Source: Patescibacteria group bacterium
Lineage (GTDB): Bacteria > Patescibacteriota > Saccharimonadia > CAILAD01 > JADZBC01
Length of the DNA stretch: 64,000 nucleotides
Direction: 5' to 3'
NCBI GenBank assembly: GCA_052034495.1
Contig: JBPOIL010000003.1
Location: 18,345-82,344 of the forward strand
Positions 1 to 64,000 of the stretch are shown here, one piece after another. A program made the translations under genes and the position numbers. Under the pieces are notes generated by a model. The model was not told the origin of the DNA and searched no databases. It saw only the letters and a list, made by a program, of their open reading frames with translations. Positions within the stretch are counted from its first letter, which is position 1. Each line of letters starts with the position of its first letter.

Positions 1-2595
1 CTGTCCTCCACCCTGCTTCACCTGGGTGCTGTAGGACTTTGGCTCGACACCCTCGATGTTCGGTTTTTGTTGGTTAAAGGTTGGAATATGGGGTTCTGCC
101 TTGGAGTCCGTTGGTTCGTTCGGTTTTTCTTCACCACCACCCATGCCCCACCATTCAGCTACAATACGCTCTACTTCTGCTCGCGGAGAGCTGTAATGTT
201 CATGACTACGGGCAACGATTTCTTTGGTATGGTCATGGGCTGGTTTCGGCATCATGAGGGTTTTGGCCGAGAATGGCATGGAAGTCTCTCCATCAATGCT
301 CATAGTGACGTATATCTGCTGCAAACCAAGGTTCACGAGGTCTAGTGGCTCAAATGCTGGCTCGAAGTACTTGGCCAAGTAGCCTGCATCTTCACTCCCT
401 ACGCGGAAGCTTACCATGGAGCCAACGTTACCGAATACAGCGTCTTTGACCTCATCGGGCATCTGGGCGATATACTGGTTTGCTACGGTTAGATATAAGC
501 CGTACTTACGTGCTTCAGACAGAATGACTGCGAAAGATTCGGTGGCGAAGTTCTGGAATTCGTCTACGTAAAGGTAGAATGGACGTCGATCATCGATGTT
601 TTCAATGTTAGCCCGGCTCATGGCGGCTAGCTGGATTTTGGTAATTAATAGTGCACCTAGGATGCTGGCGTTATCTTCGCCAAGTCGCCCACGCGATAGA
701 TCTACAATCAGGATCTTGCCTTCGTCCATCATCTGGCGGATGTCAAAGCTTGACCGGGTTTGGCCAAGGACGTTACGAATGAGCGGGTTCGCAGTAAAGG
801 CACCAACCTTGTTTAGAACCGGAGCGACTGCTTCGGAGGCGAACTTGTCGTTCCATGCTGCAAATTCGTTCACCCAGAAGGCTCTAACTACCGGGTCTGA
901 CACATTGCTAATGACATATTTACGATATACTTTGTCGGTCAACATACGGGTAATACCTAGCATAGTAGCATCTGGGGTCTCTAAGAGTGCCAAAAGCGTA
1001 AAGCGCAAGATGTGCTCTAAGCGAGGGCCCCATGAGTCGGCGAACATCTTCTTAAGTACGCCCACGATTTCAGAAGCAATGGACGCCCGCATGTTCGGGT
1101 CACTGTTCTCCATCGGGTTGAAGGCAATGGGATGTTCCAGGTCAGCTGGGTTAAAGTACACAACCTGATCCATGCGTTGTTTTGGAACGTGCCTAAGCAT
1201 GTCTTGGGCAAAGTCGCCGTGTGGATCGACTATTGCAAAGCCTTGATTCTGATATATGTCGGATAGTACTAAAAGCTCAAGTAAAAATGACTTACCAGAT
1301 CCACTTTTACCAATAACGTAGAAGTGTCGCTTGCGGTCGGTTCGTTTGATACCGAACTTAATATCGCCCTGACGGAATGTGGTGGTGCCGATGAGGCTCA
1401 GCTCGTTTGATGGAGTGTTGTGGAGGGTTGGTAAATTAGTTGGTGGCTCGCCTACTTTTGTTGATGTCCAAGCAATGTTTGGCGTTTCTACAGAAATATG
1501 TGGTAAGTGGTATAAACTGGCAAGCTCTTCGATGTTTAGGATAAAGCCCGATTCGTGGAAATAGCGCGATTGGTATTCTGCAAAGGCGTCTGGCCCAGTC
1601 TTAATAGGCGCGCTCGAAAAGCCGTTTAGGTTTACCGTATTGAACTGTTTAAATCCGCCCACAAGCGCTTGTACCCGCTGCTTGGCAGCTGCTGTGTTGC
1701 CACCCAGGTAGGCGATGCGGATCTTCACCTCGTAGCCGAGTTTCTGCGCCTTTGTTTCTACTGCGGCATTAATCGTGCTTTGGCCGGTACTCAGTTCCTT
1801 CTTGCCATCTTTTTTCTCCTCTTTTTTAGGAGGTTCGTGCGGGCCTATAAATGCGGCATGAAAGAACGCCCCTATCCACTGGGCTGGGATCATGATGATT
1901 TTTTGCTGCCATCCGTCCATTAACTTGGCTGGCTTACCCTTGGTGATCTCGTCAATGTACTGGATAGAGCGTTTATGCCAACTATCATCAACCGGTCGAA
2001 TTAAGAATTGCAGCCATAGCTCCTCTTGCTGACTGAGCTTGGTTAGAGCAGTCGTGATGCCTGCCAGCGGGTCAACTTCGAAGCTCGGGAAGGTTTTGAT
2101 TGGGAATACGTCGCTTTTGTCCAAGACAACTTCAGCCGTATGGACTTCCCTGCCCTGCAGATCCTTTTGTGCATAGTCATGTGTAATGTCTTGAATCTGT
2201 ACGGTCGGATACTGGGCGTAAACTTGGCTCTCAACGTAATCCTTGAGGTGGCTTGGTACCCAAATATAAAAGTTAATAACGTTTTCTTCGGAAGCAATTT
2301 CGAAGCTAATATGCTCTTGGATTACTTCACCTGAGTCGGTCTCTACAGACGGCCGCAATATCCCATGCAAGCTGGCGAATAGCTGCTCGGCTGAGAGTTC
2401 CTTTTTTTCATTATTCTTCGGAACAATGATCTGTAGAATCGCGTGTTCGGTCTGCTCAACCACCGAGATTATCTTCTTGGTCTTAAGTATCTTCCAGCCT
2501 AAATAAGCGGCAATCAGAACCCAGCCCCAGTACTGGAACAAAACAATGCCGATAAATGAAAAGATAGCACCCAGGGTCGTTGCAAAGATGTCCAT
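1..2595 (-). CDS. Type IV secretion/conjugation coupling ATPase (VirD4/TraG/TraD family). The gene starts at 2595 and its C-terminus runs past the window start.
   Basis: Minus-strand ORF from the ATG at 2593-2595 (MDIFATTLGAIFSF..., N-terminal TM segment) that stays open to position 1. Walker A GKSGSGKS and Walker B hhhhDE (FYLYVDEFQNF) are present in a large P-loop domain typical of T4SS coupling proteins. The + strand ORFs at 596-1168 and 67-345 are antisense junk. The start lies 9 nt after the stop of the upstream gene. Confidence 0.7.
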   Translation of the reverse strand, partial: MDIFATTLGAIFSFIGIVLFQYWGWVLIAAYLGWKILKTKKIISVVEQTEHAILQIIVPKNNEKKELSAEQLFASLHGILRPSVETDSGEVIQEHISFEIASEENVINFYIWVPSHLKDYVESQVYAQYPTVQIQDITHDYAQKDLQGREVHTAEVVLDKSDVFPIKTFPSFEVDPLAGITTALTKLSQQEELWLQFLIRPVDDSWHKRSIQYIDEITKGKPAKLMDGWQQKIIMIPAQWIGAFFHAAFIGPHEPPKKEEKKDGKKELSTGQSTINAAVETKAQKLGYEVKIRIAYLGGNTAAAKQRVQALVGGFKQFNTVNLNGFSSAPIKTGPDAFAEYQSRYFHESGFILNIEELASLYHLPHISVETPNIAWTSTKVGEPPTNLPTLHNTPSNELSLIGTTTFRQGDIKFGIKRTDRKRHFYVIGKSGSGKSFLLELLVLSDIYQNQGFAIVDPHGDFAQDMLRHVPKQRMDQVVYFNPADLEHPIAFNPMENSDPNMRASIASEIVGVLKKMFADSWGPRLEHILRFTLLALLETPDATMLGITRMLTDKVYRKYVISNVSDPVVRAFWVNEFAAWNDKFASEAVAPVLNKVGAFTANPLIRNVLGQTRSSFDIRQMMDEGKILIVDLSRGRLGEDNASILGALLITKIQLAAMSRANIENIDDRRPFYLYVDEFQNFATESFAVILSEARKYGLYLTVANQYIAQMPDEVKDAVFGNVGSMVSFRVGSEDAGYLAKYFEPAFEPLDLVNLGLQQIYVTMSIDGETSMPFSAKTLMMPKPAHDHTKEIVARSHEHYSSPRAEVERIVAEWWGMGGGEEKPNEPTDSKAEPHIPTFNQQKPNIEGVEPKSYSTQVKQGGGQ

Positions 2596-2604
2596 AGACA
2601 GATG

Positions 2605-3633
2605 TTAGGCCTTTTTAAGCTGGTAGGTTGCCTTGGCAACTCGTTCGAACTGCGGTTTTTCCTGCAGATTGAGAGCGATAGTCGTAACTTTGACTTGTCG
2701 ACGCGCGAGAACGCGGCGTACGATTTCGTCTTTTGTTAGAGGCGACTCTTCTTTAAGAATCCCTTCTATGATATCAGCTACCGTACCTGCTTGGTAGCCC
2801 CATTCCGCTAATGCATAAATGCCGCGGCCGATCAGTACAAAGCGTTTATCTTTGATGAGTTCGTTGTGTACAGCTTGGGTAGTTACCTTCTTAGGATTCG
2901 CCTGAACTTGATCTAGTTTCGCAGCGATGTCAGAAAAGTGCATTGGTCGACCGTTCTTTTTGAGTACCAAATAGACTTTATCACGGATACTCTTTGGATT
3001 GACTTCTGGCCAGTGGCTTAAGCCCCAGTTTTCTTCTAGCTCTGCCATCTTGGCAGATGCATGGGCAATTTCCATAAGTGAGTCGGCCTTATGCGGGCCA
3101 TCAATCTTGCCTGCAATACGCTCGAATCTACCTGGCTTACCAAGTTCTTTGGTTGTGCTAAGGATGAGTTGATGTAGCTCTTTTACATCCTCCTCGCTAT
3201 ACACTTCGGCATTCACGACAAGACTATCGAGCAAGTCGTTCTTATCGAGGTAGTAGAACTTCGGGTTGGTACGGATAATAAAACTAAGTTCGGCAGCTAG
3301 TTCCTGGTCAGTTAGGCGACCGACTACTTGTTCAAAGCGAATTACGCCACCCTTTTTGTCGATTATAGCAATAAGTGTGTTCGAGAAATCAGTATTAATC
3401 TCGTTTTCTTGGCGAATACGGGCAAGGGCTGCCTTTTCAATCTGTCGGACGCGCTCACGAGTAATACCAAGCTGCTGGCCAATTTGTTCGAGCGTCTGCG
3501 GTTTATTGCCAAGCACACCGTGGCGCTTCGTCAGAACTTCGCGATCACGATCCTTGCGCAGGACTTCGAGCGAGGCTTCGATCATAGTCCTGAGGTCTTC
3601 TAGGTTGTATTGAATGTTGTTAGTTTTATCCAT
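2605..3633 (-). CDS. Sigma-70 region-4-like HTH protein with a long C-terminal domain that looks winged-helix/HARE-HTH-like. Not a complete sigma factor.
   Basis: The N-terminus (REVLTKRHGVLGNKPQTLEQIGQQLGITRERVRQIEKAALARIR) matches the sigma-70 region 4.2 consensus. Regions 2 and 3 are absent. The C-terminal segment IRDKVYLVLKKNGRPMHFSDIAAKL...RFVLIGRGIYALAEW resembles wHTH/HARE-HTH. Confidence 0.5.
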   Translation of the reverse strand: MDKTNNIQYNLEDLRTMIEASLEVLRKDRDREVLTKRHGVLGNKPQTLEQIGQQLGITRERVRQIEKAALARIRQENEINTDFSNTLIAIIDKKGGVIRFEQVVGRLTDQELAAELSFIIRTNPKFYYLDKNDLLDSLVVNAEVYSEEDVKELHQLILSTTKELGKPGRFERIAGKIDGPHKADSLMEIAHASAKMAELEENWGLSHWPEVNPKSIRDKVYLVLKKNGRPMHFSDIAAKLDQVQANPKKVTTQAVHNELIKDKRFVLIGRGIYALAEWGYQAGTVADIIEGILKEESPLTKDEIVRRVLARRQVKVTTIALNLQEKPQFERVAKATYQLKKA

Positions 3634-3783
3634 AAAAATAAAATCACCCTCACCGTTATAGTTAGGTATGGGCTGCTCAATAAGGAGTCAAGCCTCATAC
3701 GACATAAGCAATTATACTATATGAGCCCTATTAAGTCAACACAAAACATTGTCTAATATTTTGGAGGCAACTGACGCTAACAG

Positions 3784-6087
3784 CTACTTTTTACGGCGCG
3801 GGCGGGCTTTTTTATTGGGGGCTTCGGCAATAATCTGTTTGGCTTGCTCGAGGGTAATGTTTGCTGGGTCTGTATTCTTGGGCGGCTTAGCATTCTTTTT
3901 ACCATCCGTTACATATACCCCGTAGCGACCGTTGATGATGTCGATGCCTTCTTTCTCAAAACGCTGAATATACTTTGCTGCTTCAGCCTTTTGCTTTTCG
4001 ACAATAAGTTCGCGGGCGCGATCTAGGGTTATGTCGAATGGACTCTCGGGCTTAATTGAAACGAAGAGTTTGCCAATCTTTACATACGGACCGAACGGTC
4101 CGATGTTCGCGAGGATTTCTTGGCCATCGCTCGTTTGGCCGACCGTGCGGGGTAGCTTAAACATTTCGAGGGCTTCATCCAACGTAACTTCCTCGAGCCT
4201 CTTGCCTTCAGGCATTGGTGCAAAGGTAGGCTTATTCTCCTTGTCTTCAGTACTGCCCATCTGTAGCATCGGCCCGTATTTACCGAACCGAGCCAGGATT
4301 GGTTTGCCGTTTTTAGGGTGTACACCTATCTCTCGCGCTTGCGCCACGGCAGAACGGTCAATTCCCCCAGATGCCGCAATCAGAGCGTGAAACGGCTTAT
4401 AGAAGTGCGTGAGCATATCATTGCGGGCCAGTTTGCCTTCAGCGATGTCGTCAAATTCCTTCTCGACGTCAGCAGTAAAGCCATAATCAACGACTTTCTC
4501 GAAGTAATCAGTCAGGAAGTCACTAATCAGTTCTCCACTTGGCGTCGGCACGAGTTTGCCCTTGTCGGAGCCGGTCTTTTCTTCAATAACTTCCCGCTCC
4601 AACTTTTTATCTGCCAAATTGAGCACAATCACTTCGCGCGGCGTTCCTTCGCCCTCGCCTTTTATGGCATAACCACGGGCCTGGACGGTGGAAATTATCG
4701 TGGCATAGGTGGATGGTCGGCCAATCCCAAGCTCTTCGAGCTTCTTGACTAAGCTACCTTCGCTGTATCTGGCAGGTGGTCGGGCAAATATTTGCTTGGC
4801 TTGGGCGCTTTGCATCTCGAGCACCTGGTCAGCTTCGAGCGGAGGCAGGATGTCAGGGTCTTTCTTGCTGCCGCCATATACCTTCATAAACCCATCGAAT
4901 ATCACAACTTCACCCTTTGCCTCGAAGCTCTCTTTGCTGCTCGATATAGTAATCACAGCCGTAGTGCGTTCGAGTTCTGCCGGCGCCATCTGACTCGCAA
5001 GTGTACGTCGGCGAATCAAATCGTAGAGCTTTTGGTCGTAAGCGTTTGCACTCGCCTTCTCCGCCCGTACATCTGTGGGACGGATCGCCTCGTGAGCTTC
5101 TTGGGCGCTCGCCGACTTGGTTTTAAACGTGCGCAAATTATGATACTTGTCGCCAAACTCACTCTTTATATAGTTAGTAATTTGGCCAAGTGCTTGCTTG
5201 CTTAGGTTTACCGAATCAGTACGCATGTAGGTAATCTTACCTTCCTGGTAGAGCTTTTGGGCAGCCGACATGGTCGCTTTGGCGCTAAAGCCCAGTCTGC
5301 TATTGGCATCCTGCTGCAAGGTACTGGTAGTGTAGGGCGCTCCAGGGTTGCGTTTGCTCGGGCTGGTCGTAACTTTCGACACGCTAAAGTTGGCATCGAG
5401 CAGGCTCTTTAGGAACGCTTCGGCTTCTGCTTCGCTGGCGAAGCGTTTAGGTAGCTCGGCTTTAAATGCTTGACCGTCATGAATGAATTCAGCAGTAATT
5501 TTAAACTCCGATGAACCTTCGAAGGCTCGGATTTCGCGTTCACGCTCTACAAGTAAACGTACTGCCGGGGACTGCACGCGCCCAGCCGATTTTCCTCCTG
5601 GTACCTTTTGCCACACTACTGGTGAGAGCTCAAAGCCTACTATGCGATCCAGAATCTGCCTGGCCTGCTGGGCTTCTACTAGGCTCATATCGACCGTGCG
5701 AGGCTCTTTTACTGCTTCACTAATGGCGTCTTGGGTGATTTCGTGGAATACAATGCGCTTTGTGTTTTTGGGGTCAAGCCCAAGTACCTCGCACAAATGC
5801 CAGGCAATAGCCTCTCCTTCGCGGTCTTCATCGGTAGCCAGCCAGACGGTATCGGTTGCTTTCACTGCTCGCTTTAGCTCGGTGATCACCTTTTTCTTCT
5901 CAGGATCGACCTCGTAGACTGTCTTAAAACCATTGTCTACATCAATCGTTTTGCTGCCATCCTTAGTCTTTTTGGCAATTGAGCGAATATGGCCAATACT
6001 CGATAATACCTGGAAATCTTTGCCCAGGTACTTTTCTATGGTCTTTGCCTTTGCGGGGCTCTCTACGATAACGAGGTTTTTGCTCAT
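3784..6087 (-). CDS. topA: DNA topoisomerase I
   Basis: The 767-aa product has a TOPRIM N-terminus (MSKNLVIVESPAKAKTIEKYLG) and the topoisomerase IA core; length and order are typical. Confidence 0.9.
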   Translation of the reverse strand: MSKNLVIVESPAKAKTIEKYLGKDFQVLSSIGHIRSIAKKTKDGSKTIDVDNGFKTVYEVDPEKKKVITELKRAVKATDTVWLATDEDREGEAIAWHLCEVLGLDPKNTKRIVFHEITQDAISEAVKEPRTVDMSLVEAQQARQILDRIVGFELSPVVWQKVPGGKSAGRVQSPAVRLLVEREREIRAFEGSSEFKITAEFIHDGQAFKAELPKRFASEAEAEAFLKSLLDANFSVSKVTTSPSKRNPGAPYTTSTLQQDANSRLGFSAKATMSAAQKLYQEGKITYMRTDSVNLSKQALGQITNYIKSEFGDKYHNLRTFKTKSASAQEAHEAIRPTDVRAEKASANAYDQKLYDLIRRRTLASQMAPAELERTTAVITISSSKESFEAKGEVVIFDGFMKVYGGSKKDPDILPPLEADQVLEMQSAQAKQIFARPPARYSEGSLVKKLEELGIGRPSTYATIISTVQARGYAIKGEGEGTPREVIVLNLADKKLEREVIEEKTGSDKGKLVPTPSGELISDFLTDYFEKVVDYGFTADVEKEFDDIAEGKLARNDMLTHFYKPFHALIAASGGIDRSAVAQAREIGVHPKNGKPILARFGKYGPMLQMGSTEDKENKPTFAPMPEGKRLEEVTLDEALEMFKLPRTVGQTSDGQEILANIGPFGPYVKIGKLFVSIKPESPFDITLDRARELIVEKQKAEAAKYIQRFEKEGIDIINGRYGVYVTDGKKNAKPPKNTDPANITLEQAKQIIAEAPNKKARPRRKK

Positions 6088-6227
6088 GTCTTTGTAATGC
6101 TAATGCTTATAGGTTTGCTTTGCAAGTTAATATAGTTTGCCGACTTGAATGTTGGCTTAAAGTCACAATCAGAGACTATACAGAGTAGGCTTGGCATTGT
6201 CAAAGAGACATATAGTGTCCAAATGTA

Positions 6228-6256
6228 TTGACATTATCTATCAATTATTGTATCAT
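6228..6256 (+). promoter_or_regulatory. Sigma-70-type promoter (TTGACA, 17 nt spacer, TATCAT) upstream of the alpha-CTD-like gene
   Basis: TTGACA at 6228-6233 and TATCAT at 6251-6256 with a 17-nt spacer, about 44 nt upstream of the RBS AGGAGAAG and the ATG at 6300. Confidence 0.35.
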
Positions 6257-6299
6257 TCTGCTCAGTCCATGACCTATTGTCTATCTCGAAGGAGAAGCC

Positions 6300-6845
6300 A
6301 TGGAAGACCGAGATACCAGAATTGCGCGTCAAGCGCACGAAGCTGCCATCCGTTTGGCAGCAGAAGCATTCGTTGCCCTGGCAGCCGGCAAGGTTCCGCC
6401 AAGCTTGGAGTTCTCGGCGGACATCTTGTTCGTCGCCGACCTGGGGCTGAGCGACAAGCCCAGCCGCTTGTTGGCCGAGCAGGGCATCGAACTCGTCGGC
6501 GACCTGGTTCGCCACAGCGAGGACGACCTCCTCGTCATCATCGGCTTTGGGGAGAAGTCGCTCGATGAGGTGAGGGCCAGGCTCGCCGAGCACGAGCTCA
6601 CCCTGAAGGGCTCTGAGCTGCCTGCTCCGACTCCGGTGCAGAACCTGCGCTTCAGTGCTGTTGTGCTTCGGCGCTTCGCCAGGGGAACGTTCAGGCTCGA
6701 CGGTACGTACGTCCCCATCGAGACGGTCGAACAGCTCGTTCGGCTGTGCGCCGATGACCTCCTCACGATCCCCGGTTTCGGCCAGGCCTACCTCAGGCAG
6801 GTCGAACAGGTACTTGCCCGCCACGGCAAGTCCCTGCGCCAGTAG
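6300..6845 (+). CDS. Standalone protein made of two tandem RNA polymerase alpha-subunit C-terminal-domain-like (alpha-CTD) helix-hairpin-helix modules; high-GC islet gene
   Basis: RBS AGGAGAAG precedes the ATG. Both halves (LSDKPSRLLAEQGIELVGDLVRHSEDDLLVIIGFGEKSLDEVRARL and LRFSAVVLRRFARGTFRLDGTYVPIETVEQLVRLCADDLLTIPGFGQAYLRQVEQVL) resemble RpoA CTD (SVRSANCLK...GDLV...ELLK.PNLGKKSL.EI). GC3 is high on the + strand; the overlapping minus ORFs 6234-6824 and 6329-6766 are low-complexity antisense. Confidence 0.55.
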   Translation: MEDRDTRIARQAHEAAIRLAAEAFVALAAGKVPPSLEFSADILFVADLGLSDKPSRLLAEQGIELVGDLVRHSEDDLLVIIGFGEKSLDEVRARLAEHELTLKGSELPAPTPVQNLRFSAVVLRRFARGTFRLDGTYVPIETVEQLVRLCADDLLTIPGFGQAYLRQVEQVLARHGKSLRQ

Positions 6846-6874
6846 GTGGCACCTTCGCTTCAGGCGGACGATTC

Positions 6875-6904
6875 GATCGCTCCTCCTGGGGCGATCTTTC
6901 GTTT
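6875..6904 (+). terminator. Rho-independent terminator (GATCGC stem, tcctcctgg loop, GCGATC stem, then TTTCGTTT)
   Basis: Hairpin at 6875-6896 followed by a T-rich run, 30 nt after the stop of the 6300-6845 gene. Confidence 0.4.
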
Positions 6905-7763
6905 AAGAGGTCAAAACCCACTGGCCAGCGCCGATGTTCCGAACCTTGCCAGTTATTTCCATTAGGCTCAGCATGCCGGCGATCTTTTCGGCAGGAATGT
7001 CACTCTTTTCTATTAGGTCGTGCGTAGTATGGCTACCCGCATCTATGAGCTCCATGAGTCGCGCCTCTTCTGCAGAATCTGCCCTTCGCTTCTTTGGCTT
7101 TACTAACGTGCTTTGTAGGCCGAGTTCGGACAGTATATCTACTGCGTCTAGTACTGGCTTGGCGCCACATTTGAGTAAGTTATTTGGCCCCGCTGAGCGC
7201 GGGCTCGTGACGTTGCCAGGTACAGCCATGACCATGCGGTTCTCCTGCAGGGCGAAGTTGGCTGTAATAAGCGATCCGCTACTGGCGTTGGCTTCTGTAA
7301 TGACGGTAGCAAGGCTGAGTCCGGCAATTATCCTGTTGCGAGCCGGAAAGTTTTGCTTAAACGGTGTGGTGCCTTCGGGGTATTCACTTATAACGCCGCC
7401 GCCAGAAGCCACTATCGCTTTGAATAAGTGGAAGTTTGACCTGGGCGAAGGTGCGTCTAGGCCGCTCGCTAGAACCGCCACAGTCGCACCGCAAGCATCA
7501 AGCGCAGCCTGATGAGCAATTGCGTCTACCCCGAGTGCCATACCGCTTACTATGCATATACCTGCACGGGCTAGATCGTAGGCCAGCCGGTACGTTATTT
7601 GCTTGCCGTAGTCTGTAATTGCCCTACTCCCCACTATAGCTACCATTGGCAGATCAGGTACGTTGCCGACTACATATAGCTCCTTGGGCGGAGCCGCAAT
7701 ATCGCGCAAAAGAGCAGGATATTTGTTGCTATTGTATCGTATATATTGCATAGGATTATCCAT
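6903..7763 (-). CDS. dprA: DNA processing protein DprA (Smf)
   Basis: 286 aa; Rossmann-like DprA core with VVSGMALGVDAIAHQAALDACGATVAVLASGLD. Confidence 0.85.
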   Translation of the reverse strand: MDNPMQYIRYNSNKYPALLRDIAAPPKELYVVGNVPDLPMVAIVGSRAITDYGKQITYRLAYDLARAGICIVSGMALGVDAIAHQAALDACGATVAVLASGLDAPSPRSNFHLFKAIVASGGGVISEYPEGTTPFKQNFPARNRIIAGLSLATVITEANASSGSLITANFALQENRMVMAVPGNVTSPRSAGPNNLLKCGAKPVLDAVDILSELGLQSTLVKPKKRRADSAEEARLMELIDAGSHTTHDLIEKSDIPAEKIAGMLSLMEITGKVRNIGAGQWVLTS

Positions 7764-7813
7764 GATCTAACCTGTTAAGCATAAATAGTATAAAACTATC
7801 CCTGTAAAAAGTG

Positions 7814-7842
7814 TTGACAAAAGCACTAAGGTATGTTAGTAT
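7814..7842 (+). promoter_or_regulatory. Near-consensus sigma-70 promoter (TTGACA, 17 nt spacer, TAGTAT) firing into a gene-free intergenic region
   Basis: TTGACA at 7814-7819 and TAGTAT at 7837-7842; no + strand ORF downstream before the terminator at about 8100. Confidence 0.35.
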
Positions 7843-7845
7843 ACG

Positions 7846-8100
7846 TAGGCTCTTATAAAGCCATGTAAAAACGGCTCAAACGAGAGTGCACCTCACACAA
7901 AACTCACCTCATTATTGAAGTGAGTAATCTGCTCTCGAGGCTAAACCTAAAACTCACCCTCCTTTAGGTTCTCGGAGCAGATTACTCCCTTTAATTGCCA
8001 CGGTCTACTTATTACTATAGCGACTGCAAAATCCCAAACTTCGGGGGCATTAGAGGGTGTTAAAACGGACTCGACTCCTTTATTGAAGCGAGTCTTTTTT
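7846..8100 (+). ncRNA. Candidate structured small RNA of about 250 nt with unknown family
   Basis: Bounded by the 7814-7842 promoter and the 8068-8100 terminator. Contains an extended hairpin of about 80 nt (GAGTAATCTGCTCTCGAG at 7922-7939 pairing with CTCGGAGCAGATTACTC at 7972-7988, with an inner ACCTAAA/TTTAGGT stem) and a repeated motif TTATTGAAG[TC]GAGT (about 7908 and about 8079). No ORF is present. Confidence 0.25.
8068..8100. terminator. Intrinsic terminator (GACTCG stem, 15-nt loop, CGAGTC stem, then TTTTTT), probably bidirectional
   Basis: Stem at 8068-8073/8089-8094 with a T6 run on the + side; on the minus strand a TTTT run follows the hairpin downstream of the pth stop at 8151. 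Confidence 0.5.
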
Positions 8101-8150
8101 AATTCTAAAGTGTTCGCTTTTTGATTGCTAGTCTAGAAGGCAATTTTTGG

Positions 8151-8717
8151 TTAATCTTCCAAAACTGAGCGCGAAAGATGTTCAGCTCCATCAGTAATAA
8201 TCTCTGTAAGGATGTCGGTTGCTTCGGTGGCGATGGCTGGCAAATGTTTCTGCTCATAGGCACTGAACTTTTGCAGGACATAATCGCGCGCATCAGTCTG
8301 CCCTCGCTCGCTCCCCGCTATGCCGACTCGCAGGCGAACAAAGTCTTTCCCGACCGTCTCAATGATTGAACCGAGGCCGTTTTGCCCACCGCTACTACCC
8401 CCTATCCGCACACGCACCTTACCAAAGGTCAAATCCAGGTCATCCGAAACAACTACAACCTCCTCAAGTGGCACTTTGTAATACTGCATTAAGGCCATAA
8501 CTGCCTTGCCGCTCCGATTCATATAGGTATCTGGTTTAGCCAATATGACCTTATCTGCGCCAATGAGTGCCGTTGTGGTGTGAGCGAAGAACTTTGTTTG
8601 GTGCTGCCAGTTGGCATCGTGCCGATTGGCTAGCTCGTCAACTACCACGAAGCCGGCGTTGTGCCGTGTTTTTTCATATTCACTACCTACGTTGCCGAGC
8701 CCAACTACGAGCTTCAT
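8151..8717 (-). CDS. pth: Peptidyl-tRNA hydrolase
   Basis: 188 aa with MKLVVGLGNVGSEYEKTRHNAGF, the canonical Pth N-terminus; overlaps the der stop by 4 nt. Confidence 0.9.
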   Translation of the reverse strand: MKLVVGLGNVGSEYEKTRHNAGFVVVDELANRHDANWQHQTKFFAHTTTALIGADKVILAKPDTYMNRSGKAVMALMQYYKVPLEEVVVVSDDLDLTFGKVRVRIGGSSGGQNGLGSIIETVGKDFVRLRVGIAGSERGQTDARDYVLQKFSAYEQKHLPAIATEATDILTEIITDGAEHLSRSVLED

Positions 8718-10054
8718 CGCTCCTCCTTGCGCTTGTGTTTGAACACGATCTTGATTGGCGTGCCATCAAACTCTCCTGCTTCACGCAAGACGTTTTCCAG
8801 GTAGCGCGGGTAGGAAAACTGGATCATATCGGGGTGTGTTGCAAAGATCGTAAACTCAGGTGGTTTTGTGCCTGTTTGGGTAATATAATTGAGCTTAGGG
8901 TGGGTGTTTTTAAGTCCTACCGGTGGCTGTTTTGCAGTGGCTTGACTAAGGAGTTTGTTGAGCTTGGGTGTCGAGATCTGTGTGCTTGAGCTGGCATCAA
9001 TTTTTACAATAAGTTCGTAGAGCTTATCCAGGTTGAGGCCCGTTTCGGCAGAGGTAAATATGAGTGGCGCCCACCATACAAACTGGTACTGCGCACTAAT
9101 GTAGTTAGCCATGCGCTGCATGGTATTGTCTTCTTTGTCCTCGACTGCGTCCCATTTACTGACGACAAGTACAAGCCCTTTACCGGCTTCTTTTACCAGA
9201 CCGGCAATGTTTTGGTCTTGCGACACGCTGTTCTCATTGGCATCAATCAGAACCAGACAAACGTCCGCCCAAGCAATGGCCTTTTTGGTTCGTAAACTCG
9301 AAAAGAATTCGATGCCACGACCAATCTTACCGGCTCTACGTAAGCCTGCCGTATCGGCGAATACCAGCTCTTTGTCACCATGCGCTATGCTGCCGTAGTT
9401 AATGTCTCGCGTGGTGCCGCTAATGTCAGAAACCAGGGCCTTCGGCGTGCCAATGACTTTGTTGAGTAAACTTGATTTGCCTACGTTTGGTCGACCCAAG
9501 ATCGCTACCTTAATGGTATTCTCGTCCTGAGAAATGGTGCTTACATCGGCGGTCTCGAGTTTGCCCGTAATTGCATCGAGCAAGTCTCCGCTACCCTGCC
9601 CGCTGATTGCCGCGAGCGGCATAATGTCATTAATACCCAGGCGCTCGTAGTGATCAGCCAGGCCGCCGCGGTGCGTTTGGTCTACCTTGTTTACAGCCAG
9701 AATAGCTGGCTTCTGGCTCTTAAGGATCTCCTGGGCGACCTTCCGGTCATGCGCGTCAATTGGAACGGTGCCGTCTACGAGCATGACTACCACATCTGCT
9801 AATGCGATTGCTTCATCGATTTTGTCCTGCGCTCTACGTACGAGCTCGTCATCGCTCTTGGCGAGTCCGGCGCTATCAAGCAAGCGGAAGTGCCTGCCCT
9901 GCCACTCTACGTCGCCCTCTACGAGGTCGCGGGTAGTGCCGGCCAGGTCTGCTACGATAGCCTGATTGGTGTTTGTTAGTCGGTTGAACAACGTTGATTT
10001 ACCAACGTTTGGCTGGCCGATGATGAGTACGGTTGGTTGTTTGTCTTGTGTCAT
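8714..10054 (-). CDS. der: Ribosome-associated GTPase Der (EngA)
   Basis: 446 aa with two tandem GTPase domains (GQPNVGKSTLFN and GRPNVGKSSLLN) and a KH-like C-terminus. Confidence 0.9.
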   Translation of the reverse strand: MTQDKQPTVLIIGQPNVGKSTLFNRLTNTNQAIVADLAGTTRDLVEGDVEWQGRHFRLLDSAGLAKSDDELVRRAQDKIDEAIALADVVVMLVDGTVPIDAHDRKVAQEILKSQKPAILAVNKVDQTHRGGLADHYERLGINDIMPLAAISGQGSGDLLDAITGKLETADVSTISQDENTIKVAILGRPNVGKSSLLNKVIGTPKALVSDISGTTRDINYGSIAHGDKELVFADTAGLRRAGKIGRGIEFFSSLRTKKAIAWADVCLVLIDANENSVSQDQNIAGLVKEAGKGLVLVVSKWDAVEDKEDNTMQRMANYISAQYQFVWWAPLIFTSAETGLNLDKLYELIVKIDASSSTQISTPKLNKLLSQATAKQPPVGLKNTHPKLNYITQTGTKPPEFTIFATHPDMIQFSYPRYLENVLREAGEFDGTPIKIVFKHKRKEER

Positions 10055-10058
10055 GTGG

Positions 10059-10976
10059 TTATTCCCAGCGATATGTGGCGTAGGCAGTGTTTAGGAGCGT
10101 TCTGGTCTGGCCAAAACGATCATTGCTGCCGAGCATCACGCCTATTATCTCACGTCCGTCGCGTCGTGTCAGGCTTAGCAAGCATTGCCCAGCTTCTAGC
10201 GTGTAGCCAGTCTTGGTCCCAATCACGCCATTTCGGCCAAGCAATTGGTTAGTAGTGGCAAGATTATAGGTCTTTCCGGCGAGTGTTTTTACTGCCACTC
10301 TGGGCTGACTGGTGGCCTGGCGGAAGAAGTTGCTACGGAGCGCGATGGTAGCGAGGACTGTTAGATCCTGGGCAGTTGAATACGAACCTTGCTGACTAAG
10401 GCCGGTGGCATCGGTATAGCGCGTGTCTTTTAGGCCCCACTGAAGGGCTTGGTCGTTCATTTTATCTACAAAGGCCTGTTCGCTGCCGCTATCCCAAATA
10501 GCTAGCGCTACGGCCATGTCGTTAGCCGAGTATGTAAGCATGGCGGTCATAGCCTCTGAGAGGGTGAACTGCTCACCTGGCTGGACGTTCATGACCTGAC
10601 TGCCTGGGGGTTGCTGCGGCAGTGCGGGGATAGTTATCGTCTCGTCTAGACTGTGGTTCTGTAGTAATACCACGGCCGCCATGACCTTGGTGATTGATGC
10701 AATAGGCAGTCGGCTCGAAGTGTTCTTTTCGTAGAGTACCTTGGTGGAGTCAACGTCATAGAGCATGGCGGCTTTGTTGTCTTGCGACAGCGCAATTGTA
10801 CTATCTGCTACTGGTATCGCAGCGTAGGTGGCACCCAGGCTTTTTGTGCGTGGCGCCACGGTTTCTCTGGTCTCGGCAGCTCTTTGATTAACCGTGCTGT
10901 ACGCAGCATCAAGCGTTGCCGAAGCCGGCATTGCACCTTGTAAGGCGACTAGGAGCGCAGCGACGAGACTAAGCAT
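10059..10976 (-). CDS. D-alanyl-D-alanine carboxypeptidase (S11/PBP5-like serine peptidase), secreted
   Basis: Signal peptide MLSLVAALLVALQGAMPASA and the SxxK motif SITK. The ORF track's alternative start at 11030 would overlap the upstream gene by 62 nt, so the start at 10976 (8-nt overlap) is preferred. Confidence 0.7.
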   Translation of the reverse strand: MLSLVAALLVALQGAMPASATLDAAYSTVNQRAAETRETVAPRTKSLGATYAAIPVADSTIALSQDNKAAMLYDVDSTKVLYEKNTSSRLPIASITKVMAAVVLLQNHSLDETITIPALPQQPPGSQVMNVQPGEQFTLSEAMTAMLTYSANDMAVALAIWDSGSEQAFVDKMNDQALQWGLKDTRYTDATGLSQQGSYSTAQDLTVLATIALRSNFFRQATSQPRVAVKTLAGKTYNLATTNQLLGRNGVIGTKTGYTLEAGQCLLSLTRRDGREIIGVMLGSNDRFGQTRTLLNTAYATYRWE

Positions 10977-11661
10977 CCACAATCTCACTTGGCTTAATAA
11001 AGCGGTGAGCACCCGATTTGAGTACCCCAAGATCTAATCGGCCAATCTTGGTACGCTCAAGCATTTTTACTTTATACCCGAGGGCCTCAAACGTTCGGCG
11101 GATCTGTCGGTTGCGGCCTTCACTTAGAGTCACCCGGAGTAGTTGCGGCTTAATGCGCGATACGCTTTCGAACTTGCTTATCCCGTCATAGAGCTTGATT
11201 CCTTCGAGGAGTTTTGCTTGATCAGACTGCTGAATGGCCTTATCTACAAATACCATGTAAGTTTTTAGCTTACCTTGCGACGGGTGTGATATGGCTTGAA
11301 TAAACGCACCATCGGATGACAGCACCATGAGCCCTTGACTTTCTTTATCGAGTCGACCAGCGATTTTTAAGCCGGCAAAGCTAAGCGGCAGAAGATCAAA
11401 GATCGTCTTTTGGCGATCTGTTTGCGTCCGGTGTGTACACACATAGCCCACCGGCTTATTGAATGCCAAGTATACGTTCTCGCGCTTTTGCCCGGATCGG
11501 CCGAAGAGTGTAATGACGTCCTCGGCTCCCACCTGTGTTGCTAGCTTCGTGGTTACCGTACCATTAACACTTACTGCCCCTTGGGTAATCAGTTCGTCAG
11601 CCTTGCGCCTAGATGAAACCAGGCCTAGTTCTACAAGCTGTTTGTTGAGTCGAGTACTCAT
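10969..11661 (-). CDS. rRNA pseudouridine synthase (RsuA/RluB family) with an N-terminal S4 domain
   Basis: S4 motif LNKQLVELGLVSSRRKADELITQGAVSVNG and the catalytic GRLDKESQGLMVLSSDG. Confidence 0.8.
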   Translation of the reverse strand: MSTRLNKQLVELGLVSSRRKADELITQGAVSVNGTVTTKLATQVGAEDVITLFGRSGQKRENVYLAFNKPVGYVCTHRTQTDRQKTIFDLLPLSFAGLKIAGRLDKESQGLMVLSSDGAFIQAISHPSQGKLKTYMVFVDKAIQQSDQAKLLEGIKLYDGISKFESVSRIKPQLLRVTLSEGRNRQIRRTFEALGYKVKMLERTKIGRLDLGVLKSGAHRFIKPSEIVDA

Positions 11662-12143
11662 TGTTTGAGCTCCTTTAAATCTTTTACACCTGCTTGGAGC
11701 AGGAAGTCTTTGGTTGTTTCGTAGTAAGTTAGCTTAATTGGGTCATTTGGCTTGGTAATGCTACGCACAAGCCCAAGTGAGGCTAAGTTGCGAAGTGTTT
11801 GGTCGCTACTTACGCCGCGTATGTCATCGATATCTTGCTTGGTGCACGGTCCTGAATGGGCGACGATTGCTAGCACCTCAAGCATAGGCTGGCTTAATTG
11901 TTGTTTCTGTTCTGGCAGAAAGCCTTCTACCTCTGCGGAGACCGCGCTGTCCACCACTAGGGCGTAGACGTCCTTGTGCGAAAACACGGATACACCGCTA
12001 TCTTTGAGCCATGCCTCTAGTTTTGCTACTTCGGACTTGGTCGCCTCGCTATCTAGGTGCAGAAAGTCTGATAGCTCACTGAGCTTTACGCCGCTTGGCT
12101 GGGCGAATAATAGGGCGTGCAGTTTGGCCGTAGTTGGGTTCAT
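11658..12143 (-). CDS. scpB: Segregation and condensation protein B
   Basis: 161 aa; ScpB-type tandem winged-helix protein, 4-nt overlap with scpA. Confidence 0.8.
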   Translation of the reverse strand: MNPTTAKLHALLFAQPSGVKLSELSDFLHLDSEATKSEVAKLEAWLKDSGVSVFSHKDVYALVVDSAVSAEVEGFLPEQKQQLSQPMLEVLAIVAHSGPCTKQDIDDIRGVSSDQTLRNLASLGLVRSITKPNDPIKLTYYETTKDFLLQAGVKDLKELKQ

Positions 12144-12841
12144 GCGCTTGCCCCAGGGTAAATCATAAGTACCTTATCTGATGAATATTCAATTCGGGCA
12201 CGGTTAACTTTTGCTAGTTCTAAAATGGCTAAAAAGCTTAGTACCGCTTCGTGCTGGTTTTTACTCACCGCAATAAGCCGATCGAGCGAGAGTTGCCTGG
12301 CTTCTTGAAGTTGGTTAACGACCTGGCGCAGCACAGCGTCGAGCGACAACGGCTTTGTGCGGACGGTATGCCGTGCGGAGTTCTTCTGAGATTTGCGTTC
12401 ATTGACGTGTTCCCAGGCACTTCTGATCAAGCTTTTTGAAATGTCAAAGCCCTGTTTGCTACCGGCCCGCAGTTTAACACGTTTTGGCGGTCGGAGTAGG
12501 AATGGCGTGCGGGTGCGTTCTGCTAGTGCTGCAGCGAGGCCTCGATAATGCTGATAGCGCTCTAATCGACCTGCCAAGTCTTCTTCATTCGCATCTTCCT
12601 CTGCTGCCTGTGCTACCGGTAATACACGCCGACTTTTGGTCAGCAATAGCTGAGTCGCAATTGCAAGGAAGTGATTGACCTCATCTGGCTCCAGCTCTAT
12701 CGATCGAATATGCACAATGTAGCTTTGCGTGACTTGGCTTACTGCTACGTCGCGTATATCGAGCTTTTCACGCTCCACTAACTGGAGTAATAGATCGAGC
12801 GGCCCCTCGAAATTTTCTAGAAGTACCGTGTAATCTTGCAT
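12140..12841 (-). CDS. scpA: Segregation and condensation protein A
   Basis: 233 aa; ScpA/kleisin-like, directly upstream of and overlapping scpB. Confidence 0.8.
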   Translation of the reverse strand: MQDYTVLLENFEGPLDLLLQLVEREKLDIRDVAVSQVTQSYIVHIRSIELEPDEVNHFLAIATQLLLTKSRRVLPVAQAAEEDANEEDLAGRLERYQHYRGLAAALAERTRTPFLLRPPKRVKLRAGSKQGFDISKSLIRSAWEHVNERKSQKNSARHTVRTKPLSLDAVLRQVVNQLQEARQLSLDRLIAVSKNQHEAVLSFLAILELAKVNRARIEYSSDKVLMIYPGASA

Positions 12842-12858
12842 GTCCGCCCTACTCCAGC

Positions 12859-14259
12859 TTACGTTTTCTGTGGTCGTGATTGGATGCCTAGTTCACGCAG
12901 TTGTTCGGGGTTTGGTCCTGCCGGAGCCCCGAGCATCAAGTCTCGCATGTCTCCAGTCTTTGGGAAGGCAATAACATCTCGAATGGAAGATTCCTTCATC
13001 AGTACCATAATCAATCGGTCGAGTCCTGGAGCAAAACCTCCGTGTGGCGGAGCGCCGTAGGTAAAGGCTTTCATGAATGCACCAAAGCGCTCGTTCGTTT
13101 CGTCTTCACTCAGCCCCATCAGGCCAAAGACTTTGCGCTGCAATGCTGGGTCGTGGATACGCAGACTGCCAGATGAAATTTCGAAGCCATTGAGCACCAG
13201 GTCGTAGCAGTAAGCACGGACCTTGAGCCAGTCCTCAGGATTATCACTTTCAAGTAAGTGCAGGTCTTCATCTCGCGGGCGCGCAAATGGGTTATGGGCA
13301 AAGGTGATCTTGCCGGTGCTATCGCGTTCGAACATCGGGAAGTCAGTAATCCAAGCAAACGCTAGTTCGTCATCGTCTTTTTTGTCTTTGCGCAGGTCGG
13401 GCTTGTCGCTCTGGTACTTGGCCATTGCTTCGTCGTAAGTTAGGCGTTGGAAGCTTTCCGGAATCTTCTTGTCAGGCAACAGTTCGCTAATGACCTCGCG
13501 GAACATGTTCTCGTTTAGCTCCAGTATGTCCTCTTGGTCTACAAAGCTCATTTCCATATCTAGCTGGGTAAATTCTGGCTGGCGGTCTTGGCGTAAGTCT
13601 TCATCGCGGAAACATCGAGCAATTTGGTAGTAGCGCTCATAACCGGCAACCATGAGGAGCTGTTTAAACTGCTGCGGAGCTTGCGGCAGAGCATAAAAGT
13701 TCCCCTGGCTGAGTCGTGAGGGCACGATGAAGTCGCGAGCTCCTTCAGGGCTGCTTTTGGCTAGGATTGGTGTTTCAATTTCTATAAAGCCACGTGAATC
13801 CAGGTAGTCACGCAAAGCCTTTATAAAACGATGGCGGAATTTGATGTTGCGCTGCATGCGCTCGCTACGCAGGTCAAGATAGCGGTACTGCATACGGACT
13901 TCTTCGCCAGCCGGAGCATGTGTATCGTGGATCTCGAACGGCGGCGTTTGGGCTTGGTTGATTACCGTAATTTTGTCGGCACCGAGCTCTATTGTGCCTG
14001 TTGCCATATCGGGATTGACCATTCGTTCGGGGCGTTGCTTGACTAAGCCTTCGATCTGCACGACCGACTCGGGCTTAATGCGCTCGGCTAAGTCGCCGTC
14101 AGAGTCACTAAACTGGTATACGACTTGTACGGTCGCGCTAACATCGCGCACGTCCAAAAAGATAAGCTTACCGTGGTCACGGCGTACGCTTACCCAACCT
14201 TTAATAACAACTTGTTGATCAACCGAGTCGACCAACTCGGCAATTCGAGTTCGTTTCAT
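12859..14259 (-). CDS. aspS: Aspartate--tRNA ligase, short form without the GAD insertion domain
   Basis: Class II motif 2 CFRDEDLRQDRQPEFTQLDMEMSF is the bacterial AspRS signature. The product is 466 aa versus about 590 for canonical bacterial AspRS. Confidence 0.8.
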   Translation of the reverse strand: MKRTRIAELVDSVDQQVVIKGWVSVRRDHGKLIFLDVRDVSATVQVVYQFSDSDGDLAERIKPESVVQIEGLVKQRPERMVNPDMATGTIELGADKITVINQAQTPPFEIHDTHAPAGEEVRMQYRYLDLRSERMQRNIKFRHRFIKALRDYLDSRGFIEIETPILAKSSPEGARDFIVPSRLSQGNFYALPQAPQQFKQLLMVAGYERYYQIARCFRDEDLRQDRQPEFTQLDMEMSFVDQEDILELNENMFREVISELLPDKKIPESFQRLTYDEAMAKYQSDKPDLRKDKKDDDELAFAWITDFPMFERDSTGKITFAHNPFARPRDEDLHLLESDNPEDWLKVRAYCYDLVLNGFEISSGSLRIHDPALQRKVFGLMGLSEDETNERFGAFMKAFTYGAPPHGGFAPGLDRLIMVLMKESSIRDVIAFPKTGDMRDLMLGAPAGPNPEQLRELGIQSRPQKT

Positions 14260-14311
14260 GATCTTATTATACCAATCTTATCTTCTGCTGCCCAGCAGGC
14301 AGGGCTTGCTA

Positions 14312-14779
14312 CTATTGCGGAGGCGCTGGAGGCACGACACCTGGCTGTGGGGCTGGGGCTGGTTGACCCGGGCCACCTACAATTGGTTTGCCAGCCGGAG
14401 CATTACCGCCGCCGTGCGCCAAGACTTCAGCTATGGTGCCAACTACTTCTTCTAGGGTTACTTGGGACTTCACTAGGTATCTGTCTACGCCAAGCTTTTC
14501 GCCTCGAGCATGATCTTCTGGAGAGCTCAGAGCCGTCATCATAATCACCTTTACTGCAGCAGTTTCTGGTGTGGAGCGAATAATGTCGAGTACGTCAAAG
14601 CCAGATATGCGGGGCATCATTACGTCGAGCAATACGAGGTCTGGCATTTCCTTCACAGCCATAGCGAGCGCTTCCTCGCCATTAGCAGCGGTTACAATTG
14701 TGTAGGCCTCTGCTTGCAGGCGTGCTGAATAAACATCCCTAAGCGCTACGTCATCTTCTACCAGTAATATTTTAGCCAC
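14312..14779 (-). CDS. Single-domain response regulator (CheY-like receiver) with a Pro/Gly-rich C-terminal tail
   Basis: LLVEDD...LVLLDVMMP receiver signature; overlaps the histidine kinase stop by 8 nt. Confidence 0.8.
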   Translation of the reverse strand: MAKILLVEDDVALRDVYSARLQAEAYTIVTAANGEEALAMAVKEMPDLVLLDVMMPRISGFDVLDIIRSTPETAAVKVIMMTALSSPEDHARGEKLGVDRYLVKSQVTLEEVVGTIAEVLAHGGGNAPAGKPIVGGPGQPAPAPQPGVVPPAPPQ

Positions 14780-16499
14780 GTTCGTTTTCCCTCTCTATAG
14801 TGCTATTGTAGTCTGCTCTAGCTGGCGAGGCAAGCTTCTTATCCTTGGCTAGAGGCATGCTAAACGAAAACGTACTGCCTCTGCCCGGCGTGCTGCGGAC
14901 CTGCATCTTGCCGCCGTAGTGCTCTACCAGATTGCGACTAATGTAGAGGCCGAGGCCGGTGCCGCCAATTTCGCGCGTCATAGTACTGTTAACTCTGTAG
15001 AACTTCTCGAACAAATGGCGTTGGTCTTCTGGGCTAATGCCAATCCCGGTGTCAGTCACGTGTACCGTGACTTTGTCTTCGCCGGTTTCAAGCCTTACCT
15101 CAACCCCTCCGTGCATGGTGTACTTTAGGCCGTTATCAATCAGGTTGCTGAGCACTTCTTGGATTCGATCCCGATCGGCCTCTACCATGGCTAGTGGTGC
15201 CACCGTCTTTATTCCGACCAAGTTGCTCGCGGTATTGTAGGTTAGTTTTAATTTCTTTTGCTCGGCCATCATGCTCAAGTTGTCGACTGTTTCTTTGGTC
15301 AATTCACTCAAGCTGAAGTCAGTAATGTGGTCGTTAAGCCTACGATCTTCCAGCTTAGTCACGCTGAGCAAGTCACGGAATAGTTTGCCTAAATGCAGCG
15401 CTGCCTGATGGGCTTTTTCTATGTAGTCCTTGGCCCTTGAGTCTACTTGGGCAAGCTTTGGATTAGTGGCCATAGATAGATAGCCCTCCACGGCCGCTAC
15501 GGGTGTACGCATTTCGTGCGAGGCTGTGGATACAAATTCGTTACGCTCGCGCTGTAGGGCCTTCTGCTCGCTAATGTCATGCATGATGCCAATCGCGCCA
15601 TTTATGTTGCCGTTCCCGTCCATCGTTGGGGCTATAGCGATCGAAAACTCAATCTTCTGTTCATTGCCGTCGAGCATATAGTAGTCATTAACGCTCGTTT
15701 TCTTGTTGGCCTCAAAGGCCTTCAGGAACGGATCATTCTTACTGGTAACCTCTTTGTCTTTGCCATCTTTGAGTTGGAATACGTTGTTGTAGTAGATGCC
15801 AAGTGCGCTGTGTTTATCCCAGCCAGTGAGCTCTTCGGCGGCCTTGTTAAAGACTACAATTTGTAAGCTTTGGTTCACGCCTACGACGGCGTCGGCAATC
15901 TCTTCCATCATGAGCTCGGTCTTGTTCTGCTCACCTTCTAATTGTCCACTTAGGTTTTCGGCCTTTTCACGGTTACGGGTAACTTGTTCGGCTTGTTGCG
16001 CGATCACATAAGCCACCGACATAGCTAGCAGTGTCGCGACTAGCTCGGGCCAATCACCCACGTAGTTCTTGCCGCTGGCGAAGCTAATTCCGCCAAGGAG
16101 CAGATAGTAGGCTATGCCTACGCTGATCGTTATGTCTACCGCCATGATCCCCGATATACCACTCGCCATCATGAGTACGAGCCAGAACAAGTAGTAGCCA
16201 GATTCAATGCCGCCTTCTAGGTAGGCCATAATGAGAATACTGATGGCAAGCGGGGCTACCAGCAGGAGCAAGGCAATTTCTGGCTTCTTGTTGCTCATTT
16301 TTTTGAGGCCCAAGAGCGCGTACATGAGTCCCAAGATGTAGAGCGGGGCAATTACGAAGCTAATAATGAGCTGGTGATCTGGCAGGAGCCCAAAGGCGCT
16401 TCCAACGGCAATAGCCAACAATGCCCCCGCTTGAACACCGGCAGCTCCATAGCTCACCAAGCGTTCATATTTTGATAACGAATTTGTTATCTCTGCCAC
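14772..16499 (-). CDS. Sensor histidine kinase (multi-TM, PAS, HisKA, HATPase)
   Basis: H-box HEMRTPVAAVEGYLSM, PAS-like middle region and a G-box GGTGLGL. Confidence 0.8.
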   Translation of the reverse strand: MAEITNSLSKYERLVSYGAAGVQAGALLAIAVGSAFGLLPDHQLIISFVIAPLYILGLMYALLGLKKMSNKKPEIALLLLVAPLAISILIMAYLEGGIESGYYLFWLVLMMASGISGIMAVDITISVGIAYYLLLGGISFASGKNYVGDWPELVATLLAMSVAYVIAQQAEQVTRNREKAENLSGQLEGEQNKTELMMEEIADAVVGVNQSLQIVVFNKAAEELTGWDKHSALGIYYNNVFQLKDGKDKEVTSKNDPFLKAFEANKKTSVNDYYMLDGNEQKIEFSIAIAPTMDGNGNINGAIGIMHDISEQKALQRERNEFVSTASHEMRTPVAAVEGYLSMATNPKLAQVDSRAKDYIEKAHQAALHLGKLFRDLLSVTKLEDRRLNDHITDFSLSELTKETVDNLSMMAEQKKLKLTYNTASNLVGIKTVAPLAMVEADRDRIQEVLSNLIDNGLKYTMHGGVEVRLETGEDKVTVHVTDTGIGISPEDQRHLFEKFYRVNSTMTREIGGTGLGLYISRNLVEHYGGKMQVRSTPGRGSTFSFSMPLAKDKKLASPARADYNSTIERENERG

Positions 16500-16560
16500 C
16501 CAGGTTTCCTATCTACATAATTAACTCAATTATAGCATAAGCGTTTGAACTTAGGCCTGA

Positions 16561-17202
16561 CTAGGCATTGTGTTGTTCAATGGTGAAAACATGAGCTTGG
16601 TCGGCGTGAGATTCTGGTGAGAGCAGAAGTAGCTCGGAGTTGCCAAAGTGGAACTGCTGCAGGACTTGCTTCCAGTCGAGATTATAGTATGAAGCATATA
16701 TCATCTTTCCGAAGTCGCCGTGCGTTACGAGTAATATAGGGCCGTCATTATGCATGCTTTTAAGCTCAGCAAGGTACTTGTGTGCTCGATCGAGTAAGTC
16801 TGGAAAGGTTTCGGCTCCTTCGGGTTCCAGGAAGTATGTTATGAGTTCGGCTTTGAGTATTTTTGGAGCACAGAGCTCCTCTACTCTACTTGCCTCCACT
16901 CCGGTCATTATCCCGAAGTCTCGCTCTATAAGTAATGGCTCGACGACTGGTTTCGGACCATGAATAGCATCACAAATAATTTCAGCAGTTTGTTTGGCTC
17001 TAGAAAGTGGCGAGGTATAGATCCGGTCAAAGCTTAGCTTGGCGTTTTTTATCTCACCAGCAACTTCCTCGGCTTGCTCTACTCCCTTTTGGGTAAGAGG
17101 TTCGTCGCGGTGGCCATTCAGTATGCCATTGGCGTTATCTACGTTCTGCCCATGGCGGGCTATGTATATCTTTAGCATCCACTCATTATAGCAAAACCTC
17201 AA
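16561..17202 (-). CDS. Histidine phosphatase family protein (phosphoglycerate mutase-like)
   Basis: RHG motif IYIARHGQN...; the true start may be the internal M (MLKIYIARHG). Confidence 0.75.
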   Translation of the reverse strand: MRFCYNEWMLKIYIARHGQNVDNANGILNGHRDEPLTQKGVEQAEEVAGEIKNAKLSFDRIYTSPLSRAKQTAEIICDAIHGPKPVVEPLLIERDFGIMTGVEASRVEELCAPKILKAELITYFLEPEGAETFPDLLDRAHKYLAELKSMHNDGPILLVTHGDFGKMIYASYYNLDWKQVLQQFHFGNSELLLLSPESHADQAHVFTIEQHNA

Positions 17203-17300
17203 TAATGACTAAACGAAAGAAGCGACTCGCGAATCTTTCGATTCGTAAGTCGCCTTAGTCATATGGGGTGGAGCCGTTGTGCTCCACCCCGCCCTTCGCG

Positions 17301-17543
17301 CTAGTGAAACGCGGGACCCAGGTCTTCACCTGTGGCGTTGTCGATGATGTGCGGGGCAACGTTGGCCGTCCCGAACACCGCACCGCAGCAGTTGCAGCCG
17401 TAGGCGGCTGGGGAGTCGTCCCAAAGGTCCTTGCCTCCGCATCGCTTGCATCGACCGGTGAAGTCCCCAACAGGCTCTCCTGCGGGGTTGTGTAGCTCCA
17501 TCAACCGAGCAAGCTCTCCATCATCCATGATCGGGTCACTCAC
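17301..17543 (-). CDS. High-GC islet gene: 80-aa zinc-ribbon protein (C-x2-C...C-x-CC)
   Basis: GTG start at 17541-17543 preceded by GGAGGTGCAAA; motif GRCKRCGGKDLWDDSPAAYGCNCCG; high GC3. Confidence 0.45.
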   Translation of the reverse strand: MSDPIMDDGELARLMELHNPAGEPVGDFTGRCKRCGGKDLWDDSPAAYGCNCCGAVFGTANVAPHIIDNATGEDLGPAFH

Positions 17544-17570
17544 TTTGCACCTCCGTGCTTGTTCGAATGC

Positions 17571-17834
17571 CTAGGCCCACTCTTCGAAGTCTGCCAGACT
17601 GCGAATCGGCGTCGCGTCTGTCGTCAGGCTTGCCTCCCGAAAGCCGAGGCCGCTGTATGCCCCGACCAGGTAGAACTCGTCCGAATCATCGTCGTGCACC
17701 AGCAGGATGCCGTCGACGGTGATTGCCGTCTGCGAGCAGAGCTGAAAAGCTTGGCTTGCCCTCTCTCCAAAGAGGCTTGCAGCCTTCTCGGTTGTCGCAC
17801 GAAGGTCATCTTGGCTTACTCTTGGGTACTTCAC
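17571..17834 (-). CDS. High-GC islet gene: 87-aa hypothetical protein
   Basis: GTG start at 17832-17834 preceded by GGGAGGGGCAAA, the same RBS-caaa-GTG arrangement as the downstream zinc-ribbon gene. The ORF track's ATG at 17879 lies in low-GC flanking DNA without an RBS. Confidence 0.4.
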   Translation of the reverse strand: MKYPRVSQDDLRATTEKAASLFGERASQAFQLCSQTAITVDGILLVHDDDSDEFYLVGAYSGLGFREASLTTDATPIRSLADFEEWA

Positions 17835-17949
17835 TTTGCCCCTCCCGGGCTCGTTGAATGGAACGACAATATTATGCATTGTTATATTCTATAAGTCAAT
17901 AGCCAACTCTACCCTGTCCCCAGGCACGAAACTAGGCTATACTAAGGTG

Positions 17950-18993
17950 ATGCAAAAAACTGAGCAAGGTCCACAAAAGGACCCTAATTTTAAGAAGCTG
18001 CCGATGACTGTGCTCACCGGCTTTTTAGGCGCGGGCAAAACCACGCTGCTCAACTACATCCTTACTAACAACCAAGGCCTTAACATCGGCGTGGTGGTAA
18101 ACGACTATGGCGACATTAACGTTGATTCCGACCTCATTGCCGACAAAACTGACGCTAAGCTGGAGCTCACCAACGGCTGCATTTGCTGCAGTTTAGAAAC
18201 GCTCGATTTGCAAGAAGCGATTGGTCAGTTTGCCTACCAAGGTAGCCCGATCGACTACATCATTATCGAAGCGAGTGGCTTAGCAGAGCCTAAGGACCTG
18301 GCCCTAACGCTCAAAGACACCATCGGCCAACGTGTGTACCTCGATAGCATCGTTACGGTGCTTGATGCCGAGAACTTAGAAAAGAACGCCCAAGAGCACG
18401 GTACGGCGAGCGAGCAGATCGAGTTCTGCGACTTTGTGATTATTAATAAGGTCGACTTGGTGCCAACAGCTAAGGTTAAGGACATCCGTTCGTTAATCGC
18501 CAGCATTAACCCTAAGGCCCGCATATTGGAAGCTACTAAGGGCGAAGTCGAGATCCACTTACTGCTCGACCAAGATGTATTTGCTAAGCGCGAGCCAAAG
18601 TCTGAAGATGACCACGAAGAGCACACAGATCACGCCGATCACGTGCATTCCCATTACCAAACGTTCAGTTTCACGAGCGACAAGCCACTCCACCCAATGA
18701 GGTTCCAAGAGTTTGTGAACAAGCAGATTCCAACGAGTATTTACCGCGCCAAAGGCTTCGTTGATTTGGGCACCAAGGGCCACGAGCGCAAATACATCTT
18801 CCAATTGGTTGGTACACGAGCCGAAATTACCTGGGGCAACTGGGGCGGCGACGCGCCACAAACACGCCTCGTATTCATTGGTCAGGATGCCGATCAAGCA
18901 AAGATCATGGACGCATTGCAGAAGTGCGTGGACGAAGCACCCGACGAGCCACTTGATGGCATCGAAGTTCAGCTGCCCAAGAAGGCCAGCTAA
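17950..18993 (+). CDS. COG0523-family GTPase / zinc metallochaperone (CobW/ZigA/YeiR-like)
   Basis: P-loop GFLGAGKTTLLN, CxCC metal motif (GCICCSL) and a His-rich linker DDHEEHTDHADHVHSH. The ATG at 17950 has the RBS AAGGTG; the track start at 17836 overlaps the islet. Confidence 0.8.
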   Translation: MQKTEQGPQKDPNFKKLPMTVLTGFLGAGKTTLLNYILTNNQGLNIGVVVNDYGDINVDSDLIADKTDAKLELTNGCICCSLETLDLQEAIGQFAYQGSPIDYIIIEASGLAEPKDLALTLKDTIGQRVYLDSIVTVLDAENLEKNAQEHGTASEQIEFCDFVIINKVDLVPTAKVKDIRSLIASINPKARILEATKGEVEIHLLLDQDVFAKREPKSEDDHEEHTDHADHVHSHYQTFSFTSDKPLHPMRFQEFVNKQIPTSIYRAKGFVDLGTKGHERKYIFQLVGTRAEITWGNWGGDAPQTRLVFIGQDADQAKIMDALQKCVDEAPDEPLDGIEVQLPKKAS

Positions 18994-19002
18994 GGTTAAT
19001 AT

Positions 19003-20664
19003 ATGTTATTAAGCCTCGACGTCGAATCCAAACACATGGGCAACAAGCAGTTGTTGGGCGAATGCAGCATTGCCGTTAATGAGCGCGAGCGCATTGCCCT
19101 CATCGGTCGCAATGGTGTTGGTAAGTCCACCCTATTCCACTTGCTCGACGAAAGCGACAACGAATTTATTGGCACCCGGAATGCCAAAAAGGGCCTGCGC
19201 CTCATCTCTACCCGCCAAGAGCACCACGACATCGATGGCGAATCAGCCGTATCATACATCCTCTCCGAGCTGCCGCACTATAGCGAGCTCAAGCACATTA
19301 TGGAAACTTACCCAGCCACCATGGGCGACGACATGGCCAAGATCGAAGAGTACTCCCATGCGCTCGAAAAGTTCGCCGAACTCAACTTTTATAGCGTCGA
19401 AGACAAAATCATTTCCGAACTCGAGCGTTACCAAATCTCTGCCGATCTAGCCAATGGCCCACTCGGGCACTTGTCCGGTGGCCAGAAGCGCTTTGTAGAG
19501 TTGGTTAAAATCACCGAGGCTGATGCCGACGTGGTGCTGATTGATGAGCCGACCAACCACATGGACTACGTGGCCAAAGAGCAGTTCATTCGCTGGCTCA
19601 AAAACTATGACCGTAGTGTAGTGCTTATCTCTCACGATCGCGACGTACTTAAGTATGTCGATAAAATCATCGAGCTTAAAGACAAGAAGCTCTTTACCTA
19701 CCCTGGCAACTACGATGCCTACTTGGCGCAGAACAGCACCTCCACCCTGACCGGCATTGATCAGTACGAGGTAGCTCAGCGCACCCTAGAGAAGCTGCAC
19801 GCCCAGATTGTTTCGGCCCGGGCTAAGAAGGCCTCGAGCTCAAAGAACCCCAACCCATTCGTTCCAATGGAACGCCGCCTTATGAAGCAGTACGCCGAGC
19901 TTAAGGCCAATGTAGAAAAGCCATCATTCTGGATCGATCAAGACTCGGTAAGTGATATGAGCGGTAAGCTAGCCGAAAAGTATGATCGCTATAAGACCAA
20001 GAATATTTCGCTCGAAAGCGGTAAGGCCGACGCCAAGCAGGCCGAACTAACGCGTTTGCTCGACGTCCAGAACGTTTCGCTCGGCTACAGCGACCCACTA
20101 TTTAAAGATATTACCTTTTTAATGGGCTCGGGCGAGCGTGTGCAGATCCGTGGCCGTAACGGAGCTGGTAAATCTACCCTGCTAAAAACCATTATTGCCA
20201 CTACCCGGGGCGAAAAGCTCCCCGCCACCAGTTACGACGGTTTTATTGAATCCGACCATCGCTTGCGCCTTGGCGTGTACGAGCAGGAGATCGAAGCCGA
20301 GTATATGGAGGTGCCGCTGGGCGATGCTGTACTGCAGGTATACCACAAGTTGGGCATCGAAATTAACCACGAAAAGGTCGCGCGGATACTAAGCCAATAC
20401 TTGTTCCACCCCACGGGCGATGCCCGGCTCATGATCAATCAGCTGTCTGGTGGGCAAAAAGCTCGCTTCCAGTTGATCCGCATGTTCGCGCACGAACCAA
20501 ACATATTGATCCTCGATGAGCCGACCAACCATTTAGATCTCCCTTCTATCGAAGAGCTCGAGAAGTACTTAGTTAATTATCACGGCGCTATTTTATACGT
20601 ATCGCACGATAGCTACTTTACAGACAAGCTCGGTGGCAAAACGATTCAAATCGGCCGCGACTAG
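19003..20664 (+). CDS. ABC-F family ATPase (two ABC domains, no TMD; EttA/Uup-like translation factor)
   Basis: Two Walker A sites (GRNGVGKST and GRNGAGKST) and signatures LSGGQKRF and LSGGQKAR across 553 aa. Confidence 0.85.
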   Translation: MLLSLDVESKHMGNKQLLGECSIAVNERERIALIGRNGVGKSTLFHLLDESDNEFIGTRNAKKGLRLISTRQEHHDIDGESAVSYILSELPHYSELKHIMETYPATMGDDMAKIEEYSHALEKFAELNFYSVEDKIISELERYQISADLANGPLGHLSGGQKRFVELVKITEADADVVLIDEPTNHMDYVAKEQFIRWLKNYDRSVVLISHDRDVLKYVDKIIELKDKKLFTYPGNYDAYLAQNSTSTLTGIDQYEVAQRTLEKLHAQIVSARAKKASSSKNPNPFVPMERRLMKQYAELKANVEKPSFWIDQDSVSDMSGKLAEKYDRYKTKNISLESGKADAKQAELTRLLDVQNVSLGYSDPLFKDITFLMGSGERVQIRGRNGAGKSTLLKTIIATTRGEKLPATSYDGFIESDHRLRLGVYEQEIEAEYMEVPLGDAVLQVYHKLGIEINHEKVARILSQYLFHPTGDARLMINQLSGGQKARFQLIRMFAHEPNILILDEPTNHLDLPSIEELEKYLVNYHGAILYVSHDSYFTDKLGGKTIQIGRD

Positions 20665-21106
20665 AAGAGATAATTACTGTGCTGCAGTAGGTGGATGAGG
20701 CTCGAGCAGCGATGCCCTTACCTCACCCACCCACCGACGGTCTTGCCAATTGGCACTCGAACCAGCGAGCAGATTCTGCCCTTTCAAGCGTGGCTGCTTC
20801 TAAGCCAGGCTACTGGATGTCTTGGCGCCCTTCGACAAGAAGAGTGTTCATGGTTCCGATCGGCCCGGATGGCCACGACGTAAGCCTCGTTGTTACCGCT
20901 ATCAGCTGGCAACGAGATTGGTGTGTGCTTGTTTCCCCAGTCGACAAGGAGCTACCGATCACACCTACGGCTGCTTGGTGGACGTTCCACCGGTGTTACC
21001 GCAAGCGGTTACTGCAATATTGTAGCATAGGATCAAGAGCTTGTTTGAATAATAACGTTGGTGGCACTCGATGGTGCGTGAATGCACACCATCGAGGCCG
21101 GTTGGC

Positions 21107-21574
21107 CTACTTGCTGTCCTCGTCTGGGACGTCGGGGGCGGGTGCCCAGACGATGATCACGTGGTCCGTGCAGTGCCTGCTGGTGACCACGTCGAGGGCC
21201 GCCGGTGCGGCACGCCAGGCGACCCTGTAGCCGTCCTGCACGAGCATCTGCTCCACGAAGTCCTGCTCGCCCGAGGACAGGCGCACAGTCACTGTGACCT
21301 TGTGATCCGGGTCCTGAGCGGCGATGATCTCCTGCCGGATGGCGTCGGTGATCTTGGCGAACTCCAGCTCCAGGCTGTTGGGCTCGTGGGCGGCCAGCCA
21401 GCGCGCGCGGTAGGCGCTTGGCAGGTCGGACGCGAAGTAGCTGAGTCGAGCGTCGCTGGGCACCTCGCGCAGAGCGGATGCCATGTCTTCCGCGAGGTTC
21501 ACACCCCCTGCTTCTCTCACCAGCTGCTGCCAGGCTTCGTTGCTCTCCCACACTGGGGCTTCGTCATCGTGCAT
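21107..21574 (-). CDS. High-GC islet gene: 155-aa hypothetical acidic protein
   Basis: ATG at 21572-21574 with the RBS AAGGAG seven nt upstream. The + strand ORFs (21071-21589) and the minus ORF 21033-21551 are Arg/Gly-rich antisense artefacts. Confidence 0.45.
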   Translation of the reverse strand: MHDDEAPVWESNEAWQQLVREAGGVNLAEDMASALREVPSDARLSYFASDLPSAYRARWLAAHEPNSLELEFAKITDAIRQEIIAAQDPDHKVTVTVRLSSGEQDFVEQMLVQDGYRVAWRAAPAALDVVTSRHCTDHVIIVWAPAPDVPDEDSK

Positions 21575-22068
21575 GTGCACACTCCTTGATCGGTTGTAGG
21601 CCAAACCCCATTATGCCTTGCTGCGAATAGGCCCGCAAGCATGATCTTTGTAGCTCTCCCCCGTGACATTCGAATATCCTGGACGTGGTTCGGAGTACTC
21701 AGAACAGAACGCTCGAGGATTGTCTGAGTCTGGCCCCAGGCGAGTCCCGTAGAGCACTTCTGTTTGAGTACGGAGAAGCACCGCCAAGAGATGAGCCCCA
21801 TGTCGCAAATACTTTTGACTACTTTTGGTATGTTCAAAAGTAGTAGGTATTGATTGTTTAGATTAAGTTACTTGTTCTTTTGAAAGGGCCAAAAGAACCT
21901 AAAGCCCTTCCGGCCATTGTCCTCGCATCAAGTGGTTCATTCAAGAAGAAATATATGGATTGATCTGCGGGGTTCGCTTGGATGCCAAGCTCTGCAATCC
22001 TCACTCATCCTTATATTCTTCTTTCACTCACGTCTTAAGCTGCGGGTGGCCGGGGCGGCAGTAAAGGC

Positions 22069-23349
22069 TTATTCCCCAGCGATGGCGTGCTTACCAAGCC
22101 GTAGCGGCGACTTCCATACACTACCATTCTCTGGCTCACCGAGTAGCCGTTGTGGCCGAACCAAGCAGCGGATAATTGCAACGATCTGCACCACGTTCAT
22201 AATGTAGAACACGAAATACATTGCCGGCACGTACAAGCTCAGGCTGGCTTTGCGTTTGGCGCTAATATGCTCGTCCGACCAAAGGGTGATCAGAATAATG
22301 CCCGAGATCGCCATGTAGGCGCCGAATAGTAGCCCGAAGGACAGCTGAGAAACTGACAGCGCCACCAGGTATAGCACGATGAGTGGTTCAATTATGAGGA
22401 GTATTTCTGCCAGGAACGCCATCGGCAGGCGGTAAAACGTTAGCATCTTACTGTATTGATTTGAACGCGCGAATGTAAGCCGCCGGAACTTAATGAGGTT
22501 CTGCAAGCTGCCAAGCTTCCAGCGATAGCGCTGGCTCATAAGAGCCCTGAAGCTTTGTACGCCTTCCGTCATGGCCAAGATGTCGGCACCGTAAACAATG
22601 CGGTGGTTCTTGTTGCCGAGCGCAGCTATCTTAAGGCTCAAGCTAATGTCTTCGGTGGCCGAATCAGTGTCGTAATGACCCACGCGCGACATCACGCTAC
22701 GGCGAAAAGTCGACGCCACCCCGCCGACAATAAATTCGCTATTAGTAATTGAATAAAACTTTTTGGACCGGTAGCCAATCATATGCTCAAAGCGCTGCAG
22801 TAGGCCGAGCACGCTGGCTTGGTGCAGAATGCGCACGTTGGCGGCTACACCCGCAACTTTAGGGTCGTCAAAGTAGCGCACCGCGCGGGAAATGGCATGG
22901 CGGTCAATGAACGAATCGGCGTCTAGCGTCATGACCAGTTCCCCGCGCGCGTAGCGGCGCAATGCTGAATTGAGCGCACGCGCCTTCCCGACGTTTTTAT
23001 GTTTGCTGACCAGCTGGAAACTTCGGGTAGGGTGCTTGGCTATGTAGGCCTCTACAATCTTGCGCGTATCGTCGGTCGAGGCATCGTTTACAATAACCAC
23101 TTGGGTTTTGCGATAGGTATTTACCCGAATCGATTCCAGACAACGCACAATGGTTAGTGCTTCATTATGGGCAGGTACCAAGACTGTTACGAGTGGTACG
23201 GCACGGTGCTTGCGGCGTTTGCCGCCACTATGCTGCTTCATAGCCCGCACGTCGTATATATTCGCACCGACCAAATAAAAGCCATAGTGTAGCATGCTGA
23301 TAATACTTAGCGTCACAAACAAATAGAATACAACTACGCCGATACTCAC
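22069..23349 (-). CDS. Processive family-2 glycosyltransferase (cellulose/PNAG/chitin-synthase-like, QxxRW)
   Basis: Multi-TM protein with DxD (TLDADS), VNDASTDDT and QRYRWKLGS (QxxRW) motifs; 4-nt overlap with the sortase upstream. Confidence 0.8.
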   Translation of the reverse strand: MSIGVVVFYLFVTLSIISMLHYGFYLVGANIYDVRAMKQHSGGKRRKHRAVPLVTVLVPAHNEALTIVRCLESIRVNTYRKTQVVIVNDASTDDTRKIVEAYIAKHPTRSFQLVSKHKNVGKARALNSALRRYARGELVMTLDADSFIDRHAISRAVRYFDDPKVAGVAANVRILHQASVLGLLQRFEHMIGYRSKKFYSITNSEFIVGGVASTFRRSVMSRVGHYDTDSATEDISLSLKIAALGNKNHRIVYGADILAMTEGVQSFRALMSQRYRWKLGSLQNLIKFRRLTFARSNQYSKMLTFYRLPMAFLAEILLIIEPLIVLYLVALSVSQLSFGLLFGAYMAISGIILITLWSDEHISAKRKASLSLYVPAMYFVFYIMNVVQIVAIIRCLVRPQRLLGEPENGSVWKSPLRLGKHAIAGE

Positions 23350-23924
23350 TCCTCTACCCTCGTCAGCTTAAATGATACGAGCAGTCGGTTCTGATCCCAT
23401 GTCCCCGAACATGTCTGCACGGTCAGGATGGGTGGCCCTGTGTAATAAAACAAGCGGTCATCATAGGGGTTGGTCTCGTAACGCGAGCTCATGGTGTATA
23501 CGAACCGATGGCCGCCTTCACCCAGCAGAATGAATTCATCGCCCTCGGCGAGTTCGCTCAGTCGGCCAAACACTGCCGGGTAGTTGTGTGCGTAAATAAA
23601 TGTGTTACCTTCTTTATTGTTGGCGCGCGGCGTAATGGTCGCCCACTGCGCACGCGTGTTGCTCAGGTTCCAAGTTTTTGATACGGGGTTATAGAATCCC
23701 TCATCGATTTCCAAGAACAAATTCAGCTTTGGCACATATAAGCCAACTGGCCGCTCGGCTACTTTGTAGGTAACTGCGCCGGAGGATTTTGTTGCTGCGG
23801 TTGGCGCAGCGGCAGGCTTGGGTTGACGTGGGCTGAAGAGCTGGCTGTCTGCCTGGGCAGATAACACGAACCCGCCACCCAGGATCAGTGCTATGCCAAT
23901 GGTAAGAATCAATATACGTTTCAT
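23346..23924 (-). CDS. Sortase family transpeptidase (small, N-terminally membrane anchored)
   Basis: Signal/anchor MKRILILTIGIALILGGGFVLSA; catalytic His in IYAHNYPAVFGRL, Cys in LTVQTCSG (TLxTC) and downstream Arg (KLTR). Confidence 0.7.
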   Translation of the reverse strand: MKRILILTIGIALILGGGFVLSAQADSQLFSPRQPKPAAAPTAATKSSGAVTYKVAERPVGLYVPKLNLFLEIDEGFYNPVSKTWNLSNTRAQWATITPRANNKEGNTFIYAHNYPAVFGRLSELAEGDEFILLGEGGHRFVYTMSSRYETNPYDDRLFYYTGPPILTVQTCSGTWDQNRLLVSFKLTRVEE

Positions 23925-23960
23925 GATAATTCCTGCTAGAGCCCTCCACTCTAGTCCGGC

Positions 23961-24167
23961 TTACTTGTAAGCCTTGTGTGCCATACTGCGCCAAACTGTG
24001 CTGGCTACAATGGCAGTGCCGACTGCGATGCTAACGGCCGCTAGGGCGTCGATCATCCACAGTGCACCGGTATTTGGTAGAACGATTGCTGCTGTGGTTG
24101 TAGCTGCTGCAACTGCACCAGCGCCACCACTTGTGCCACCGCCCCCACCACCCATACCTCCGTACAT
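23961..24167 (-). CDS. 68-aa Gly/Ala/Thr-rich mini-protein ending in a complete sortase sorting signal (LPNTG, hydrophobic span, RSMAHKAYK)
   Basis: Strong RBS GAAGGAGG five nt before the ATG. The C-terminus is LPNTGALWMIDALAAVSIAVGTAIVASTVW followed by a basic tail; no N-terminal signal peptide. It is the first gene of a peptide-sortase-GT2 operon. Confidence 0.6.
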   Translation of the reverse strand: MYGGMGGGGGGTSGGAGAVAAATTTAAIVLPNTGALWMIDALAAVSIAVGTAIVASTVWRSMAHKAYK

Positions 24168-24324
24168 GGTGACCTCCTTCGGGCATTAAAAAAGAGGGCA
24201 ATTGCGCGACCATTTACCACCTAAGTGACAAATGAATCAGGCAATTCACCCTCTGATATCCATAATACGCCCTACTTGCTATCAAGTAAACAACATTGTA
24301 TAACTGCTTATGCTTCAGGCTAGG

Positions 24325-26049
24325 TTATGGCTTTGCGAACCAGCGTACGGAATCAATGTGGCCACTTGTTCCGCTGTTGCCAGCTACGATCATTTGCCAG
24401 CTTGCCTTGGCAACGGCCGCGCTCGTCGGCGTGTAGTCAAAGCTATAGTCTCCGCTGTAGGTCTGCCCTATGCTGGCCTTGTACTGGCCACTTATCCAGT
24501 TGCCCGCTGCGTCGTATTCGTCGATGTAGAAGCCCACTACCCCGCTCGTAATTGCCTCAACTGATAACCACTGTTTAATCTGGTATGTTTTTGTAGCTTC
24601 CAAACGAACGACTGGCGAGAATAGATGGCTATTGGCCGCGGTCGCTGTAAAGGCCATTGCTGACTGGTTGGGCTGACCGCCTAGCGTTGCGATAACTGCC
24701 GATATGCTCGACGGGCTGCCTGTGCGCCAGCCATCACTCAGTCCGCCCTCGAAGCCGCCATTTGGCATTATGTTTACCGGTTCTGGAGTTGGTTCGGGCA
24801 CAGGCGGTGGGGTAACTTCTCGACCCTGGCTGATCCACTGGACGTTATCTATGAATGCCTTCGCGCCAGAGTTGGCAGTGACAAACACTTGCAAGCGAGC
24901 CTGAGCTACTGCAATCGAGGTTGGTACGTATTCAAAGTTGAGGTTCTCTACAAACACGCTGTTTTCGCCGCGCTTATATTGACCACTAATCCAGTTGCCG
25001 GCCGCGTCGTATTCATCGATGTAGAAGCCGACTTCCCCACTGGCAATCCGTACTACGTTCAAGAAGCTCTTAATTACGTAGGCCTGCCCGGCCTGGATAT
25101 CGACTTTGGGCGCAAACAAATGCTTGTTGGTGGTACCACTATTTATCTCGGTTGATTGTGCAGCATTCGGATAGCTCCCCTTGTTTTGGGTATTCGGCTT
25201 AATGAGTGCTGGTGCGTCAGTTGTCCAGCCAGCTCCAAGCCCACTCGTGAAGTCGCCATTCGGTAGTAAGTTTTGCCCACTCGCCAACCCGCGACTCACG
25301 GTCGTGGACGCTACCCCTTGTGCTGCCGCATAGGCCGCAATTGCCTCTAGGTCGGCACTGCTGTATTGAAAGTCGTTCGGATCAGCGCTTGGCGTGGGGC
25401 TAATGTCGTGGAAGGCCAAGATCAGCCACAGATTATTAGCCTTGGCGTGGTCGATGTAGCTCTTTACTTGATCAACCGACACCCCGGCCTGGACTTGCTG
25501 CACATAGAGCAAGTAGTCGTTGTATGGGAAGCTATTGTAGCCGGTGTCGGCAAAGCCGCGGTGCGATGAGTAGCTGCGTGCTACGGCTGCAACTACGTTA
25601 TTGTTGTAATCGCCGTACGGTGAGCAGTAGGCATCGGCCGTAATGCCGCGGCTGGTTAGGGCGTTCTTGCTATTAATGAGTTCTTGGCTTACCTTGGCGG
25701 CCGTAAGCGTAGTCATAGCCTTGTGCGTTACAGTATGGCTACCGACTTCCCAGCCGTATTGGTCTTGCAAAGCTTTAATCTGTGTCCAGTTCATAAACCC
25801 AAAGCTTTTTTCGACCGGGCATTGTTTGGTCGGGGTGCCCACGCAGCTTGTTATAGGATAGCTGGTACCAACCAAGCCGTACTTGGCGAGCGTCGGTGCG
25901 GCTATAGCAAAGGTGCTTCTAAACCCGTCGTCGAAGGTAAAGCTGACCTGGGCGCTCGCCTGCGTCGCAGCATGTGCGCTCGGAGCAGCTACACTTAATA
26001 CCGCCACCCAGGCCAGGCTGATTATGATTTGTGCGAATCGCTTTTTCAT
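24325..26049 (-). CDS. Secreted carbohydrate esterase family 4 (NodB) polysaccharide deacetylase with two tandem C-terminal CBM-like jelly-roll repeats
   Basis: Signal peptide MKKRFAQIIISLAWVAVLSVAAPSAHA; CE4 motifs TFDDGF and HTVTH; two ~140-aa repeats (NGDFTSGLGAGW...GFYIDEYDAAGNWISGQYK and NGGFEGGLSDGW...GFYIDEYDAAGNWISGQYK) that are also ~90% identical at DNA level over short stretches. Confidence 0.75.
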   Translation of the reverse strand: MKKRFAQIIISLAWVAVLSVAAPSAHAATQASAQVSFTFDDGFRSTFAIAAPTLAKYGLVGTSYPITSCVGTPTKQCPVEKSFGFMNWTQIKALQDQYGWEVGSHTVTHKAMTTLTAAKVSQELINSKNALTSRGITADAYCSPYGDYNNNVVAAVARSYSSHRGFADTGYNSFPYNDYLLYVQQVQAGVSVDQVKSYIDHAKANNLWLILAFHDISPTPSADPNDFQYSSADLEAIAAYAAAQGVASTTVSRGLASGQNLLPNGDFTSGLGAGWTTDAPALIKPNTQNKGSYPNAAQSTEINSGTTNKHLFAPKVDIQAGQAYVIKSFLNVVRIASGEVGFYIDEYDAAGNWISGQYKRGENSVFVENLNFEYVPTSIAVAQARLQVFVTANSGAKAFIDNVQWISQGREVTPPPVPEPTPEPVNIMPNGGFEGGLSDGWRTGSPSSISAVIATLGGQPNQSAMAFTATAANSHLFSPVVRLEATKTYQIKQWLSVEAITSGVVGFYIDEYDAAGNWISGQYKASIGQTYSGDYSFDYTPTSAAVAKASWQMIVAGNSGTSGHIDSVRWFAKP

Positions 26050-26230
26050 TTTGTTTACACGCGTCGTTTATCCCGGCGCTTCCTTATGACCTAATTATCA
26101 AACTGGATCTGCCATACTGCAAGCTTGAGTGGATTGCTGCAGAATAAAAACTTTAAAACAGAAGAAGCCCACGGGGTCGGACCAATTGGTCTTCTTCCGT
26201 GGGCTTGATGCTCAGTGCCCACTGTTGGCG

Positions 26231-26665
26231 TCACGCCATGTACTCGGCGAGCACGCGCTCGTGCTCCCGGCGGTAGTACTCATCGCTGCCTGGGGCAACC
26301 ATGAGACTCCCGGGTGAACGCCAGATCTCCCTGGCGGTCAGGCCGATCACGATCGGAGATGCGAACCCTGCGTAGAAGCAGAGCGTGATCATCCAGCCGA
26401 AGGGCCAGACGTCACTCCGCATCTGCGCGAGCACCTGCTGGCACTCCTCCATCCCGAAGCGAACGACGGGGTTCAGGGTACCGATGGCGATGGCGACGGT
26501 GCCGATGGTCAGGTACGCCCAGCGCCAGATGTGGCGGGACTTGTTGCTGGCCAGGGCGCCGAGGATCATCCGGGCCCCGACGATCCCGACCGCGACTGCG
26601 GCGAGGAAGAGGGCGATGAACACGCCATCCTGGACCTTGCTGGAAACTTCTTGGACTGCGAGCAT
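26231..26665 (-). CDS. High-GC islet gene: 144-aa polytopic membrane protein
   Basis: ATG at 26663-26665 with the RBS GCAGGAGGAGCAGGA; about four hydrophobic helices; high GC3. Confidence 0.5.
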   Translation of the reverse strand: MLAVQEVSSKVQDGVFIALFLAAVAVGIVGARMILGALASNKSRHIWRWAYLTIGTVAIAIGTLNPVVRFGMEECQQVLAQMRSDVWPFGWMITLCFYAGFASPIVIGLTAREIWRSPGSLMVAPGSDEYYRREHERVLAEYMA

Positions 26666-26794
26666 TCCTGCTCCTCCTGCGTGTTGTGTGAGTGGGTCAA
26701 TGAACTCAGCACATATTAACATGCTTATGCTAAATTGTCAAGCCAATGATTGCTACATCTCTTTACCCTAAATTTTCGAGAATTGCCATGCAGT

Positions 26795-27484
26795 CTACAC
26801 ATCGTCAAAATGTCGAATACCGACAAAGCGGTAGTTACGGTAGAACTTTTTGAAAAACTTTCGGGCTACACTGTGAATCTTATCGCTGTACTTATCAACC
26901 ACTTCTAGCTTTGCCTCGTTCATAACCATTCGTTTGCGCGCGTTTCGTCGCATGGCTTTCATGAATGTCGGGTACAGGCTATTGTCCCGCGCTGCATACT
27001 GCCATATGAGTTTATGATTATAGCGCCCACTTTCGTTGTCGTATCGTATTTGTGCCTCATGGGCATACTCTGCAGGAACCCCAAGCGCTTGTAAGCATAT
27101 TTCCAGCCGATTCTCGATGAATGTAATGATGTCCGGCGACCCTTTTGTGCGGGGATCATCCGGTGCAACGTTTGATTGCCAGGCGGTGTCTGCCCCCATT
27201 TGCGCTGAGTAGCAATACTGCAATAAGAGTAGATAGTACGTGCCTTCTTCTGCCAGTATCGCGCAGTCGCTGTCGCTCAGCGCATGCTGGTGGTCTATGC
27301 GACGTATGTAGTTAGTCCCGGCTTGCGTTACCCCTTCTTCCTCGAGCAACTTTCTGAACGCTGGCGGTATATCGGTTTTGTTGCGTGGTAAGAACATTGC
27401 AAGGTCTACAAAGAACCCTACTACGTCGAGGATGGATATCGGCTGTTTTTGGCTCGTGTCACCGGGTTTTACTATGTGTGCCAT
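26795..27484 (-). CDS. Hypothetical protein (229 aa)
   Basis: Long minus-strand ORF in backbone-GC DNA; no recognised motif. Confidence 0.5.
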   Translation of the reverse strand: MAHIVKPGDTSQKQPISILDVVGFFVDLAMFLPRNKTDIPPAFRKLLEEEGVTQAGTNYIRRIDHQHALSDSDCAILAEEGTYYLLLLQYCYSAQMGADTAWQSNVAPDDPRTKGSPDIITFIENRLEICLQALGVPAEYAHEAQIRYDNESGRYNHKLIWQYAARDNSLYPTFMKAMRRNARKRMVMNEAKLEVVDKYSDKIHSVARKFFKKFYRNYRFVGIRHFDDV

Positions 27485-27543
27485 ATGTTCATTCTATTCT
27501 GCCGAACGCCGGCTGGGCGGGTAGTGGCACGAGTCTATGTATT

Positions 27544-28737
27544 TTAAGTTTGCGAACTATCATTTAACTCACTGAACTTAGCGGCCATTGTGTCATTGTC
27601 TCGGGTGAGCTTCTTGACGGTTAGCTCGTCGGCTTTGTTATTCGCCAAGCGCAAGTTGTCTTCTGATCGCAGCAGGTTCTCTTTGGTCTTTTGGAGCTGC
27701 ACAATCGATTTGTCGATGCTCTCAATGGCGGTTTTGAACTTTTCTGAAGCCAAACGGTAGTTTCTGCCAAATGAATCGCGGAAGTCATTGAGTTGGGCTT
27801 CGAAGTTCGTTACGTCTATGTACTGCGCCTTTACGAGTGCGAGCTCGGACTTATACTGCAGCGAATTCAGCGCGGCGTTACGCAAGAGTGTAATCATCGG
27901 TATGAAGAACTGCGGGCGAATCACGTACATCTTGGGGTGCCGGTGCGAAACGTCTACAATTCCCGTGTTGTAGAGCTCGTTGTCGGCCTCGAGCAGCGAT
28001 ACAAGCACGGCGTACTCACAGCTCTTTTCATTGCGATCCTTATCGAGCTCCCGCAGGAAGTCCTCATTCTTCTTTTTAGTAGCTGTTTCGTCACTCTCGT
28101 TCTTCATCTCGAACATAATCGAGACTATCTCGTTGCCAGCATCATCCGTTTCGCGGTATATATAGTCACCCTTACTTCCGGTACTGGCGTCATTATCTTT
28201 TTCGAAGTAGGCGTTCGGGAATGCAGTTGCTCTGAGCTTATTAAATTCTGTCTCGCAGTGCTGCTCCAGTGTTTCGCCAACCATCTTGGTCGACAGTCGA
28301 GCCTTCATATCTTTATACTGGGCGATTGTCTCGTCTTTTTGCCTAAGTTCAGCCTCGTACTTATCTTTCATAGAGGCCTCTAGGAGTTGCTTCTCGGTGT
28401 CCTTCGAGCTCAGCTTGTGGACTAACTCATCGCGCTCTTTCTCTACTGTCTTTAGTGCCTGGGCGACAGCTAGCTGCTTGGATGTATCAGACAACTCCAG
28501 TTGGGCCTTCACTCGAGCAACTTCGGCGTCTCGCTTACTTATCTCTTCTTGCAGTTCGTTTTTAACCTTAGCTTCTGCGAGCTGCACGGCATTCACCTTT
28601 TCTTTTTCTAGCAGCTCCAGTCGTTCGTGAATCTCTTTTTCAAACTCACTGGTGCGGACTTGCTTTAGGATATCGGCATACCCTGCCTCATCAATAGTGA
28701 ATGACTTTTTACAATGCGGACATATAATTTCGTTCAT
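27544..28737 (-). CDS. Zinc-ribbon plus long coiled-coil protein (DUF2130-like architecture)
   Basis: N-terminal MNEIICPHCKKSFTIDEAGYADILKQVR zinc-ribbon-like opening followed by about 200 aa of heptad-rich E/K/L sequence. Confidence 0.5.
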   Translation of the reverse strand: MNEIICPHCKKSFTIDEAGYADILKQVRTSEFEKEIHERLELLEKEKVNAVQLAEAKVKNELQEEISKRDAEVARVKAQLELSDTSKQLAVAQALKTVEKERDELVHKLSSKDTEKQLLEASMKDKYEAELRQKDETIAQYKDMKARLSTKMVGETLEQHCETEFNKLRATAFPNAYFEKDNDASTGSKGDYIYRETDDAGNEIVSIMFEMKNESDETATKKKNEDFLRELDKDRNEKSCEYAVLVSLLEADNELYNTGIVDVSHRHPKMYVIRPQFFIPMITLLRNAALNSLQYKSELALVKAQYIDVTNFEAQLNDFRDSFGRNYRLASEKFKTAIESIDKSIVQLQKTKENLLRSEDNLRLANNKADELTVKKLTRDNDTMAAKFSELNDSSQT

Positions 28738-28755
28738 TACATATAGCTCCTTCTA

Positions 28756-29172
28756 TTACTCAATTATAGCCCTGTTCGCTCGTTGGTTGTACTCATTCGC
28801 AAGTTGTTCCAGGTGCGCTTCGGCCTGTTTGGGAGATCGGCATAGCTTTGATGCTTCGTGGAGACTTCCCGTTTTTGTGTCTACTACAGTTACGCCATAC
28901 ACCGTGTCTCCAAGTGCATCCATGCCCTTGGAGAGTTCGACTTCGAGTTCGCCGATAGTGTAATAGTCCAGAATATCCGGCGTCATTTCGTTTACACCTT
29001 GCAAATGACTTTTTATAAACGAACCGTCACTTTGCTTAAGGCCAGCCTTTTTCGTGTTCCCAAGACCCTGTTTGGGCATAGTATGAATGAATGTTACTTC
29101 AATCGACTTGTCTTTTCTGTTTGCCGACTTGGTCATGACCTTATTGTACTCCGCCACAAGCTTTTGTGGCAT
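28756..29172 (-). CDS. Hypothetical protein (138 aa)
   Basis: ORF downstream of the coiled-coil gene with a 19-nt gap. Confidence 0.45.
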   Translation of the reverse strand: MPQKLVAEYNKVMTKSANRKDKSIEVTFIHTMPKQGLGNTKKAGLKQSDGSFIKSHLQGVNEMTPDILDYYTIGELEVELSKGMDALGDTVYGVTVVDTKTGSLHEASKLCRSPKQAEAHLEQLANEYNQRANRAIIE

Positions 29173-29227
29173 GGTAGAATTCTTTTTACTGATTAGTAGC
29201 CTTAGAGTGTCTCGTAGTAATCTTTAA

Positions 29228-29839
29228 CTATGAGTGCCATGAGCTTGCGGCGTTCCTGCATAAAATGGTGAGGTTGTGTGATGACATGAATGTGGTTCCG
29301 CCGCGTTTTTTGTGCTCAGCGAGTAGGCCATAGAAAATCTCTTGCATCAGCGGGTCAAGGCCGCTGGTCGGTTCGTCTAGTATGAGGAGCTTTGGTTTGT
29401 GGGCTAGGGCGGCAATAATCCCGATCTTCTGCCTGTTTCCGCGCGAAAGGTTTTTGATCTTTGGCTTAAGGTCGGCCTGTAAGGTGTCGGCCAGGCGGTT
29501 TACCTCTGTCATGTCAGTTTCGCCCTGCAGGCGCATTATGTATTTGAGGTAGTTCCAGCCACTTAGCCCGGTATACATGGCCATGTCACCGGCTAGGTAG
29601 CCAATAGTTTTGTGGACGTCCACGTAGTGCTTTTCGCTGTCTTTGCCGAATACATGAATCCTGCCCGCGGTAGGACTAATGTGATTCAGGATAAGGCGGA
29701 TGGTCGTAGTTTTGCCCGCACCGTTTGGGCCCAGAAAGCCGAATATCTCGCCTTCTTTGACGTCAATGCTGACATTGTCGACCGCGGTCTTTTTGCCAAA
29801 CTTCTTACTAAGGCGGGAGATCTTGATGGCATTCTTCAT
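29228..29839 (-). CDS. ABC transporter ATP-binding protein, C-terminally truncated (possible gene remnant)
   Basis: Walker A GPNGAGKTT, signature LSRGNRQKI, Walker B LLILDEPT and an H-loop SSHN. The ORF stops about 20 aa after the H-loop with an atypical tail (ILCRNAASSWHS), and no permease gene is adjacent. Confidence 0.55.
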   Translation of the reverse strand: MKNAIKISRLSKKFGKKTAVDNVSIDVKEGEIFGFLGPNGAGKTTTIRLILNHISPTAGRIHVFGKDSEKHYVDVHKTIGYLAGDMAMYTGLSGWNYLKYIMRLQGETDMTEVNRLADTLQADLKPKIKNLSRGNRQKIGIIAALAHKPKLLILDEPTSGLDPLMQEIFYGLLAEHKKRGGTTFMSSHNLTILCRNAASSWHS

Positions 29840-29922
29840 AGTGCTATTTTACTCTCTTCTCACCAGTTCGTAACCATTGACAGATTAACGAAAACATCGT
29901 GGCATTAACGCACGCGGTAACG

Positions 29923-30633
29923 CTATAGCCTTAGGCTCGTATTGACCTGCTCGAGCTGACTCATGATGCGAGTTCTTGCCTCGGCCGCATAAGGATTTCC
30001 AAGCATAATTGTCTCAAAAAGCTCCTGGCTGTGTACTCTATCCAGATGAGCTAGCTGCTTAATGTGCCGGAATGAGGGCGTCTCAAGCACGAGTCGATCA
30101 AACTTGATCCCGCGCAATCCGCGAGCAATAAAGAATGTCATAGCATGAACGAATGCCATTTCCTTGTCATGCTCATCTGGCGTCGTGGCGGCAATATTCA
30201 TGCCCAATTCGTTTCTGCAGAATTCCACGACCTCACTTGATCGCCCAGTTGGTTTCGAACAAATAACCAGTGTGGGCCTACTATCGTCTCGCCGGTACGT
30301 CTCCGGCCCAAAAAGCGGATGGGTTAGTAAAACATTCTTATGCCCAGGCAAAAGCTTTTCAATGAGCTCGGCGGGTTTTAGTTTTACCGAGCAGACGTCA
30401 ATCAATAGTGCCTCAGCGCGTAGGTGCGGTTTGAGCTTTGTTAGTACATCTTCATAAGCACTTAATGGTACGGCAAGTAGGACTATGTCGCACCTCCCGA
30501 CGGTAGCGAATTGATTATCAGTATCGCTAAGGTCGAAGGCATGGCGCGTGATGTCTTTTGGAACCAGACTTAGGGCAAGCTTGCCAAAGGCCCCCTGCCC
30601 TATTATTCCTACGGACGAAATTGACTTACCCAT
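29923..30633 (-). CDS. tyrA: Prephenate/arogenate dehydrogenase
   Basis: Rossmann motif VGIIGQGAFGKLA and a PDH C-terminal domain; overlaps the chorismate mutase gene by 8 nt. Confidence 0.75.
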   Translation of the reverse strand: MGKSISSVGIIGQGAFGKLALSLVPKDITRHAFDLSDTDNQFATVGRCDIVLLAVPLSAYEDVLTKLKPHLRAEALLIDVCSVKLKPAELIEKLLPGHKNVLLTHPLFGPETYRRDDSRPTLVICSKPTGRSSEVVEFCRNELGMNIAATTPDEHDKEMAFVHAMTFFIARGLRGIKFDRLVLETPSFRHIKQLAHLDRVHSQELFETIMLGNPYAAEARTRIMSQLEQVNTSLRL

Positions 30634-30925
30634 TTTTTACCTCTCTCTGCATTGCTTCGTGGCTGCGTACTACTTCATCGATAACCAAGCGCAAAAAAGC
30701 TTGTGAAAAATCTTGATCTAAGCCACTAGATAAGGCGAGCATTCTAGCCCTTTTGAATTGTTTTGCCTCGCGCTCTAAGTCAATTGCGGGCAGATTGTGT
30801 TTGGCCTTGTATTCGCCTACCTGTCGAGTGAGCTCGAACCGCTCTGCCAACAGTGCTATAAGTTGTCCGTCGATAACATCGAGTTTAGTGCGCAGGGTGG
30901 GTAATGTAGCTTTTTGTGAATTCAT
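30626..30925 (-). CDS. Chorismate mutase (AroQ class)
   Basis: 99 aa with LRTKLDVIDGQLIALLAERFELTRQVGEYK, the AroQ helix-1 signature. Confidence 0.8.
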   Translation of the reverse strand: MNSQKATLPTLRTKLDVIDGQLIALLAERFELTRQVGEYKAKHNLPAIDLEREAKQFKRARMLALSSGLDQDFSQAFLRLVIDEVVRSHEAMQREVKNG

Positions 30926-31138
30926 ATTGGTTCTCCTTGTAAATTAAAAACCGCCGTGTGGCGGTTTGCTGATAGTTTGTTTGAGAGTTTTAATACATAC
31001 TAATAGCCGCCACGAAAAGTGTCGGTATAATAGTATGAGAATGCGCGTAGTTCGTGCTTTGACATAACACAACTATAACATGAGCTCTCTGCACCGCAAT
31101 AATTCATAGCTCGGCAGTACTCGTGATACAATACAGGC

Positions 31139-31474
31139 ATGAAGCCCAAAGATAAACTAACCATTACCGAAGCACGAGAGATACAGCGTAACTTCCAGCT
31201 CATTGCCCTGGCCGCCACAGCGGTATTGGCCGTAGGAGTAGTCTTCTATCATGTGGTAGAAAAGTTCCGCTGGATTGATTCACTCTACTTTTCGGTAGTT
31301 ACGCTTACCACCGTGGGCTATGGTGACTTTACCCCTAAGACCGATATTGGCAAGCTCTTCACGATCTTCTATCTCCTCATCGGCATCGCAATTATCGCCT
31401 CACTCCTTAATACCCTTGTTCGTAGCGGAGTAGCTCGGCGCAAAATCAAAGAATACGAAGAAGCTAGCAAGTAG
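31139..31474 (+). CDS. Minimal two-TM potassium channel (KcsA-like pore with TVGYGD selectivity filter)
   Basis: 111 aa with two hydrophobic helices flanking a pore helix and SVVTLTTVGYGDFTP. Confidence 0.8.
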   Translation: MKPKDKLTITEAREIQRNFQLIALAATAVLAVGVVFYHVVEKFRWIDSLYFSVVTLTTVGYGDFTPKTDIGKLFTIFYLLIGIAIIASLLNTLVRSGVARRKIKEYEEASK

Positions 31475-31574
31475 GTTCTTGCCTGATTTGACCTAAGAGA
31501 GTATAAATACACACAACGGTTCGCCGTAGTTAGTGCACGTTTCCATTCGAATATTCTACCCAAGGAGGTCGGCC

Positions 31575-32255
31575 GTGGCTGACGATAGTTTTCCGCCTGA
31601 CCTGCTGCGAGATATCGAGGAGGTCTTTGCAAGTGCTGATCCAGACTTGGAGCTCGCGAGTAAGGCTTTCGAAAAGCTGCCGTTGCCCAAGATGGGGAGC
31701 CTCATAGAGCTGCCGAGTGATGAGTTCTCGCCCGCTAACATCCGAGGCCTCAACCGCAGAGAGATGCGATGTCTCAAGCGAGTCGACCGTAGGCTTGCTT
31801 TCGAGCAGGCTTTGGTCGATGCCGAAGCTGAGTGGGATGAGGCGAGCAGGATTCGTAGGGGGCTCAGAGTCTTTTCCGCCCTGTGCTTTGGGGCCTCGCT
31901 CTTCCTGTACTTCCTGGGTCTAGGTATAAGAGGCCAGGGGGCCGAGTACCAACCGGCTTCTGCTCATCTGCTGTGGATGTTCGTGTCGGGGACGTTTCTG
32001 TTTGCTATGTACGCAGAGGAGTTGATTTCCCGCACCCTGCGCTATGGCCGCGCCTACTGGGCGGTTGGCGGCTCGACGTCCTGGCTAGGCCGAACGTTCT
32101 TGAGGTTCAAGAACTGGCGCTGGCTGCACACTGTGTGCCACTGCAGGAAGTGCAGGCGGCTCCCGCGTACCCACCAGAGCTTTTGCCGTTGCTGGCATTG
32201 CAAGTTGGCTCGGCGCTGGACGTTCTGGCGTCGAGGCAAGCGCTACCGGCCCTAA
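31575..32255 (+). CDS. High-GC islet gene: 226-aa membrane protein with a basic Cys/His/Trp-rich C-terminal tail
   Basis: GTG at 31575-31577 with the RBS AAGGAGG six nt upstream; two or three TM helices (VFSALCFGASLFLYFLGLGI, LLWMFVSGTFLFAMYA); tail HTVCHCRKCRRLPRTHQSFCRCWHCK. The frame keeps GC3 at about 85% to its end, which supports the tail being real rather than a frameshift. Confidence 0.45.
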   Translation: MADDSFPPDLLRDIEEVFASADPDLELASKAFEKLPLPKMGSLIELPSDEFSPANIRGLNRREMRCLKRVDRRLAFEQALVDAEAEWDEASRIRRGLRVFSALCFGASLFLYFLGLGIRGQGAEYQPASAHLLWMFVSGTFLFAMYAEELISRTLRYGRAYWAVGGSTSWLGRTFLRFKNWRWLHTVCHCRKCRRLPRTHQSFCRCWHCKLARRWTFWRRGKRYRP

Positions 32256-32386
32256 TTAGGGTCATCCGCTCACTGCGGACGGAGATTCCGTCCTTGGTGG
32301 GCGGTTCTTCGTTTAGGTATTGATTTATAACGATAATTATAGTATTATAGCGAAAGTCCGCCGTCCGCAATCAAAGGAGCAACGGC

Positions 32387-32971
32387 ATGGCAAAGGAAAA
32401 GAAGAAGTCCAAGAAGTCCAAGAAGGGCAAGAGCAAGAAGGGTTCGGGCAAGCTGCCCAAGAAGAGCCCCAAGGTGACGAAGCTCAAGGCTCCGGACAAG
32501 AAGGGTCCTGACAAGAAGTCCAAAAAGGGCAAGAAGAAGGCCGCCGCCGAGGTGCCGACCGGAGACATCGACCTCTCCTCCGTGATGATCACGGAGCTGG
32601 TTCGGAATCGCATCTGCAGCGAGCTCAAGCTCACTCCCCAAGAGACTGGCTACATCACCAAGGTGATCACTTCGGTCTGGGTGTCTGTTGACATCGTCCA
32701 GCAGGAGCCGATCGGCAACAGCGACAGCCCGCTCATGCCCGCACGGACGGGAGAGAACCGGGCGGTCGACCTGGGGACGCTGGCCAAGGTCGTCTCGTTC
32801 CCGGAACTCCAGCGCGAGGTGCGAGGCGTCCTTCGCCAGGCGCGCCGGGCGTCCTTCGTTGGGCCCAAGGGTCTGGCCGTCCTCGAGCGCTTCGTGGACA
32901 AGGCCAAGAAGATCATCATCTACCAGAGCCCCCGTCCAGACCATGACGGAGATGGCGGCGGTTCCGAGTAG
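32387..32971 (+). CDS. High-GC islet gene: 194-aa protein with a histone-H1-like lysine-rich N-terminus and a globular C-terminal domain
   Basis: RBS AAAGGAG; the N-terminal ~55 aa are KKSKKSKKGKSKKG repeats, followed by a non-repetitive domain. Confidence 0.55.
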   Translation: MAKEKKKSKKSKKGKSKKGSGKLPKKSPKVTKLKAPDKKGPDKKSKKGKKKAAAEVPTGDIDLSSVMITELVRNRICSELKLTPQETGYITKVITSVWVSVDIVQQEPIGNSDSPLMPARTGENRAVDLGTLAKVVSFPELQREVRGVLRQARRASFVGPKGLAVLERFVDKAKKIIIYQSPRPDHDGDGGGSE

Positions 32972-32991
32972 CCAACGTCCGTCTGACCACC

Positions 32992-33040
32992 CCGCCTCAC
33001 GGCCGAGAGTCTCCTCTCCGCTGTGAGGCGGCTTTCGTAT
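32992..33040 (+). terminator. Intrinsic terminator (9-bp CCGCCTCAC/GTGAGGCGG stem followed by CTTTCGTAT)
   Basis: Located 20 nt after the stop of the 32387-32971 gene. Confidence 0.4.
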
Positions 33041-33055
33041 ATCGAAATAATTACA

Positions 33056-33082
33056 AATGAAAAAGCCCACATCTCTGTGGGC
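33056..33082 (-). terminator. Intrinsic terminator for the sigma factor gene (GCCCACAGAGATGTGGGC then TTTTT on the minus strand)
   Basis: Perfect 7-bp stem with a T5 run, about 30 nt downstream of the stop at 33114. Confidence 0.55.
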
Positions 33083-33113
33083 ATAGCCGGCTAGTCTTCG
33101 ATGCTAGCCGGCC

Positions 33114-34007
33114 CTATTCACCTCTGCGGCAGGCCAGCATGTCCTGAATAATGGCGATGGCTTCGTGGTGGCGACGCCTGGCCATATTCCTACCCCAACC
33201 AAGCTCTCGCTCAATTGAGGCGAACTGCTTGCCCTCGAAGTAGTGCAGATCCAAGACCGCCCTTTGGTCCGGACTGAGCCACGCAGCGTCAAGCATGGAG
33301 CTAAGGTGAACGCTACTTGTCATGTCGGGCTCCAGGCCCAGCATGTCCCCAAGCTCAGTACTGCTATCCTCACCAAGCTCTTCGTTGAGTGACGTAGTGT
33401 TCCTCATGACTTGCTGCAGCTCTGCCACTTCGTCGACAGACCAGTCGAGACGATCTGCTATTTCGTCCGGCGTTGGCTCTCGCCCCAGCTTCATCATCAG
33501 CTCATGCGACACCGTTTGCATCGTCTTGATGTCGTTTACCACATGAATAGGTAAACGAATCAAACGAGCCTTGTTGGCTATGGCTCGTTGGACTGCTTGG
33601 CGAATCCACCATGTGGCGTAGGTGCTGAACTTAAAGCCCTTGCGCCAGTCGAACTTCTCAACCGCATGCATCATGCCTAGGTTGCCCTCTTGGATCAGGT
33701 CCATGAGCTCCAGGCCACGATTCGTGTACTTCTTGGCGATCGAGACCACCAAGCGCAAGTTCGCGTTTATGAACGTTCGTTCGGCTCGCTCGCCCCGGCG
33801 CACTAGGCGCTGGAGCTCGCGATAACGATTCGAGTTCTTGTGCGGTGGTTGCGAGGCAAGTTCAGCGGCAGCATTCCTGCCTTCTTCGATTACTTTTGCT
33901 AGCCGTATCTCATCCGCCTTGGTAAGCAACGGGTGTTGGCCAATCTCGGCGAGATATAGCCTCACCAGATCTTCTTCATTGCTGTCGCGTCGCCGATTAG
34001 TAGGCAT
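33114..34007 (-). CDS. RNA polymerase sigma-70 family factor (regions 1.2, 2, 3 and 4; RpoD-like, lacking region 1.1)
   Basis: Region 1.2 LVRLYLAEIGQHPLLTKADE, region 2 DLIQEGNLGMMHAVEKFDWRKGFKFSTYATWWIRQAVQRAIA, plus regions 3 and 4. GC is about 55%, somewhat above the backbone. Confidence 0.8.
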   Translation of the reverse strand: MPTNRRRDSNEEDLVRLYLAEIGQHPLLTKADEIRLAKVIEEGRNAAAELASQPPHKNSNRYRELQRLVRRGERAERTFINANLRLVVSIAKKYTNRGLELMDLIQEGNLGMMHAVEKFDWRKGFKFSTYATWWIRQAVQRAIANKARLIRLPIHVVNDIKTMQTVSHELMMKLGREPTPDEIADRLDWSVDEVAELQQVMRNTTSLNEELGEDSSTELGDMLGLEPDMTSSVHLSSMLDAAWLSPDQRAVLDLHYFEGKQFASIERELGWGRNMARRRHHEAIAIIQDMLACRRGE

Positions 34008-34186
34008 GATCTCACCTCGATTCGGTGTAGTAGGTGCGTGATACCTGGCGCGCGCCAGATATCGGCATACTATACCATATGAATCAGTGCTGCCAAAGCA
34101 TAAGTGCCTGTAATCAGTTATTGCGTGGTTGGGATATATGTGGTAAAGTGTGCTTCCTGTTCACCATCCGAACAAAGGCGAATACG

Positions 34187-34456
34187 TTGACTGAATATGG
34201 ATACCCGGAACGCTATACCCCATCGGACGTTTGGCCGAGCAAGCTCAGTATCGAAGAATGCGATGAGATCGTCGCAAAGGTCCTGAGAGACAACTACTAC
34301 TGTGGTCCAAGAGGCCAGCTCTTGGTCAAGATCGTCAACAAGCTGATGAGTCGACACCCTGGCGACCGCAAAGATGGCCTGGACGGCGTTGCGAGGTTCG
34401 AAGGCAAGCTTGCCCGCGAGGGCTACTTCGGCCCCGACCAGATTCCTCGTTCGTAG
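34187..34456 (+). CDS. High-GC islet gene: ~90-aa hypothetical protein
   Basis: TTG start at 34187 with AAAGG seven nt upstream; GC-rich codons begin here. The 5' part of the track ORF (from 34034) is low-GC and Cys-rich junk. Confidence 0.4.
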   Translation: MTEYGYPERYTPSDVWPSKLSIEECDEIVAKVLRDNYYCGPRGQLLVKIVNKLMSRHPGDRKDGLDGVARFEGKLAREGYFGPDQIPRS

Positions 34457-34480
34457 CGCGTCCAAACCGGTCGCTCCACC

Positions 34481-34530
34481 CCGCCCCGCGGTAGAGATTC
34501 GTCTCTCCTGCGGGGCGGTTCCCGTTATCG
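34481..34530 (+). terminator. Intrinsic terminator (CCGCCCCGC/GCGGGGCGG 9-bp stem then a T-rich tail)
   Basis: Located 25 nt after the stop at 34456. Confidence 0.4.
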
Positions 34531-34600
34531 TTCATTTACAAAGCTGTCTATTCCTGTTATTATGTATATCCATTTTAGTTCAGCCAAGGGGTATTTCAGT

Positions 34601-35011
34601 ATGAAAGTCAGGGTTACCACCTACGATCGTCGCGAGGGCGGCGGAGAGCTGATGCTCTTCTCCGAGGATGCACTGTTCGCCGACGCACCAGCTCAGGCAA
34701 CTTTCGGTAAGACCAGCTACGAGAACGCAGTTGGTCGTCGCCTCACTCGTTTGGGGTCGGCAACAGTCAACCACCTGTGCGCCGGACTCGATGGAGTTTC
34801 GGTGCACCTCATGGTCGGCGACAGCCGTATCCGCATCGTCGTACCAGCGGGAAGCAAGACAGCGAGTACTTACGACCGCGTGTGCAGTCGGATTCTCTCT
34901 CCACGGCGTGGCGAGCTCAGCCTGCCTCAAGCCCTCGAAAGAGACCTTGGAGAGCCGGTCGATGTCGAGCTGGCTGGCAACAAGACCGCTGGGGCAGTAC
35001 CGGTCAACTGA
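34601..35011 (+). CDS. High-GC islet gene: 136-aa hypothetical protein
   Basis: ATG at 34601 with the RBS AAGGGG nine nt upstream (MKVRVTTYDRREGGG...); high GC3; followed by a nested hairpin terminator at 35031-35080. Confidence 0.5.
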   Translation: MKVRVTTYDRREGGGELMLFSEDALFADAPAQATFGKTSYENAVGRRLTRLGSATVNHLCAGLDGVSVHLMVGDSRIRIVVPAGSKTASTYDRVCSRILSPRRGELSLPQALERDLGEPVDVELAGNKTAGAVPVN

Positions 35012-35030
35012 GCCACCCGCCGTGGTGGAA

Positions 35031-35080
35031 ACACCCGCTTGTCGGGGCGAATCCTCGCCCTAACGGGCGGGTTTTCGTTT
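35031..35080 (+). terminator. Nested GC-rich hairpin terminator (outer CCCGC/GCGGG, inner GGGCGA/TCGCCC, then TTTTCGTTTT)
   Basis: Lies between the stop of the 34601-35011 gene and the convergent metK stop at 35085. Confidence 0.45.
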
Positions 35081-35084
35081 TAAC

Positions 35085-36056
35085 TTATTTTTCCCAAGCA
35101 AACTCTTTGTGTCCGAAGTGTCCGTAGCGCGCCGTGGCTTCAAACTGCGGCTTCGTTAACTCAAGGACCTCAACAATGCCGCACGGCGACAGGTCGTATC
35201 CTACAATCTTTTCCTGAACGCCATCGATTAATACACTTGCTTCGAGGGGCTGATCGTGACCTATGGCGTATGCAAGCCTCGTAAATACCTCCTCGGCCCC
35301 GCGCGTACGTAAATAGTCGAGTGCAATCTTGCGTGCCATGTAGGCAGCCGAACGATCGACCTTACTTGCATCTTTGCCACTAAAGCAGCCACCGCCAATA
35401 GGAATACGCGGACCGTAGTTATCTACGACCAGCTTTCGGCCCGTAAGTCCGGTGTCAGCATCGAACCCGCCCTGCTGCCATTCGCCAGCTGGATTGGCAT
35501 GGATTTCAGGATTATCAATCGCATTCTTGTTGGTCAGCCAACTCGCGATAGAGGCTTTGAGTTCTTGAGTTTTTGAATTCTGAAAACTCGCCACTACGGC
35601 GATAATTTTGTCGTCCTGGAGGGTGACTTGAGTTTTGCCGTCATATGGCCATATGGCGTATAGGTACTGGTTGAGCTGGCGGCTCAACACAACCTCGAGC
35701 GGCAGGGCTTCGGGCGTCTCGGCGCAGGCATAGCCAATCATTATTCCCTGGTCTCCTGCTCCACCCGTATCAACGCACTGGGCAATTTCTGGGCTCTGGG
35801 CGACGATGTTCGTGGTGAGTGCAATGCCGCCTGCAATGCGCTTTGCAATTGGCACCACATCGACACTCGCCGAGCTGGTTACCTCGCCCATGATTACGAG
35901 CTGGCCGTGTCCACCGAGAGCCTCAACGGCGACGCGCGCCGTGGGGTCTTGAGCTAGGTAGGCATCCAGAATCGCGTCACTGATTTGGTCGCACAGTTTG
36001 TCGGGGTGTTTTGGGCTAACACTTTCGGCGGTTCGTAGGTTAGTTAGTTTGGTCAT
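35085..36056 (-). CDS. metK: S-adenosylmethionine synthetase
   Basis: The ATG at 36054-36056 follows AAAGGAG and eight nt (MTKLTNLRTAE...). Motif GGGCFSGKDASKVDRSAAYMARKIA matches MetK. The product is 323 aa, short for the family. Confidence 0.85.
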   Translation of the reverse strand: MTKLTNLRTAESVSPKHPDKLCDQISDAILDAYLAQDPTARVAVEALGGHGQLVIMGEVTSSASVDVVPIAKRIAGGIALTTNIVAQSPEIAQCVDTGGAGDQGIMIGYACAETPEALPLEVVLSRQLNQYLYAIWPYDGKTQVTLQDDKIIAVVASFQNSKTQELKASIASWLTNKNAIDNPEIHANPAGEWQQGGFDADTGLTGRKLVVDNYGPRIPIGGGCFSGKDASKVDRSAAYMARKIALDYLRTRGAEEVFTRLAYAIGHDQPLEASVLIDGVQEKIVGYDLSPCGIVEVLELTKPQFEATARYGHFGHKEFAWEK

Positions 36057-36119
36057 AAAAAATACTCCTTTCGTATCGTCCCCGCCACCGGCAGGAAAAA
36101 GGAGTTTAGCGCAAATGCA

Positions 36120-36226
36120 TACACTTATCTTTCCCACACTGGGCTAGAAGGGGCACCGTTCTGACTGTTCAGATGGTTGCCGGCAGGTCATAAAGCTAGA
36201 TCTCTCGCTGCACTCTTGATACTTGG
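36120..36226 (-). promoter_or_regulatory. SAM-I (S-box) riboswitch-like leader of metK
   Basis: The minus-strand leader reads ...AGUAUCAAGAG...CCUGCCGGCAACC...ACGGUGCC...GAAAGAUAAGU..., matching the S-box blocks CUUAUCAAGAG, CCCGGCAACC, GGUGCC and GAAAGAUGAG. Downstream, AAACUCCUUUUUCC can pair with the metK RBS AAAGGAG. Confidence 0.55.
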
Positions 36227-36341
36227 TTATGTTAATGTGTGAAGCTATTGTACGTACGATGAGCATGCGGCGTCAAGCGCCTAAAACAAATCACCACCCC
36301 TTCGGGGCGGCGATAAGCCTTCCGAAGAAGTGGTTGGTGCG

Positions 36342-36698
36342 CTACGCCGTTCTGGTGAGCGGCTTGGGGAGCTGGCCCGAGTGCCCACGATCGCGCATGG
36401 TCTCGACCACGTTGGGCTGTTCGTAGACGTAGGGCATGACGTAGACCTTGAGGTGCAGCCTTGCGGTACCGCGGGGGCTGAGCTGGTTGGTCATCCCGGT
36501 CAGCGGAGCTTGGGCATCTTCGGCGAGAAGCTCACCGAAGAAGTGCTGCAAGGAGCGGACCTCCAGGTCCTTCAGGACCTTCATGGCTACGTCCGACGGA
36601 GGACGCTTGCTGTCGGGGTGATCCAGGTAGCTGCTCGCGATCTGGGCGATCAGTGGCGCGATCCCAAGGATCGCCGGTTCATCTGTGTACGTAGGCAT
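36342..36698 (-). CDS. High-GC islet gene: 118-aa hypothetical protein
   Basis: Minus-strand frame has GC3 of about 80%, whereas the overlapping + ORF 36330-36725 is Gly/Val/Arg-rich antisense-like sequence. A GC hairpin plus T-run follows on the minus strand at about 36285-36305. Confidence 0.45.
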   Translation of the reverse strand: MPTYTDEPAILGIAPLIAQIASSYLDHPDSKRPPSDVAMKVLKDLEVRSLQHFFGELLAEDAQAPLTGMTNQLSPRGTARLHLKVYVMPYVYEQPNVVETMRDRGHSGQLPKPLTRTA

Positions 36699-36851
36699 TT
36701 TCTGCTTTCTGACTTGTCGCTATGACTCGGGTAGATGGATTGTTATTGTACGTACATAAGGCCAAGAAGTCAATAAGGCGATCAGAACGAAACGCCACCC
36801 TTGCAGGCGACGGATCGTCGTTGCAAAGGCGGCTATTGGGCCCCGTCGGCA

Positions 36852-37301
36852 CTACTTCAGTACCAGTAGGACCGGTGGCTTGGACTCGAGTGCCAAGTCG
36901 GGAACGAGTGCCTGTAGATGCGTCCTGCCGTGCCGAACCACACGCTTGAAACCCTTGCTGGCAAAGAGCTGCTGATTGCACAGCCCATGCGCCGACTCTT
37001 TGATCGGGTTCGTGATGTTCGGCCTCATGAACACCTCGAAGATCTTCTCGGTGCGTGTTGCTTCAGCCTCATCAAGCATTCGCAAGCGTCCCATCCCGCA
37101 GTACAGAGGCTCCGAACGGGCATCGTGCACTACCTGGAGCAAGATTCGTACCACCAAGGTGGCATCGCGCCGACTGCACTTCACTTTTGCCTCGCGGCAC
37201 TCTCCTCGGATTGCCTTTGCAGCCTCCGGGAACAACTTGGGGTCGAATGTGCCGGTAGTCTCTCTGTATCTCTTCACCAAGATCTCCTCGGTCTCGCTCA
37301 C
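36852..37301 (-). CDS. High-GC islet gene: 149-aa hypothetical protein (GTG start)
   Basis: GTG at 37299-37301 (MSETEEILVKRY...); elevated GC3; the + strand ORFs 36918-37310 and 36976-37314 were rejected. Confidence 0.4.
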   Translation of the reverse strand: MSETEEILVKRYRETTGTFDPKLFPEAAKAIRGECREAKVKCSRRDATLVVRILLQVVHDARSEPLYCGMGRLRMLDEAEATRTEKIFEVFMRPNITNPIKESAHGLCNQQLFASKGFKRVVRHGRTHLQALVPDLALESKPPVLLVLK

Positions 37302-37611
37302 CCTGGCTAGGTAAGAACAGGTGCAACTTTACTATGCTTGGCTGACTTCGTCAACGCAAAACAGCCCCGCTTAGGAGGCTTTTGCTTACAAACGCTATGT
37401 TTTGTTTTGAAACGAACATATCTGTAGGGGCTTTGGCTTGATGTACGTGTGCGACCCGGGCGAATTGTGCCTCTATAGGGTTGGTACACGCTCGCTTCAG
37501 CCTTACGGCGTTGCGAGAAGCTGTTAGCCTTCACGAGGGCTTAGGTGCATGCACAAAAGCTACGTTTGTTAGTGTCTATACTATCACAGTTATTCCATTT
37601 TGTCAAGTACT

Positions 37612-37914
37612 TTATGGTAGAACGGTAACGCTAACAGTGATGCTGTCTCCTGTTTGGAGGCCTTCGATATTGCGCACAGCAGCCTTGACGGGAAGCATGT
37701 AGCAGCCCGACTTACGGTCTGGGAAGATGGAGGTTTTCCAGGCAGTTCTACCAACGTGCACCTCGACCGGCAAAGATCCCCAGCCGCGTGTTAAGCCCTG
37801 AAAGGCGTGTTTGATTTCTGCTGAAATATCTTGCGGCAGCGACACAAAATGCCATGCTGCTTCACCAGGCCATAGCCATACCTCAGATTCAAAGCTATAG
37901 CTGTTCTGTTGCAT
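37612..37914 (-). CDS. Small DUF1905-like protein (~100 aa)
   Basis: Core WHFVSLP...GSLPVEVHVGRTAWKTSIFP...YMLPVKAAVR...GDSITVSV. The start is taken at the internal M (MQQNSY...); the track start at 37953 overlaps the upstream gene by 58 nt. Confidence 0.45.
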   Translation of the reverse strand: MQQNSYSFESEVWLWPGEAAWHFVSLPQDISAEIKHAFQGLTRGWGSLPVEVHVGRTAWKTSIFPDRKSGCYMLPVKAAVRNIEGLQTGDSITVSVTVLP

Positions 37915-38434
37915 AGAGGCTTTTGTTGTTACCCATGGCCTGAATGAGTGCATTACGCAGGGCTTCCTCTAGGCTTACCGTGCGCATCAACTGATAGCCT
38001 GTGTATAAACCCCAGGTGTCTTTGTCATTGCTGAGTTCAAGCTGTTCTCTAATTTTTCTTAGTGTTGGTCCGTGCTCTTCGCCACTCTCTGCCATCTCTT
38101 GAGTTACAATCGCTGGCAACATAAGACCGCTAGAGTAACCCAAATATTCCTTGTTCTGATGAATAACACAGCACCAAGCTTCTTCATACGTGTTGCCATA
38201 ACGAGTTACTAAGCCACTTTCTAGGCCAATCGCATAAATGCCTGTGTCCGCCTTTGAGATTTTTCGAGCTCGGTTCTCGGCTCCAAGCTTGGTTTGTTCA
38301 TCCCATGGAGTGTCAGGAACGCCAGATACTACATCCTCTCCTCGAATGTCCGGATCTACCCCCGCAATATCCTTAATTGCTCGAGCTACTGTGTCGATTT
38401 TGAGCTTACTCGTTGTCCCAATGATAACTTTCAT
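37895..38434 (-). CDS. Non-canonical purine NTP phosphatase (YjjX/DUF84, ITPase-like)
   Basis: MKVIIGTTSKLKIDTVARAIKDIAG...GVPDTPWDEQTKLGAENRA...YAIGLESGLV; 179 aa. Confidence 0.6.
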   Translation of the reverse strand: MKVIIGTTSKLKIDTVARAIKDIAGVDPDIRGEDVVSGVPDTPWDEQTKLGAENRARKISKADTGIYAIGLESGLVTRYGNTYEEAWCCVIHQNKEYLGYSSGLMLPAIVTQEMAESGEEHGPTLRKIREQLELSNDKDTWGLYTGYQLMRTVSLEEALRNALIQAMGNNKSLYATEQL

Positions 38435-38459
38435 GTCACTAGTCTAGCAGAGGTGATGT

Positions 38460-39995
38460 CTACCAATCTAGGTCCAACTGCACTGGTTTGCCGACTATGC
38501 TGTCTTCAGTCACGAGCTTTTGCAAAAAGTTGTAAATTTCTACCATGGCCAGAGTGTCGAGCTCGCAATATTTGTCGAGCCCGGCCAAAATACTTTTCTT
38601 CTGATCTTCCCGCTTACCTTCCAGGATTGATTCCATCCACAGTCGTTGAGCTGCGCCACCCTCCTGAATATCAAGTTCCTTGTAGCTTAGGCTTGGGACT
38701 AATGCCGGCATAACCTTCTTAATACTTGCGCTCCCGCCGAATGCAGCATCGACGTACCAGCCTTTGCTAAAAGGTATCATGAGGTCCATAATGCGGCTGT
38801 TGAGCTGTTTGTAGAACTCGGCGTATTCTGGAACCAACTCGCCAAGCGTTGTGTTGCACGACTTTTCGAACGCCATATACCACGTTAACACCGACCCCTT
38901 ATCCCCTACCTGTGACTTTAGCGCGCGACTAAGTTCCTCGGCGGGGTTAGAATTTGCGGCATGCAAATAGCCACTGTGGCGTAGCTCGCCGCCTGGGTGG
39001 TCAATGACGTGCAGTGAATACTGGAATGGATACTGCGCGTACGGCCGCATGCCGTCAAAGTACGGCACCACGCTCGAGAGCGTTTCGTAGTCAAAAAAGT
39101 AGAGCGGATACACTAGGCTATTTAGGAAGTTGCTGATTTTATCCTTCTGGACAATAGGCTTACCGCTGCGCACCACCTCGAGCTGCAGCTTCTGCTTGTC
39201 GTTCTGAATGATATCGAGGGGAATGTTTTTGAGCTCAGTAATGCCTTCTTCCTCGAGTACGCCGATCAAGCTTGGATCAATGCGAGTAAGTTCGTATATG
39301 CTACCATCTTCAACTTTCGTAAGACCACGGTAGATATCCATCCATTCCTTCAGGCAGCCCAACCTGCAGCGAGCCGGCGAAGGGTCTGGCATGGTTGGCT
39401 GACTTACGACTTGCAAGGCTGATTTAATATCACGTTCTGTTTGGGCAAGACGCATCTTGACCGCGTGCGTTACGTCGGTTGTTGCCGTTAGCTTGGCTGG
39501 ATCGATCTCGCCATTTCGAACGTAGTCGGTATTAACGTGGACCACGGCTACATTCCGAACCTGCCAGCCGCATTGCTGCAAAACGTATACTTGAAATGCG
39601 AGGTCTAGTTCGTGATCTAGCTTTGCTTTGGTACTGGATTTTATTTCGGTTAGATCTACGAGCTTGTCGCCGACTACTTGCAATACGTCGCATATAAAGG
39701 TTACTTGGCCGTGTTCGAATCTGCCTTGGAAAATGGTTTTTGCACCATCGGCCAGCGCTTTCTCGGTTCGTGCGGGCAAACTTAAGTATTCTTGGTAGTC
39801 ATTAAAGCCGAGTCGAACGCCGTCCGGGAATAACTTTTCGGTATAAACCTCGAAGGCGTTCCCAGCATCAAACATGGCTTGCAGGTTATCGTCGGGCGGC
39901 GGGAGCTTGGACTTATCATGCTTTTTGAGCCACAACCAGGTGGGATGCTTCAAGAACATCATGTACTCGGACTTAGAGATAACCAACTGTGTCAT
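38460..39995 (-). CDS. DUF2779-like predicted nuclease (RecB-like N-terminal region plus DEDD-like C-terminal region)
   Basis: 511 aa; the C-terminal block YFFDYETLSSVVPYFDGMRPYAQYPFQYSLHV resembles the DUF2779 exonuclease-like core. Confidence 0.55.
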   Translation of the reverse strand: MTQLVISKSEYMMFLKHPTWLWLKKHDKSKLPPPDDNLQAMFDAGNAFEVYTEKLFPDGVRLGFNDYQEYLSLPARTEKALADGAKTIFQGRFEHGQVTFICDVLQVVGDKLVDLTEIKSSTKAKLDHELDLAFQVYVLQQCGWQVRNVAVVHVNTDYVRNGEIDPAKLTATTDVTHAVKMRLAQTERDIKSALQVVSQPTMPDPSPARCRLGCLKEWMDIYRGLTKVEDGSIYELTRIDPSLIGVLEEEGITELKNIPLDIIQNDKQKLQLEVVRSGKPIVQKDKISNFLNSLVYPLYFFDYETLSSVVPYFDGMRPYAQYPFQYSLHVIDHPGGELRHSGYLHAANSNPAEELSRALKSQVGDKGSVLTWYMAFEKSCNTTLGELVPEYAEFYKQLNSRIMDLMIPFSKGWYVDAAFGGSASIKKVMPALVPSLSYKELDIQEGGAAQRLWMESILEGKREDQKKSILAGLDKYCELDTLAMVEIYNFLQKLVTEDSIVGKPVQLDLDW

Positions 39996-40107
39996 TAGCT
40001 GTATTATACCCTACTAGCGCAATCAGGGCTTGACCGCTATGGATATGGGCGTATACTAAATCCAACCCTGCTATTCGATGCAGGCTACCATGGAGGTGGC
40101 TTAGGCC

Positions 40108-40524
40108 ATGACCATCACCGAACCGGACGTCGCAACCGCGGCGACCATGCCCACCCCGTACCCCGACACCATCAGCCCCCGACCCACCATCGACCAGATC
40201 CGCAGCGCGATCATGAAGCAGACCGGCTGCAGCAAGCGTCGGGCTCGTCGCTTCATCGCCTTCCTGCGCGACCAGATCTCCTGCGCACGCAGCGAGGATG
40301 GCTACGGGCCGGTCCACCTCACGCAGGAGGAGATCGACGAGTTCCACCCGATGCTCGAGCTGGTCATGCCCGACGACACGGCGTCCACGCCGGGTTCCGC
40401 TCACGACCTGATCGAGCGCGGCCTGCTCAGCGCTCACCGCGGCGAGCTGTCCATCACCCACACCAAGGGCGGGCCGACGGCCGAGGACTGCGTCACCGTC
40501 GTCGAGGTCCACAAGGTCGGCTGA
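40108..40524 (+). CDS. High-GC islet gene: 138-aa hypothetical protein
   Basis: RBS GGAGGTGG nine nt before the ATG; GC3 above 90%; followed by a strong terminator. The minus-strand ORF 39973-40590 is an Arg/Gly/Asp-rich antisense artefact. Confidence 0.5.
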   Translation: MTITEPDVATAATMPTPYPDTISPRPTIDQIRSAIMKQTGCSKRRARRFIAFLRDQISCARSEDGYGPVHLTQEEIDEFHPMLELVMPDDTASTPGSAHDLIERGLLSAHRGELSITHTKGGPTAEDCVTVVEVHKVG

Positions 40525-40556
40525 TCGAAGTCGGCTGGGCTCTACCACGAGCCTCG

Positions 40557-40598
40557 ATGAGAGCCCCAATGCTCTTGTCGGGGCTCTCATTCGTTTCT
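40557..40598 (+). terminator. Intrinsic terminator (ATGAGAGCCCC, 12-nt loop, GGGGCTCTCAT, then TCGTTTCTG)
   Basis: 11-bp stem located 33 nt after the stop at 40524. Confidence 0.55.
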
Positions 40599-40612
40599 GC
40601 TATAATTACTCT

Positions 40613-40999
40613 ATGAATAACCCAAAACCACTCGAAGGAACAAAACTAAAAGACTTTAAGCCGATTGATAAAGTCGAGGAACTCGAAAGCATCGACATCA
40701 AAGTCGGTGATGGAGCCGAAGTACCAAAGGGCGCAACAATTACTGCCCACTACACTGGAGCCCTGGCCAAAGACGGTACAATCTTCCAGAGCTCACACGA
40801 CTTTGGTAATCCTGCTACATTTGGCCTAAACCAAGTTATTAAAGGCTGGACCGATGGCGTTCCTGGCATGAAGGTTGGTGGCACACGTAGGCTCATAATC
40901 CCAGCCGCACAAGCCTACGGAGCAAGCTCACCAAGTCATAATATTCCACCGAACTCCGACCTAGTCTTCGACATCGAGCTCGTTGCAATAAAGAGCTAA
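40613..40999 (+). CDS. FKBP-type peptidyl-prolyl cis-trans isomerase
   Basis: GATITAHYTGALAKDGTIFQSSHDFGNPATFGLNQVIKGWTDGVPGMKVGGTRRLIIPAAQAYG is the FKBP signature. Confidence 0.85.
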   Translation: MNNPKPLEGTKLKDFKPIDKVEELESIDIKVGDGAEVPKGATITAHYTGALAKDGTIFQSSHDFGNPATFGLNQVIKGWTDGVPGMKVGGTRRLIIPAAQAYGASSPSHNIPPNSDLVFDIELVAIKS

Positions 41000-41081
41000 A
41001 TTCTCCAACGAACCACTAAGCTCCGTTCGGGGCTCTTTTCGTGAACTCGATTTTATCTACCATAAGCGTTATACTTACATC

Positions 41082-41576
41082 ATGAAACGGCGCAAAAGCA
41101 GCGGGCGGCGCAGCCTCCAGCCGACGACATTTAGCTACCTGCTTATTGGTTTGCAGATTATGTTGATGATCGCGGTTTTATACTTCCCGGGCCGACGTGA
41201 GGGCGGCGCACATATTCTGCTTGCAAACATGATGCGTGTAGTCGGCGTGGGCATGGTGCTCTTGGCCCTTTGGCAGTTGCGCAAGTTCTCGCTTACCGCC
41301 CTGCCAGAACCGGTTAAGAATGCCAAGCTGCTGACGCGCGGGCTGTACACGCGCATGCGCCACCCAGTATATAGTGGCATTATGCTTTGGGGTCTCGGTA
41401 CGTTAATTATCCGCCCAAGTATCGCTCGCTTTGGCCTATATGCTGCTTTGGTACTACTGTTTTGGTATAAATCAGGGCGTGAAGAGCGCATGCTCGAGGC
41501 AACGTTTGGATCCCGCTACGCACGGTATAAGCTTAATACACCGCGCTTTATTCCGCGTAGAAATACTAAAAACTAA
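41082..41576 (+). CDS. Isoprenylcysteine carboxyl methyltransferase (ICMT/PEMT-like) family membrane protein
   Basis: GLYTRMRHPVYSGIMLWGLG...EERMLEATFGSRYARY conserved motif set with four or five TM helices. Confidence 0.75.
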   Translation: MKRRKSSGRRSLQPTTFSYLLIGLQIMLMIAVLYFPGRREGGAHILLANMMRVVGVGMVLLALWQLRKFSLTALPEPVKNAKLLTRGLYTRMRHPVYSGIMLWGLGTLIIRPSIARFGLYAALVLLFWYKSGREERMLEATFGSRYARYKLNTPRFIPRRNTKN

Positions 41577-41594
41577 TCTTGTTTAATTGGCGCT

Positions 41595-42071
41595 TTAGCC
41601 GATCTTGATGCCTGGCTCAGTTTGTGAGTCAGGTTTTTTCGAGTCTTTCGATGCCTTGAGCTCTAGGCCGACTTCTTGCATATCCTCCACTGCAGCTTCG
41701 TGGTATTTTTCCTGGTTGCGTCCATAATGCCTTGTGGCCTTGCTGAGCTCTCTGTTGTAGTCTTGTTGCCTTTCCGTAACCAGCTCAGCTGCAGCTCTGG
41801 CATCTTGCTCCATCCTGGGCTCTAGTTTTGCCTTTGATTCGGCCTCTGCTTTGAGCGCTATTTGCTGTTGCCGGGGGTCTTTGAAGTTGGTCATAGCTGA
41901 CTGTACTCTGGCTTCTTGGCGAGCATGGATATGGTCATGTGACTGTTCGGTTGCTACTTGCCGCGCCTGCGCCGCGTCCAACTTTGCACTTGTAAATCTG
42001 TGCATACCATAAAGCATTCTCGCTTTGCGCTGGAATCGACTTCTCCTCCACTCCTGAAATCGCTTGAACAT
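41595..42071 (-). CDS. Hypothetical coiled-coil protein (158 aa, Q/E/K/R-rich)
   Basis: ORF in backbone GC with no recognised motif. Confidence 0.4.
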   Translation of the reverse strand: MFKRFQEWRRSRFQRKARMLYGMHRFTSAKLDAAQARQVATEQSHDHIHARQEARVQSAMTNFKDPRQQQIALKAEAESKAKLEPRMEQDARAAAELVTERQQDYNRELSKATRHYGRNQEKYHEAAVEDMQEVGLELKASKDSKKPDSQTEPGIKIG

Positions 42072-42113
42072 AGTTTGGGCCCTCCGTTTGTCGTAATTAT
42101 AGCATTAAATGAG

Positions 42114-42149
42114 GAAGGCCCGTTCTGCGCTGAAACAGAACGGGCCTTC
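42114..42149 (-). terminator. Strong hairpin terminator (GAAGGCCCGTTCTG, loop, CAGAACGGGCCTTC)
   Basis: 14-bp perfect stem located 23 nt downstream of the islet gene stop at 42172; a T-rich tract follows on the minus strand. Confidence 0.5.
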
Positions 42150-42171
42150 GAGGTTGTACTGCTCGACTTCG

Positions 42172-42558
42172 CTACCGGGGCTCGAACATCACCCCGAGGC
42201 TCCAGTGGCAGAACCACTTGCCCATGACCAGGTCCTTGCTGTGGACGAACGGTCGATCCGCGGGAGCAAGCTGGTTGAGCGCAGCGTGTGCGGTTGCCGG
42301 CTTGGCCACAGCGCCATCGGGCATGATGCGCGTGAGCACCGGGTGGATCAGCAGCATCTGCGGGATGGTCATGCGACCATGGCAGCCGCGCTTGGTGCGA
42401 TCTTCGGCGAAGAACAGGGTCAGCCGGGCGCGAACCCAGCCGCACTGGCCGTCGCGCTTGATCAGGCTGATGATCTCGGCACGTGAGTAGGCGTGCGACT
42501 GCACGGCGCGGGTATGAGCGGCTGTGACCGCCGTTTGGCGATCCAGGATTGCGGTCAA
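42172..42558 (-). CDS. High-GC islet gene: 129-aa hypothetical protein (TTG start)
   Basis: TTG at 42556-42558 preceded by GCAGGAGGT and six nt (MTAILDRQTAVTAAH...). The track's upstream TTG at 42582 has no spacer after its putative RBS. Confidence 0.45.
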   Translation of the reverse strand: MTAILDRQTAVTAAHTRAVQSHAYSRAEIISLIKRDGQCGWVRARLTLFFAEDRTKRGCHGRMTIPQMLLIHPVLTRIMPDGAVAKPATAHAALNQLAPADRPFVHSKDLVMGKWFCHWSLGVMFEPR

Positions 42559-42637
42559 GGTGTTACCTCCTGCAAATACCAACCCCCTCTGGGTTAGTGT
42601 GTTTTATACTACTCCTATACGGCGGGCAGTCAAGGTG

Positions 42638-42943
42638 TTAGTCGCGCGAACGTGGCATGAGTGCGGAGAGTGCCCAGCCAGCCAGAACATATAGACCTAT
42701 GGCAATGGGTATAACGATATTGAAGCCACTTGGCAGGGCTTTGGGCAGGCTAATGTACTGATCGAGCCAGGAAACTGGAATGAGCAGTACGGTGCTCCAG
42801 CTGTAAATTAGGCTTGTAAGTTTGCCTTCCGGGCTACGGCCAAATAGGTCGTAAGCAAAGCGTAGGAGCAACGTGGCGACAGAGCTGGCCACAAAGATCC
42901 AGATGATGCCACCGAGTATTCCGCTATTTGATCGTCGATTCAT
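42638..42943 (-). CDS. Small membrane protein (101 aa, two or three TM helices)
   Basis: Internal ATG at 42941-42943 (MNRRSNSGILGGIIWIFVASS...). The 5' extension of the track ORF runs into the high-GC islet on the wrong strand and is out-of-frame-like sequence. Confidence 0.4.
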   Translation of the reverse strand: MNRRSNSGILGGIIWIFVASSVATLLLRFAYDLFGRSPEGKLTSLIYSWSTVLLIPVSWLDQYISLPKALPSGFNIVIPIAIGLYVLAGWALSALMPRSRD

Positions 42944-42960
42944 AGTACTAGTATAGCAGT

Positions 42961-42990
42961 AAATCAAAACACCCTCGCATTGGAGGATGT
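42961..42990 (-). terminator. Intrinsic terminator for the islet gene 43053-43328 (ACATCCTC, loop, GAGGGTGT, then TTTTGATTT on the minus strand)
   Basis: 8-bp stem with one mismatch and a T-rich tail; also marks the left edge of the islet at 42.96-45.42 kb. Confidence 0.4.
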
Positions 42991-43052
42991 TTTGTAATAA
43001 TTGCTTGGGTTGTGGTGCGGTGGGGTCCGAAGACTCCACCGCACCTCGCACC

Positions 43053-43328
43053 TCAGGCCGCTCGCGACTCGTCCCATGGCATATCCATGGGTGTGTCGGG
43101 GTCGGGTTCTGGCGAGTAGTCGTGCTGTTCCTTGCCGAGCCTCCAGGAGGCCCAGCTGAAGAACGCGCAGCAGGCTGCGCAGAACACGAATGCGAGCAGG
43201 CCCGTGAGCGTGCCGACCATCGCCCCGCCGTTGCCACTGGCATCGACGGTGTTGCGGTCCTCGCTGAAGAGCAGGACGAAGGCCATGAGGCCGAAGCCAA
43301 CTGCTGCGATACGTGCTGCTTGTGCCAT
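43053..43328 (-). CDS. High-GC islet gene: 91-aa two-TM membrane protein
   Basis: ATG at 43326-43328 with a strong RBS AAGGAGGTG; MAQAARIAAVGFGLMAFVLLF...LTGLLAFVFCAACCAFF. Confidence 0.5.
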   Translation of the reverse strand: MAQAARIAAVGFGLMAFVLLFSEDRNTVDASGNGGAMVGTLTGLLAFVFCAACCAFFSWASWRLGKEQHDYSPEPDPDTPMDMPWDESRAA

Positions 43329-43543
43329 GCGGCACCTCCTTGTTTGGTGCGGGTTTGGAGCCCGCGACGACTTGCCGGCGGACACCGAACTTGTATATTC
43401 TAGCATAAGCATAAGCATTTGTCAATATATCTGGCAACTGTGATGTCCTGGTTGTGCTTGTTATTCTTAGCACTGGAAGCTATAACTAAATCACAGTACG
43501 CAATCGGCGGCTGGAAGGTACCTTCGATCACATAGGAGTAGCC

Positions 43544-44233
43544 ATGGAGCTGACAAGCATGGAGAAAAGACGGCGGGCTTGGGCCGCAGAGCAGGACCCA
43601 CCACTGGTCACAGTGCAACAGGTGGCCGAGATGCTGGGTCACCAGCGCGGTACGTACGTGCGGCGGATCATGGCACATTACGAGGTCCCTCATCTGCTCT
43701 CTGACTCCAGGGACGCGGATTTCCGAGAGGGCGACGGCTACTATCCATTGCTGGAGGCTCGAGCCGCAGTGGGTAAGTACTTGGTCGATAGGCCACGTAT
43801 GCCCGGTACCCGAACCGCTGGTCCGAAGCCGGCAAGTGCGCTTACCCGCCTGGGTGGCGTGACTGTGCCGTTGTCGGCTCCGCACGGTTGGACCCTCGAT
43901 CAGCTCAAAATCTGCTGGAAGGATTCCCCAGACATGCGGGGCGTCGTTGAGCAGATCTACGAGCGTTGTCCGTCCTTTACGCAACTGACCTTCGAGGAGG
44001 CCAAGGCCTTGGTTGTGGACTTGGCGCAACCAGACATGGCCCCGCAGCTGATGCATCCGCCCTACGAGCGAAGCGACTTCATGCGGGCCGCGAGAGAGCT
44101 GACTCGCGGCAAGCCGGATGAGCTCGCGCAGCTGACGAGGGTGTTGGAGGGCAAGTTCCACCTGCGCAACTTCTGCAGGATCAACCCGGGTCCGGCCGTG
44201 GCCGTCGTCCTCGAGCTCCTGCGCAGCAAGTAG
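43544..44233 (+). CDS. High-GC islet gene: 229-aa protein with an N-terminal HTH (excisionase/AlpA-like)
   Basis: RBS AGGAG; LVTVQQVAEMLGHQRGTYVRRIMA helix-turn-helix; terminator at 44266-44299. Confidence 0.5.
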   Translation: MELTSMEKRRRAWAAEQDPPLVTVQQVAEMLGHQRGTYVRRIMAHYEVPHLLSDSRDADFREGDGYYPLLEARAAVGKYLVDRPRMPGTRTAGPKPASALTRLGGVTVPLSAPHGWTLDQLKICWKDSPDMRGVVEQIYERCPSFTQLTFEEAKALVVDLAQPDMAPQLMHPPYERSDFMRAARELTRGKPDELAQLTRVLEGKFHLRNFCRINPGPAVAVVLELLRSK

Positions 44234-44302
44234 CGCCGACAACCGAATAAGGGAAGTTCTTCACTCCCCTGGCGAATCACCGCCAGGGGGTTCGTTTTTA
44301 CA

Positions 44303-44338
44303 CAAACAAAAGCACCTCCCCGAAGGCAGGTGCTTTTG
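44303..44338. terminator. Bidirectional terminator (AAAA, GCACCT, ccccgaaggc loop, AGGTGC, then TTTT)
   Basis: Flanked by an A-run and a T-run; sits between the convergent genes 43544-44233 (+) and 44367-44858 (-). Confidence 0.45.
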
Positions 44339-44366
44339 CACTGCCCCCGAAGAGGTGTGGTGCCGG

Positions 44367-44858
44367 CTAGGCCAGCTGACCGACGAGAACTCTCGATGGC
44401 TCTTCGTCGAAGTGGTACTTGGCATCGGCCACGATGAACCCGAGCTCTCGAGTCAGAAAGCTCCCGATCTTGTGCTGGCCCGGATTCGGGATCAGCTCTT
44501 GCTGGTATGCCTCGTCCATGGTGGCCAAGAACGCTTCTCGCAGCAAGTTCCTCATGTTCGGCTGCATGCCGTCCACGAAGAACCGAGCCGCTGCATGTGG
44601 TGCCAGTTCAGGACTGCTCGCGTCGATCCGGCCAAGGATCTTCAGCAGGATGTCGATGACACCCGATGTGTAGCTCTCCCAGGTCTTCTCGCGGAAGTTC
44701 TCCGTGATGATGCGGTACGCCGCCGCCTTGTTGTCCGGACTCATGCCAGACTTGATCACCCTCAGCCCAAGGGCAAGGGCGTTCCAGTCAATGGACAGTT
44801 CAGGCGCCTTTGCGGGCGCCATGGTTGCTGTGGTCACAATGATCCTTTCAGGAATCAT
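44367..44858 (-). CDS. High-GC islet gene: ~155-163-aa hypothetical protein
   Basis: High GC3 on the minus strand. Start ambiguous between the track ATG at 44858 and an ATG about 12 codons downstream. Confidence 0.45.
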   Translation of the reverse strand: MIPERIIVTTATMAPAKAPELSIDWNALALGLRVIKSGMSPDNKAAAYRIITENFREKTWESYTSGVIDILLKILGRIDASSPELAPHAAARFFVDGMQPNMRNLLREAFLATMDEAYQQELIPNPGQHKIGSFLTRELGFIVADAKYHFDEEPSRVLVGQLA

Positions 44859-44984
44859 AGTCGGATTCGAACCGTATTATTATAACCTAATATTTCGACA
44901 ATTACAACTTAGTGTTGGGTTAAAACGAAAACCATCCCCCCGAAGGATGGATAATTTCCGTCCTCGGGAGGATGTTGGCCGGCC

Positions 44985-45369
44985 CCCTACACGTAGGTAC
45001 CGGAGAACTCGCCGGCGGCGTCGAGCAGCGCGGCTGCCAGGTTGCCCAACGCGAGCTTGGCGACCCACTCGTTGGCCTCACTGGTGTGGCCCAGGACCTC
45101 TCGGTCCATGACCTTCTGTAGGGCGTCGACCCCATGATGCCAGCGATGATCTCGGTCGGCATGTCGTGACCTGCCATGTCGATCTCGTAGCGCTGCAGGT
45201 CGTTCATGACGTTCGCCTCCTCCCCTTCCGGGAAGGATGCCACGAGCTCTGCCCTGACCAACAGGCCGCTGCCCTTGATCTCGAAGATCTTGATCAGCGG
45301 CTGGTGGTGCTCGCAGAAGTGCCCTTCGATGTGGACCTGGAATTCGGGTACTGCGGTTGCATCTGCCAT
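44985..45369 (-). pseudogene. High-GC islet gene (~127 aa) interrupted by a frameshift at a G4 homopolymer
   Basis: ATG at 45367-45369 with RBS AGGAGAGACAG. The frame reads MADATAVPEFQVHIEGHFCEHHQPLIKIFEIKGSG...EIIAGIMG with high GC3. At GGGG (45130-45133 on the coding strand) the high-GC3, protein-like continuation (VDALQKVMDREVLGHTSEANEWVAKLALGNLAAALLDAAGEFSGTYV*) moves to another frame, while the original frame becomes P/S/R/W-rich. One extra G would restore the reading frame. Confidence 0.45.
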
Positions 45370-45444
45370 CTGTCTCTCCTGGATTGATTCGGGTGTGGCG
45401 AATGGGATTACAAGTATACGAGGATAATTAGAATATGTCAATAC

Positions 45445-45466
45445 TTACAAACAGAAATTTGTAAGC
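45445..45466. promoter_or_regulatory. Perfect 8-bp inverted repeat CTTACAAA, 6-nt spacer, TTTGTAAG: operator-like site or islet boundary
   Basis: Located at the low-GC edge of the high-GC islet, about 30 nt upstream of an extended -10 (TGGTGTATAAT) for the HIT gene. Confidence 0.3.
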
Positions 45467-45491
45467 GTCTAGGGGCTCCGTCTGCTAGCTG

Positions 45492-45923
45492 GTGTATAAT
45501 AATTCCATGTTTCACTATCCCAAAACTCGCAAAGAGTATAAAAAGCACTTGCGACCCGCGTCTTGCCCATTCTGCAATGTAGAAGAACTCAAGCAGCGCA
45601 AGTTTATTGAGACCGAGCACGCCTATATCGTCCCGAATAAAACCTCATACGACTTATGGGAGGCTCGTGATGTTAGGGACCACCTGCTGGTACTTCCTAA
45701 AAGGCATGTACTTAAGCTTTCAGAGTTAACTGCCGAAGAGGCTGCAGACTTGATGAAGATTTTCGCTGAATACGAGGCGAAGGGCTACAACGTCTACGCT
45801 CGTGGCGTGAACAGCACCATGCGTTCCGTGCCCCATCAACATACTCATCTAATTAAGACGAGCCCTAAAGAGCATCATGGTACGGTGTTTATACGCAAGC
45901 CATACATGTTCTTCAAGTTTTAA
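45492..45923 (+). CDS. HIT (histidine triad) family hydrolase
   Basis: HQHTHLI is the HxHxHxx triad; 143 aa. Confidence 0.75.
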   Translation: MYNNSMFHYPKTRKEYKKHLRPASCPFCNVEELKQRKFIETEHAYIVPNKTSYDLWEARDVRDHLLVLPKRHVLKLSELTAEEAADLMKIFAEYEAKGYNVYARGVNSTMRSVPHQHTHLIKTSPKEHHGTVFIRKPYMFFKF

Positions 45924-46111
45924 CACAGAAGGCTCCACTCAGATTTAAAATAATTGCTGGTGATCCCGACGGGATTACTATGAGTATAACTTTCTCAGGT
46001 ACTCGAAATTCATTCCTGCGCGCCTTCGTAGTTATCGTCCCCACTTCGTAGGCCAGTGTCGTTGTCGCGTCAGCCATGAAAAAAGCCCCAGGCAAGCTGA
46101 GGCGCTTTTCA

Positions 46112-46187
46112 TGGTGATCCCGGTGGGATTCGAACCCACGATCTTCTGGATGAGAACCAGATATCCTAACCACTAGACGACGGGACC
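46112..46187 (-). tRNA. tRNA-Glu (anticodon CUC) with encoded CCA
   Basis: The reverse complement GGTCCCGTCGTCTAGTGGTTAGGATATCTGGTTCTCATCCAGAAGATCGTGGGTTCGAATCCCACCGGGATCACCA folds as a cloverleaf; anticodon loop UUCUCAU. The track ORF 45913-46194 overlapping it is spurious. Confidence 0.85.
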
Positions 46188-46245
46188 TCGTCACAAAAAT
46201 AACCCGATAATCTTAGCATTTTTCCATATAAACTTCAATTCTGGC

Positions 46246-46275
46246 TTGACGTACCGCCTACCAATTTCGTATTAT
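46246..46275 (+). promoter_or_regulatory. Promoter upstream of nrdA (TTGACG, 17-18 nt spacer, TATTAT)
   Basis: -35 at 46246-46251 and -10 at about 46270-46275; a second TTGACG (46331-36) / TATAGT (46354-59) pair overlaps the NrdR-box-like palindrome. Confidence 0.35.
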
Positions 46276-46345
46276 GTTCGTAAGTAATGTGTGTGCAAAG
46301 AAAATCTACAGAAAAACACGTGTGGTGGTGTTGACGACAGCTTAA

Positions 46346-46361
46346 CCACTATATATAGTGT
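46346..46361. promoter_or_regulatory. NrdR-box-like 16-bp palindrome (CCACTATATATAGTGT) upstream of nrdAB
   Basis: 14/16 match to the NrdR operator consensus acaCwAtATaTwGtgt, with a perfect CACTATAT/ATATAGTG palindrome overlapping the -10 of the proximal promoter, 36 nt before the nrdA ATG. Confidence 0.45.
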
Positions 46362-46396
46362 TTATCATAACAATACAAACACTAAGGAGGGTGAGG

Positions 46397-49099
46397 ATGA
46401 GTTTTTCGCAAATAAAAAAGCGCAATGGTGCCGTAGTAGATTTTGATGCCACCAGGATAGAAGTTGCCATCGGTAAAGCGAGCCAAGCAGCCGGCGGCGA
46501 GGTACCAAGCGAAGACGTAGTTCTGCTCGTAGAGTCCGTGGTATCAAACCTAGAAACCATGTTTGCCGAAGGCACACCCGACGTTGAAGCCATCCAAGAC
46601 CTCGTAGAACAAGAACTTATGCGTAGTGGCCATTATCAAACCGCTAGAACGTACATTGTATACCGAGATACGCGCCAAGCTGCGCGCGAAGCTGCAGAGC
46701 GGGACAGCGCGAACCGTCTTGAACACAGCGAGCTACGCATTATTGGCAAGGATGGCAGCGAAGATACTTTTAGCTACGCTCGGCTTATAAAGGATCTACT
46801 AGTTGCCGCAGATGGCCTAGACAAGGACGTGGACGTCGATGAGCTAGCTCAAGCCGTTAAGACTAACCTCTATGACGGGATGAGCACCGCAGAGCTTGAG
46901 GATGCTATGATCATGGCCACAAAAGCCTACATAGAACGGGACAAGGCTTACTCACTACTGGCCTCTCGCTTACTCATGCGCAAACTGTACCGTGAAGTCC
47001 TAACTATAAAGACGGGGCAAGATCCGATTGAGCAATACCGCGCTCAATTCCCCGACTTTGTTAAGAATGCCGTGGCGACCAAGCGTCTAGACAAGAGAAT
47101 GCTTGATTTTGACATGGACAAGCTGACTGCAGCGCTCGACCTAGAACGCGACAACTTGCTTGATTACATGGGTTTGCACGTCCTGTACGGCAACTACTTT
47201 CTGCGAACTGCTGAGCGTAAAGACGTATTGGAGCTGCCACAGTACTTCTGGATGCGCGTGGCTATGGGGATGGCGATTTTGGAAAAGAAAGACAAGACCG
47301 ACTGGGCAATCAAATTCTACGATGTCCTCTCTAGCTTGCGCTATGTAACGTCTAGCCCTACCCTGTTCAACTCTGGCACGAACTTCTCCCAGCTAAGCTC
47401 GTGTTTTCTCAACACAGTCGAGGACGATTTAAAGCATATCTATAAGGTGTATCTGGATACCGCGTTGATGTCTAAGTTCTCCGGCGGGATTGCAACTGAC
47501 TGGACAAACATTCGTGCTACGGGGGCACAGATTAAGACTGTAGATGTAGCCAGCCAGGGCGTGGTGCCGTTCCTGAAGATCGCTAATGATTCTACTGTGG
47601 CTATTGCTCGTAGTGGACGCCGCATTGGGGCTACTGCAGTCTACTTGGAATCATGGCATTTGGATATCGAGGACTTCCTAGAATTGCGAAAGAACACTGG
47701 TGACGAACGCCGCAGAACCCACGACATAAACACTGCCAATTGGATCCCTGACTTGTTTATGAAACGAGTAGAAAGCGATGGCGAATGGACTCTCTTCTCG
47801 CCTGACGAAACTCCGGACTTGCACGACCTCTACGGCAAAGCATTCGAAAAGCGCTATATTCAGTACGAAAAGATGGCGGACAAGGGCGAAGTAAAACTCT
47901 TTAAACGCGTACCGGCGGGGAGTCTGTGGCGTAAAATGCTCTCAATGCTCTTTGAAACTGGCCACCCTTGGATTACGTTCAAAGATCCAAGTAACTTGCG
48001 ATCACCGCAGGACCATGTGGGTGTGGTCCATAATTCAAACCTTTGCACGGAGATCACCTTAAATAACTCCAGAGATGAGACTGCCGTGTGCAACCTAGGC
48101 TCAGTCAACCTGGCGCGGCACATGAAGGGCGGCAAGCTGGACGGAGAATTGATCAAAGAAACCGTAGCGAGCGCCGTGAGAATGCTCGATAACGTAATCG
48201 ACATTTGCTACTACGTAACCAAGGAGACAGAGCGCGCCAATATGAACCACCGTCCAGTTGGACTGGGTATCATGGGGCATCAAGACGCCCTCTATATGCA
48301 GGATATAGACTTTGCCTCAGACGCTGCAGTGGAGTTCGCCGATGAAAGCATGGAGCTTATTTCCTACTACGCCATCCTGGCTTCGAGCGAGCTGGCCAAG
48401 GAACGCGGAGCTTACAAGACCTTCAAGGGCTCAAAATGGGATCGTAACATCTTCCCTGTTGACACTCTGGACATCCTTGAGCGAGAGCGCGGAATTAAAC
48501 TTGATATACCCCGCAAAGGCAAATTGGACTGGAAGCCAGTACGTGATGCGGTAAAGAAGCATGGCATGCGCAATTCGAACGTCATGGCCATAGCCCCAAC
48601 TGCTTCTATTGCCAACGTAGCTGGCTGCACGCCATGCATCGAGCCAATCTACAAGAACCTCTATGCAAAGTCGAACATGAGCGGCGACTTCACAGTACTA
48701 AACGGTTATTTGATCGACGATCTGAAGAAGCTCGGCCTGTGGGACCAGACTATGCTCAACAAGATTAAATACTATGACGGTAGTATCCAGCAGATCGAAG
48801 AAATCCCAGCCACTATCCGTGCAAAGTATAAAGAGGTTTTTGAAATCGAACCCGAGTGGCTCATTAAGGCCGCCGCGTACCGAGGCAAATGGATAGATCA
48901 GAGCCAGTCGCTCAACATCTATATGAGAGGTGTATCGGGCAAGAAGCTTTCGGACGCCTATGTATATGCTTGGCGTATGGGTCTTAAGACCACCTACTAC
49001 TTGCGAACTCTTGCAGCATCTCAGGTGGAAAAATCTACCGTTAACACGACCGAGTTCGGCGCGACTCATAAACGTGATTTTGCAGAAAAAACAAACTAA
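46397..49099 (+). CDS. nrdA: Ribonucleoside-diphosphate reductase alpha subunit (class I, with N-terminal ATP-cone)
   Basis: RBS AAGGAGGGTGAGG before the ATG at 46397; ATP-cone MSFSQIKKRNGAVVDFDATRIEVAIGKA; about 900 aa RNR large-subunit core; followed by nrdB. Confidence 0.9.
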   Translation: MSFSQIKKRNGAVVDFDATRIEVAIGKASQAAGGEVPSEDVVLLVESVVSNLETMFAEGTPDVEAIQDLVEQELMRSGHYQTARTYIVYRDTRQAAREAAERDSANRLEHSELRIIGKDGSEDTFSYARLIKDLLVAADGLDKDVDVDELAQAVKTNLYDGMSTAELEDAMIMATKAYIERDKAYSLLASRLLMRKLYREVLTIKTGQDPIEQYRAQFPDFVKNAVATKRLDKRMLDFDMDKLTAALDLERDNLLDYMGLHVLYGNYFLRTAERKDVLELPQYFWMRVAMGMAILEKKDKTDWAIKFYDVLSSLRYVTSSPTLFNSGTNFSQLSSCFLNTVEDDLKHIYKVYLDTALMSKFSGGIATDWTNIRATGAQIKTVDVASQGVVPFLKIANDSTVAIARSGRRIGATAVYLESWHLDIEDFLELRKNTGDERRRTHDINTANWIPDLFMKRVESDGEWTLFSPDETPDLHDLYGKAFEKRYIQYEKMADKGEVKLFKRVPAGSLWRKMLSMLFETGHPWITFKDPSNLRSPQDHVGVVHNSNLCTEITLNNSRDETAVCNLGSVNLARHMKGGKLDGELIKETVASAVRMLDNVIDICYYVTKETERANMNHRPVGLGIMGHQDALYMQDIDFASDAAVEFADESMELISYYAILASSELAKERGAYKTFKGSKWDRNIFPVDTLDILERERGIKLDIPRKGKLDWKPVRDAVKKHGMRNSNVMAIAPTASIANVAGCTPCIEPIYKNLYAKSNMSGDFTVLNGYLIDDLKKLGLWDQTMLNKIKYYDGSIQQIEEIPATIRAKYKEVFEIEPEWLIKAAAYRGKWIDQSQSLNIYMRGVSGKKLSDAYVYAWRMGLKTTYYLRTLAASQVEKSTVNTTEFGATHKRDFAEKTN

Positions 49100-49111
49100 G
49101 GAGACCCAGCC

Positions 49112-50146
49112 ATGCCTATAACGCAGACCAAAGAACGAATTGACATCAATAAACGCCGTATCATTAACGGAGCCGACGCAGATGTAATGCAGCTACATCC
49201 CATGAAGCACACCTTTGCCTGGGACGCCTACAATGCCGGCAATGCCAACCATTGGTTGCCGACCGAGATCGCGATGCAAGACGACATAGAGCTCTGGAAA
49301 TCCACTCGGCTTAGTGAGGATGAACGGAGGGCGCTTAAGACAGTGCTGGGATTCTTTACCACGGCGGATTCGATTGCTGCAAACAACATCGTGCTCGCAC
49401 TGTACAAGCACATTACCTCGCCCGAGTGCCGCATGTATTTGCTGCGCCAAGCGTACGAAGAGGCGATCCATACGCATGCCTATCAGTATATTGTAGAAAG
49501 TCTTGGTCTAGATGGTGCGGAAATATTCAATATGTACCGAGAGAACGCCGCTATATACAGTAAGGCTTCCTTCATACTCAGTTTTAATGAGGGTATATTT
49601 GACGACGGATTCAAGACTGGGACTTTTGAGGCAGATCAGAAGTTTCTCGAAAACTTGTGCGTGTTTTCGCTGATTCTGGAGGGTATATTCTTCTACAGTT
49701 CGTTTGCTGTCATGTTCGGATTCCAGCGCCAGAATAAGATGACAGGTTCAGCCGAGCAAATACAGTACATCATGCGTGACGAATCGCAGCATCTCAACTT
49801 CGGTATTAACATGATAAACACCATTAAAGAAGAGCAGCCCGAGCTCTGGACGCCAGAGTTTGCAGAACACATCACAAAGCTTGTGCGAGATGCTGCTAAG
49901 CTAGAGTACACATACGCCGCAGAGGTCTTTCCTCACGGGATATTCGGTATGAATGCTGCTGGGTTTAAGCAGTACATTGAGCACATTGCAGACAGGCGAC
50001 TACAGACTGTCGGTCTGGCCCCTCAATTCAATGTAAAGAATCCTTTCCCGTGGATGAGCGAGGCAGTCGATCTAACGAAGGAAAAGAACTTCTTCGAAAC
50101 CCGCGTGACCGAGTACCAGACTGGCGGCGCGCTCAGCTGGGATTAA
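49112..50146 (+). CDS. nrdB: Ribonucleoside-diphosphate reductase beta subunit (class I R2)
   Basis: Di-iron ligands EEAIHTHAY and DESQHLNFG; 344 aa; 12 nt after nrdA. Confidence 0.9.
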   Translation: MPITQTKERIDINKRRIINGADADVMQLHPMKHTFAWDAYNAGNANHWLPTEIAMQDDIELWKSTRLSEDERRALKTVLGFFTTADSIAANNIVLALYKHITSPECRMYLLRQAYEEAIHTHAYQYIVESLGLDGAEIFNMYRENAAIYSKASFILSFNEGIFDDGFKTGTFEADQKFLENLCVFSLILEGIFFYSSFAVMFGFQRQNKMTGSAEQIQYIMRDESQHLNFGINMINTIKEEQPELWTPEFAEHITKLVRDAAKLEYTYAAEVFPHGIFGMNAAGFKQYIEHIADRRLQTVGLAPQFNVKNPFPWMSEAVDLTKEKNFFETRVTEYQTGGALSWD

Positions 50147-50188
50147 GCCCTACTTGGCAGCCGCTCGAAACCGTATTGTGCTAGAATA

Positions 50189-51400
50189 GTGCTAAAGGTT
50201 ACCCCTATGCCAAAAGACCCAAAGAGAAAAATAGATACCCCTAAAGACTCCTTGCAGGCAGGCAAAAAGCCAGTCGTCGTCGTCGGGCCGAAAGCGCCAA
50301 AAGCAGACATCGTCATCGACGAAGCGGAGTCGAAGAGTAAGCAGAAGTTCCTTACTAAGCGCAAGGTAGTAATTGCACTTGGAATTCTTGTCGCACTACT
50401 TGTCGTGGCAGCTACTGCCTGGGCTTTGCTCTCTCGCCCCGAAGCACCCACTAAACAGAGGGCGGTTAGCAAAACACTAAGGACGCCTCCGAAACCAAAA
50501 ACTGCGCCAAGTCCTCTGACTGGAGTCGAAGTGCCGCCTGAGCTTGCTGATAATCCAGTAGTTTCGGTGGTAATCGAAAACCTCTATCCAAGCGCAAGAC
50601 CTCAGTCTGGGCTTTCGTCTGCGGGGATCGTTTATGAAGCACTCGCCGAAGGGGGCATAACCAGGTACCAAGCATTCTTTGGCGATACTATGCCGCTAGA
50701 TGTAGGCCCTGTGCGTAGTTTGCGTACATTCTTTGTGCGCTGGGGCCTTGAGTATGACGCCCCCGTGGTGCACGCGGGCGGGAACATCGATGCACTCGAC
50801 TTGATTAGGCCGCTCGGCATGAAGGATCTAGATCAGTTTGCAAATGGTGGCTACTTTCGTCGTATACCTACGCGCTATGCACCACACAACCTATACACAA
50901 CTGGCGCACAGCTTGAAAAGCTTATGCAGGCTAGAAGTTATTATTCCGAGCCTACATTTGCACCGTGGCTACGTAAGGGTGACAAAAAGGTTGCGGCACC
51001 AACGGCATCGAGCATTACAATTGATCCCTCGTATCCAGATTATAGAGTAACCTATTCGTATGACCCGGCAAGCAATAGCTACACTCGCTCCATACGAGGA
51101 GTGGCAGACATTGATGCTAGTGGCAATGTGCAGATAAAGCCCAAGAATGTTGTAGTCCTGAAGGCAGCCACTACTTATGGGACTACGAGAGCAAATACTC
51201 AGGCAGTATATACCCAGACGGTCGGCAGCGGCTCGGGAGTGATATTTATGGATGGCCAGGCTACCGAAATAACTTGGCGCAAGCCGAGTGACAAAGCTCG
51301 TACCCAATTCTATGATGCCGCTGGCAAAGAAGTTGCCCTAAATCGTGGCCAAACTTGGGTCACGGTTATTCCTCTGGAGAAAAGTGTAAGTTATAAGTAG
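50189..51400 (+). CDS. DUF3048-like (YerB-type) membrane-anchored extracytoplasmic protein
   Basis: N-terminal TM anchor followed by SVVIENLYPSARPQSGLSSAGIVYEALAEGGITRYQAFF, characteristic of DUF3048. Confidence 0.55.
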   Translation: MLKVTPMPKDPKRKIDTPKDSLQAGKKPVVVVGPKAPKADIVIDEAESKSKQKFLTKRKVVIALGILVALLVVAATAWALLSRPEAPTKQRAVSKTLRTPPKPKTAPSPLTGVEVPPELADNPVVSVVIENLYPSARPQSGLSSAGIVYEALAEGGITRYQAFFGDTMPLDVGPVRSLRTFFVRWGLEYDAPVVHAGGNIDALDLIRPLGMKDLDQFANGGYFRRIPTRYAPHNLYTTGAQLEKLMQARSYYSEPTFAPWLRKGDKKVAAPTASSITIDPSYPDYRVTYSYDPASNSYTRSIRGVADIDASGNVQIKPKNVVVLKAATTYGTTRANTQAVYTQTVGSGSGVIFMDGQATEITWRKPSDKARTQFYDAAGKEVALNRGQTWVTVIPLEKSVSYK

Positions 51401-51403
51401 TCA

Positions 51404-52861
51404 CTAGCCTAAAGCAGAGATCGCGCTATCAATTCTAGTCTTTGACTCCTCTACCCCCAAGGTAGCGATGGTCTCAAAGAGGCCCGGCGCTGCGGTTCTA
51501 CCCGTTACGGCTACGCGAATGGCATAAAAAAACTTTCCTGTATGAATTTCTTTACTATCTACCACCTGGCGCAGGGCGCGCTCTAGCTGGTCGACTGAGC
51601 CATCAGTATCGTCAATGGCCGTCTTTGCATACCCGAGCCACCCCCCAACTTCACCGGTGTCGGCTTTTGCGGTCAGGAGGCTTAACCGCTCGCTATCCCA
51701 AGTTGGAGCAACGAAGAAGAATTCCACTATCTCTACAACATCGGCAAAGGTTTTAATCCTCTCTCGGTCTAGAAGAAGGACCTTGGAGATATAGGAATCA
51801 TCACGATTGACGCTATAGTCTGCTTTGGACAAGAATGCTTTGGCATGGCTTAGATAGTCTTGCTCACTGAGCACAGTGCGAATGTATTCCCCATTCATCC
51901 ATGTAAGCCTCTCGGCATCAAACACGGCTGGGCTTTTTTGAATTCGCTCAAGAGAGAAGGCATCGATCAGCTCTGCTTGAGTATAGACCTCTTTAGTGCT
52001 ACCTTCACCTTGATTCCAGCCGAGCATTGCCAAGAAGTTCACCACAGCTCCCGGAACGTAACCTTCATCGCGCAGCTCCAATGCCGACTTGGCACCGTGG
52101 CGCTTGCTTAGCTTTTTGCCACCACCTGGAGGAACCACCGCGGGCAGGTGAGCAAACTCAGGGTGCTCCCAGCCAAAAGCCTGGTAGAGCAGCACGTGCT
52201 TTGGCGTACTGGGAATCCATTCGTCTGCTCGCAGAACATGTGAAATCTCCATAAGGCGATCGTCTACCACGCTTGCAAACTGGTAGGTAGGGAATCCATC
52301 TGATTTAATTGCCACATAGTCATCGATATCATTTGAGTTGAATTCAAGCCTACCGCGGACCGCATCGTCCCAGGAGACCTTCTCGTCAGTCGGCACCTTG
52401 AATCTCAAAACGTGCGGGGCATTCGGATCCCCAGGGCTACCTAGACAGTGTCGGTCGTATTTAAAAGCAGCTTTCTGTTTTTGGGCCTGTTCGCGGAGCC
52501 CGGCTAACCGTTCAGCACTACACCAGCAGGGATAAAGATGGCCAGAGGCAACCAATTTGTCCGCATACTCCTTATAAATATCGAGTCGTTCAGATTGCGT
52601 ATACGGGCCATAGCCCTTGTCTGTGCCGCCTACTCCTTCATCTGGCGAGATGCCGAGCCATGAGAGAGAGGCTAGCAGATGGTCCTCGGCTTCGGGGACA
52701 AATCGCTCCCTATCGGTATCTTCGAGCCGCAGTATAAAATCGCCACCGTGCTTTTTTGCGTATAGGTAGTTAAATAGTGCCGAGCGTATACCGCCAATGT
52801 GTAAAAGGCCCGTGGGGCTTGGCGCAAATCTCGTTCTTACTTTCGGCGTCTGGATACTCAT
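51404..52861 (-). CDS. gltX: Glutamate--tRNA ligase
   Basis: RFAPSPTGLLHIGGIRSALFNY is the class I HIGH region and LSKRHG is the KMSKS motif. Confidence 0.9.
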   Translation of the reverse strand: MSIQTPKVRTRFAPSPTGLLHIGGIRSALFNYLYAKKHGGDFILRLEDTDRERFVPEAEDHLLASLSWLGISPDEGVGGTDKGYGPYTQSERLDIYKEYADKLVASGHLYPCWCSAERLAGLREQAQKQKAAFKYDRHCLGSPGDPNAPHVLRFKVPTDEKVSWDDAVRGRLEFNSNDIDDYVAIKSDGFPTYQFASVVDDRLMEISHVLRADEWIPSTPKHVLLYQAFGWEHPEFAHLPAVVPPGGGKKLSKRHGAKSALELRDEGYVPGAVVNFLAMLGWNQGEGSTKEVYTQAELIDAFSLERIQKSPAVFDAERLTWMNGEYIRTVLSEQDYLSHAKAFLSKADYSVNRDDSYISKVLLLDRERIKTFADVVEIVEFFFVAPTWDSERLSLLTAKADTGEVGGWLGYAKTAIDDTDGSVDQLERALRQVVDSKEIHTGKFFYAIRVAVTGRTAAPGLFETIATLGVEESKTRIDSAISALG

Positions 52862-52894
52862 GGTTATAAGTATAGCGAGATAAGGCCGCGCGGG

Positions 52895-53227
52895 CTAGTG
52901 CAAGAGATCTTCGGGCGATACTTCGACGGGGGTTTCCCCGTCCATGCGGTAGAAAATTACCTTGTGAGTAAGCTCGCTGGCATCATAGAGCACATGCGAA
53001 CTGGTTGCAACTCCAGTTTTGTTATAGGTAGTCTTCTTATCCACAATTGCTGGCGAGCTAATTCGCTCGATGCGGTAAGGCTGCCCACCACGCACAAAGT
53101 CTACGCGGTCGACTGTACTCCTGAGCTCGCGCTCCCCCTCAATTGCTTCCTCGAACTTGCGAGAGTGAGTAATGCCAAAATTAACGTCTATTCGATCAAT
53201 CAGGTCCTCCCAGGCTCGATCGCTCAT
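52895..53227 (-). CDS. Hypothetical protein (110 aa)
   Basis: ORF overlapping the upstream gene stop by 4 nt. Confidence 0.4.
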   Translation of the reverse strand: MSDRAWEDLIDRIDVNFGITHSRKFEEAIEGERELRSTVDRVDFVRGGQPYRIERISSPAIVDKKTTYNKTGVATSSHVLYDASELTHKVIFYRMDGETPVEVSPEDLLH

Positions 53228-54576
53228 AGGCTCGTGGCTAGCTTGATGACCTGATCCTGGCTTAAGCCATGATCGCTACCCTCGATACGATACCACGTAC
53301 CATTGTTCACCCAGCTAGCCTGATTGCCGTCATATAGGTAGATGGTAAGCCCCTGGGCTTGAAGGGCGAGGTAATTGTCTGATTTTGGAGCTACGTAGTT
53401 TTCAGCCAAGGCCTGTGAATCCCAACTCGTCTTCGATTCACTAACCTGGACGGCCTTGTCGCTCTTGGTATTGGAGATGTTGTAGCTAATATTCCCAGGA
53501 GAAGACTGAATATTACCGCTAAGCTTCCACCCGCTCGGTATGTATCCGGGGAAATTAGCGCTAATACCGGCTTTACTGCCCGCTACCTTTAGTGCGAGGT
53601 TTGGATAATTAACCTGCCATACATAGCCGCCAAGCAAAAGAAGGCCAACGAGGCTGAGCGCCACGCTACTCGCCTTTAGGCCTTTACCCGATTGTGTGGC
53701 TGGAGCAGGAGCTGCCTGACTGGTGGCATCCATAACAGAGGCTACTGCGGGCTGTGCTGGCGCAGCCTGGGCTGGTGCTGGGCTAGGCAATGGCTGGGCA
53801 GTAGGAGTCTGGCTGGGTACCGCAGATGTAGCGGGCATAGAGACAGGAGCTGCGGTAGGTATAGCCGCTGCAACCGTGCTTGGTGGTACTGGGGCGGGAG
53901 CTTGGGCAACGGGGGCGGGTTGTGCCCCGGGGCGAATGTCGCTAACTGCCTTCGGTAGCTTTGCCGATGAGGTCTGTGTTAGGTCTAGCTTGTAACTTGA
54001 CTGTTTTGGTGCCGCGGGCTCATCTTCAGGAGGGACTGTGGGCATTACTAGGTCCGAAGATGTATTCGCTAGTGCGTCAAGCGTTTCGTCGCTCATTACG
54101 GATTCACCTACTTTATCGTTCAGGGATCCCATTTCACTGTTAGACTTGTCTTCAGGTAATTCTGCCGACGCACTCGTGTCTTCGGAGCTAAACTTGGCAA
54201 TGCTCGGGCTTGATTGAGTGGATAGTGCGCTGTCCAGCTGGTCGGCCTTTAAGCGAGTCTGTACGGTGTCTTGAGCTGCTGTCGACTCCGAGCCGACTGT
54301 AGTCTGCGCTAAGCCGGGCATTTTATCTGCCAATTGTGCACTTACTGTAGGCATTTGAACAGAAGATATGTCAGAGGTAGCATGTGGTGCCACAGAGAGG
54401 CTCGGCGCCGGCGTAGATGATTGCTGAACCGATGGGTCGGCCTGCGCTGCTGACTGGGGTGTTCCGCAGTTCGCACAGAATGTCTTTCCGGCAATACTAA
54501 TTGTGTCCTGCTCGCTGCAGTTTGTACAATTTTGCGTAGTATTTCCTGTCTGATTCACACTGTCACCCTCACCCAT
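53224..54576 (-). CDS. Zinc-ribbon, disordered linker, single-TM, extracytoplasmic-domain protein (anti-sigma-factor-like topology)
   Basis: N-terminal CTNCSEQDTISIAGKTFCANCG, long S/A/P/Q-rich linker, TM ASSVALSLVGLLLLGGYVW and a C-terminal ~130-aa domain. Confidence 0.5.
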   Translation of the reverse strand: MGEGDSVNQTGNTTQNCTNCSEQDTISIAGKTFCANCGTPQSAAQADPSVQQSSTPAPSLSVAPHATSDISSVQMPTVSAQLADKMPGLAQTTVGSESTAAQDTVQTRLKADQLDSALSTQSSPSIAKFSSEDTSASAELPEDKSNSEMGSLNDKVGESVMSDETLDALANTSSDLVMPTVPPEDEPAAPKQSSYKLDLTQTSSAKLPKAVSDIRPGAQPAPVAQAPAPVPPSTVAAAIPTAAPVSMPATSAVPSQTPTAQPLPSPAPAQAAPAQPAVASVMDATSQAAPAPATQSGKGLKASSVALSLVGLLLLGGYVWQVNYPNLALKVAGSKAGISANFPGYIPSGWKLSGNIQSSPGNISYNISNTKSDKAVQVSESKTSWDSQALAENYVAPKSDNYLALQAQGLTIYLYDGNQASWVNNGTWYRIEGSDHGLSQDQVIKLATSL

Positions 54577-54630
54577 CCATGGTTATCTTAAGGTCATTCT
54601 ACACGAGATAAGCATGAGCGTAAAGAGGAA

Positions 54631-55524
54631 TTAGCCGCTTTTGACACTCCAATTTTTTCTAGCCTGTCTATGTACGGCCAAAATAAAACGAGGAATTGCT
54701 GCTTGTCGAATAATTCTGCTAGGCTGGCGCACAAGTCGCCACAACCACTCGAGGCCAAAGCGCCTCACCCAGGCAGGTGCACGGCTTATGGAACCCCCCA
54801 TTTCCTGGTAATCAAAGCTCCCTCCTTCTCCAATCATGACTTTAGCAAGACCGACCTCTCGAAATGTATCCATAAAGATCTCCTGACGCGGGAAGCCCAT
54901 GCCCACACATAGTAGGTCGAGCTTTTTTACTTGGATTTCCGGAATGACCTTAGACAATACCTTATCATTCTGCCAGGCTGTAAAGTCCATAGTCTTGGCG
55001 GAATTACTGTATCCGCTCCACACTTCTACTAAATCTAAGTCTGGCCAGCGCTTCCTCAGCTCACCTGCAATCACTTGTGGCGGATTTGTGCCGCCAATTA
55101 CCCCCACGCTCCAGCCTTCCTCTTGAGCACGATCAAACAATCTAGCCGTGTGCGTTATGCCGGCAAATTTTTCGGGCAGAATCTGGTCGCGCCAAGTATC
55201 TTTCTGGATCCAGCCCATGAGGCTGCGGACCAACTTGGCGAGACTTGGCTTTGTAGCAGGCTTGCCATACAGATAACTTGCGGCCCATTGAAGGGACACC
55301 CCGTCGGCCGCTACAAGATCCATTGTGCCCAAAATTGTTCGAACTTTAGGGTCGGTGTTGGCTTTTGACGCAAACTCAACATAGGGCTTAATCATGCAGA
55401 AAGATCTGCTGCTCTGCCCGCCTGTTATCTGCCTGGCCAAAGTATCTAATGATTCATCAATCGTAACAGCATCAATCTTCAAGCCCAGTATGTCATAACG
55501 ATTGGTTTTGTCTTGAGACTTCAT
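54631..55524 (-). CDS. WecB/TagA/CpsF family glycosyltransferase (GT26)
   Basis: YDILGLKIDAVTIDESLDTL...VAADGVSLQWAASYL family signature. Confidence 0.75.
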   Translation of the reverse strand: MKSQDKTNRYDILGLKIDAVTIDESLDTLARQITGGQSSRSFCMIKPYVEFASKANTDPKVRTILGTMDLVAADGVSLQWAASYLYGKPATKPSLAKLVRSLMGWIQKDTWRDQILPEKFAGITHTARLFDRAQEEGWSVGVIGGTNPPQVIAGELRKRWPDLDLVEVWSGYSNSAKTMDFTAWQNDKVLSKVIPEIQVKKLDLLCVGMGFPRQEIFMDTFREVGLAKVMIGEGGSFDYQEMGGSISRAPAWVRRFGLEWLWRLVRQPSRIIRQAAIPRFILAVHRQARKNWSVKSG

Positions 55525-55531
55525 GAATCCA

Positions 55532-56644
55532 TCACCCCATCACCTTGGCAACATAATCGGATAAATTCTTTGCAAACTCTTCTTTGGTAAACTTTTCAGC
55601 AACTTGCTGGACTGCCTTTTGCTGCCAAGAAGTGTTTTCTGCGCGTAGCACGGCGGCTTTAAGCTCGCTCATGGTAGGGCGATCAAAGATAATGCCAGAT
55701 ACGCCTTCCTGAACCGTTTCCATGAGGCCCCCACCCTTCAATGCGATCACTGGAGTCCCGAACGACATAGCCTCGACTGGAGTTATCCCAAAATCTTCGA
55801 TACTAGGAAAGATAAAGGCTTCTGCGCCAGCCATGAGCTCGTCGCGTCTCTGATCGTTAACACGCCCCTCGAAGACAATATTCTCCGCACCTTCAGCTAA
55901 TGCCACAAGCCTCTCCCGGTCCGGCCCATCTCCGGCTATTACGAGGTTCTTCCCGCTTGATTTGAAAGCGATTACGGCTAAATCGATATTCTTATACCTA
56001 CTGAGCACCGAAAGAACCAGGTAGTAAGGCTCCTCGCTGGGCAAATGATCTCGAGCTGGAGCGTCTACGGGCGGATAGAGCACTGGTGCTTCAACCCCAT
56101 AGAACTTCTTAATCCTCCTGGCGATGTAGCGGCTATTGCCGACAATCAAGTCAATATTACTCGCAGCATAATAGTCCCATAGGCGAAGCTGAGACGTCAT
56201 CTTGGTTATGAAGAACCTTTTTAGTGAGCCTAGCCATGAGTGCTTAATGTCTTTCGTATCGAGGTAGCCAGGCCAACTATCCCAAATCATTCGGGCCGGA
56301 GAATGACAATAAGACAGATGCTTAACCCCTTCCGGAATTCGCACGTTCTTTGACCAGGCAGTAGAGTTTGAAATCACCAAGTCGTAGCCAGCAAAATCAA
56401 ACGAAGCCACCGCTCGCCGCACAAGCGGCAGAAGGTATTGCGGGCGCTGCTTCAAGAAGCGTGGCATGTGCTGCAGGAATGACGTGCGGACCTTACGCAT
56501 GCCTAGGTATGGCCGGAACGTCTTACGATTGTAGGTAAGAGCAAAAAGATCGGCTTCGGGATACTGTTTCATAATCTCGAAGAGCACAAACTCCGCGCCA
56601 CCTACTTTTTGATTGAGCCAGTCATGCACAACTGCAACTCTCAT
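55532..56644 (-). CDS. Family-4 glycosyltransferase (GT-B)
   Basis: EGFGITPVEAMSFGTPVIA is the GT4 E-x7-E region. Confidence 0.8.
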   Translation of the reverse strand: MRVAVVHDWLNQKVGGAEFVLFEIMKQYPEADLFALTYNRKTFRPYLGMRKVRTSFLQHMPRFLKQRPQYLLPLVRRAVASFDFAGYDLVISNSTAWSKNVRIPEGVKHLSYCHSPARMIWDSWPGYLDTKDIKHSWLGSLKRFFITKMTSQLRLWDYYAASNIDLIVGNSRYIARRIKKFYGVEAPVLYPPVDAPARDHLPSEEPYYLVLSVLSRYKNIDLAVIAFKSSGKNLVIAGDGPDRERLVALAEGAENIVFEGRVNDQRRDELMAGAEAFIFPSIEDFGITPVEAMSFGTPVIALKGGGLMETVQEGVSGIIFDRPTMSELKAAVLRAENTSWQQKAVQQVAEKFTKEEFAKNLSDYVAKVMG

Positions 56645-57909
56645 GCGCTGCGGTTCCTCCCGATCCCCATCAAACTAAAAATAACAATCCCAAGCGTAGA
56701 ATCTGCCCAAGCGTGCAAGAACAGATTGGTAACAAGGAGGCCGCAAATGCTTGCTGCCAGAACTTGCCAAAAGAGGTCCTTGCTGCGTACCAGCTCAAAA
56801 ACATTTGCCCCAAAGAAGAGCAGGAATAATACAACGCCCAGAATACCGATTTCTATAGCTACCTGCAGATACCAGTTTTCAGTAATAACCGGCTGAGCGG
56901 AACGAAAGCTGGCAGGCCCAGCCGTACCGAGCCCATTGCCCCATGGGTGGTCTCTGACGGATTCAACTGCTGTATTGAGGGCAGTTATGCGGCCCGAATC
57001 CGAGCCTTCAATCTCTTGGGTCTGACTGTAGCGTCCGTGAAGCAAGAAGTATTGTAGCTGGGTATTCTGCAAACGAGCCGGCAATGTAGCGCTTATTGTT
57101 ATCAGCACAATTATGGCAGCGCCTACTAAGAAAGCAGTGGCGAACCTGATCAAGCGGTTGCCAAAAACGATTATTGCCACGAGAGCCGCAGTTGCCATTC
57201 CGAGCCAGGCACTGCGCGAAAACGAAAAAACAATACCAGAAAATGTCAGTATGGCACCAGCACCGAACTTAATCTGCTTCGTCCTGAAGAACATAGCGGC
57301 GCCTAAAAGTGTCGGCAGGATCAGGTAGGCGCCCATTTGGTTTGGACCGCCTAGAGTCGCGAAAGCTCGTATACTTTTTACTGCTGGGTCTACTAGTTGA
57401 AGTGGCCGAATCGTAACCTCACTGTACCCAATGGCACTCCACCAGTTCAAAGGAATTACGAACTCCTGCAGGATCGCCAATATTGAAACAACATATGCAG
57501 GCCACAGAATTAACTTACTTAGCGCACCCTCACTAAACTGCACTTTGCCCAACTGCATGATCAGATACAGTACCAAAGGCAATACAACCACTTTCAGCCC
57601 AAAAGCCGCCTGGACTGCCGGAACAGCTGAAATGATCGTGATAAATAGACCAAGGGCAATGAGCATAAGTGCACTAGTGTTAGCTGTGTCGAACCTAAAG
57701 GTGCGCCGCTTGGTTGATGCGAAGATGAAGACAGCCAAGCCGATCATGCCTATAATAAGCAGCTCTTTCCAGGCCTGCCAGTAAGCTTGGCCACCGATGA
57801 AGTACCCGAGAGAGATAGCCGCCATTGCATGAAACGGCATTCCAACCAAAAGTGCTACGACCCCGCCGTTCAGAACTCTAGATGGCAGTGTAGGTGTGGC
57901 AGATTTCAT
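56641..57909 (-). CDS. O-antigen ligase/polymerase-like (Wzy/WaaL family) polytopic membrane protein
   Basis: About 10-12 TM helices in a glycosyltransferase cluster with overlapping stop and start codons. Confidence 0.6.
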   Translation of the reverse strand: MKSATPTLPSRVLNGGVVALLVGMPFHAMAAISLGYFIGGQAYWQAWKELLIIGMIGLAVFIFASTKRRTFRFDTANTSALMLIALGLFITIISAVPAVQAAFGLKVVVLPLVLYLIMQLGKVQFSEGALSKLILWPAYVVSILAILQEFVIPLNWWSAIGYSEVTIRPLQLVDPAVKSIRAFATLGGPNQMGAYLILPTLLGAAMFFRTKQIKFGAGAILTFSGIVFSFSRSAWLGMATAALVAIIVFGNRLIRFATAFLVGAAIIVLITISATLPARLQNTQLQYFLLHGRYSQTQEIEGSDSGRITALNTAVESVRDHPWGNGLGTAGPASFRSAQPVITENWYLQVAIEIGILGVVLFLLFFGANVFELVRSKDLFWQVLAASICGLLVTNLFLHAWADSTLGIVIFSLMGIGRNRSA

Positions 57910-58913
57910 CGATTACTAATCACACTGCGCATGTAATCGTCTAGATTCTCAAGTGCGATCCCGGTGCCCTTTGCGACGCATAACAAGGGCTCCTCCGCCA
58001 CGTAGCTTGGAACCCCCGTTACCTTTGTCATGAGCTTGTCAATATTGCGCAGCAGAGCCCCGCCGCCCGTCATAACCATACCGCGATCTATAATGTCACT
58101 TGAAAGCTCCGGTGGTGTTTGCTCAAGTACCGCTCGAACTGCCAATATAATTTCATCAAGTGAATCACTCATTGCCTCGGTGATTTCAGTAGAGTTCAGT
58201 GTAATTGTTTTTGGCAGTCCAGCAACCATATCGCGGCCACGAATCTGCATAGTCATAGGCTTATCGAGTGGCAGGGCGCTGCCGATCTCTTTTTTTATTT
58301 CTTCGGCCGTTTGGTCCCCTACGACGAGGCTGTACTTTTTACGAACATAGTCTGCTATGGCTTGGTCGATCTTGTCACCACCTACGCGCACACTGTTCTG
58401 GGCTACGATGCCTCCGAGTGAGATAATTGCAACCTCGGTCGTTCCTCCACCGATATCTACTACCAAGTTTCCTGCTGGAGCAGCAATAGGCACCCCCGCT
58501 CCAATAGCTGCGGCAACCGGTTCGCGAATAATGTACGTGCGTTTGGCGCCTGCAGCAGAAGCAGCGTCGATAACTGCTCGCCGTTCAGTCGATGTAACTC
58601 CAGCCGGTACGCTAATCATCAGCTCGGGTCTTCCTAAACGGAAGCTACCGCTGACTTTATCAATGAAGTGTCGCAACATGGCCTGTGTAATTCGGTAGTC
58701 AGCTATTACGCCATCCTTCAGCGGCTTAGAAGCCGTGATAATGTCCGGCGTTCGACCCAGCATCTCGCGCGCCTCGTTGCCGATGGCGACTATCCGATTA
58801 TCATCTACACTGACTGCAACGACAGAAGGCTCGTTGGCGACAATGCCCTTTTTAGGAACATAAACAAGCGTGTTGGCAGTCCCTAGATCAATTGCAATGC
58901 GTTTTTTAAACAT
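57906..58913 (-). CDS. mreB: Rod shape-determining protein MreB
   Basis: IAIDLGTANTLVYVPKKGIVANEPSVVAV actin-fold N-terminus; 335 aa. Confidence 0.9.
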   Translation of the reverse strand: MFKKRIAIDLGTANTLVYVPKKGIVANEPSVVAVSVDDNRIVAIGNEAREMLGRTPDIITASKPLKDGVIADYRITQAMLRHFIDKVSGSFRLGRPELMISVPAGVTSTERRAVIDAASAAGAKRTYIIREPVAAAIGAGVPIAAPAGNLVVDIGGGTTEVAIISLGGIVAQNSVRVGGDKIDQAIADYVRKKYSLVVGDQTAEEIKKEIGSALPLDKPMTMQIRGRDMVAGLPKTITLNSTEITEAMSDSLDEIILAVRAVLEQTPPELSSDIIDRGMVMTGGGALLRNIDKLMTKVTGVPSYVAEEPLLCVAKGTGIALENLDDYMRSVISNR

Positions 58914-58949
58914 AGCCTTATTTTAGCAAGCGGATGAGGGCAAGGCCAG

Positions 58950-60203
58950 CTAATCTACCCGCTCCATGCTTGCGCCAAGGCTATTGAGTCGTTTATCGAT
59001 AAACTCATAGCCTCGATCAATGTGCTCAACTCGATCAATAACCGTTGTTCCTTCGGCGATCATCGCGGCCAGCAAGATTGTAGCTCCCGCACGGACGTCG
59101 AAGCTAATCACATCGGTACCATGCAACTTTGTCGGGCCTTTTAGAAAACCAACGTGAGGGCCCTCAATGCCTACTTCCGCACCCATGCGTTGCAGTTCAA
59201 AGAGGTAATTCAGCCTGCCCTCATACATGATTTCGAATATCTCAGATCTACCTTCGGCTTGTGTCATGAGTACTGCGAATGGAGCCTGCAGGTCACTTGG
59301 GAAGCCTGGATACGGCTGTGTTTGGATATCGACTGCCTTAAGTGCCCGTGAAGGCTTTATATGAATCGTCCTGTTATTAATCAGTGTAAAGTTCACTCCC
59401 ATTTCAGCGAACTTGAGAAGTAGCATGTCGTGGTCGCTGGCCACGAACTCCTCTATCACTACGTCCCCCATGCCGGCGGCAGCGGCAATAGCCAACGTTC
59501 CTGCTTCGAGCTGATCCGGGATTATCGTGCCTTCACCCTCATGGAGAGAATCGACTCCCTCTATATCCAGTACAAAACCACCGATCCCGGATATTTTAGC
59601 CCCTAGGCTATTCAGGTATTCGCACAGAGAGACTACATGAGGCTCGAGTGCAGCCAGCCTGACCTGCCTTCGACCCTTCCCTAACACAGCCGCCAAAACG
59701 GCGTTTTCGGTAGGCGTGACGGTGCGCTCAGCATTCACGACGCAGTCGCCCTCTACTTTGCCAGTCAACTTAACGCCCGTGTCACTTGTAATAATTTCAA
59801 GGCCTAGATCTTCAAAAATACGTCCGTGCACACCCAGGGAGCGCGCCCCGATAATGTCTCCGCCAGGCTGTGCAATTGATATCTTGCCGAGTCTGCCAAT
59901 TGCGCCGCCCAAGACAAGGAGGGAGGCTCGCATTTTCCGAGCATCCTGTAGGTACGCATCTGAAGCAGTTAAGTTGGTTGAGTCGATCGTCAACGTCGTA
60001 CCACTGCGAACAACCGTGGCACCCAAGTTTGTAAACATACTCGTCATAACTTCAACGTCTGATATATGAGGTACGTTATGCAGCTTCGTAACCCCTTTAA
60101 CCAGCAGACATGCGGCCATCATGGGCAGCACGTGATTTTTATTACCAGCCACTCTAATCGTTCCTTTTAGTACGGATGGTCCTTTAACTATGAGTTTAGA
60201 CAC
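58950..60203 (-). CDS. murA: UDP-N-acetylglucosamine 1-carboxyvinyltransferase
   Basis: 417 aa; MSKLIVKGPSVLKGTIRVAGNKNHVLPMMAACLL is the MurA N-terminus. Confidence 0.9.
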   Translation of the reverse strand: MSKLIVKGPSVLKGTIRVAGNKNHVLPMMAACLLVKGVTKLHNVPHISDVEVMTSMFTNLGATVVRSGTTLTIDSTNLTASDAYLQDARKMRASLLVLGGAIGRLGKISIAQPGGDIIGARSLGVHGRIFEDLGLEIITSDTGVKLTGKVEGDCVVNAERTVTPTENAVLAAVLGKGRRQVRLAALEPHVVSLCEYLNSLGAKISGIGGFVLDIEGVDSLHEGEGTIIPDQLEAGTLAIAAAAGMGDVVIEEFVASDHDMLLLKFAEMGVNFTLINNRTIHIKPSRALKAVDIQTQPYPGFPSDLQAPFAVLMTQAEGRSEIFEIMYEGRLNYLFELQRMGAEVGIEGPHVGFLKGPTKLHGTDVISFDVRAGATILLAAMIAEGTTVIDRVEHIDRGYEFIDKRLNSLGASMERVD

Positions 60204-60318
60204 GTGCTCTCCTTGGGTAATATAATTTGTCGAATCATTGTATCAGGCGTTGCCATACGGCACCATGCCCTGAATAGTTAACAAAACCAATAATTAAGAC
60301 TATAATCTAGACAATCTC

Positions 60319-61695
60319 ATGATATCTAAGCAGACTCAAAAAGCACTCACCTATATCTTTGCCATCCTTGCGATGGTTCTGGGCAGTATCTTCCTCGTGG
60401 CCATGGCGCAAGGCTACCGATACGACTTTCTGACGGGGCAAATTAAGGAGTCTGGGCTTGTACTGATCGATTCTCGGCCGAATGGCGCTGACATATACAT
60501 TAACGGCACCAGAAATAAGAATGCTACACCATACCGTCTGACAAACGCTCAACTGGGGCCCATGAACATTGAGCTTGTGAGGCCAGAATTTAGAGTCTGG
60601 AAAAAGTCACTTACTGTTGAAGCCCAACAGGTCAGTTTTGCAAATTATGCCTTGTTACTACCGCAAAAACTGGGTTATCAGGATTGGCTGCCAGAGTATA
60701 ATTTCGCGCAGATCGTCCAGTCCGGAGACCAACGTAGGTCATTTGCCATTTCTACTAAGCCGGAAACGGCCGTTTGGCAACTTAATGGGTCAGAAACACC
60801 TACGAAGTTATATACCCCGCAGCCCAATAGTGGTCCGCTAACTATCACCGATCTACGCGTTAACGAAAAAGGCTCGCGTCAAATTATTACGCAAACGAGC
60901 GGCACTGTTACTCAAACTATCGTAATAACGGATAAGGACTCATCACTGAACCTCACGGCCAATCTACAGGTTAGTGGTGGGAGTTTTGTATTCCACCCAA
61001 CTGACGATAATGCACTCTACTGGTTAAGCCCAGAAAAAGCCCTGCGTAGAATTGATATTGCAAGCCAAACTCTTGGGCCTGTTCTTGCACAGAACGTTCT
61101 GGCCTTTACCCCGTATGATAATCAAGTATTCGCGGTGCTTGGACCGGACGCAAATTCTACCAGGAACGCCCTGTGGCGTATCGACGGCTCAAATAGCGAT
61201 AAGTCCCGACGGCCGATACTCATACCTCAGAGCTCAACATACTCCCTTAAAAGAGATGAAGATCGCGCGGGCGAATACATTGCCATGCTCGCCCTTGAGA
61301 CGAAAGAGCTCGTTATTATCCGCGATCCTAACGGTCAAAAACCACTCACTGGATTATTGTCAAAGTCTGCCACAGCCTACACGATTAGCAATAATGGTCA
61401 AAGAATCATATACAACGCAGGCGACAAGCTCAAAACCTACGACCTAGAGCAGGCAGAACGTTTTGATTTTGGAGTAAGTTTGGCAAGTCTTCAGGCTTGG
61501 TCCTGGTACGACGACAACCATATTATAGTTGTGGCCAATGGGCAGTTAAGACTAATCGACTATGACGGCCAGAACGACCAGATTATTAGCGACCGAGGCG
61601 ACAATGTGGGCTTTAGTTCGTTCCGTCGCAGCGATGACATTATCTTCTATACAAACGCAGGGTTCTTAAAAGAAGTTAAACTTACTCAAGACTAA
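60319..61695 (+). CDS. PEGA domain-containing membrane-anchored protein with a repeat-rich C-terminal region
   Basis: TM anchor then LIDSRPNGADIYINGTRNKNATPYRL, the PEGA motif. Confidence 0.55.
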   Translation: MISKQTQKALTYIFAILAMVLGSIFLVAMAQGYRYDFLTGQIKESGLVLIDSRPNGADIYINGTRNKNATPYRLTNAQLGPMNIELVRPEFRVWKKSLTVEAQQVSFANYALLLPQKLGYQDWLPEYNFAQIVQSGDQRRSFAISTKPETAVWQLNGSETPTKLYTPQPNSGPLTITDLRVNEKGSRQIITQTSGTVTQTIVITDKDSSLNLTANLQVSGGSFVFHPTDDNALYWLSPEKALRRIDIASQTLGPVLAQNVLAFTPYDNQVFAVLGPDANSTRNALWRIDGSNSDKSRRPILIPQSSTYSLKRDEDRAGEYIAMLALETKELVIIRDPNGQKPLTGLLSKSATAYTISNNGQRIIYNAGDKLKTYDLEQAERFDFGVSLASLQAWSWYDDNHIIVVANGQLRLIDYDGQNDQIISDRGDNVGFSSFRRSDDIIFYTNAGFLKEVKLTQD

Positions 61696-61718
61696 CAATA
61701 TTAACTCGGCGCTGCCGG

Positions 61719-62891
61719 CTAGCTAACCTCCGGTAAGCGCTGCGGTCCAGCTGGCTTGTCCTCTTGGTTACCAGTTTGCTCTCGTTGCTCTGGCGTAAAG
61801 AACGCAACAACGTCTGTCCATATGCTACCGATTTGCTCACCAATGCTCGGTGCGTTGCTCGGGATGGATGCTGGCTTGGCAGGGTTTTCGACTGGCTGTT
61901 GACCGGGCTTCTGTGCTGACGCCACTTGCTCGACTGGCTCTGCGTCCGGGCTAGGTTGGATCTGCTTAGCCACAATTATAAGCCGCTGCCATGCTGTGCC
62001 TGGCGGGGTGCACGTAATGAGGGTAAGGACTGGATTGGGAGTAGGATTGAGTACCGAAACTTCCGAGGGTTCGACAACCTTCTTCTCAGTCACTTCATAT
62101 ACGTACTTGCGAGAAGAATAGTTAACTTGGACTTGGTCTCCAACCTCAAGCTTTCCTAAAAGAGCAAAAACAAATTTATAATCGCCTGACTCCCACCAGT
62201 CGTTCGAGGAATGACCGAATATGACTGCGTTGCCATTCTCGCCAGGCTTGGCGGTATTGGCATAATGAACAACTCCACTTTCGAGATCCTTCATTACTTC
62301 ATCTTCTGCCACGGAATCTGCATACACTATGGGCGCGCTTACATTAATCTTGGGTATTATAATTACGCTTTCTGGGGAGACTATACTAGCGTTCGTAGTG
62401 ACGGCGTTTGGATCTTGCAGCGCCATATTTTCGGCAGGCTTAGGTGGATTTAGGAAGTAGCCTATCTGTTGAGCTATGAGCTGGAAGTTAAAAAGCACGA
62501 TGAAAAGCAGGAACCCACCGAGTGCGTAGCCAATTGGCCGGAGGCGATGTTTGTGCTGATGAGCAAGCTGCACAGCTCGGTCTTTTGAATTGAGCTGTGG
62601 TGGGGCTGACGTTGGGGGTTCTGGCTGTGTCTGGGCCAAATTGGCCGCCATGGCTGCACTTGCCGCGGGGTAGGTGGTCTCTGCATTGGGGGAGCTTACC
62701 ACAGTGCCCTCTGGTGCCGAGGCCACTATAGCTGGCGGCGAAAAGCTTTCTGCCCGCTGCATTGGCTCAAAAACGGTTTGGGGCTGCTCTTGCGCGCCAA
62801 TAGACTCAGGCTCTAGTGGCTGCATTGGCTGGCCTTGAGTCATCTCTTCGACGCTTAGGGTGAATTCGGGTTTTTGTTCAGTCATAGACAA
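61719..62891 (-). CDS. Sortase family transpeptidase with a long low-complexity N-terminal region
   Basis: AVIFGHSS (catalytic His), LTLITCTP (Cys) and downstream Arg; TM segment GFLLFIVLFNFQLIAQ. Confidence 0.7.
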   Translation of the reverse strand: MSMTEQKPEFTLSVEEMTQGQPMQPLEPESIGAQEQPQTVFEPMQRAESFSPPAIVASAPEGTVVSSPNAETTYPAASAAMAANLAQTQPEPPTSAPPQLNSKDRAVQLAHQHKHRLRPIGYALGGFLLFIVLFNFQLIAQQIGYFLNPPKPAENMALQDPNAVTTNASIVSPESVIIIPKINVSAPIVYADSVAEDEVMKDLESGVVHYANTAKPGENGNAVIFGHSSNDWWESGDYKFVFALLGKLEVGDQVQVNYSSRKYVYEVTEKKVVEPSEVSVLNPTPNPVLTLITCTPPGTAWQRLIIVAKQIQPSPDAEPVEQVASAQKPGQQPVENPAKPASIPSNAPSIGEQIGSIWTDVVAFFTPEQREQTGNQEDKPAGPQRLPEVS

Positions 62892-62963
62892 TATTTGTAC
62901 TCATCCATTATAATACAGGAGCTCTATGAATGGCTATTGAAGCTAAGCATTTTGCCAGAGTGG

Positions 62964-63048
62964 TGGAATTGGTATACACGCACGACTCAAAATCGTGTGC
63001 CGCAAGGCTTGTGGGTTCGAGTCCCACCTCTGGCACCAGTAATTATCA
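62964..63048 (+). tRNA. tRNA-Leu (anticodon CAA) with a long variable arm and encoded CCA
   Basis: GCCAGAGTGGTGGAATTGGTATACACGCACGACTCAAAATCGTGTGCCGCAAGGCTTGTGGGTTCGAGTCCCACCTCTGGCACCA has 7-bp acceptor pairing GCCAGAG/CTCTGGC, anticodon loop CUCAAAA and a T-arm GGTTCGAGTCC. Confidence 0.85.
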
Positions 63049-63052
63049 CACA

Positions 63053-63385
63053 CTACCAGCCCGCCCCGTACATAATTGCTCCGGCTATCACCAGGCCCTG
63101 GACGATAAAAAACAAACCTTGGTAGACCAATATTAGTCTGTCCTTATGCACGACTGCGTACCATAGCCAAATGGCCGTAAGAATTTCGTAGCCAATCCAC
63201 GATGAGAGCGATACGCCAGCAGCAGTCTTCTGCTGAAAGATTACCACGACCTGCGGGATAGTAATGATTGGCTCAAGTATCGCAGCTCCGTAGGTAAGCC
63301 TATCCACGACAAGTGGCTTGGCCTGCTTCTTCGCAATGAGGACGCGACGCTTTTTATGATGCAAATGGCGATGATAGCGAGTCAT
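63053..63385 (-). CDS. SemiSWEET-like (PQ-loop) small membrane transporter
   Basis: Three TM helices with a PQ motif in TM1 (IITIPQVVVIFQQK) after a basic N-terminal extension. Confidence 0.5.
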   Translation of the reverse strand: MTRYHRHLHHKKRRVLIAKKQAKPLVVDRLTYGAAILEPIITIPQVVVIFQQKTAAGVSLSSWIGYEILTAIWLWYAVVHKDRLILVYQGLFFIVQGLVIAGAIMYGAGW

Positions 63386-63451
63386 ACATTATTCCTTATG
63401 ACCAAATCATAGCATAAGGACTATATGTGCGGCACTAATGGGAAAACCGAG

Positions 63452-63985
63452 CTATCCGAGGGCGTCGGCAATAGTATCCTTGATGAGGGCAGTTGCCCGA
63501 ACAGGGTCGGCAAGCTCTTTGGAGGCGCTCGTAATCATTTTAAACAGGTACCCTGCGGTCATAGCCTTCTCTAAATTGCCCCGGAAAGCAGCTGAAGGCT
63601 CTGTCGTGAGTCCAGCAATAAGCCCAATTAGGAGGCCCGAGTAGGCCTCGGTATTACTTACTTCAAGGTGCACTACGCCACAACGCCTGGATGAGTCTTG
63701 CGACTGGACAAGTACGACACCTTCGTGCCTACAGACTACATCTGCCTTTACGACCCTCTGTACTGCGTCCATGTGGTGCAGTAGATTGTAGATGCCGCGC
63801 CCAGGCCTATCCTCCACATGCATCTCTAGCGATTTTTCCAGCATCTTAAGACCCTGTAGGCTCAGAATGAACATCACATTGCCCCTAGAGCGAGCTTGCC
63901 TAGGTAAATTCGCATAGATCCCTACAGCCTCGTCTGTAATTATTACAGGGGCCTGAGTTTGGTCCATTATCTTCTCATAGAGCAT
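63452..63985 (-). CDS. Hypothetical protein (177 aa)
   Basis: ORF near the window end with no recognised motif; the true start may lie beyond the ATG at 63985. Confidence 0.4.
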   Translation of the reverse strand: MLYEKIMDQTQAPVIITDEAVGIYANLPRQARSRGNVMFILSLQGLKMLEKSLEMHVEDRPGRGIYNLLHHMDAVQRVVKADVVCRHEGVVLVQSQDSSRRCGVVHLEVSNTEAYSGLLIGLIAGLTTEPSAAFRGNLEKAMTAGYLFKMITSASKELADPVRATALIKDTIADALG

Positions 63986-64000
63986 ATGGCTACTGCTCGT

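Follow-up and report, generated by a model that had tools for sequence, protein, structure and literature searches.

In Patescibacteria, 5,713 homologues of the type IV coupling protein (T4CP) VirD4 have been counted, of which 148 lie near virB4; the T4CP passages of that survey describe most of them as distant and as possibly exapted (Quinonero-Coronel et al. 2025, PMC12102498). A second point of reference is the cultured relative Southlakia epibionticum, in which gene essentiality was scored by Tn-seq (Wang et al. 2023, PMC10633639). Its type IV secretion system (T4SS) is encoded by SEML1_0006-0019, within which the authors recognised neither a coupling protein nor a relaxase; 12 of the 14 genes belong to class II, with SEML1_0011 in class I and SEML1_0012 scored as non-essential (PMC10633639). 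The class I essential genes, 61 in number, show enrichment for genetic information processing and include RpoD, DnaG and TopA (PMC10633639).

Here we describe a gene pair from a 64,000-nt stretch of Patescibacteria DNA (the window), in which the gene for a 342-aa protein with a sigma region 4 and four winged helices (the sigma4-winged-helix protein) precedes that of a coupling-protein-like ATPase.

Results

On the minus strand of the window, topA (6087..3784) is followed by the 342-aa ORF (3633..2605) and by the ORF of the TrwB/VirD4-like ATPase (2595..1). The topA product is a type IA topoisomerase of 767 aa (Pfam Topoisom_bac, 7e-117; Toprim; three C-terminal repeats), and the gene lies immediately upstream, as the original prediction had it, on the same strand; 12 related loci (L003-L012, L020 and L032) have it in that position too. 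The 150-nt gap after topA contains, ~75 nt upstream of the 342-aa ORF, a putative near-consensus sigma-70-type promoter, TTGACT-17-TATAAT (3739..3711), called from its match to the consensus (11 of 12 positions). Between the TAA stop of the 342-aa ORF and the ATG of the ATPase gene at 2595 lies a 9-nt spacer, CATCTGTCT (2604..2596), with no strong Shine-Dalgarno sequence; an AAGG is found 14 nt upstream. The ATPase gene is open to base 1, so that the window holds the first 865 of its 900 codons and the 3′ end falls outside, past the window start; contig L001, which is 100% identical to window positions 1-5833, gave the complete length of 900 aa. Further neighbours of the pair are dprA, two genes upstream on the same strand, and a convergent ftsQ-murG-ftsW-mraY-ftsI cluster. 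That a complete sigma factor is absent is true of the locus but not of the window, which encodes one with regions 1.2, 2, 3 and 4 at 34007..33114. VirB4- and VirB6-like genes, whose presence nearby had been raised, and relaxase genes were found neither in a Pfam scan of the 41 larger window ORFs nor in 7.4 kb beyond the window start. Likewise, no T4SS or relaxase gene was seen close to the pair, either in this locus or in 80 related ones, the VirB4 and relaxase searches having been made with distant Bacillus queries of low sensitivity.

The product of the first gene (2605..3633, minus strand) was analysed by Pfam, residue conservation and an AF2 model (pLDDT 85), in which a sigma-70 region 4 is followed by four winged-helix-like units. 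Region 4 (aa 11-75; 3409..3603, minus strand), with the recognition helix ITRERVRQIEKAAL, was recovered by Pfam (Sigma70_r4, aa 28-75, E 1.8e-14, 53 bits against a cut-off of 24), by a PDB profile search in which sigma region 4 gave the only matches (best RpoS, 1.3e-15), and by Foldseek, where the confident matches were again sigma region 4 only (rmsd 1-2.6 Å over ~60 residues for most entries). It resembles region 4 of primary (group 1 and 2) sigma factors, with 35-46% identity to SigA, RpoS and RpoD, and its recognition helix TRERVRQIEKAAL is nearly identical to that of E. coli sigma-70, TRERIRQIEAKAL. Residues T58-K67 (TRERVRQIEK), which take in the intact -35-contacting helix TRERVRQIE, are invariant in a 23-sequence alignment, and the TRER[VI]RQ helix is retained in 112 of 115 full-length representatives of clusters at 50% identity. 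Unlike primary sigma factors, the protein lacks regions 1.2, 2 and 3 (Pfam detected neither region 2 nor region 3), and its region 4 is N-terminal, with the winged helices behind it. It can therefore not be a sigma factor, bind core enzyme as one, or melt a -10 element.

The third of the four units is a HARE-HTH winged helix (aa 216-278; 2800..2988, minus strand; Pfam aa 220-278, E 1.6e-9, 38 bits against a cut-off of 26), with AF2 elements H216-227, H233-240, H252-261, E265-269 and E272-275. Conservation across the family peaks in this unit, and its presence together with region 4 bears out the predicted combination of a sigma region-4 HTH with a winged helix. The fourth unit (aa 285-339; 2617..2781, minus strand; AF2 model) contains another stretch of HARE-HTH similarity, weaker than the first, and a DUF3320-like match, and has the invariant residues RQVK..TI.LNLQEK.QF. 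The HARE-HTH fold is shared with RNA polymerase delta (RpoE) of Firmicutes and with other HARE-HTH proteins. However, it is internal here and N-terminal in delta, the acidic C-terminal tail of delta is absent, and delta is dispensable in Bacillus whereas the S. epibionticum counterpart of our protein is essential. The delta model TIGR04567 matches aa 215-278 (E 1.4e-7) with 31.6 bits, below its cut-off of 42, and identity with delta was rejected. The run of winged helices recalls TFIIE, Pol III C82/C34, Dcc1, UFL1-DDRGK1 and the SelB C-terminus at the level of fold only: the Foldseek matches to tandem winged-helix proteins were weak (E 1e-3 to 3e-2, rmsd above 12 Å), as was a Pfam match to TFIIE_beta (E 0.03), and no sequence relationship was significant. 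We rejected homology to these factors, the matches reflecting a repeated fold. Neither a ribbon-helix-helix fold nor relaxase similarity was found by PDB profile search or Foldseek, which speaks against the relaxosome accessory fold suggested for this protein.

Homologues of the 342-aa protein form at least 8,000 clusters at 90% identity and, across Patescibacteria, 457 clusters at 50% identity (E <= 1e-30); the family is almost confined to this group, its hosts including Saccharibacteria, Peregrinibacteria, Peribacteria, Gracilibacteria, Abawacabacteria and Nomurabacteria. Some homologues have a basic C-terminal tail, and some sources label homologues 'RNAP delta subunit'. Outside Saccharimonadia the gene adjoins dnaE (23 loci), uvrA, recA or dnaB, mostly with no ATPase gene nearby. 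These DNA replication and repair neighbours fit a role in replication or repair at least as well as one in transcription.

The second gene encodes, as predicted, a coupling-type ATPase. Its Pfam matches above gathering scores were TrwB_AAD_bind (aa 419-714, 1.8e-9), DUF87 (2.3e-8) and T4SS-DNA_transf (4.3e-7). Walker A, GKSGSGKS (aa 429-436; 1311..1288, minus strand; G429, G432, G434 and K435 invariant), and Walker B, YLYVDEF (aa 674-680; 576..556; all seven residues invariant in a 21-sequence alignment), lie in a P-loop nucleotide-binding domain (~aa 400-815; 1398..151) with an all-alpha insertion at ~aa 500-610, as delimited by Pfam, phmmer and Foldseek. The best solved relative is TrwB of plasmid R388 (PDB phmmer E 3.3e-4; Foldseek target-normalised TM 0.63-0.65 over ~415 columns). 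This domain is preceded by an alpha/beta DUF8128 domain (PF26449; ~aa 50-400; 2448..1396), modelled by AF2 with moderate confidence and annotated in every ATPase homologue among the matches listed, and by an N-terminal hydrophobic helix (aa 1-48, AF2 helix 2-48; 2595..2452) that ends before KILKTKK. The helix, in which G24 and W25 are invariant among 21 homologues, is probably a single membrane anchor of predicted topology; the AF2 model as a whole is only moderately confident (pLDDT 72). Homologues fall into 6,943 clusters at 90% identity, and identity across the aligned Saccharimonadia proteins is 57-85%. The NCBIfam equivalog cut-offs are far out of reach (50.5 against 366 bits for TraD).

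The search for relatives of the ATPase matched 618 plasmids. Residues 93-800 align with Bacillus plasmid proteins (24% identity, E 4e-50), whose genes are followed directly downstream by a replication-relaxation family gene and VirB4/Tcp-type genes. Judged by sequence, the ATPase descends from conjugative coupling proteins of monoderm plasmids; in Saccharimonadia its gene is chromosomal and vertically inherited. It shares with monoderm and archaeal plasmid T4CPs the DUF8128-type N-terminal domain and a P-loop domain with all-alpha insertion and both Walker motifs. Unlike theirs, its gene belongs to the chromosomal core and has no relaxase, VirB4 or Tcp gene adjacent, and in the cultured relative it is non-essential and ~260 kb from the essential T4SS (PMC10633639). 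The N-terminal anchor helix is absent from the Bacillus plasmid protein, and the tail is basic and Gly/Arg-rich in the ATPase described here but acidic in the plasmid protein. The window ATPase is one of the orphan VirD4-like homologues of Patescibacteria; the T4CP passages of PMC12102498 mention neither an operon with a sigma4-winged-helix gene, nor DUF8128 homology with plasmid T4CPs, nor the change of tail.

The two genes, whose co-occurrence across related genomes had been put forward as a check, form a conserved unit in Saccharimonadia: in 25 of the 39 loci of this clade they are direct neighbours on one strand (a count that includes L001 and L002, near-identical to the window), and in two more an insertion separates them. 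A further 23 species-level genomes show the adjacency at protein identities of 41-62%, which is far beyond chance, and it is ancestral in Saccharimonadia. One derived subclade has lost it and kept the sigma4-winged-helix gene. Outside Saccharimonadia it was seen in 2 of 43 loci (L059 and L063). The 9-nt gap that had been noted is present as measured, but relatives do not share it: of 21 other loci, 20 have gaps of -41 to 114 nt, most of them 40-90 nt, and the remaining one has a gap of 2.3 kb, and the spacing is specific to this genome.

The counterparts of the pair in S. epibionticum are SEML1_0294 and SEML1_0293. SEML1_0294, which we equated with the 342-aa protein by architecture and synteny rather than by sequence alignment, has the same domains at matching positions in the order dprA-topA-x-0294-0293, so that topA is within one gene of the pair and dprA three genes upstream (PMC10633639, Tables S1 and S2). 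It was called essential (ES) at T0, T1 and T2, and is thus a class I gene (PMC10633639). SEML1_0293 agrees with the window ATPase in family and synteny and in the position of PF10412 (aa 402-719 against 419-714), and is the orphan VirD4-like copy of S. epibionticum, which we identified in the tables of Wang et al. 2023. It was called non-essential (NE), with normalised reads dropping from 5817 to 2940 to 1372 (PMC10633639). Both families are flagged as core and Patescibacteria-enriched, like several T4SS genes (PMC10633639). A complete RpoD (SEML1_0063) and a true FtsK (SEML1_0096) are also present and essential (PMC10633639). We therefore rejected the first gene as half of a split sigma factor and the second as a substitute for FtsK.

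Discussion

The reading that we favour, to which we give about an even chance, is that Saccharimonadia inherit the pair vertically as an operon of the core genome, in which an essential chromosomal or transcription factor is joined to an accessory DNA-motor-like ATPase. That the pair belongs neither to a type IV secretion locus nor to a mobile element is the most likely reading. The original prediction holds in part: its domain assignments are right, but a type IV substrate-recruitment or relaxosome-like module is not supported, given that no T4SS genes were found nearby and that the ATPase of S. epibionticum is non-essential. It had set against itself a housekeeping factor such as RNAP delta unlinked to T4SS genes; the 342-aa protein does behave as a housekeeping factor, and has no linkage to T4SS structural genes, but it is not delta.

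In a wider form of that proposal, the sigma4-winged-helix protein would be an accessory, adaptor or regulator of a T4SS or of DNA transfer, and the ATPase would deliver bound substrate to a T4SS encoded elsewhere. The ATPase is a true T4CP homologue, and because its conserved co-oriented operon mirrors the plasmid arrangement, where relatives directly adjoin a DNA-processing partner, a T4SS-linked role stays conceivable. Both families belong to the Patescibacteria-enriched core along with several T4SS genes, and if the protein regulated the essential T4SS or type IV pilus genes, its own essentiality would follow. We nevertheless consider it improbable: the T4SS is essential but the T4CP-like gene is not, no T4SS or relaxase genes were seen near the pair in the loci searched, the first protein shows neither a ribbon-helix-helix fold nor relaxase similarity, and SEML1_0294 falls in class I with RpoD, DnaG and TopA while most T4SS genes are class II. 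Moreover, the first gene is Patescibacteria-wide, mostly unlinked to the ATPase, and found beside dnaE, recA, uvrA or dnaB.

It is possible, though unlikely, that the two genes are functionally unlinked, the ATPase gene having merely been fixed beside the first in the ancestor of Saccharimonadia. The first would then encode a housekeeping RNA polymerase accessory subunit, the Patescibacteria counterpart of Firmicutes delta, anchored twice, to the beta-flap by sigma4 and to beta-prime by HARE-HTH. Such a subunit agrees with a HARE-HTH folded like the N-terminal domain of delta, with the name given to some homologues and with class I essentiality, and the 40-114 nt gaps of most loci leave space for separate promoters; adjacency is missing in other classes and was lost in one subclade without gene loss. 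However, same-strand adjacency that persists down to 41% protein identity and recurs in L059 and L063 exceeds what drift usually keeps in these rearranged genomes, the delta model scores below its cut-off and the acidic tail is absent, and the sigma of the cell itself would face competition from sigma4 at the beta-flap. We give little credence to a DNA-uptake or recombination module, in which the membrane-anchored ATPase would take the role of ComFA as a cytoplasmic motor and pull transforming DNA through ComEC, with DprA and RecA, while the sigma4-winged-helix protein acts on incoming or recombining DNA. It draws, indirectly, on the nearby dprA in both genomes, on recA, dnaB, uvrA and dnaE beside the first gene in other classes, on natural competence of Saccharibacteria via type IV pili and ComEC, and on the absence of the term ComFA from the S. 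epibionticum annotation tables. Like the ATPase gene, comEC is non-essential, but ATPase mutants fall ~4-fold whereas comEC mutants show no read depletion. Competence is dispensable (PMC12857230), so the essentiality of the first gene does not fit a competence-only role.

In the core-operon reading that we favour, the first gene would encode a general chromosomal factor whose sigma4 module may dock on -35-like DNA and/or on the RNA polymerase beta-flap, the winged helices making further contacts with DNA or protein, and its essential role would be independent of the ATPase. The two co-oriented genes are probably co-transcribed from the candidate promoter downstream of topA. The second product would be a membrane-anchored descendant of the coupling ATPase of monoderm and archaeal conjugative plasmids that, compared with the plasmid form, gained the N-terminal anchor helix, carries a basic Gly/Arg tail in place of an acidic one and lost its relaxase neighbour. 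In Saccharimonadia it may now serve as an accessory DNA-motor-type enzyme, with the sigma4-winged-helix protein perhaps as its DNA-binding partner.

Results

Gene organization at the start of the window

The topA gene (6087..3784, minus strand) codes for a 767-aa protein with a Topoisom_bac domain (Pfam, E 7e-117), and the 150-nt gap that follows it contains a putative sigma-70-type promoter on the same strand (TTGACT-17-TATAAT, 3739..3711; 11 of 12 consensus matches). The next minus-strand gene, 3633..2605, codes for a 342-aa protein, here termed the sigma4-winged-helix protein. Its TAA is separated by 9 nt (minus strand, CATCTGTCT) from the ATG at 2595 of a gene coding for a coupling-protein-like ATPase, whose frame stays open to base 1 (2595..1, minus strand). 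The full-length ATPase (900 aa) was obtained from Logan contig L001, which shows 100% identity with window positions 1-5833 and reaches 7.4 kb past the window start. The last 35 codons (L001 5836-5941, beyond the window start) specify a basic, Gly/Arg-rich low-complexity tail (GGQQNRSRGSGNNNGGQRSSGGHGGGKGRSGGGGRPRR) that ends in ...GGQRSSGGHGGGKGRSGGGGRPRR, and the downstream neighbours on L001 are the convergent division and cell wall genes ftsQ, murG, ftsW, mraY, ftsI and rsmH. The coordinates, Pfam domains and motifs of the three minus-strand genes all checked out, so that what the original prediction had described here (topA, the 342-aa ORF, the 9-nt spacer, the ATPase and their domains) was upheld in every particular.

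The sigma4-winged-helix protein

The 342-aa protein matched Sigma70_r4 at aa 28-75 (Pfam, E 1.8e-14; 53.4 bits against a cut-off of 24.1) and HARE-HTH (PF05066) at aa 220-278 (E 1.6e-9; 38.4 bits against 25.9), with a second, weaker HARE-HTH stretch. Region 4 was the only sigma region reported by Pfam and NCBIfam, with no match to regions 1_2, 2 or 3, and the NCBIfam sigma models aligned only by their last 60-70 positions, far under cut-off. The AF2 model (pLDDT 85) places a sigma region-4 domain at aa 11-75, followed by four winged-helix-like units at about aa 81-141, 147-197, 216-275 (the HARE-HTH) and 285-339. Foldseek searches of the PDB were confident for sigma region 4 only (SigA, RpoS and RpoD; 35-46% identity), with rmsd values of 1-2.6 A for most of these entries, and the matches to tandem winged-helix proteins were weak and of high rmsd. 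A sequence profile search of the PDB likewise returned sigma region 4 alone (E 1.3e-15).

Residues T58-K67 (TRERVRQIEK) are invariant across 23 diverse sequences of the family, and are near-identical to the recognition helix of E. coli sigma-70, TRERIRQIEAK. In sigma-70, residues of this helix contact the -35 element. The 342-aa protein thus carries the helix-turn-helix of sigma-70 region 4, and binding to -35-type DNA or to the beta-flap is predicted from its sequence.

The family is large: homologues of the 342-aa protein fell into at least 8,000 90%-identity clusters, and the 120 matches listed were 54-98% identical to it over the full length. When aa 86-342 alone were used for an exhaustive search, leaving out the sigma module, 457 50%-identity clusters were found at E <= 1e-30 and 1,540 at E <= 1e-3. 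Almost without exception these proteins are 330-400 aa long and match from about residue 90 onwards, and the recognition helix TRER[VI]RQ near the N-terminus is kept in 112 of 115 full-length representatives. The sigma4 plus winged-helix architecture is fixed across the family. Some homologues have a C-terminal extension, which is basic (RRTRGGRKPAK). The hosts include Saccharibacteria, Peregrinibacteria, Peribacteria, Gracilibacteria, Abawacabacteria and Nomurabacteria.

The coupling-protein-like ATPase and its plasmid relatives

TrwB_AAD_bind, DUF87 and T4SS-DNA_transf all matched the ATPase above their gathering thresholds, but weakly (TrwB_AAD_bind, aa 419-714, 37.4 bits against 20.5). Its Walker A (GKSGSGKS) and Walker B (YLYVDEF) motifs are invariant in 21 homologues. 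An N-terminal PF26449 (DUF8128) domain is precomputed for the L001 protein and for all listed homologues; a Pfam scan of this region alone, with a model set lacking PF26449, gave no match. In the AF2 model (pLDDT 72) a long N-terminal helix at aa 2-48, hydrophobic and with a conserved GW mid-helix, precedes an alpha/beta region at aa 50-360 of low to moderate confidence and a well-predicted P-loop domain at aa 400-815, which contains an all-alpha insertion at about aa 500-610. The best PDB sequence match was TrwB (E 3.3e-4), and in Foldseek the ATPase superposed on the whole TrwB soluble fragment with a target-normalised TM of 0.63-0.65. VirB4 and HerA also matched, the whole-model alignment with VirB4 spanning >900 columns but at 15 A rmsd. 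The ATPase shares with the VirD4/TrwB/TraD coupling proteins the FtsK/HerA-type P-loop with Walker A and B, and also the all-alpha insertion in the nucleotide-binding domain (Pfam, AF2 and Foldseek). VirD4 and TrwB have an N-terminal membrane domain of two helices; the ATPase has one long hydrophobic helix at its N-terminus, probably a membrane anchor. It missed the cut-offs of the NCBIfam equivalogs for type IV coupling proteins (T4CPs) TraD, CD1115 and CedD (50.5 against 366 bits for SXT_TraD; 44.4 against 250 for CD1115).

A tblastn search of PLSDB with the ATPase matched 618 plasmids, among them 329 from Bacillus, 120 from Streptomyces and 27 from Staphylococcus, as well as plasmids of haloarchaea and Sulfolobus; in 14 records a single match covered >=80% of the query. 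The counterpart in Bacillus subtilis, Shouchella clausii and others is a ~885-aa 'DUF87 domain-containing protein', and the B. subtilis plasmid protein aligned collinearly with aa 93-800 of the ATPase, across DUF8128 and the ATPase domain (BLASTP, 24% identity, E 4e-50). On these plasmids the corresponding gene is immediately followed by one of the replication-relaxation family, and then by conjugal-transfer, TcpD/TcpE and VirB4-like genes. Given the full-length alignment and this neighbourhood, the window ATPase is, as judged from sequence, a true relative of the monoderm-plasmid coupling protein. According to Quinonero-Coronel et al. 2025, the T4SS of Patescibacteria is related to the MPF-FATA class (PMC12102498), which fits this kinship. 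The Bacillus protein differs in lacking the N-terminal hydrophobic helix and in its long, acidic tail, whereas the tail of the Saccharimonadia ATPase is basic and Gly/Arg-rich; the relaxase gene beside the plasmid T4CP-like gene has no equivalent beside the Saccharimonadia ATPase. On two Bacillus-group plasmids (L167, 2113-3558; L168, 6199-6848), the T4CP-like gene is preceded by a 0.65-1.4 kb stretch with neither an annotated gene nor an ORF >95 aa, which could harbour an origin of transfer.

Conservation of the pair

Related loci were surveyed with one genome per GTDB species, by tblastn, ORF calling, clustering of neighbour families and a neighbour-joining tree of the sigma4-winged-helix protein; 80 loci were returned. 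The Saccharimonadia clade comprises 39 loci, counting two near-identical to the window. Co-occurrence of the two genes across related genomes was borne out in this clade: the ATPase gene is directly downstream on the same strand in 25 of the 39 (including cases with its first codons only, at a contig end), and in 2 more, one or two genes lie between the pair. No ATPase was found within the available sequence of L064 and of a derived subclade of 11 closely related 'Saccharibacteria' MAGs (L029, L033, L035-L038, L040, L041, L044, L046 and L049), in which the adjacency was lost. In this subclade dnaE is upstream of the sigma4-winged-helix gene, and uvrA is downstream in the 8 with long enough contigs; the downstream order is a DUF4143 AAA ATPase gene or small ORF, a 184-aa uncharacterised gene and uvrA. 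In other classes, only 2 of 43 loci (L059 and L063) have the adjacent pair.

The ATPase is better conserved than its partner (47-69% against 36-62% identity). The two genes are separated by -41 to 114 nt, in most loci by 40-90 nt. Adjacency is thus conserved but not the 9-nt spacing of the window, and translational coupling as a conserved trait was rejected, gaps elsewhere being mostly 40-114 nt. The wider order dprA-(x)-topA-[pair], then the convergent ftsQ cluster, recurs in 10-15 Saccharimonadia loci, which points to vertical inheritance of a chromosomal neighbourhood. An origin of the pair from a mobile element or phage was rejected on the basis of this conserved housekeeping neighbourhood and of the lack of any ATPase relative in IMG/VR; the GC content of the two genes (0.47-0.49, slightly under the window mean of 0.515) also counts against it.

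Outside Saccharimonadia, the sigma4-winged-helix gene adjoins dnaE in 23 loci, in two different arrangements, and a HIT-family gene in 16. In Peribacteria recA is two genes and dnaB three genes away, and uvrA, nadA/nadC or glmS are nearby in other cases. Families of DNA replication, recombination and repair make up ~8 of 29 among the neighbours (five arrangement types); this looks like an enrichment, but we treat it as a lead only, because the categories were chosen post hoc. Three related Peribacteria loci (L034, L056 and L067) encode a DUF8128-type ATPase 3-4.5 kb from the sigma4-winged-helix gene, on the opposite strand. These loci carry two paralogous sigma4-winged-helix copies <6 kb apart, at about 1400-1550 and 5935-5953, which belong to separate clades of the protein tree. 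A full-length relative was found on only one IMG/VR contig (L087, IMGVR_UViG_3300035698_007438), the other viral matches being to sigma region 4 alone. The L087 gene (5001-5894) shows 32% identity over aa 28-340, with no ATPase relative nearby; the contig could come from a Patescibacteria phage or a prophage, or be misclassified.

Other genes of the window and search for type IV secretion genes

A Pfam scan took in 41 of the larger ORFs of the window. Its matches were to housekeeping genes, namely dprA, pth, ribonucleotide reductase, gltX, mreB, murA, scpA, tRNA synthetases, a two-component kinase, glycosyltransferases and metK; two further genes, der and scpB, were recognised by ORF translation and from the Pfam domains annotated on a near-identical contig. 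The 41 ORFs yielded no VirB4, VirB6, relaxase or other T4SS gene. The original prediction had proposed a check for VirB4/VirB6-like genes upstream of the window, and none was found in the 7.4 kb beyond its start. No relaxase or VirB4-type gene was found in the window, in these 7.4 kb, or in the 80 related loci, and a tblastn search of low sensitivity with Bacillus plasmid VirB4 and relaxase gave no match in the window and 86 related loci.

A complete sigma-70 family factor (297 aa; regions 1.2, 2, 3 and 4) is encoded at 34007..33114 on the minus strand, where the GC content is higher (0.55-0.58). Region 4 of this factor gives a far poorer Pfam match (E 3e-5) than that of the 342-aa protein (E 1.8e-14). 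Between topA and dprA, the plus-strand gene 6300-6845 codes for a stand-alone 181-aa protein with two helix-hairpin-helix units, resembling the C-terminal domain of RNA polymerase alpha (RNA_pol_A_CTD, E 2e-16, two stretches; HHH_5). A separate near-consensus putative promoter (6228-6256) and a terminator-like hairpin (6875-6896) accompany the gene, whose GC content is 0.63 (0.515 for the window). A single homologous cluster (98% identical) was found among 5.8 billion proteins, and the gene is not at the equivalent position in other Saccharimonadia loci. Located 2.7 kb from the sigma4-only gene, it is a second detached promoter-recognition module of RNA polymerase in the vicinity. Four sizeable conserved proteins are of unassigned function: DUF2130 (27544-28737, minus; E 1e-90), DUF2779 (38460-39995, minus), DUF3048 with N- and C-terminal domains (50189-51400, plus), and a 450-aa ORF that matched no Pfam family (53224-54576, minus).

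Counterparts in Southlakia epibionticum

Wang et al. 2023 applied Tn-seq to S. epibionticum ML1, with gene data in their Tables S1 and S2 (PMC10633639). The 349-aa product of SEML1_0294, labelled 'RpoS' by Prokka, contains Sigma70_r4 (aa 27-72) and HARE-HTH (aa 225-283), and structure-based domain parsing gives one tri-helical and three winged domains. Directly downstream, SEML1_0293 codes for a 921-aa protein with PF10412 at aa 402-719; topA (SEML1_0296) and dprA (SEML1_0298) are upstream. From the shared architecture and synteny, rather than from sequence alignment, we infer that they are orthologous to the window pair. Both genes carry the tables' flags for core and for Patescibacteria-enriched families; the main text discusses neither (PMC10633639). 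SEML1_0294 was called essential at T0, T1 and T2 and so belongs to the 61 genes of class I, in which genetic information processing is over-represented. SEML1_0293 was called non-essential, although its normalised reads fell from 5817 to 2940 to 1372, suggesting a depletion of about 4-fold across two passages, while those of its neighbours were flat or rising. The T4SS of this species (SEML1_0006-0019, beside dnaA; most genes class II essential) has no recognisable coupling and relaxase proteins according to the authors (PMC10633639), and SEML1_0293, besides being dispensable, is far from it. A complete RpoD (SEML1_0063) and a true FtsK (SEML1_0096) are also encoded in this genome, and both are essential (PMC10633639).

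The study of Quinonero-Coronel et al. 2025 reports 5,713 VirD4-type homologues in 2,918 Patescibacteria genomes, only 148 of the 5,713 being near virB4, and raises exaptation of the Patescibacteria VirD4 as a possibility because the S. epibionticum copy is dispensable (PMC12102498). Literature searches on HARE-HTH and sigma proteins in Patescibacteria and on RpoS in Saccharibacteria found no paper on the operon or on the sigma4-winged-helix protein.

Discussion

What the 342-aa protein is can be narrowed by exclusion. Region 2, which provides core binding, -10 recognition and melting, is missing, and hence the protein is not a sigma factor; nor is it one part of a split factor, given the complete essential RpoD of S. 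epibionticum and the complete sigma in the window. The HARE-HTH recalls the RNAP delta subunit, but the delta model TIGR04567 (RNAP_delt_lowGC) scored 31.6 bits against a cut-off of 42, its match is internal (aa 215-278) and not N-terminal as in delta, and the protein ends in the fourth winged helix, without the acidic disordered tail of delta. The original prediction had suggested a DNA-binding or relaxosome-like accessory factor or regulator next to a coupling ATPase. Relaxosome accessory factors (TraM, TrwA, PcfF, Aux1/2) are ribbon-helix-helix proteins, and a relation to them did not survive an AF2 model with helix-turn-helix and winged-helix folds only and PDB searches without matches of that kind. 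A degenerate relaxase was rejected as well (hhalign probability 0.6% against the Bacillus Replic_Relax protein encoded next to the plasmid T4CP), as was membership of a defence system, for which the PADLOC matches were generic (MzaA through sigma4 only; mad8, HerA and DndH through the P-loop only).

The ATPase itself is a conjugative coupling protein that has been domesticated. A role as FtsK substitute beside the division cluster was discarded, a true essential FtsK being present in the cultured relative. It is possible that the ATPase acts as the T4CP of a distant T4SS, although we found no positive support for this. The original prediction, that the pair forms a substrate-recruitment module for type IV secretion or DNA transfer, is less well supported than a core operon, which fits better with a dispensable ATPase and with a sigma4-winged-helix family spread far wider than the linkage. 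Plasmid T4CP genes adjoin that of a DNA-processing partner, and the pair is kept together throughout Saccharimonadia; by this analogy a physical partnership of the two proteins is plausible.

Because the ATPase is dispensable, the essential role of the sigma4-winged-helix protein is not exerted through it. The sigma-4.2 helix is invariant, and in sigma factors the same surface reads the -35 element; direct DNA recognition or beta-flap docking would thus be the most economical explanation. A basal role in information processing, be it in transcription or in replication/repair, is in keeping with class I essentiality. A combined scheme, which we consider unlikely, is that the protein would be a Patescibacteria-specific general factor acting on -35-type DNA or the beta-flap independently of sigma, and in Saccharimonadia also the DNA-binding partner of a membrane-anchored ATPase, by which chromosomal DNA would be tethered or fed at the membrane. 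If true, this would add an essential part to the basal transcription machinery, or to transcription-replication coordination, in a quarter of bacterial diversity.

Both families were already catalogued in supplementary tables, and the orphan T4CP had been noted in print. The following points appear to be new: that the operon is conserved; that the homology of the ATPase to plasmid T4CPs encoded beside relaxases extends over the full length and takes in DUF8128; that its tail has turned from acidic to basic; and that a protein mis-annotated as 'RpoS' or 'delta' is an essential, lineage-wide sigma4 plus four-winged-helix protein. The 'orphan VirD4' is thereby clarified: it is related over its full length to the coupling proteins of Gram-positive and archaeal plasmids and now belongs to the chromosomal core, its tail changed and its gene stably paired with a new partner. 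This narrows the hypotheses on the way in which it serves the essential T4SS of Patescibacteria, if it does so at all.

Much of bacterial diversity falls within the Patescibacteria, in which many essential genes are without an assigned function. The sigma4-winged-helix gene is among only 61 called essential at the first Tn-seq time point in the one genetically tractable species, and annotation pipelines mislabel its product as 'RpoS' or 'RNAP delta subunit'. The main value of our analysis is that it sharply defines a testable essential gene of unassigned function in a tractable Patescibacterium. The protein carries an intact sigma module of the promoter-reading type and no other part of a sigma factor, and its binding target could expose a lineage-specific layer of transcription or chromosome biology.

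Follow-up and report, generated by a model that had tools for sequence, protein, structure and literature searches.

The window, a 64,000-nucleotide stretch of contig JBPOIL010000003.1 from a Patescibacteria group bacterium, carries some fifteen small genes, individually 58-68% GC, in a Saccharibacteria (TM7) chromosome of about 50% GC (Table 1). The initial annotation had considered a Saccharibacteria-like backbone, and the relatives of the encoded MetK bear this out: 80 loci were retrieved, almost all titled Saccharibacteria or Saccharimonadales metagenome-assembled genomes (MAGs), with a best identity of 86%. A recomputed sliding GC profile recovers all ten of the GC-rich islets described there, with compositionally sharp borders and 300-nt peaks of 0.627-0.690 (z = 3.7-5.5), compared with a mean of 0.502 +/- 0.034 in 300-nt intervals outside the islets (n = 172). 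The islets total 9.2 kb, or 23% of positions 6190-45420, and have 60.3% GC versus 50.0% elsewhere in that span; the backbone value of about 48% given originally is corrected to 50%. The islets are GC-rich as described, with values for whole islets of 0.586-0.656; GC3 is high, but spans 0.62-0.92 in the best frame (median about 0.78) rather than 80-95%, with 0.92 attained only by 40108-40524. The islet placed at 20.7-21.6 kb is present but truly starts at about 21.05 kb, and that at 34.2-35.1 kb is present but weak (GC3 0.62-0.63). The dinucleotide signature separates islets from backbone (delta* = 99.8; 22.8 +/- 7.0 for size-matched backbone samples), and the islets are depleted in TA.

Table 1. 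Islet genes and an associated tRNA-like remnant in the window
Feature	Position	Strand	Properties
RNA_pol_A_CTD-like cassette	6300..6845	+	181 aa, stand-alone, helix-hairpin-helix motifs; GC 0.63, GC3 0.78
Zinc-ribbon gene	17301..17543	-	80 aa, CxxC...CxxC; GGAGG Shine-Dalgarno, GTG start
Small ORF upstream of zinc-ribbon gene	17571..17879	-	likely GTG start 17834, giving 87 aa; GC3 0.68
Cassette ORF	21107..21604	-	165 aa; GC 0.66, GC3 0.85
Putative membrane protein cassette	26231..26722	-	likely ATG 26665 after GGAGGAG; GC3 0.81
Cassette ORF	31533..32255	+	226-240 aa; likely GTG start 31575; GC3 0.71
Cassette	32387..32971	+	194 aa, lysine-rich N-terminal tail; GC3 0.85
Two weaker islet genes	34034-34456 and 34562-35011	+	GC3 0.62-0.63
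Cassette ORF	36342..36698	-	118 aa; GC3 0.81; own promoter 36773-36745, terminator 36314-36290
Cassette ORF	36852..37301	-	149 aa; GC3 0.72; promoter 37354-37326, terminator 36812-36793
A2 family cassette	40108..40524	+	138 aa; GC 0.68, GC3 0.92; between DUF2779 and FKBP genes
A2 paralogue of 40108-40524, inverted	42172..42582	-	likely TTG start 42558, giving 128 aa; GC3 0.80
Putative membrane protein cassette	43053..43418	-	likely ATG 43328 after AAGGAGG; GC3 0.75
Cassette ORF	43544..44233	+	229 aa; GC3 0.76; terminator 44265-44290
Cassette ORF	44367..44858	-	163 aa; GC3 0.76
Cassette	44920..45441	-	likely ATG 45369; GC3 0.72; promoter 45441-45413, terminator 44950-44932
Partial tRNA-Glu 3' end copy	45958..45976		19 nt, 17/19 bases match; 135 nt from tRNA gene 46112-46187

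An islet comprises one monocistronic unit or a few of them, each with a sigma-70-type promoter, in many cases a Shine-Dalgarno site, an ORF (80-230 aa, in agreement with the sizes first reported) and an intrinsic terminator. Between 30.5 and 46.5 kb there are 27 promoter-like sites (10.1 expected), with near-consensus TTGACA-N17-TATAAT ahead of cassettes, and 26 terminator-like sites (14.9 expected). These signals are less uniform than had been described: GGAGG-type ribosome binding sites are present but only at about half of the likely starts; some starts are GTG or TTG, but most are ATG; and a hairpin with a T-tract follows most cassettes but not all. Only the ORF and terminator are GC-rich; the 100 nt preceding islet ORFs average about 0.46 GC. 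The AT-rich promoters and T-tract terminators of the cassettes are of Saccharibacteria style, like those of the backbone. The reported absence of mobility genes beside the islets holds in a Pfam scan, which found no integrase or transposase in the genes called on the matching contigs (covering 5.8-12.2 kb and 30.9-50 kb).

The 6300..6845 product resembles the RNA polymerase alpha C-terminal domain (Pfam RNA_pol_A_CTD, E = 2e-16, plus HHH_5), matches only the rpoA C-terminal region in NCBIfam, and has no relative but its own cluster in a word search of 5.8 billion proteins; its terminator hairpin lies downstream at about 6870-6900, and identical copies occur in Logan contigs L004 and L005. The zinc-ribbon gene, the second of a two-gene islet with a terminator hairpin immediately downstream, has weak PHROG matches (phrog_3805 and phrog_22461) and is 57-60% identical over about 55 aa to hypothetical genes of Ralstonia and Burkholderia megaplasmids; thus, the cassette pool is not strictly closed. 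Its upstream neighbour, in the 87-aa form, is cluster representative P0015. The 21107..21604 product belongs to no family according to Pfam or PHROG comparison and is 31% identical to a GC-rich ORF at L007:17764-18243. Hydrophobic stretches, judged by eye, make the 26231..26722 product look like a small membrane protein, as does similar inspection of the 43053..43418 product, a counterpart of which is 93% identical in L001 and 35% in L086. In the 31533..32255 product, hydrophobic stretches toward the end precede a Cys/Arg/His-rich tail, and positional orthologues in L006 and L007 are merely 32% identical. The gene pair 34034..35011, followed by a terminator at 35054-35071, is clade-specific, with L007 counterparts 53-57% identical. 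Positional orthologues of 36342..36698 are 35% (L006) and 32% (L007) identical, both with GC3 0.84-0.85; the L007 counterpart of 36852..37301 is 56% identical. A SAM riboswitch at 36122-36225 adjoins the left edge of the 36.2 kb islet.

Sharp compositional borders might also be produced by chimeric co-assembly of Saccharibacteria with high-GC organisms, or by engineered insertion, as the initial annotation allowed. However, the same islets occur in the same context at 98-100% identity in four independent assemblies from different samples (JGI 3300043411 and Logan SRR12712864, SRR24011137 and SRR34217545); therefore, the islets are not assembly artefacts. With diverged forms in the same slots of other MAGs and purifying selection on the ORFs also against it, the probability of an artefact is negligible. 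In related genomes with MetK 79-86% identical, the same intergenic slots hold diverged islet genes, indicating that the islets predate these lineages.

The islets had been tentatively attributed to repeated transfer from an actinobacterial host or its phages; such transfers would be fairly recent and might proceed, for example, by uptake of host DNA or injection by a host phage. Islet GC3 of 0.75-0.93, TA depletion and relative synonymous codon usage correlated with that of mycobacteriophage L5 (r = 0.91) are in keeping with such transfers, as is an excess of strong-to-weak (S->W) third-position changes in one islet gene, which suggests drift toward backbone composition after import. Saccharibacteria are naturally competent (PMC10633639), and a prophage of the host is reported to bind TM7x and infect it to a limited extent (PMC13578794). 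The islets do have foreign-looking, high-GC codons and dinucleotides, but these are not specific to actinobacteria: a Ralstonia plasmid is comparably close (r = 0.87), and the codons used in the islets are generic for replicons near 60% GC. The proposed comparison with actinophages yielded nothing, as all 17 islet proteins are without a tblastn match in 50,697 phage genomes, thousands of actinophages included, and two islet families have no relatives in IMG/VR, among them that of 43544..44233; in PHROGs, two of the islet proteins had just three weak matches between them, all to functionally uncharacterised families. A GC-rich tandem ThyX gene of L006 and L007 is likewise without an actinophage relative. 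Syntenic orthologues in long-diverged genomes, near-consensus -35/-10 promoters and T-tract terminators as in the backbone, and the genomic contexts of the family described below all weigh against recent arrival from the host or its phages, which is unlikely and of which we see no sign. The cassette pool may nevertheless be of ancient actinobacterial origin.

The products of 40108-40524 and 42172-42582 belong to a new family of small proteins, designated A2 here, in which residues C41, H99, H118 and C128 are invariant. The similarity of the two genes runs on into the 3' flank (inverted repeats I1 and I3); the former has a promoter at 40030-40057, a GGAGG Shine-Dalgarno site and a terminator at 40549-40586, and a copy of the latter is present in L002 but not in L001. 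Remote relatives number 309 representatives (E <= 1e-3) among 1.84 billion proteins in a library that carries no taxonomy. All 11 of the genome contexts inspected are CPR-like (43-54% GC), although L175, with WhiB and MFS genes, is of uncertain taxon; those that are labelled or alignable are Saccharibacteria. In 12 members from the 11 contexts, GC3 is 0.75-0.93 and uncorrelated with locus GC of 0.43-0.54 (r = 0.06), even though the proteins are as low as 25-40% identical across contexts. Thus, A2 stays GC-rich in every genome where it is found, whatever the genome background; as the only family traced beyond the clade, it can be taken to represent all islets only by extrapolation.

Islet proteins are real, small and fast-evolving. 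They are 27-69% identical to their positional orthologues, whereas the flanking core proteins DUF2779, FKBP, NTPase, PEMT and MetK are 76-92% identical in the same comparison, and dN/dS is 0.23-0.76 for islet genes (0.76 for 44920..45441 versus L001) compared with 0.01-0.09 for backbone genes, so the islet ORFs are under purifying selection. Islet alleles are distributed against the backbone phylogeny. The A2 gene of L170 is 78% identical to that of the window although its DUF2779 and PEMT are 69% and 62% identical, while that of L006 is 27% identical although its DUF2779 is 89% identical; in the 32387 family, the window allele is 69% identical to that of L007 and 50% to that of L006, and the allele of the near-identical strain L001 is 86% identical to that of L006 but just 50% to that of the window, beside adjacent DNA with 98% identity. 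Strains that share 98-99.6% identity differ by the insertion, deletion or replacement of entire cassettes: L001 and L002 alone have a 590-bp cassette between FKBP and PEMT; window positions 41557-42638 correspond to 30 bp in L001; a 35%-identical allele replaces 43544..44233 in L001; and L001 alone has, on the spot of 45958..45976, a GC-rich cassette of 1.06 kb at tRNA-Glu.

Beside the demonstrated cassette anatomy, synteny, fast evolution, incongruent alleles and strain-level indels, and the restricted distribution and background-independent GC richness of A2, we estimate at roughly 60% the probability that the islets are a Saccharibacteria-internal pool of moron-like accessory cassettes, forming the flexible part of the gene content in a clade of environmental Saccharibacteria. 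Where traceable, the islet proteins appear to belong to families confined to Saccharibacteria. Each cassette occupies its own fixed slot between genes of a syntenic core backbone and would be gained, lost or replaced by divergent alleles circulating among Saccharibacteria lineages, most likely through natural transformation (ComEC and DprA, the latter encoded at 6903-7763) and subsequent homologous recombination within the conserved genes on either side. Experiments in Saccharibacteria have established both natural competence and the ComEC-dependent insertion of a cassette via flanks of about 545 bp (PMC10633639).

The cassette pool brings its high GC along, and that GC does not signal a recent arrival from Actinobacteria. 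Pooled third-position changes in the islets are 25 S->W versus 9 W->S, compared with 142 versus 141 in backbone genes, and 44367..44858 alone has 12 versus 2 by a stricter count (P ~0.003, stationarity simulation). This skew suits erosion of imported GC-rich DNA, yet sits awkwardly with the GC3 of 0.8-0.9 in positional orthologues only 27-35% identical, unless a reservoir or selection is involved. One tentative source, given less than even odds, is an unsampled GC-rich reservoir (for example, another lineage or a mobile element) whose DNA erodes slowly once it has arrived; slightly less weight goes to active maintenance in place through selection on the coding sequence. In four relatives, genes without a Pfam match have a median GC3 of 0.71, versus 0.56 for those with a match (p = 3e-6).

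A further proposal, that the islet genes are native and kept GC-rich by a gene-specific force, appears rather doubtful. One candidate force is GC-biased gene conversion at hot spots of recombination, which these loci demonstrably are; another is selection on synonymous sites or transcript composition (for example, mRNA stability, avoidance of AT-rich target sites or expression in a particular life-cycle state). The background-independent GC3 of A2, the persistence of high GC3 in diverged positional orthologues of islet genes and the restriction of GC richness to ORF and terminator would all fit. However, EF-Tu, L2 and RpoB have the same GC3 as other genes on probable Saccharibacteria contigs of about 50% GC, giving no sign of translational selection for G/C-ending codons; the flanking genes that would serve as recombination arms have no GC gradient; a stationary selected state predicts something other than the S->W skew; and we know of no mechanism that targets a family of small genes.

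The pool of moron-like cassettes has partial parallels elsewhere. Phage morons are transcription units added to the genomes of lambdoid and other phages: like the islets, they are single ORFs with their own promoter and factor-independent terminator, placed between two genes adjacent in related genomes, unlike their neighbours in base composition and devoid of a mobility gene. In contrast, the islets lie in a bacterial chromosome with no phage genes nearby, are GC-richer than their surroundings and swap divergent alleles at fixed slots. Flexible islets, or hypervariable replacement loci, of transformable bacteria exchange alleles by recombination in their flanks. As with the islets, their slots are fixed and bordered by conserved core genes, their alleles diverge deeply beside nearly identical flanks and are distributed against the backbone phylogeny, and the organism is competent; they usually hold several genes, for surface structures or restriction-modification, with GC at or below that of the core, whereas the islets are single, small, functionally uncharacterised genes whose GC exceeds that of the core by 10-18 points. 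Lineage-restricted orphan genes (ORFans) are similarly short, fast-evolving (dN/dS 0.2-0.8), without a Pfam family and narrowly distributed, but orphan or newly acquired genes of bacteria are generally AT-richer than the host core; islet genes are markedly GC-richer, with over 300 diverged members in at least one family. Integrase-borne tRNA genomic islands also have atypical composition, and the most variable stretch (42-45.4 kb) adjoins tRNA-Glu; unlike such islands, the islets have no integrase or clear flanking direct repeats, are just 0.4-2.5 kb and lie mostly far from any tRNA gene. The 19-nt partial copy of the tRNA 3' end, just past the HIT gene near the right edge of this hypervariable region, may be left over from a former attachment site.

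The GC-rich islets of the flagged interval (6190-45420) are best read as moron-like accessory cassettes that form a pool internal to Saccharibacteria and whose GC richness is intrinsic. All ten islets of the initial annotation are recovered on recomputation by sliding GC profile, frame-specific GC3 and dinucleotide signature: GC peaks are 0.63-0.69 (z = 3.7-5.5) and whole-islet GC is 0.59-0.66, compared with a mean of 0.502 +/- 0.034 in 300-nt windows outside the islets, so that the islets stand and the proposed backbone figure of ~48% GC is corrected to 50% (51.5% for the whole window). As for their borders, the islet placed at 20.7 kb actually starts near 21.05 kb, the one at 34.2-35.1 kb is weak, and at the 36.2 kb islet part of the rise on the left side is due to a SAM riboswitch (36122-36225, minus strand; Rfam RF00162, 50.7 bits) upstream of metK (35085-36137). 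An Rfam scan of the window found only this riboswitch and two tRNAs; with no Rfam match within the islets, structured RNA is ruled out as the source of local GC richness.

At 9.2 kb in sum, the islets make up 23% of the flagged interval, and in each of them frame-specific GC singles out one ORF by the pattern GC3 > GC1 > GC2, with GC3 of 0.62-0.92 in islet ORFs versus 0.43-0.66 in backbone genes. The dinucleotide signature distance (delta*) between islets and backbone is 99.8, compared with 22.8 +/- 7.0 for equal-size backbone samples, and TpA is strongly depleted in the islets (0.56 versus 0.93 in the backbone). Genes without a Pfam match in four relatives have a median GC3 of 0.71, broadly spread over 0.46-0.92, versus 0.56 for genes with a match (p = 3e-6). 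Beyond the flagged range, a 450-aa ORF without a Pfam match (53224-54576, minus strand) includes a segment (53640-54020) that reaches 61% GC and has a strongly positive GC skew; this may be one more islet of deviating composition.

The genes of the backbone have housekeeping roles (topoisomerase I, DprA, EngA, aminoacyl-tRNA synthetases, MetK, ribonucleotide reductase, MreB, MurA). A MetK search retrieved 80 loci, almost all from metagenome-assembled genomes (MAGs) whose titles name Saccharibacteria or Saccharimonadales, with identity highest in locus L006 (86%) and locus L007 (79%); the guess that the backbone is Saccharibacteria-like was therefore right. Exact copies of the islet proteins with the same neighbours occur on a 20.6-kb JGI contig, on a 12.1-kb Logan contig and on shorter Logan contigs of two further projects, and the DNA of these independent contigs is 98.3-99.6% identical to the window across several islets. 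Chimeric assembly or deliberate insertion, which had been offered as alternative explanations of the islets, is therefore excluded.

Every islet gene is predicted, by scanning for consensus motifs and by reading the sequence directly, to be an independent transcription unit. Islet genes are preceded by near-consensus TTGACA-N17-TATAAT promoters (27 promoter-like sites between 30.5 and 46.5 kb versus 10.1 expected) and followed by terminators of the hairpin + TTTTCGTTTT type (26 in the same interval versus 14.9 expected), in the same style as those of backbone genes. GGAGG-type Shine-Dalgarno sites are found at about half of the likely islet starts; because several of the maximal ORFs overrun their own promoters, their true starts would lie downstream (26665, 43328, 45369, 31575, 17834, 42558). 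The 100 nt upstream of islet ORFs average ~46% GC, and thus the GC-rich portion comprises the ORF and the terminator stem. Segments that vary from strain to strain comprise promoter, ORF and terminator jointly.

These features resemble those of phage morons, which likewise are autonomous units with their own promoter and terminator inserted between genes that are adjacent in relatives (here the FKBP-PEMT cassette, 41557-42638 and the HIT/tRNA-Glu cassette); unlike morons, they reside in a chromosomal backbone of housekeeping genes rather than in a phage or prophage. Integron gene cassettes, in contrast, depend on an intI integrase and attC sites and are promoterless and arrayed in one orientation, whereas the cassettes described here have predicted promoters of their own and are dispersed over both strands. 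The earlier observation that no integrase or transposase accompanies the islets holds for the gene calls of the matching contigs, and a repeat search found no repeat family common to cassette ends, on which ground an integron or a shared terminal-repeat mechanism was rejected.

In L006 and L007, the slots occupied in the window likewise contain GC islets (63-66%), and for most islets there are positional orthologues in these two and in two further relatives (L087, L170), only a few cassettes being present in some strains only; the islets at 6-27 kb were compared only with one identical contig, a metagenome scan with the ABC-F protein (19003-20664) having yielded relatives of at most 55% identity. 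Islet proteins are far more diverged (see table) than the products of the flanking DUF2779, NTPase, FKBP, PEMT and MetK genes, which are 76-92% identical. Islet genes have dN/dS of 0.23-0.76 versus 0.01-0.09 in backbone genes, which marks the islets as genuine coding genes under purifying selection, though with loose constraint or with diversifying pressure.

Identity of islet genes of the window to their positional orthologues in two relatives
Islet gene	Identity in L006	Identity in L007
31533-32255	32%	32%
32387-32971	48%	69%
36342-36698	35%	32%
40108-40524	27%	
43544-44233	35%	

The distribution of alleles contradicts the relationships of the backbones. The more distant L170 (DUF2779 69%, PEMT 62%) carries an allele of 40108-40524 that is 78% identical to that of the window, whereas the allele of the closer L006 is only 27% identical. 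In the slot at 32.4-33.0 kb, the near-identical strain L001 has an allele 86% identical to that of L006 and only 50% identical to that of the window; immediately to the right, the DNA of L001 matches that of the window at 98% identity. Strains with 98-99.6% identity nonetheless differ by whole cassettes: only L001 and a second near-identical strain (L002) have, between FKBP and PEMT, a cassette of 590 bp, whose product is 62% identical to that of an L006 gene located elsewhere; window positions 41557-42638 correspond to 30 bp in L001; a GC-rich cassette of 1.06 kb (261-aa ORF) adjoining tRNA-Glu is found in L001 only; and 43544-44233 is swapped in a near-identical strain for an allele 35% identical. 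The PEMT gene of the backbone (41014-41562) is 88% identical in DNA to those of L001 and L002, though the DNA immediately to its left is 98-99.6% identical; homologous recombination therefore also imports segments of core genes.

Saccharibacteria are naturally competent, and DNA cassettes integrate via flanks of ~545 bp in a ComEC-dependent manner (PMC10633639). DprA is encoded in the window. Transformation followed by recombination in the flanks would move the cassettes, a route that fits the mosaic identities and the replacement of blocks between conserved genes. Such exchange from lineage to lineage without mobility genes agrees with the natural competence demonstrated experimentally. The tRNA-Glu(CUC) gene (46112-46187) has a 17/19 copy of its 3' end at a distance of 135 nt (45958-45976), close to the border of the most variable region and at the position of the 1.06-kb cassette of L001; this copy may be the attachment-site scar of an older site-specific integration. 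Integrase-borne tRNA islands are marked by an integrase gene and by direct repeats of the tRNA 3' end on either side; here there is a single 17/19 copy, and no integrase was found.

The small-protein family A2 was defined from two paralogous islet genes, 40108-40524 (plus strand) and 42172-42582 (minus strand), with the invariant residues C41, H99, H118 and C128. A profile search of 1.84 billion proteins gave 309 representatives at E <= 1e-3, all of 96-194 aa, and the 20 that were looked up all derive from metagenomes or MAGs. All 11 genome contexts inspected have CPR- or Saccharibacteria-like backbones, several of them syntenic with the window (the taxon of one, L175, is uncertain), and one includes a cytochrome oxidase operon. 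In every context the A2 gene has 58-70% GC and GC3 of 0.75-0.93 at a locus GC of 43-54%, the two being uncorrelated (r = 0.06), and in three contexts (L177, L178, L183) it is the sole GC islet among its neighbours. In another context (L182), a conjugation-type type IV secretion cluster of Patescibacteria (418-5632), encoding TrbC, TrbL, TraC-like, VirB4 and CHAP proteins, is followed ~2.4 kb downstream by the A2 member (8001-8414).

The initial annotation had proposed repeated transfers from actinobacterial hosts or their phages to the epibiont, a reading that these searches do not support. Seventeen islet proteins had no tblastn match in 50,697 phage genomes, and IMG/VR scans with two families (A2 and 43544-44233) found no relatives; neither these searches nor the A2 contexts, 11/11 of which are CPR-type, point to actinobacteria or actinophages as holders of the closest homologues. 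Nor are the islets absent from the same loci in close relatives, as recent transfer would predict, since most have positional orthologues there. Among 72,556 plasmids, only the zinc-ribbon protein found a match: megaplasmids of Ralstonia and Burkholderia have small hypothetical genes whose products are 57-60% identical to it, and the homologue there is located within an array of small unannotated genes. The codon usage that had been called actinobacterial is indeed of a high-GC type, the RSCU of the islets correlating with that of mycobacteriophage L5 at r = 0.91 and with that of the backbone at r = 0.56; a betaproteobacterial control, a 60% GC Ralstonia plasmid, gave r = 0.87, so this usage is generic for high-GC replicons, is not diagnostic of Actinobacteria and was dropped as proof of such an origin. 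In the islets, GC3 climbs from the SS to the WW class of codons (first two bases), and selection against AT runs was dropped as the explanation of this gradient because the L5 control shares it.

L175 encodes a protein with a WhiB-family domain (Pfam Whib; 10638-11132) 2.2 kb from its A2 member, on a 50% GC contig; the WhiB family is known mainly from Actinobacteria and their phages, and if this contig is from Saccharibacteria, the gene would be a genuine candidate for host-to-epibiont transfer. L006 (18112-19737) and L007 (18389-20026) have a GC-rich gene (GC3 0.76-0.80; 541-545 aa) with two tandem ThyX (Thy1) domains and no counterpart in the window, the only phage relatives of which are tandem ThyX genes of Tunturiibacter and Microcystis phages at 24-28% identity.

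Translational selection is unlikely to underlie the high GC3 and was rejected, as EF-Tu, L2 and RpoB have the ordinary GC3 of their loci in ~50% GC contigs that are unlabelled and only probably from Saccharibacteria. Third-position changes were polarized with close-outgroup triplets only, each calibrated by simulation, distant outgroups being dropped because parsimony is biased towards S->W when the outgroup is rich in GC. Changes in backbone genes are balanced (142 S->W versus 141 W->S); islet genes pooled gave 25 S->W versus 9 W->S, and 44367-44858 gave 12 versus 2 (P ~0.003), which hints that islets are losing GC in place. Such loss favours an external GC-rich source, and an unsampled GC-rich reservoir is a possible, slightly preferred origin of the GC. 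On the other hand, alleles at only 27-35% identity keep GC3 of 0.8-0.9, which together with the 11/11 mid-GC contexts of A2 argues for long residence in Saccharibacteria with GC retained; that GC is kept up by maintenance in place is possible too and only a little less likely than the reservoir. The GC3 of A2 genes, near 0.8-0.9 in genomes of 43-54% GC, calls for one of two things: a GC-rich reservoir that is linked to Saccharibacteria and unsampled, or an unrecognized selective constraint on the composition of coding sequences. Either would inform on the evolution of these parasites.

Acquired genes are usually AT-richer than the core genome, and the compositional offset of the cassettes runs opposite to this rule. 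They are a variant of flexible islets, morons and orphan genes that stands out because the offset has this direction and because it persists. At this locus the flexible genome of Saccharibacteria is recognizable by composition alone, as small, fast-evolving, singly transcribed genes. Saccharibacteria are epibionts with reduced genomes, and their host-interaction genes are, to our knowledge, largely unknown; the cassettes make an obvious shortlist of candidate genes for host interaction or conflict. It is very improbable that they are tuned to the high-GC cell of the host instead of that of the epibiont, with selection at the host interface holding them to an actinobacterium-like composition, perhaps even with putative delivery by the conjugation-type type IV secretion system of Patescibacteria (a cluster of this kind being the one near the A2 member of L182) and expression in the host; if so, they would be a counterpart of T-DNA in parasitism of bacterium on bacterium.

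PHROGs, PADLOC, NCBIfam and Pfam assign no function to the islet proteins except for an alpha-CTD/HhH domain and weak zinc-ribbon PHROG matches. Of the PHROG matches, all weak and all to families without a known function, the zinc-ribbon protein (80 aa) has two and 6300-6845 has one, and the 10 islet proteins tested against PADLOC models matched no known anti-phage defence system. The protein encoded at 32387-32971 begins with a very lysine-rich tail of ~50 residues (32387-32560; KKSKK repeats, nearly all AAG codons), like the tails of histone H1 and nucleoid-associated proteins. An extra sigma-70-family gene (33114-34007, minus strand; 297 aa, GC3 0.65) between two islets is present in L001 and L002, had no tblastn match at the loci syntenic in L006 and L007, and may also be accessory. 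Near the hypervariable region in another relative (L086:11055-13549), a GC-rich two-gene module encodes a 577-aa HATPase_c_3 protein (GC3 0.80) followed by a 254-aa protein, and may be an accessory module of the defence type.

Follow-up and report, generated by a model that had tools for sequence, protein, structure and literature searches.

On bacterial RNA polymerase, activators and UP elements dock mainly at the C-terminal domain of the enzyme's alpha subunit (alpha-CTD). Proteins harbouring this domain (PF03118) without the RpoA core are common in metagenomes, and no experimental work on such proteins was found. In an exhaustive search 1106 representative clusters were collected, among them many of alpha-CTDs only, with 2–11 repeats, or of TPR fusions, and NCBI uses a generic name, 'RNA polymerase alpha subunit C-terminal domain-containing proteins'. 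The uncharacterised members comprise 2–11-repeat arrays, TPR+2xCTD fusions, the beta'-CTD fusion PRK14906 and the 95-aa PRK07758/NF005841. Standalone alpha-CTD folds also occur in mobile genomes, as seen in BFVD for uncultured Caudovirales (105–135 aa), Rhodococcus phage Finch (240 aa) and Mycobacterium phage Mithril (149 aa). Keyword searches of the literature turned up neither a publication about standalone alpha-CTD proteins of bacteria or phages nor a described function. The earlier, sequence-only reading of the present locus, that standalone tandem alpha-CTD proteins form no described family, therefore holds for the literature searched but not for sequence space, considering the 1106 clusters, the NCBI name and the phage proteins in BFVD.

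The locus analysed here belongs to a member of Candidatus Saccharibacteria (CPR) and is situated in a stretch of 64,000 nucleotides (the window), where a 181-aa protein with two alpha-CTD-like domains, d1 and d2, is encoded between topA and dprA. Both domains share the fold of the RpoA alpha-CTD, and d1 is 38–53% identical to real alpha-CTDs. The protein differs from RpoA in having two CTDs in one chain and no N-terminal dimerisation/core-assembly domain, in being encoded outside the S13-S11-S4-rpoA-L17 operon (rpsM-rpsK-rpsD-rpoA-rplQ), and in a second domain that carries a 10-residue insert (a beta-hairpin at residues 131–138 in the structural model) and lacks R265, K298 and S299. With the uncharacterised PF03118 proteins it shares core-detached, often tandem modules of similar spacing; the domain identity is however only 30–44%, none of them has the N-terminal helix or the d2 insert, and with 33.8 bits against a cut-off of 115 in the NF005841/PRK07758 model the protein is not a member of that group.

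The similarity to the BFVD phage proteins is structural and at the domain level only (15–33% identity). No relative was found by tblastn in 50,697 phage genomes (INPHARED) or in a scan of IMG/VR, so that the proposed search for actinophage homologues yielded structural cases but no sequence homologue. The best PHROG match, phrog_34844, is marginal (E = 2.8e-4) with no stretch significant alone. A phage or plasmid origin was rejected, since nothing appeared in INPHARED or IMG/VR and the plasmid matches were to rpoA only; a defence system was likewise rejected, the protein matching 0 PADLOC families.

In another clade of Saccharibacteria the same dprA-topA gap holds a family of 380–389 aa (ORF 4711–5859 of locus L075; P0283–P0286), whose C-terminal part likewise consists of a degenerate and a canonical alpha-CTD module. 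It is encoded on the opposite strand relative to its neighbours, has a 250-aa N-terminal region of no assigned kind and carries its degenerate and canonical modules in the reverse order. The 265 determinant is present there with all six residues, and over 108 aa the identity to the window protein is only 28%.

Two alpha-CTD folds in one short protein

The protein is encoded on the forward strand at 6300..6845 (ATG start, stop at 6843–6845) and starts with an amphipathic helix (residues 4–28, 6309..6383) predicted with medium confidence (pLDDT ~54–66), followed by d1 (residues 45–105, 6432..6614) and d2 (residues 113–181, 6636..6842). The Pfam model RNA_pol_A_CTD (PF03118) matches two stretches of the protein with E = 2.1e-16 and 59.8 bits against a cut-off of 23.8, and an alpha-CTD HMM of our own detects both d1 (iE 8.6e-23) and d2 (iE 3.7e-12). 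Among the PDB sequences almost all matches are RpoA CTDs, and d2 by itself matches the Thermus RpoA CTD with E ~1e-3. The AF2 model (mean pLDDT 75.5, 74–92 in the domains) contains two compact five-helix modules of the (HhH)2 type (SCOP a.60.3), and its top Foldseek matches are the alpha-CTD chains 8y5t_A2, 1z3e_B, 1lb2_E and 7vpd_S (TMt 0.88–0.91, rmsd 1.1–1.4 Å), bearing out the two alpha-CTD-like modules seen from the sequence at the outset. The superposition covered the model as a whole, and the fold of d2 is assigned from its helix pattern, Pfam and the Thermus match.

Pfam gave no match to the RpoA N-terminal domain (PF01000/PF01193), the NCBIfam rpoA equivalog TIGR02027 scored 47.9 bits against a cut-off of 227.8 and the best other NCBIfam rpoA model 55.3 bits against 434, in agreement with the earlier claim that the assembly domain is absent. 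The window contains no homologues of S13, S11, S4 or L17, the gene neighbours being topA and dprA. By assembly domain, score and operon alike, the protein appears not to be a bona fide RpoA. No signal peptide or secretion motif was seen at the N-terminus on inspection, and a small cytoplasmic protein, consisting of an N-terminal helix and two alpha-CTD folds with nothing to dock onto the polymerase core, is a well supported description.

The second domain contains a classical HhH hairpin (IPGFG). In the family formed with the positional orthologue in a related Saccharibacterium (locus L087), no other part is conserved as well as this domain, which has the invariant motif PI.TVEQLVR...DDL..IPGFG.A.L..V.QVLAR. 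Its charge is not conserved: d2 has a pI of 10.2 in the window protein and 6.35 in the orthologue, while the pI of d1 is 4.6 and that of the whole window protein 5.4. Pfam HHH_5 also matches the protein (E = 1.4e-7), and at E <= 1 the Pfam matches include only the generic HHH_5 and HHH_8 and not ComEA/TfoX_C (PF12836, PF04994 and related families).

For d1 the closest RpoA CTDs are those of Acidimicrobiales-type Actinomycetota (52–53% identity). All named database matches are from Acidimicrobiales/Actinomycetota (51–55% identity, loci with a GC of 0.69–0.70), and in PDB Streptomyces and Mycobacterium score 37–39 bits compared to 27 or less for other phyla. The same RpoA type is matched by the window d1, d1 of the L087 orthologue and the L075 domain, all at 51–56% identity. 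This common likeness of three independent Saccharibacterial domains could reflect the RpoA of Saccharibacteria themselves; no rpoA was found in the window or in the retrieved Saccharibacteria loci.

The residues of the 265 determinant were compared using the sequence and numbering of the E. coli alpha-CTD, in which they are R265, N268, C269, G296, K298 and S299. At these six positions d1 of the window protein has K,R,L,G,K,S, thereby keeping G296, K298 and S299 with a lysine in the position of R265, and d2 has V,R,R,G,A,Y, with R265, K298 and S299 replaced by V, A and Y. In the L087 orthologue the corresponding residues are G (R in a variant),S,C,S,A,C in d1 and R,Y,L,G,A,S in d2. Each protein thus has one domain with part of the determinant, and no domain keeps the set in both orthologues. 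Since the canonical residues contacting UP elements are not conserved between the two, competition for UP elements, the simplest form of the decoy first suggested, seems unlikely as judged from these positions.

The gene at 6300..6845 and the dprA-topA gap

The coding sequence has a GC content of 0.634 and the coding-type values 0.70/0.41/0.79 for GC1/2/3 (GC3 0.786), compared to a GC3 of 0.52–0.57 in the neighbouring genes. It lies in a compositional islet with a GC of 0.63–0.65 against ~0.51 across the whole window. The islet is not unique, since about eight further stretches of the window exceed 0.60 GC; no Pfam or PHROG match to the other small GC3-rich ORFs of the window could name a donor.

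Upstream of the gene a σ70-type promoter-like site (TTGACA-17-TATCAT, 11/12 matches) is located at 6228..6256 on the forward strand, back-to-back with a putative topA promoter (TTGACA-17-TATAGT, 6175..6203, reverse strand) that falls within the stretch still homologous to L087. Promoter-like sites in the region number three in total, against an expectation of 0.4. The promoter is followed by an AT-rich 5' UTR (6257..6299) in which the sequence contains the RBS AGGAGAAG at 6290–6297. A terminator-like hairpin with a T-tract (6875..6905), common to the 3' end of dprA, spans 6875–6896 and continues into TTTCGTTT; on its own this signal is weak, since a single such site is about the number given by shuffles. 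The gene is divergent from topA and convergent with dprA.

The L087 orthologue occupies the same site in the same orientation, with 37–39% protein identity and a host-like GC content, and its locus can be aligned with the window over the -10 box (TATCAT), the 5' UTR with its GGAGAAG, the RBS, the start codon, the N-terminus and the terminator, which is duplicated there. The duplicated terminator in L087 flanks two extra ORFs. The promoter, RBS and terminator first noted for the gene are all present, and the -10 box, RBS and terminator are shared with the orthologue. The segment 6205..6863, which is the compositional islet, lacks blastn-level homology to L087 except for a 60-nt match at 6722–6781. 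Because the orthologue shares the regulatory DNA, the window gene is best seen as a resident accessory gene in a GC-rich allelic form and not as a new insertion, and a recent one-off foreign insertion was ruled out on the same ground. The high-GC, single-gene islet first proposed between topA and dprA is compositionally distinct as described, without being a novel foreign insertion. No convincing flanking direct or inverted repeats were found in the window, and the terminator in L087 is the sole duplication observed.

Long ORFs arise in several frames where DNA is GC-rich, and antisense ORFs of 196 aa (6234..6824) and 145 aa (6329..6766) are present here. That the former is the true gene, or that the region is non-coding, is nevertheless extremely improbable: neither antisense ORF has a Pfam match while the forward frame has a strong one, the forward protein is conserved in L087 although the DNA has diverged, promoter and RBS are both on the forward strand, and the highest GC3 and lowest GC2 are those of the forward frame. 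The opposite-strand ORFs were thus ruled out, and the coding strand of the first reading was upheld. An assembly chimera was ruled out as well, the same gene, context and junctions being present on six independent metagenome contigs, and the ORF is intact on seven contigs from two lineages. The source samples are JGI 3300043411, SRR24011142, SRR24011144, SRR34217543, SRR34217545, SRR35185575 and ERR14064715. That 6300..6845 is a real and expressed-looking gene is well supported by these sequence features.

The synteny of dprA and topA is kept in ~60 Saccharibacteria loci, with a gap of 96 to 3906 bp and unrelated ORFs inside; the gap is a variable hotspot. The neighbourhood gives no functional link, since other lineages have unrelated genes in this place. 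Next to topA, a conserved gene encodes a σ70-region-4 + HARE-HTH protein (2605–3633 in the window). A gene for a T4SS coupling protein is found 3.7 kb from the tandem alpha-CTD gene.

A profile search of 5.8 billion proteins placed the family in two clusters, both from Saccharibacteria, and no members beyond P0001 and P0010/P0152 were found in this search, in the scan of GTDB species representatives or in a JGI metagenome scan. It is well supported that this is an accessory, lineage-restricted gene in Candidatus Saccharibacteria, where just two lineages were seen to have it. Comparing the window and L087, the tandem alpha-CTD protein is 37% identical against 79% for TopA, 75.5% for DprA and 60% for Pth, indicating that the gene diverges much faster than its neighbours. 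Two lineages ~11% divergent nonetheless share the GC-rich allele, with only four differences in a tract of 833 nt (6071..6903), which is read as the mark of a recent recombination or sweep. In this pair dS is 0.007 in the tandem alpha-CTD gene and 0.49–0.71 in the flanking genes; because of this difference it is well supported that the whole locus has lately moved between lineages by homologous recombination. GC-biased gene conversion is unlikely as the cause of the high GC, since the AT-rich UTR shares the recombination tract. The between-strain amino acid differences (R18C, V25A and D41N) all fall in residues 18–41, upstream of d1, and dN/dS is ~1, a value from four substitutions, a number at which it has no statistical power.

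Possible function of the detached alpha-CTDs

The reading favoured here, with low confidence (a probability of about 40%), is that the protein acts as a polymerase-detached, alpha-CTD-like adaptor modulating transcription in the Saccharibacterium itself. Such an adaptor would bind to proteins that the real alpha-CTD contacts (activators, sigma region 4) or to promoter-near DNA, and this occupation would tune transcription in the cell. Since the contact set is not conserved and conservation is highest in d2, which has a generic HhH hairpin together with an insert specific to the family, protein binding or non-specific binding to the DNA backbone is a more likely conserved activity than sequence-specific competition for UP elements. 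The second alpha-CTD family in the same gap of another clade and the σ70-region-4 + HARE-HTH protein encoded beside topA are further points in favour of the adaptor. The acidic d1 and the whole-protein pI are not typical of a DNA binder and speak against the adaptor, as do the dN/dS of ~1 and the neighbourhood with its missing functional link.

About half as probable is a generic HhH DNA-binding factor, working with DprA, TopA and the T4SS in DNA uptake, recombination or topology (a ComEA/TfoX-like role) and unrelated to RNA polymerase. The hairpin of d2 (IPGFGxAxL), its basic character in the window allele, the HHH_5 match and the position of the gene, with back-to-back promoters towards topA and convergent with dprA, are consistent with this. 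In other lineages, however, the gap contains unrelated genes or none, Pfam matches neither ComEA nor TfoX_C nor any further DNA-uptake family, the orthologous d2 is not basic and the whole protein is acidic. Somewhat less probable again is a remnant that is nearly neutral or has no function, in which the 3' part of an rpoA gene, once duplicated, persists in a recombination-prone hotspot, and to which the very fast divergence, the lost DNA-contact residues, the dN/dS of ~1 on few recent changes and the extremely narrow distribution would point. Yet the ORF with its two-domain layout and d2 insert is kept, together with promoter, RBS and terminator, though synonymous sites are saturated, an invariant 30-residue motif remains in d2, and the allele has spread between divergent lineages.

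The hosts of cultured Saccharibacteria are Actinobacteria, and the protein might instead imitate the alpha-CTD of the actinobacterial host and, after delivery, act on host transcription or regulators, maybe having been captured from host rpoA. The best RpoA matches to d1 being from Actinomycetota, the GC3 of the window allele, the nearby T4SS coupling-protein gene, and a fast divergence and recombinational spread typical of conflict genes agree with this, as does the obligate epibiont lifestyle of cultured Saccharibacteria, which are described as growing on host bacteria. Against it, the native GC and shared regulatory DNA of the L087 orthologue indicate that the family is resident in Saccharibacteria, the RpoA-type likeness of the three Saccharibacterial domains could mirror their own RpoA, the N-terminus has no signal peptide or secretion motif, and the identity to any actinobacterial CTD is only ~50%; this makes a host-directed mimic improbable. 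Slightly less probable still is a free, actinobacterial-type double alpha-CTD which the obligate episymbiont would have kept, diversified and exchanged between strains as a mimic intercepting activators, of the host or its own, or promoter DNA while it lives on its host.

The finding is an ordinary one if the protein merely binds DNA as generic HhH proteins do, or if it is a remnant in drift. If the mimic just described is true, it would be a transcription-machinery decoy in the parasitism of one bacterium on another and the first function for the alpha-CTD-only class, and in its host-directed form, which is less likely, the protein would stand for an interbacterial effector class that is new. 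Should the polymerase-bound alpha-CTD be mimicked or competed with, this would be a new regulatory principle. As a compact two-domain case in a genome-reduced CPR episymbiont, the protein is a tractable entry point to the role of detached alpha-CTDs, because it combines clear expression signals, a comparable orthologue and signs of rapid evolution and recent spread.

Two alpha-CTD modules in a protein with its own expression signals

The alpha-CTD gene, at 6300..6845 on the forward strand, starts with ATG and encodes a protein of 181 aa in which a Pfam search recognised PF03118 (RNA_pol_A_CTD) in two stretches, d1 and d2, with E=2.1e-16 and 59.8 bits (gathering score 23.8), together with the generic HHH_5 family. 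The sequence-only reading had made itself dependent on such a profile match. When searched against PDB sequences the matches were nearly all RpoA chains, covering residues ~30-110, the best being those of Streptomyces coelicolor and Mycobacterium tuberculosis (E ~1e-8), with actinobacterial RpoAs scoring ~10 bits above every other phylum, and d2 by itself (residues 108-181) matched a Thermus alpha-CTD at E ~1e-3. An AlphaFold2 model (input alignment of four sequences, mean pLDDT 75.5) displays an N-terminal helix (4-28), a disordered linker and five-helix modules at 45-96 and 113-174, the second with a small beta-hairpin insert (131-138). In Foldseek against the PDB alpha-CTD chains ranked first, with target-normalised TM 0.88-0.91 and rmsd 1.1-1.4 A. 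The N-terminal domain of RpoA was not found in the protein, which scores 48-55 bits with the NCBIfam rpoA equivalogs compared with cut-offs of 228-434.

The gene is preceded by a promoter-like TTGACA-17-TATCAT (6228-6256, forward strand, 11/12 consensus matches) and, directly 5' of the ATG, by the RBS AGGAGAAG (6290-6297, forward strand), and followed by a terminator-like hairpin (6875-6896, forward strand). Its GC is 0.634 (GC1/2/3 = 0.70/0.41/0.79), while GC3 of the neighbouring genes is 0.52-0.57. On this evidence of domains, structure, expression signals and composition the alpha-CTD feature is genuine, and the sequence-only reading was right in describing two alpha-CTD modules without the RpoA assembly domain, encoded with their own promoter, RBS and terminator in a one-gene high-GC islet between topA and dprA.

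The gene is one member of a set of small genes with foreign composition. About eight more islets in the window exceed GC 0.60 in 546-nt windows (17.2-17.8, 20.8-21.8, 26.0-26.8, 31.7-33.3, 34.6-35.2, 39.9-40.8, 42.0-42.8 and 43.5-44.7 kb), and at least seven further small ORFs share the GC3-rich signature (GC3 0.76-0.91), for example 21107-21604 on the reverse strand and 32387-32971, 40108-40524 and 43544-44233 on the forward strand; in these ORFs no recognisable domains and no Pfam or PHROG matches were found.

The dprA-topA locus and the origin of the GC-rich allele

The window's TopA shares 81% identity with that of one Candidatus Saccharimonadia MAG and 55-74% with those of ~80 other Saccharibacteria (TM7) genomes, which assigns the window to a CPR/Patescibacteria episymbiont. 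The 181-aa protein was found in none of 185,579 GTDB species representatives but, identical or 98% identical, on six metagenome contigs, all with the gene order topA, alpha-CTD gene, dprA, pth, der; this identical layout rules out an assembly chimera. Adjacency of dprA and topA is kept in ~60 Saccharibacteria loci. The spacer can be as short as 96 bp or as long as 3906 bp, carries numerous unrelated, lineage-specific ORFs and acts like a hotspot of integration or variation.

Other features of the window were also noted. On the same strand as topA (reverse) lie the gene of a VirD4/TraG/TrwB-type T4SS coupling protein (1-2595, extending past the window start) and a gene for a 342-aa protein with sigma-70 region 4 (E=1.8e-14) and HARE-HTH (E=1.6e-9) at 2605-3633. 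The latter keeps its place near topA in Saccharibacteria and has a weak PADLOC match to MzaA; it is an orphan transcription-initiation piece, separated by 2.7 kb from the likewise orphan alpha-CTD gene, and the arrangement of both genes beside topA is conserved in other Saccharibacteria loci. The intergenic region between dprA and pth (7764-8150, forward strand) has ~3 mismatches in 316 nt between two lineages, with dS of 0.5-0.7 in the flanking genes. A TTGACA box occurs at 7814 and a hairpin resembling a terminator at ~8063-8100. The region folds with -84.1 kcal/mol (7845-8105, z=-6.4), had no fitting Rfam family and is a candidate for an unannotated structured small RNA. Both a SAM riboswitch (RF00162, 36122-36225, 50.7 bits, exceeding the gathering score) and a 213-aa ORF (16561-17202) matching phrog_12933, a phage family of unknown function (E=3e-27), are located on the reverse strand.

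When 1.84 billion cluster representatives were searched exhaustively with HMMER, a single full-length relative of this architecture emerged, a 190-aa protein (P0010/P0152) sharing 37-39% identity with the window protein (39% over residues 1-181). P0152 is encoded at 2688-3260 on L087, a contig of a related Saccharibacterium (TopA 79%, DprA 75.5% and Pth 60% identical), in the same position and orientation, divergent from topA. Homology at blastn level ends at window positions 6204 and 6864, and direct alignment extended it to TATCAT of the -10 box, the greater part of the 5' UTR, the RBS GGAGAAG, the ATG and N-terminal residues; the terminator hairpin is also common to both. With this shared site and regulatory DNA the two genes are positional orthologues. 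The hairpin occurs twice in L087, where a ~50-nt direct repeat of the terminator region (3240-3330 and 4500-4650) encloses a 1.3-kb segment of GC 0.56, absent from the window, whose two ORFs (120 and 164 aa) have no known function.

As a positional orthologue the window gene represents one allele of a gene resident at this site, and a new insertion is ruled out. The L087 gene matches its own genome in composition (GC 0.515, GC3 0.57), and the unusual point is that the composition of a high-GC genome is limited to the window coding sequence alone. Since the recombination tract also includes the AT-rich UTR, GC-biased conversion is an unlikely cause; the simplest donor would be a Saccharibacterium of higher GC that carries this locus.

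Compared with the lineage represented by contigs L001-L004, the window is ~89% identical in the flanks (dS of dprA 0.49, pth 0.71, der 0.59), while the 833 nt at 6071-6903, the longest low-divergence tract within the comparable 10.7 kb, contained only four differences, all in three codons (R18C, V25A, D41N), giving the alpha-CTD gene a dS of 0.007. This low divergence between diverged flanks shows that the locus was very recently transferred between, or swept through, the two lineages, by homologous recombination that ended within topA on one side and at the stop codon of dprA on the other. In the longer term the protein has diverged far more quickly than its neighbours, with 37% identity to the L087 orthologue against 60-79%. 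The best conserved region is d2 (46-49%), in which PI.TVEQLVR...DDL..IPGFG.A.L..V.QVLAR is invariant and an insert of 10-11 residues is common to both proteins.

Relatives among alpha-CTD-only proteins

The exhaustive search returned 1106 representative clusters at E<=1e-3, and the best-scoring clusters are not RpoA but proteins that consist of 2-11 alpha-CTD repeats or that carry two alpha-CTDs behind TPR repeats. NCBI annotates such proteins as 'RNA polymerase subunit alpha C-terminal domain-containing protein', and NCBIfam holds a standalone 95-aa family (NF005841) and a beta'-alpha-CTD fusion (NF011498), so that the alpha-CTD-only architecture is not unusual in sequence space. The earlier statement that no standalone tandem alpha-CTD family is described thus held for function, our literature search finding no functional study of any standalone alpha-CTD protein, but not for the databases, where many exist. 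Neither profile searching among 5.8 billion proteins nor scanning JGI metagenomes added a member to the two clusters of the window family, and neither 50,697 phage genomes nor IMG/VR contained a sequence homologue. Phage-encoded alpha-CTD proteins, among them those of Rhodococcus and Mycobacterium phages, are present in BFVD. In plasmids only rpoA was matched, and no PADLOC model matched.

In a different clade of Saccharibacteria the dprA-topA gap is filled by a second, unrelated-looking alpha-CTD family of 380-389 aa (L075 4711-5859; L091 919-2061; proteins P0283-P0286). It differs in having a 250-aa N-terminal region of unknown nature followed by one degenerate and one canonical alpha-CTD. 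The DprA of L075 is 65% identical to that of the window, above other loci (37-51%), while its TopA is only 57% identical.

Possible function and domain origin

The E. coli UP-element contact set, which we take to be R265/N268/C269/G296/K298/S299 in a numbering that agrees with the domain alignment, reads K, R, L, G, K, S in window d1 and V, R, R, G, A, Y in d2, and G, S, C, S, A, C and R, Y, L, G, A, S in d1 and d2 of L087; P0010 and P0152 differ by a single residue, R/G, at the d1 position equivalent to R265. The canonical CTD of the L075 family keeps 6/6. No domain retains the set across the orthologues, d1 is acidic in both (pI 4.6-4.7), and d2 is basic in the window only (pI 10.2 versus 6.35; whole window protein 5.4). 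Since this determinant is unconserved and the constrained part of the family is the generic HhH hairpin with the family-specific insert, a simple role as UP-element competitor seems unlikely, and a decoy function is a hypothesis. Two options follow: a detached alpha-CTD-like adaptor, which would bind alpha-CTD partners such as activators and sigma region 4, or a protein that would bind DNA non-specifically. We favour, with a probability of about 0.4, a transcription-modulating adaptor working inside the Saccharibacterium, each mechanistic step of which we infer.

A generic DNA-binding HhH factor is rather unlikely, and a nearly neutral remnant somewhat more so; the dN/dS of ~1 comes from four recent changes, a sample too small for statistical weight. 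The hosts of cultured Saccharibacteria are Actinobacteria, and d1 is 51-55% identical to RpoA CTDs bearing the signature LSERPRNCL...NFGQKSLDEV, named members of which are Acidimicrobiales/Actinomycetota with loci of GC 0.69-0.70. With cultured members described as obligate epibionts on host bacteria, this closeness makes a host-derived mimic directed at the host attractive. However, the same RpoA type is equally close to L087 d1 (51%) and the L075-family CTD (56%), and the three domains are 36-44% identical to one another, less than each is to that RpoA; domains that descend from the slowly evolving RpoA of the Saccharibacterium itself would also be expected to show this pattern (no rpoA was found in the window or compared loci), and we consider the mimic improbable. 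Least probable by far is a mis-called gene, as the opposite-strand frame raised beforehand was not borne out and none of the region's three further long ORFs has a meaningful Pfam match.

The window protein represents a very narrow new family inside a known, uncharacterised class of alpha-CTD-only proteins, and what is new is its CPR episymbiont host, its place in a variable hotspot, the GC-rich allele restricted to the coding sequence, the speed at which it diverges and the recency of its spread by recombination.
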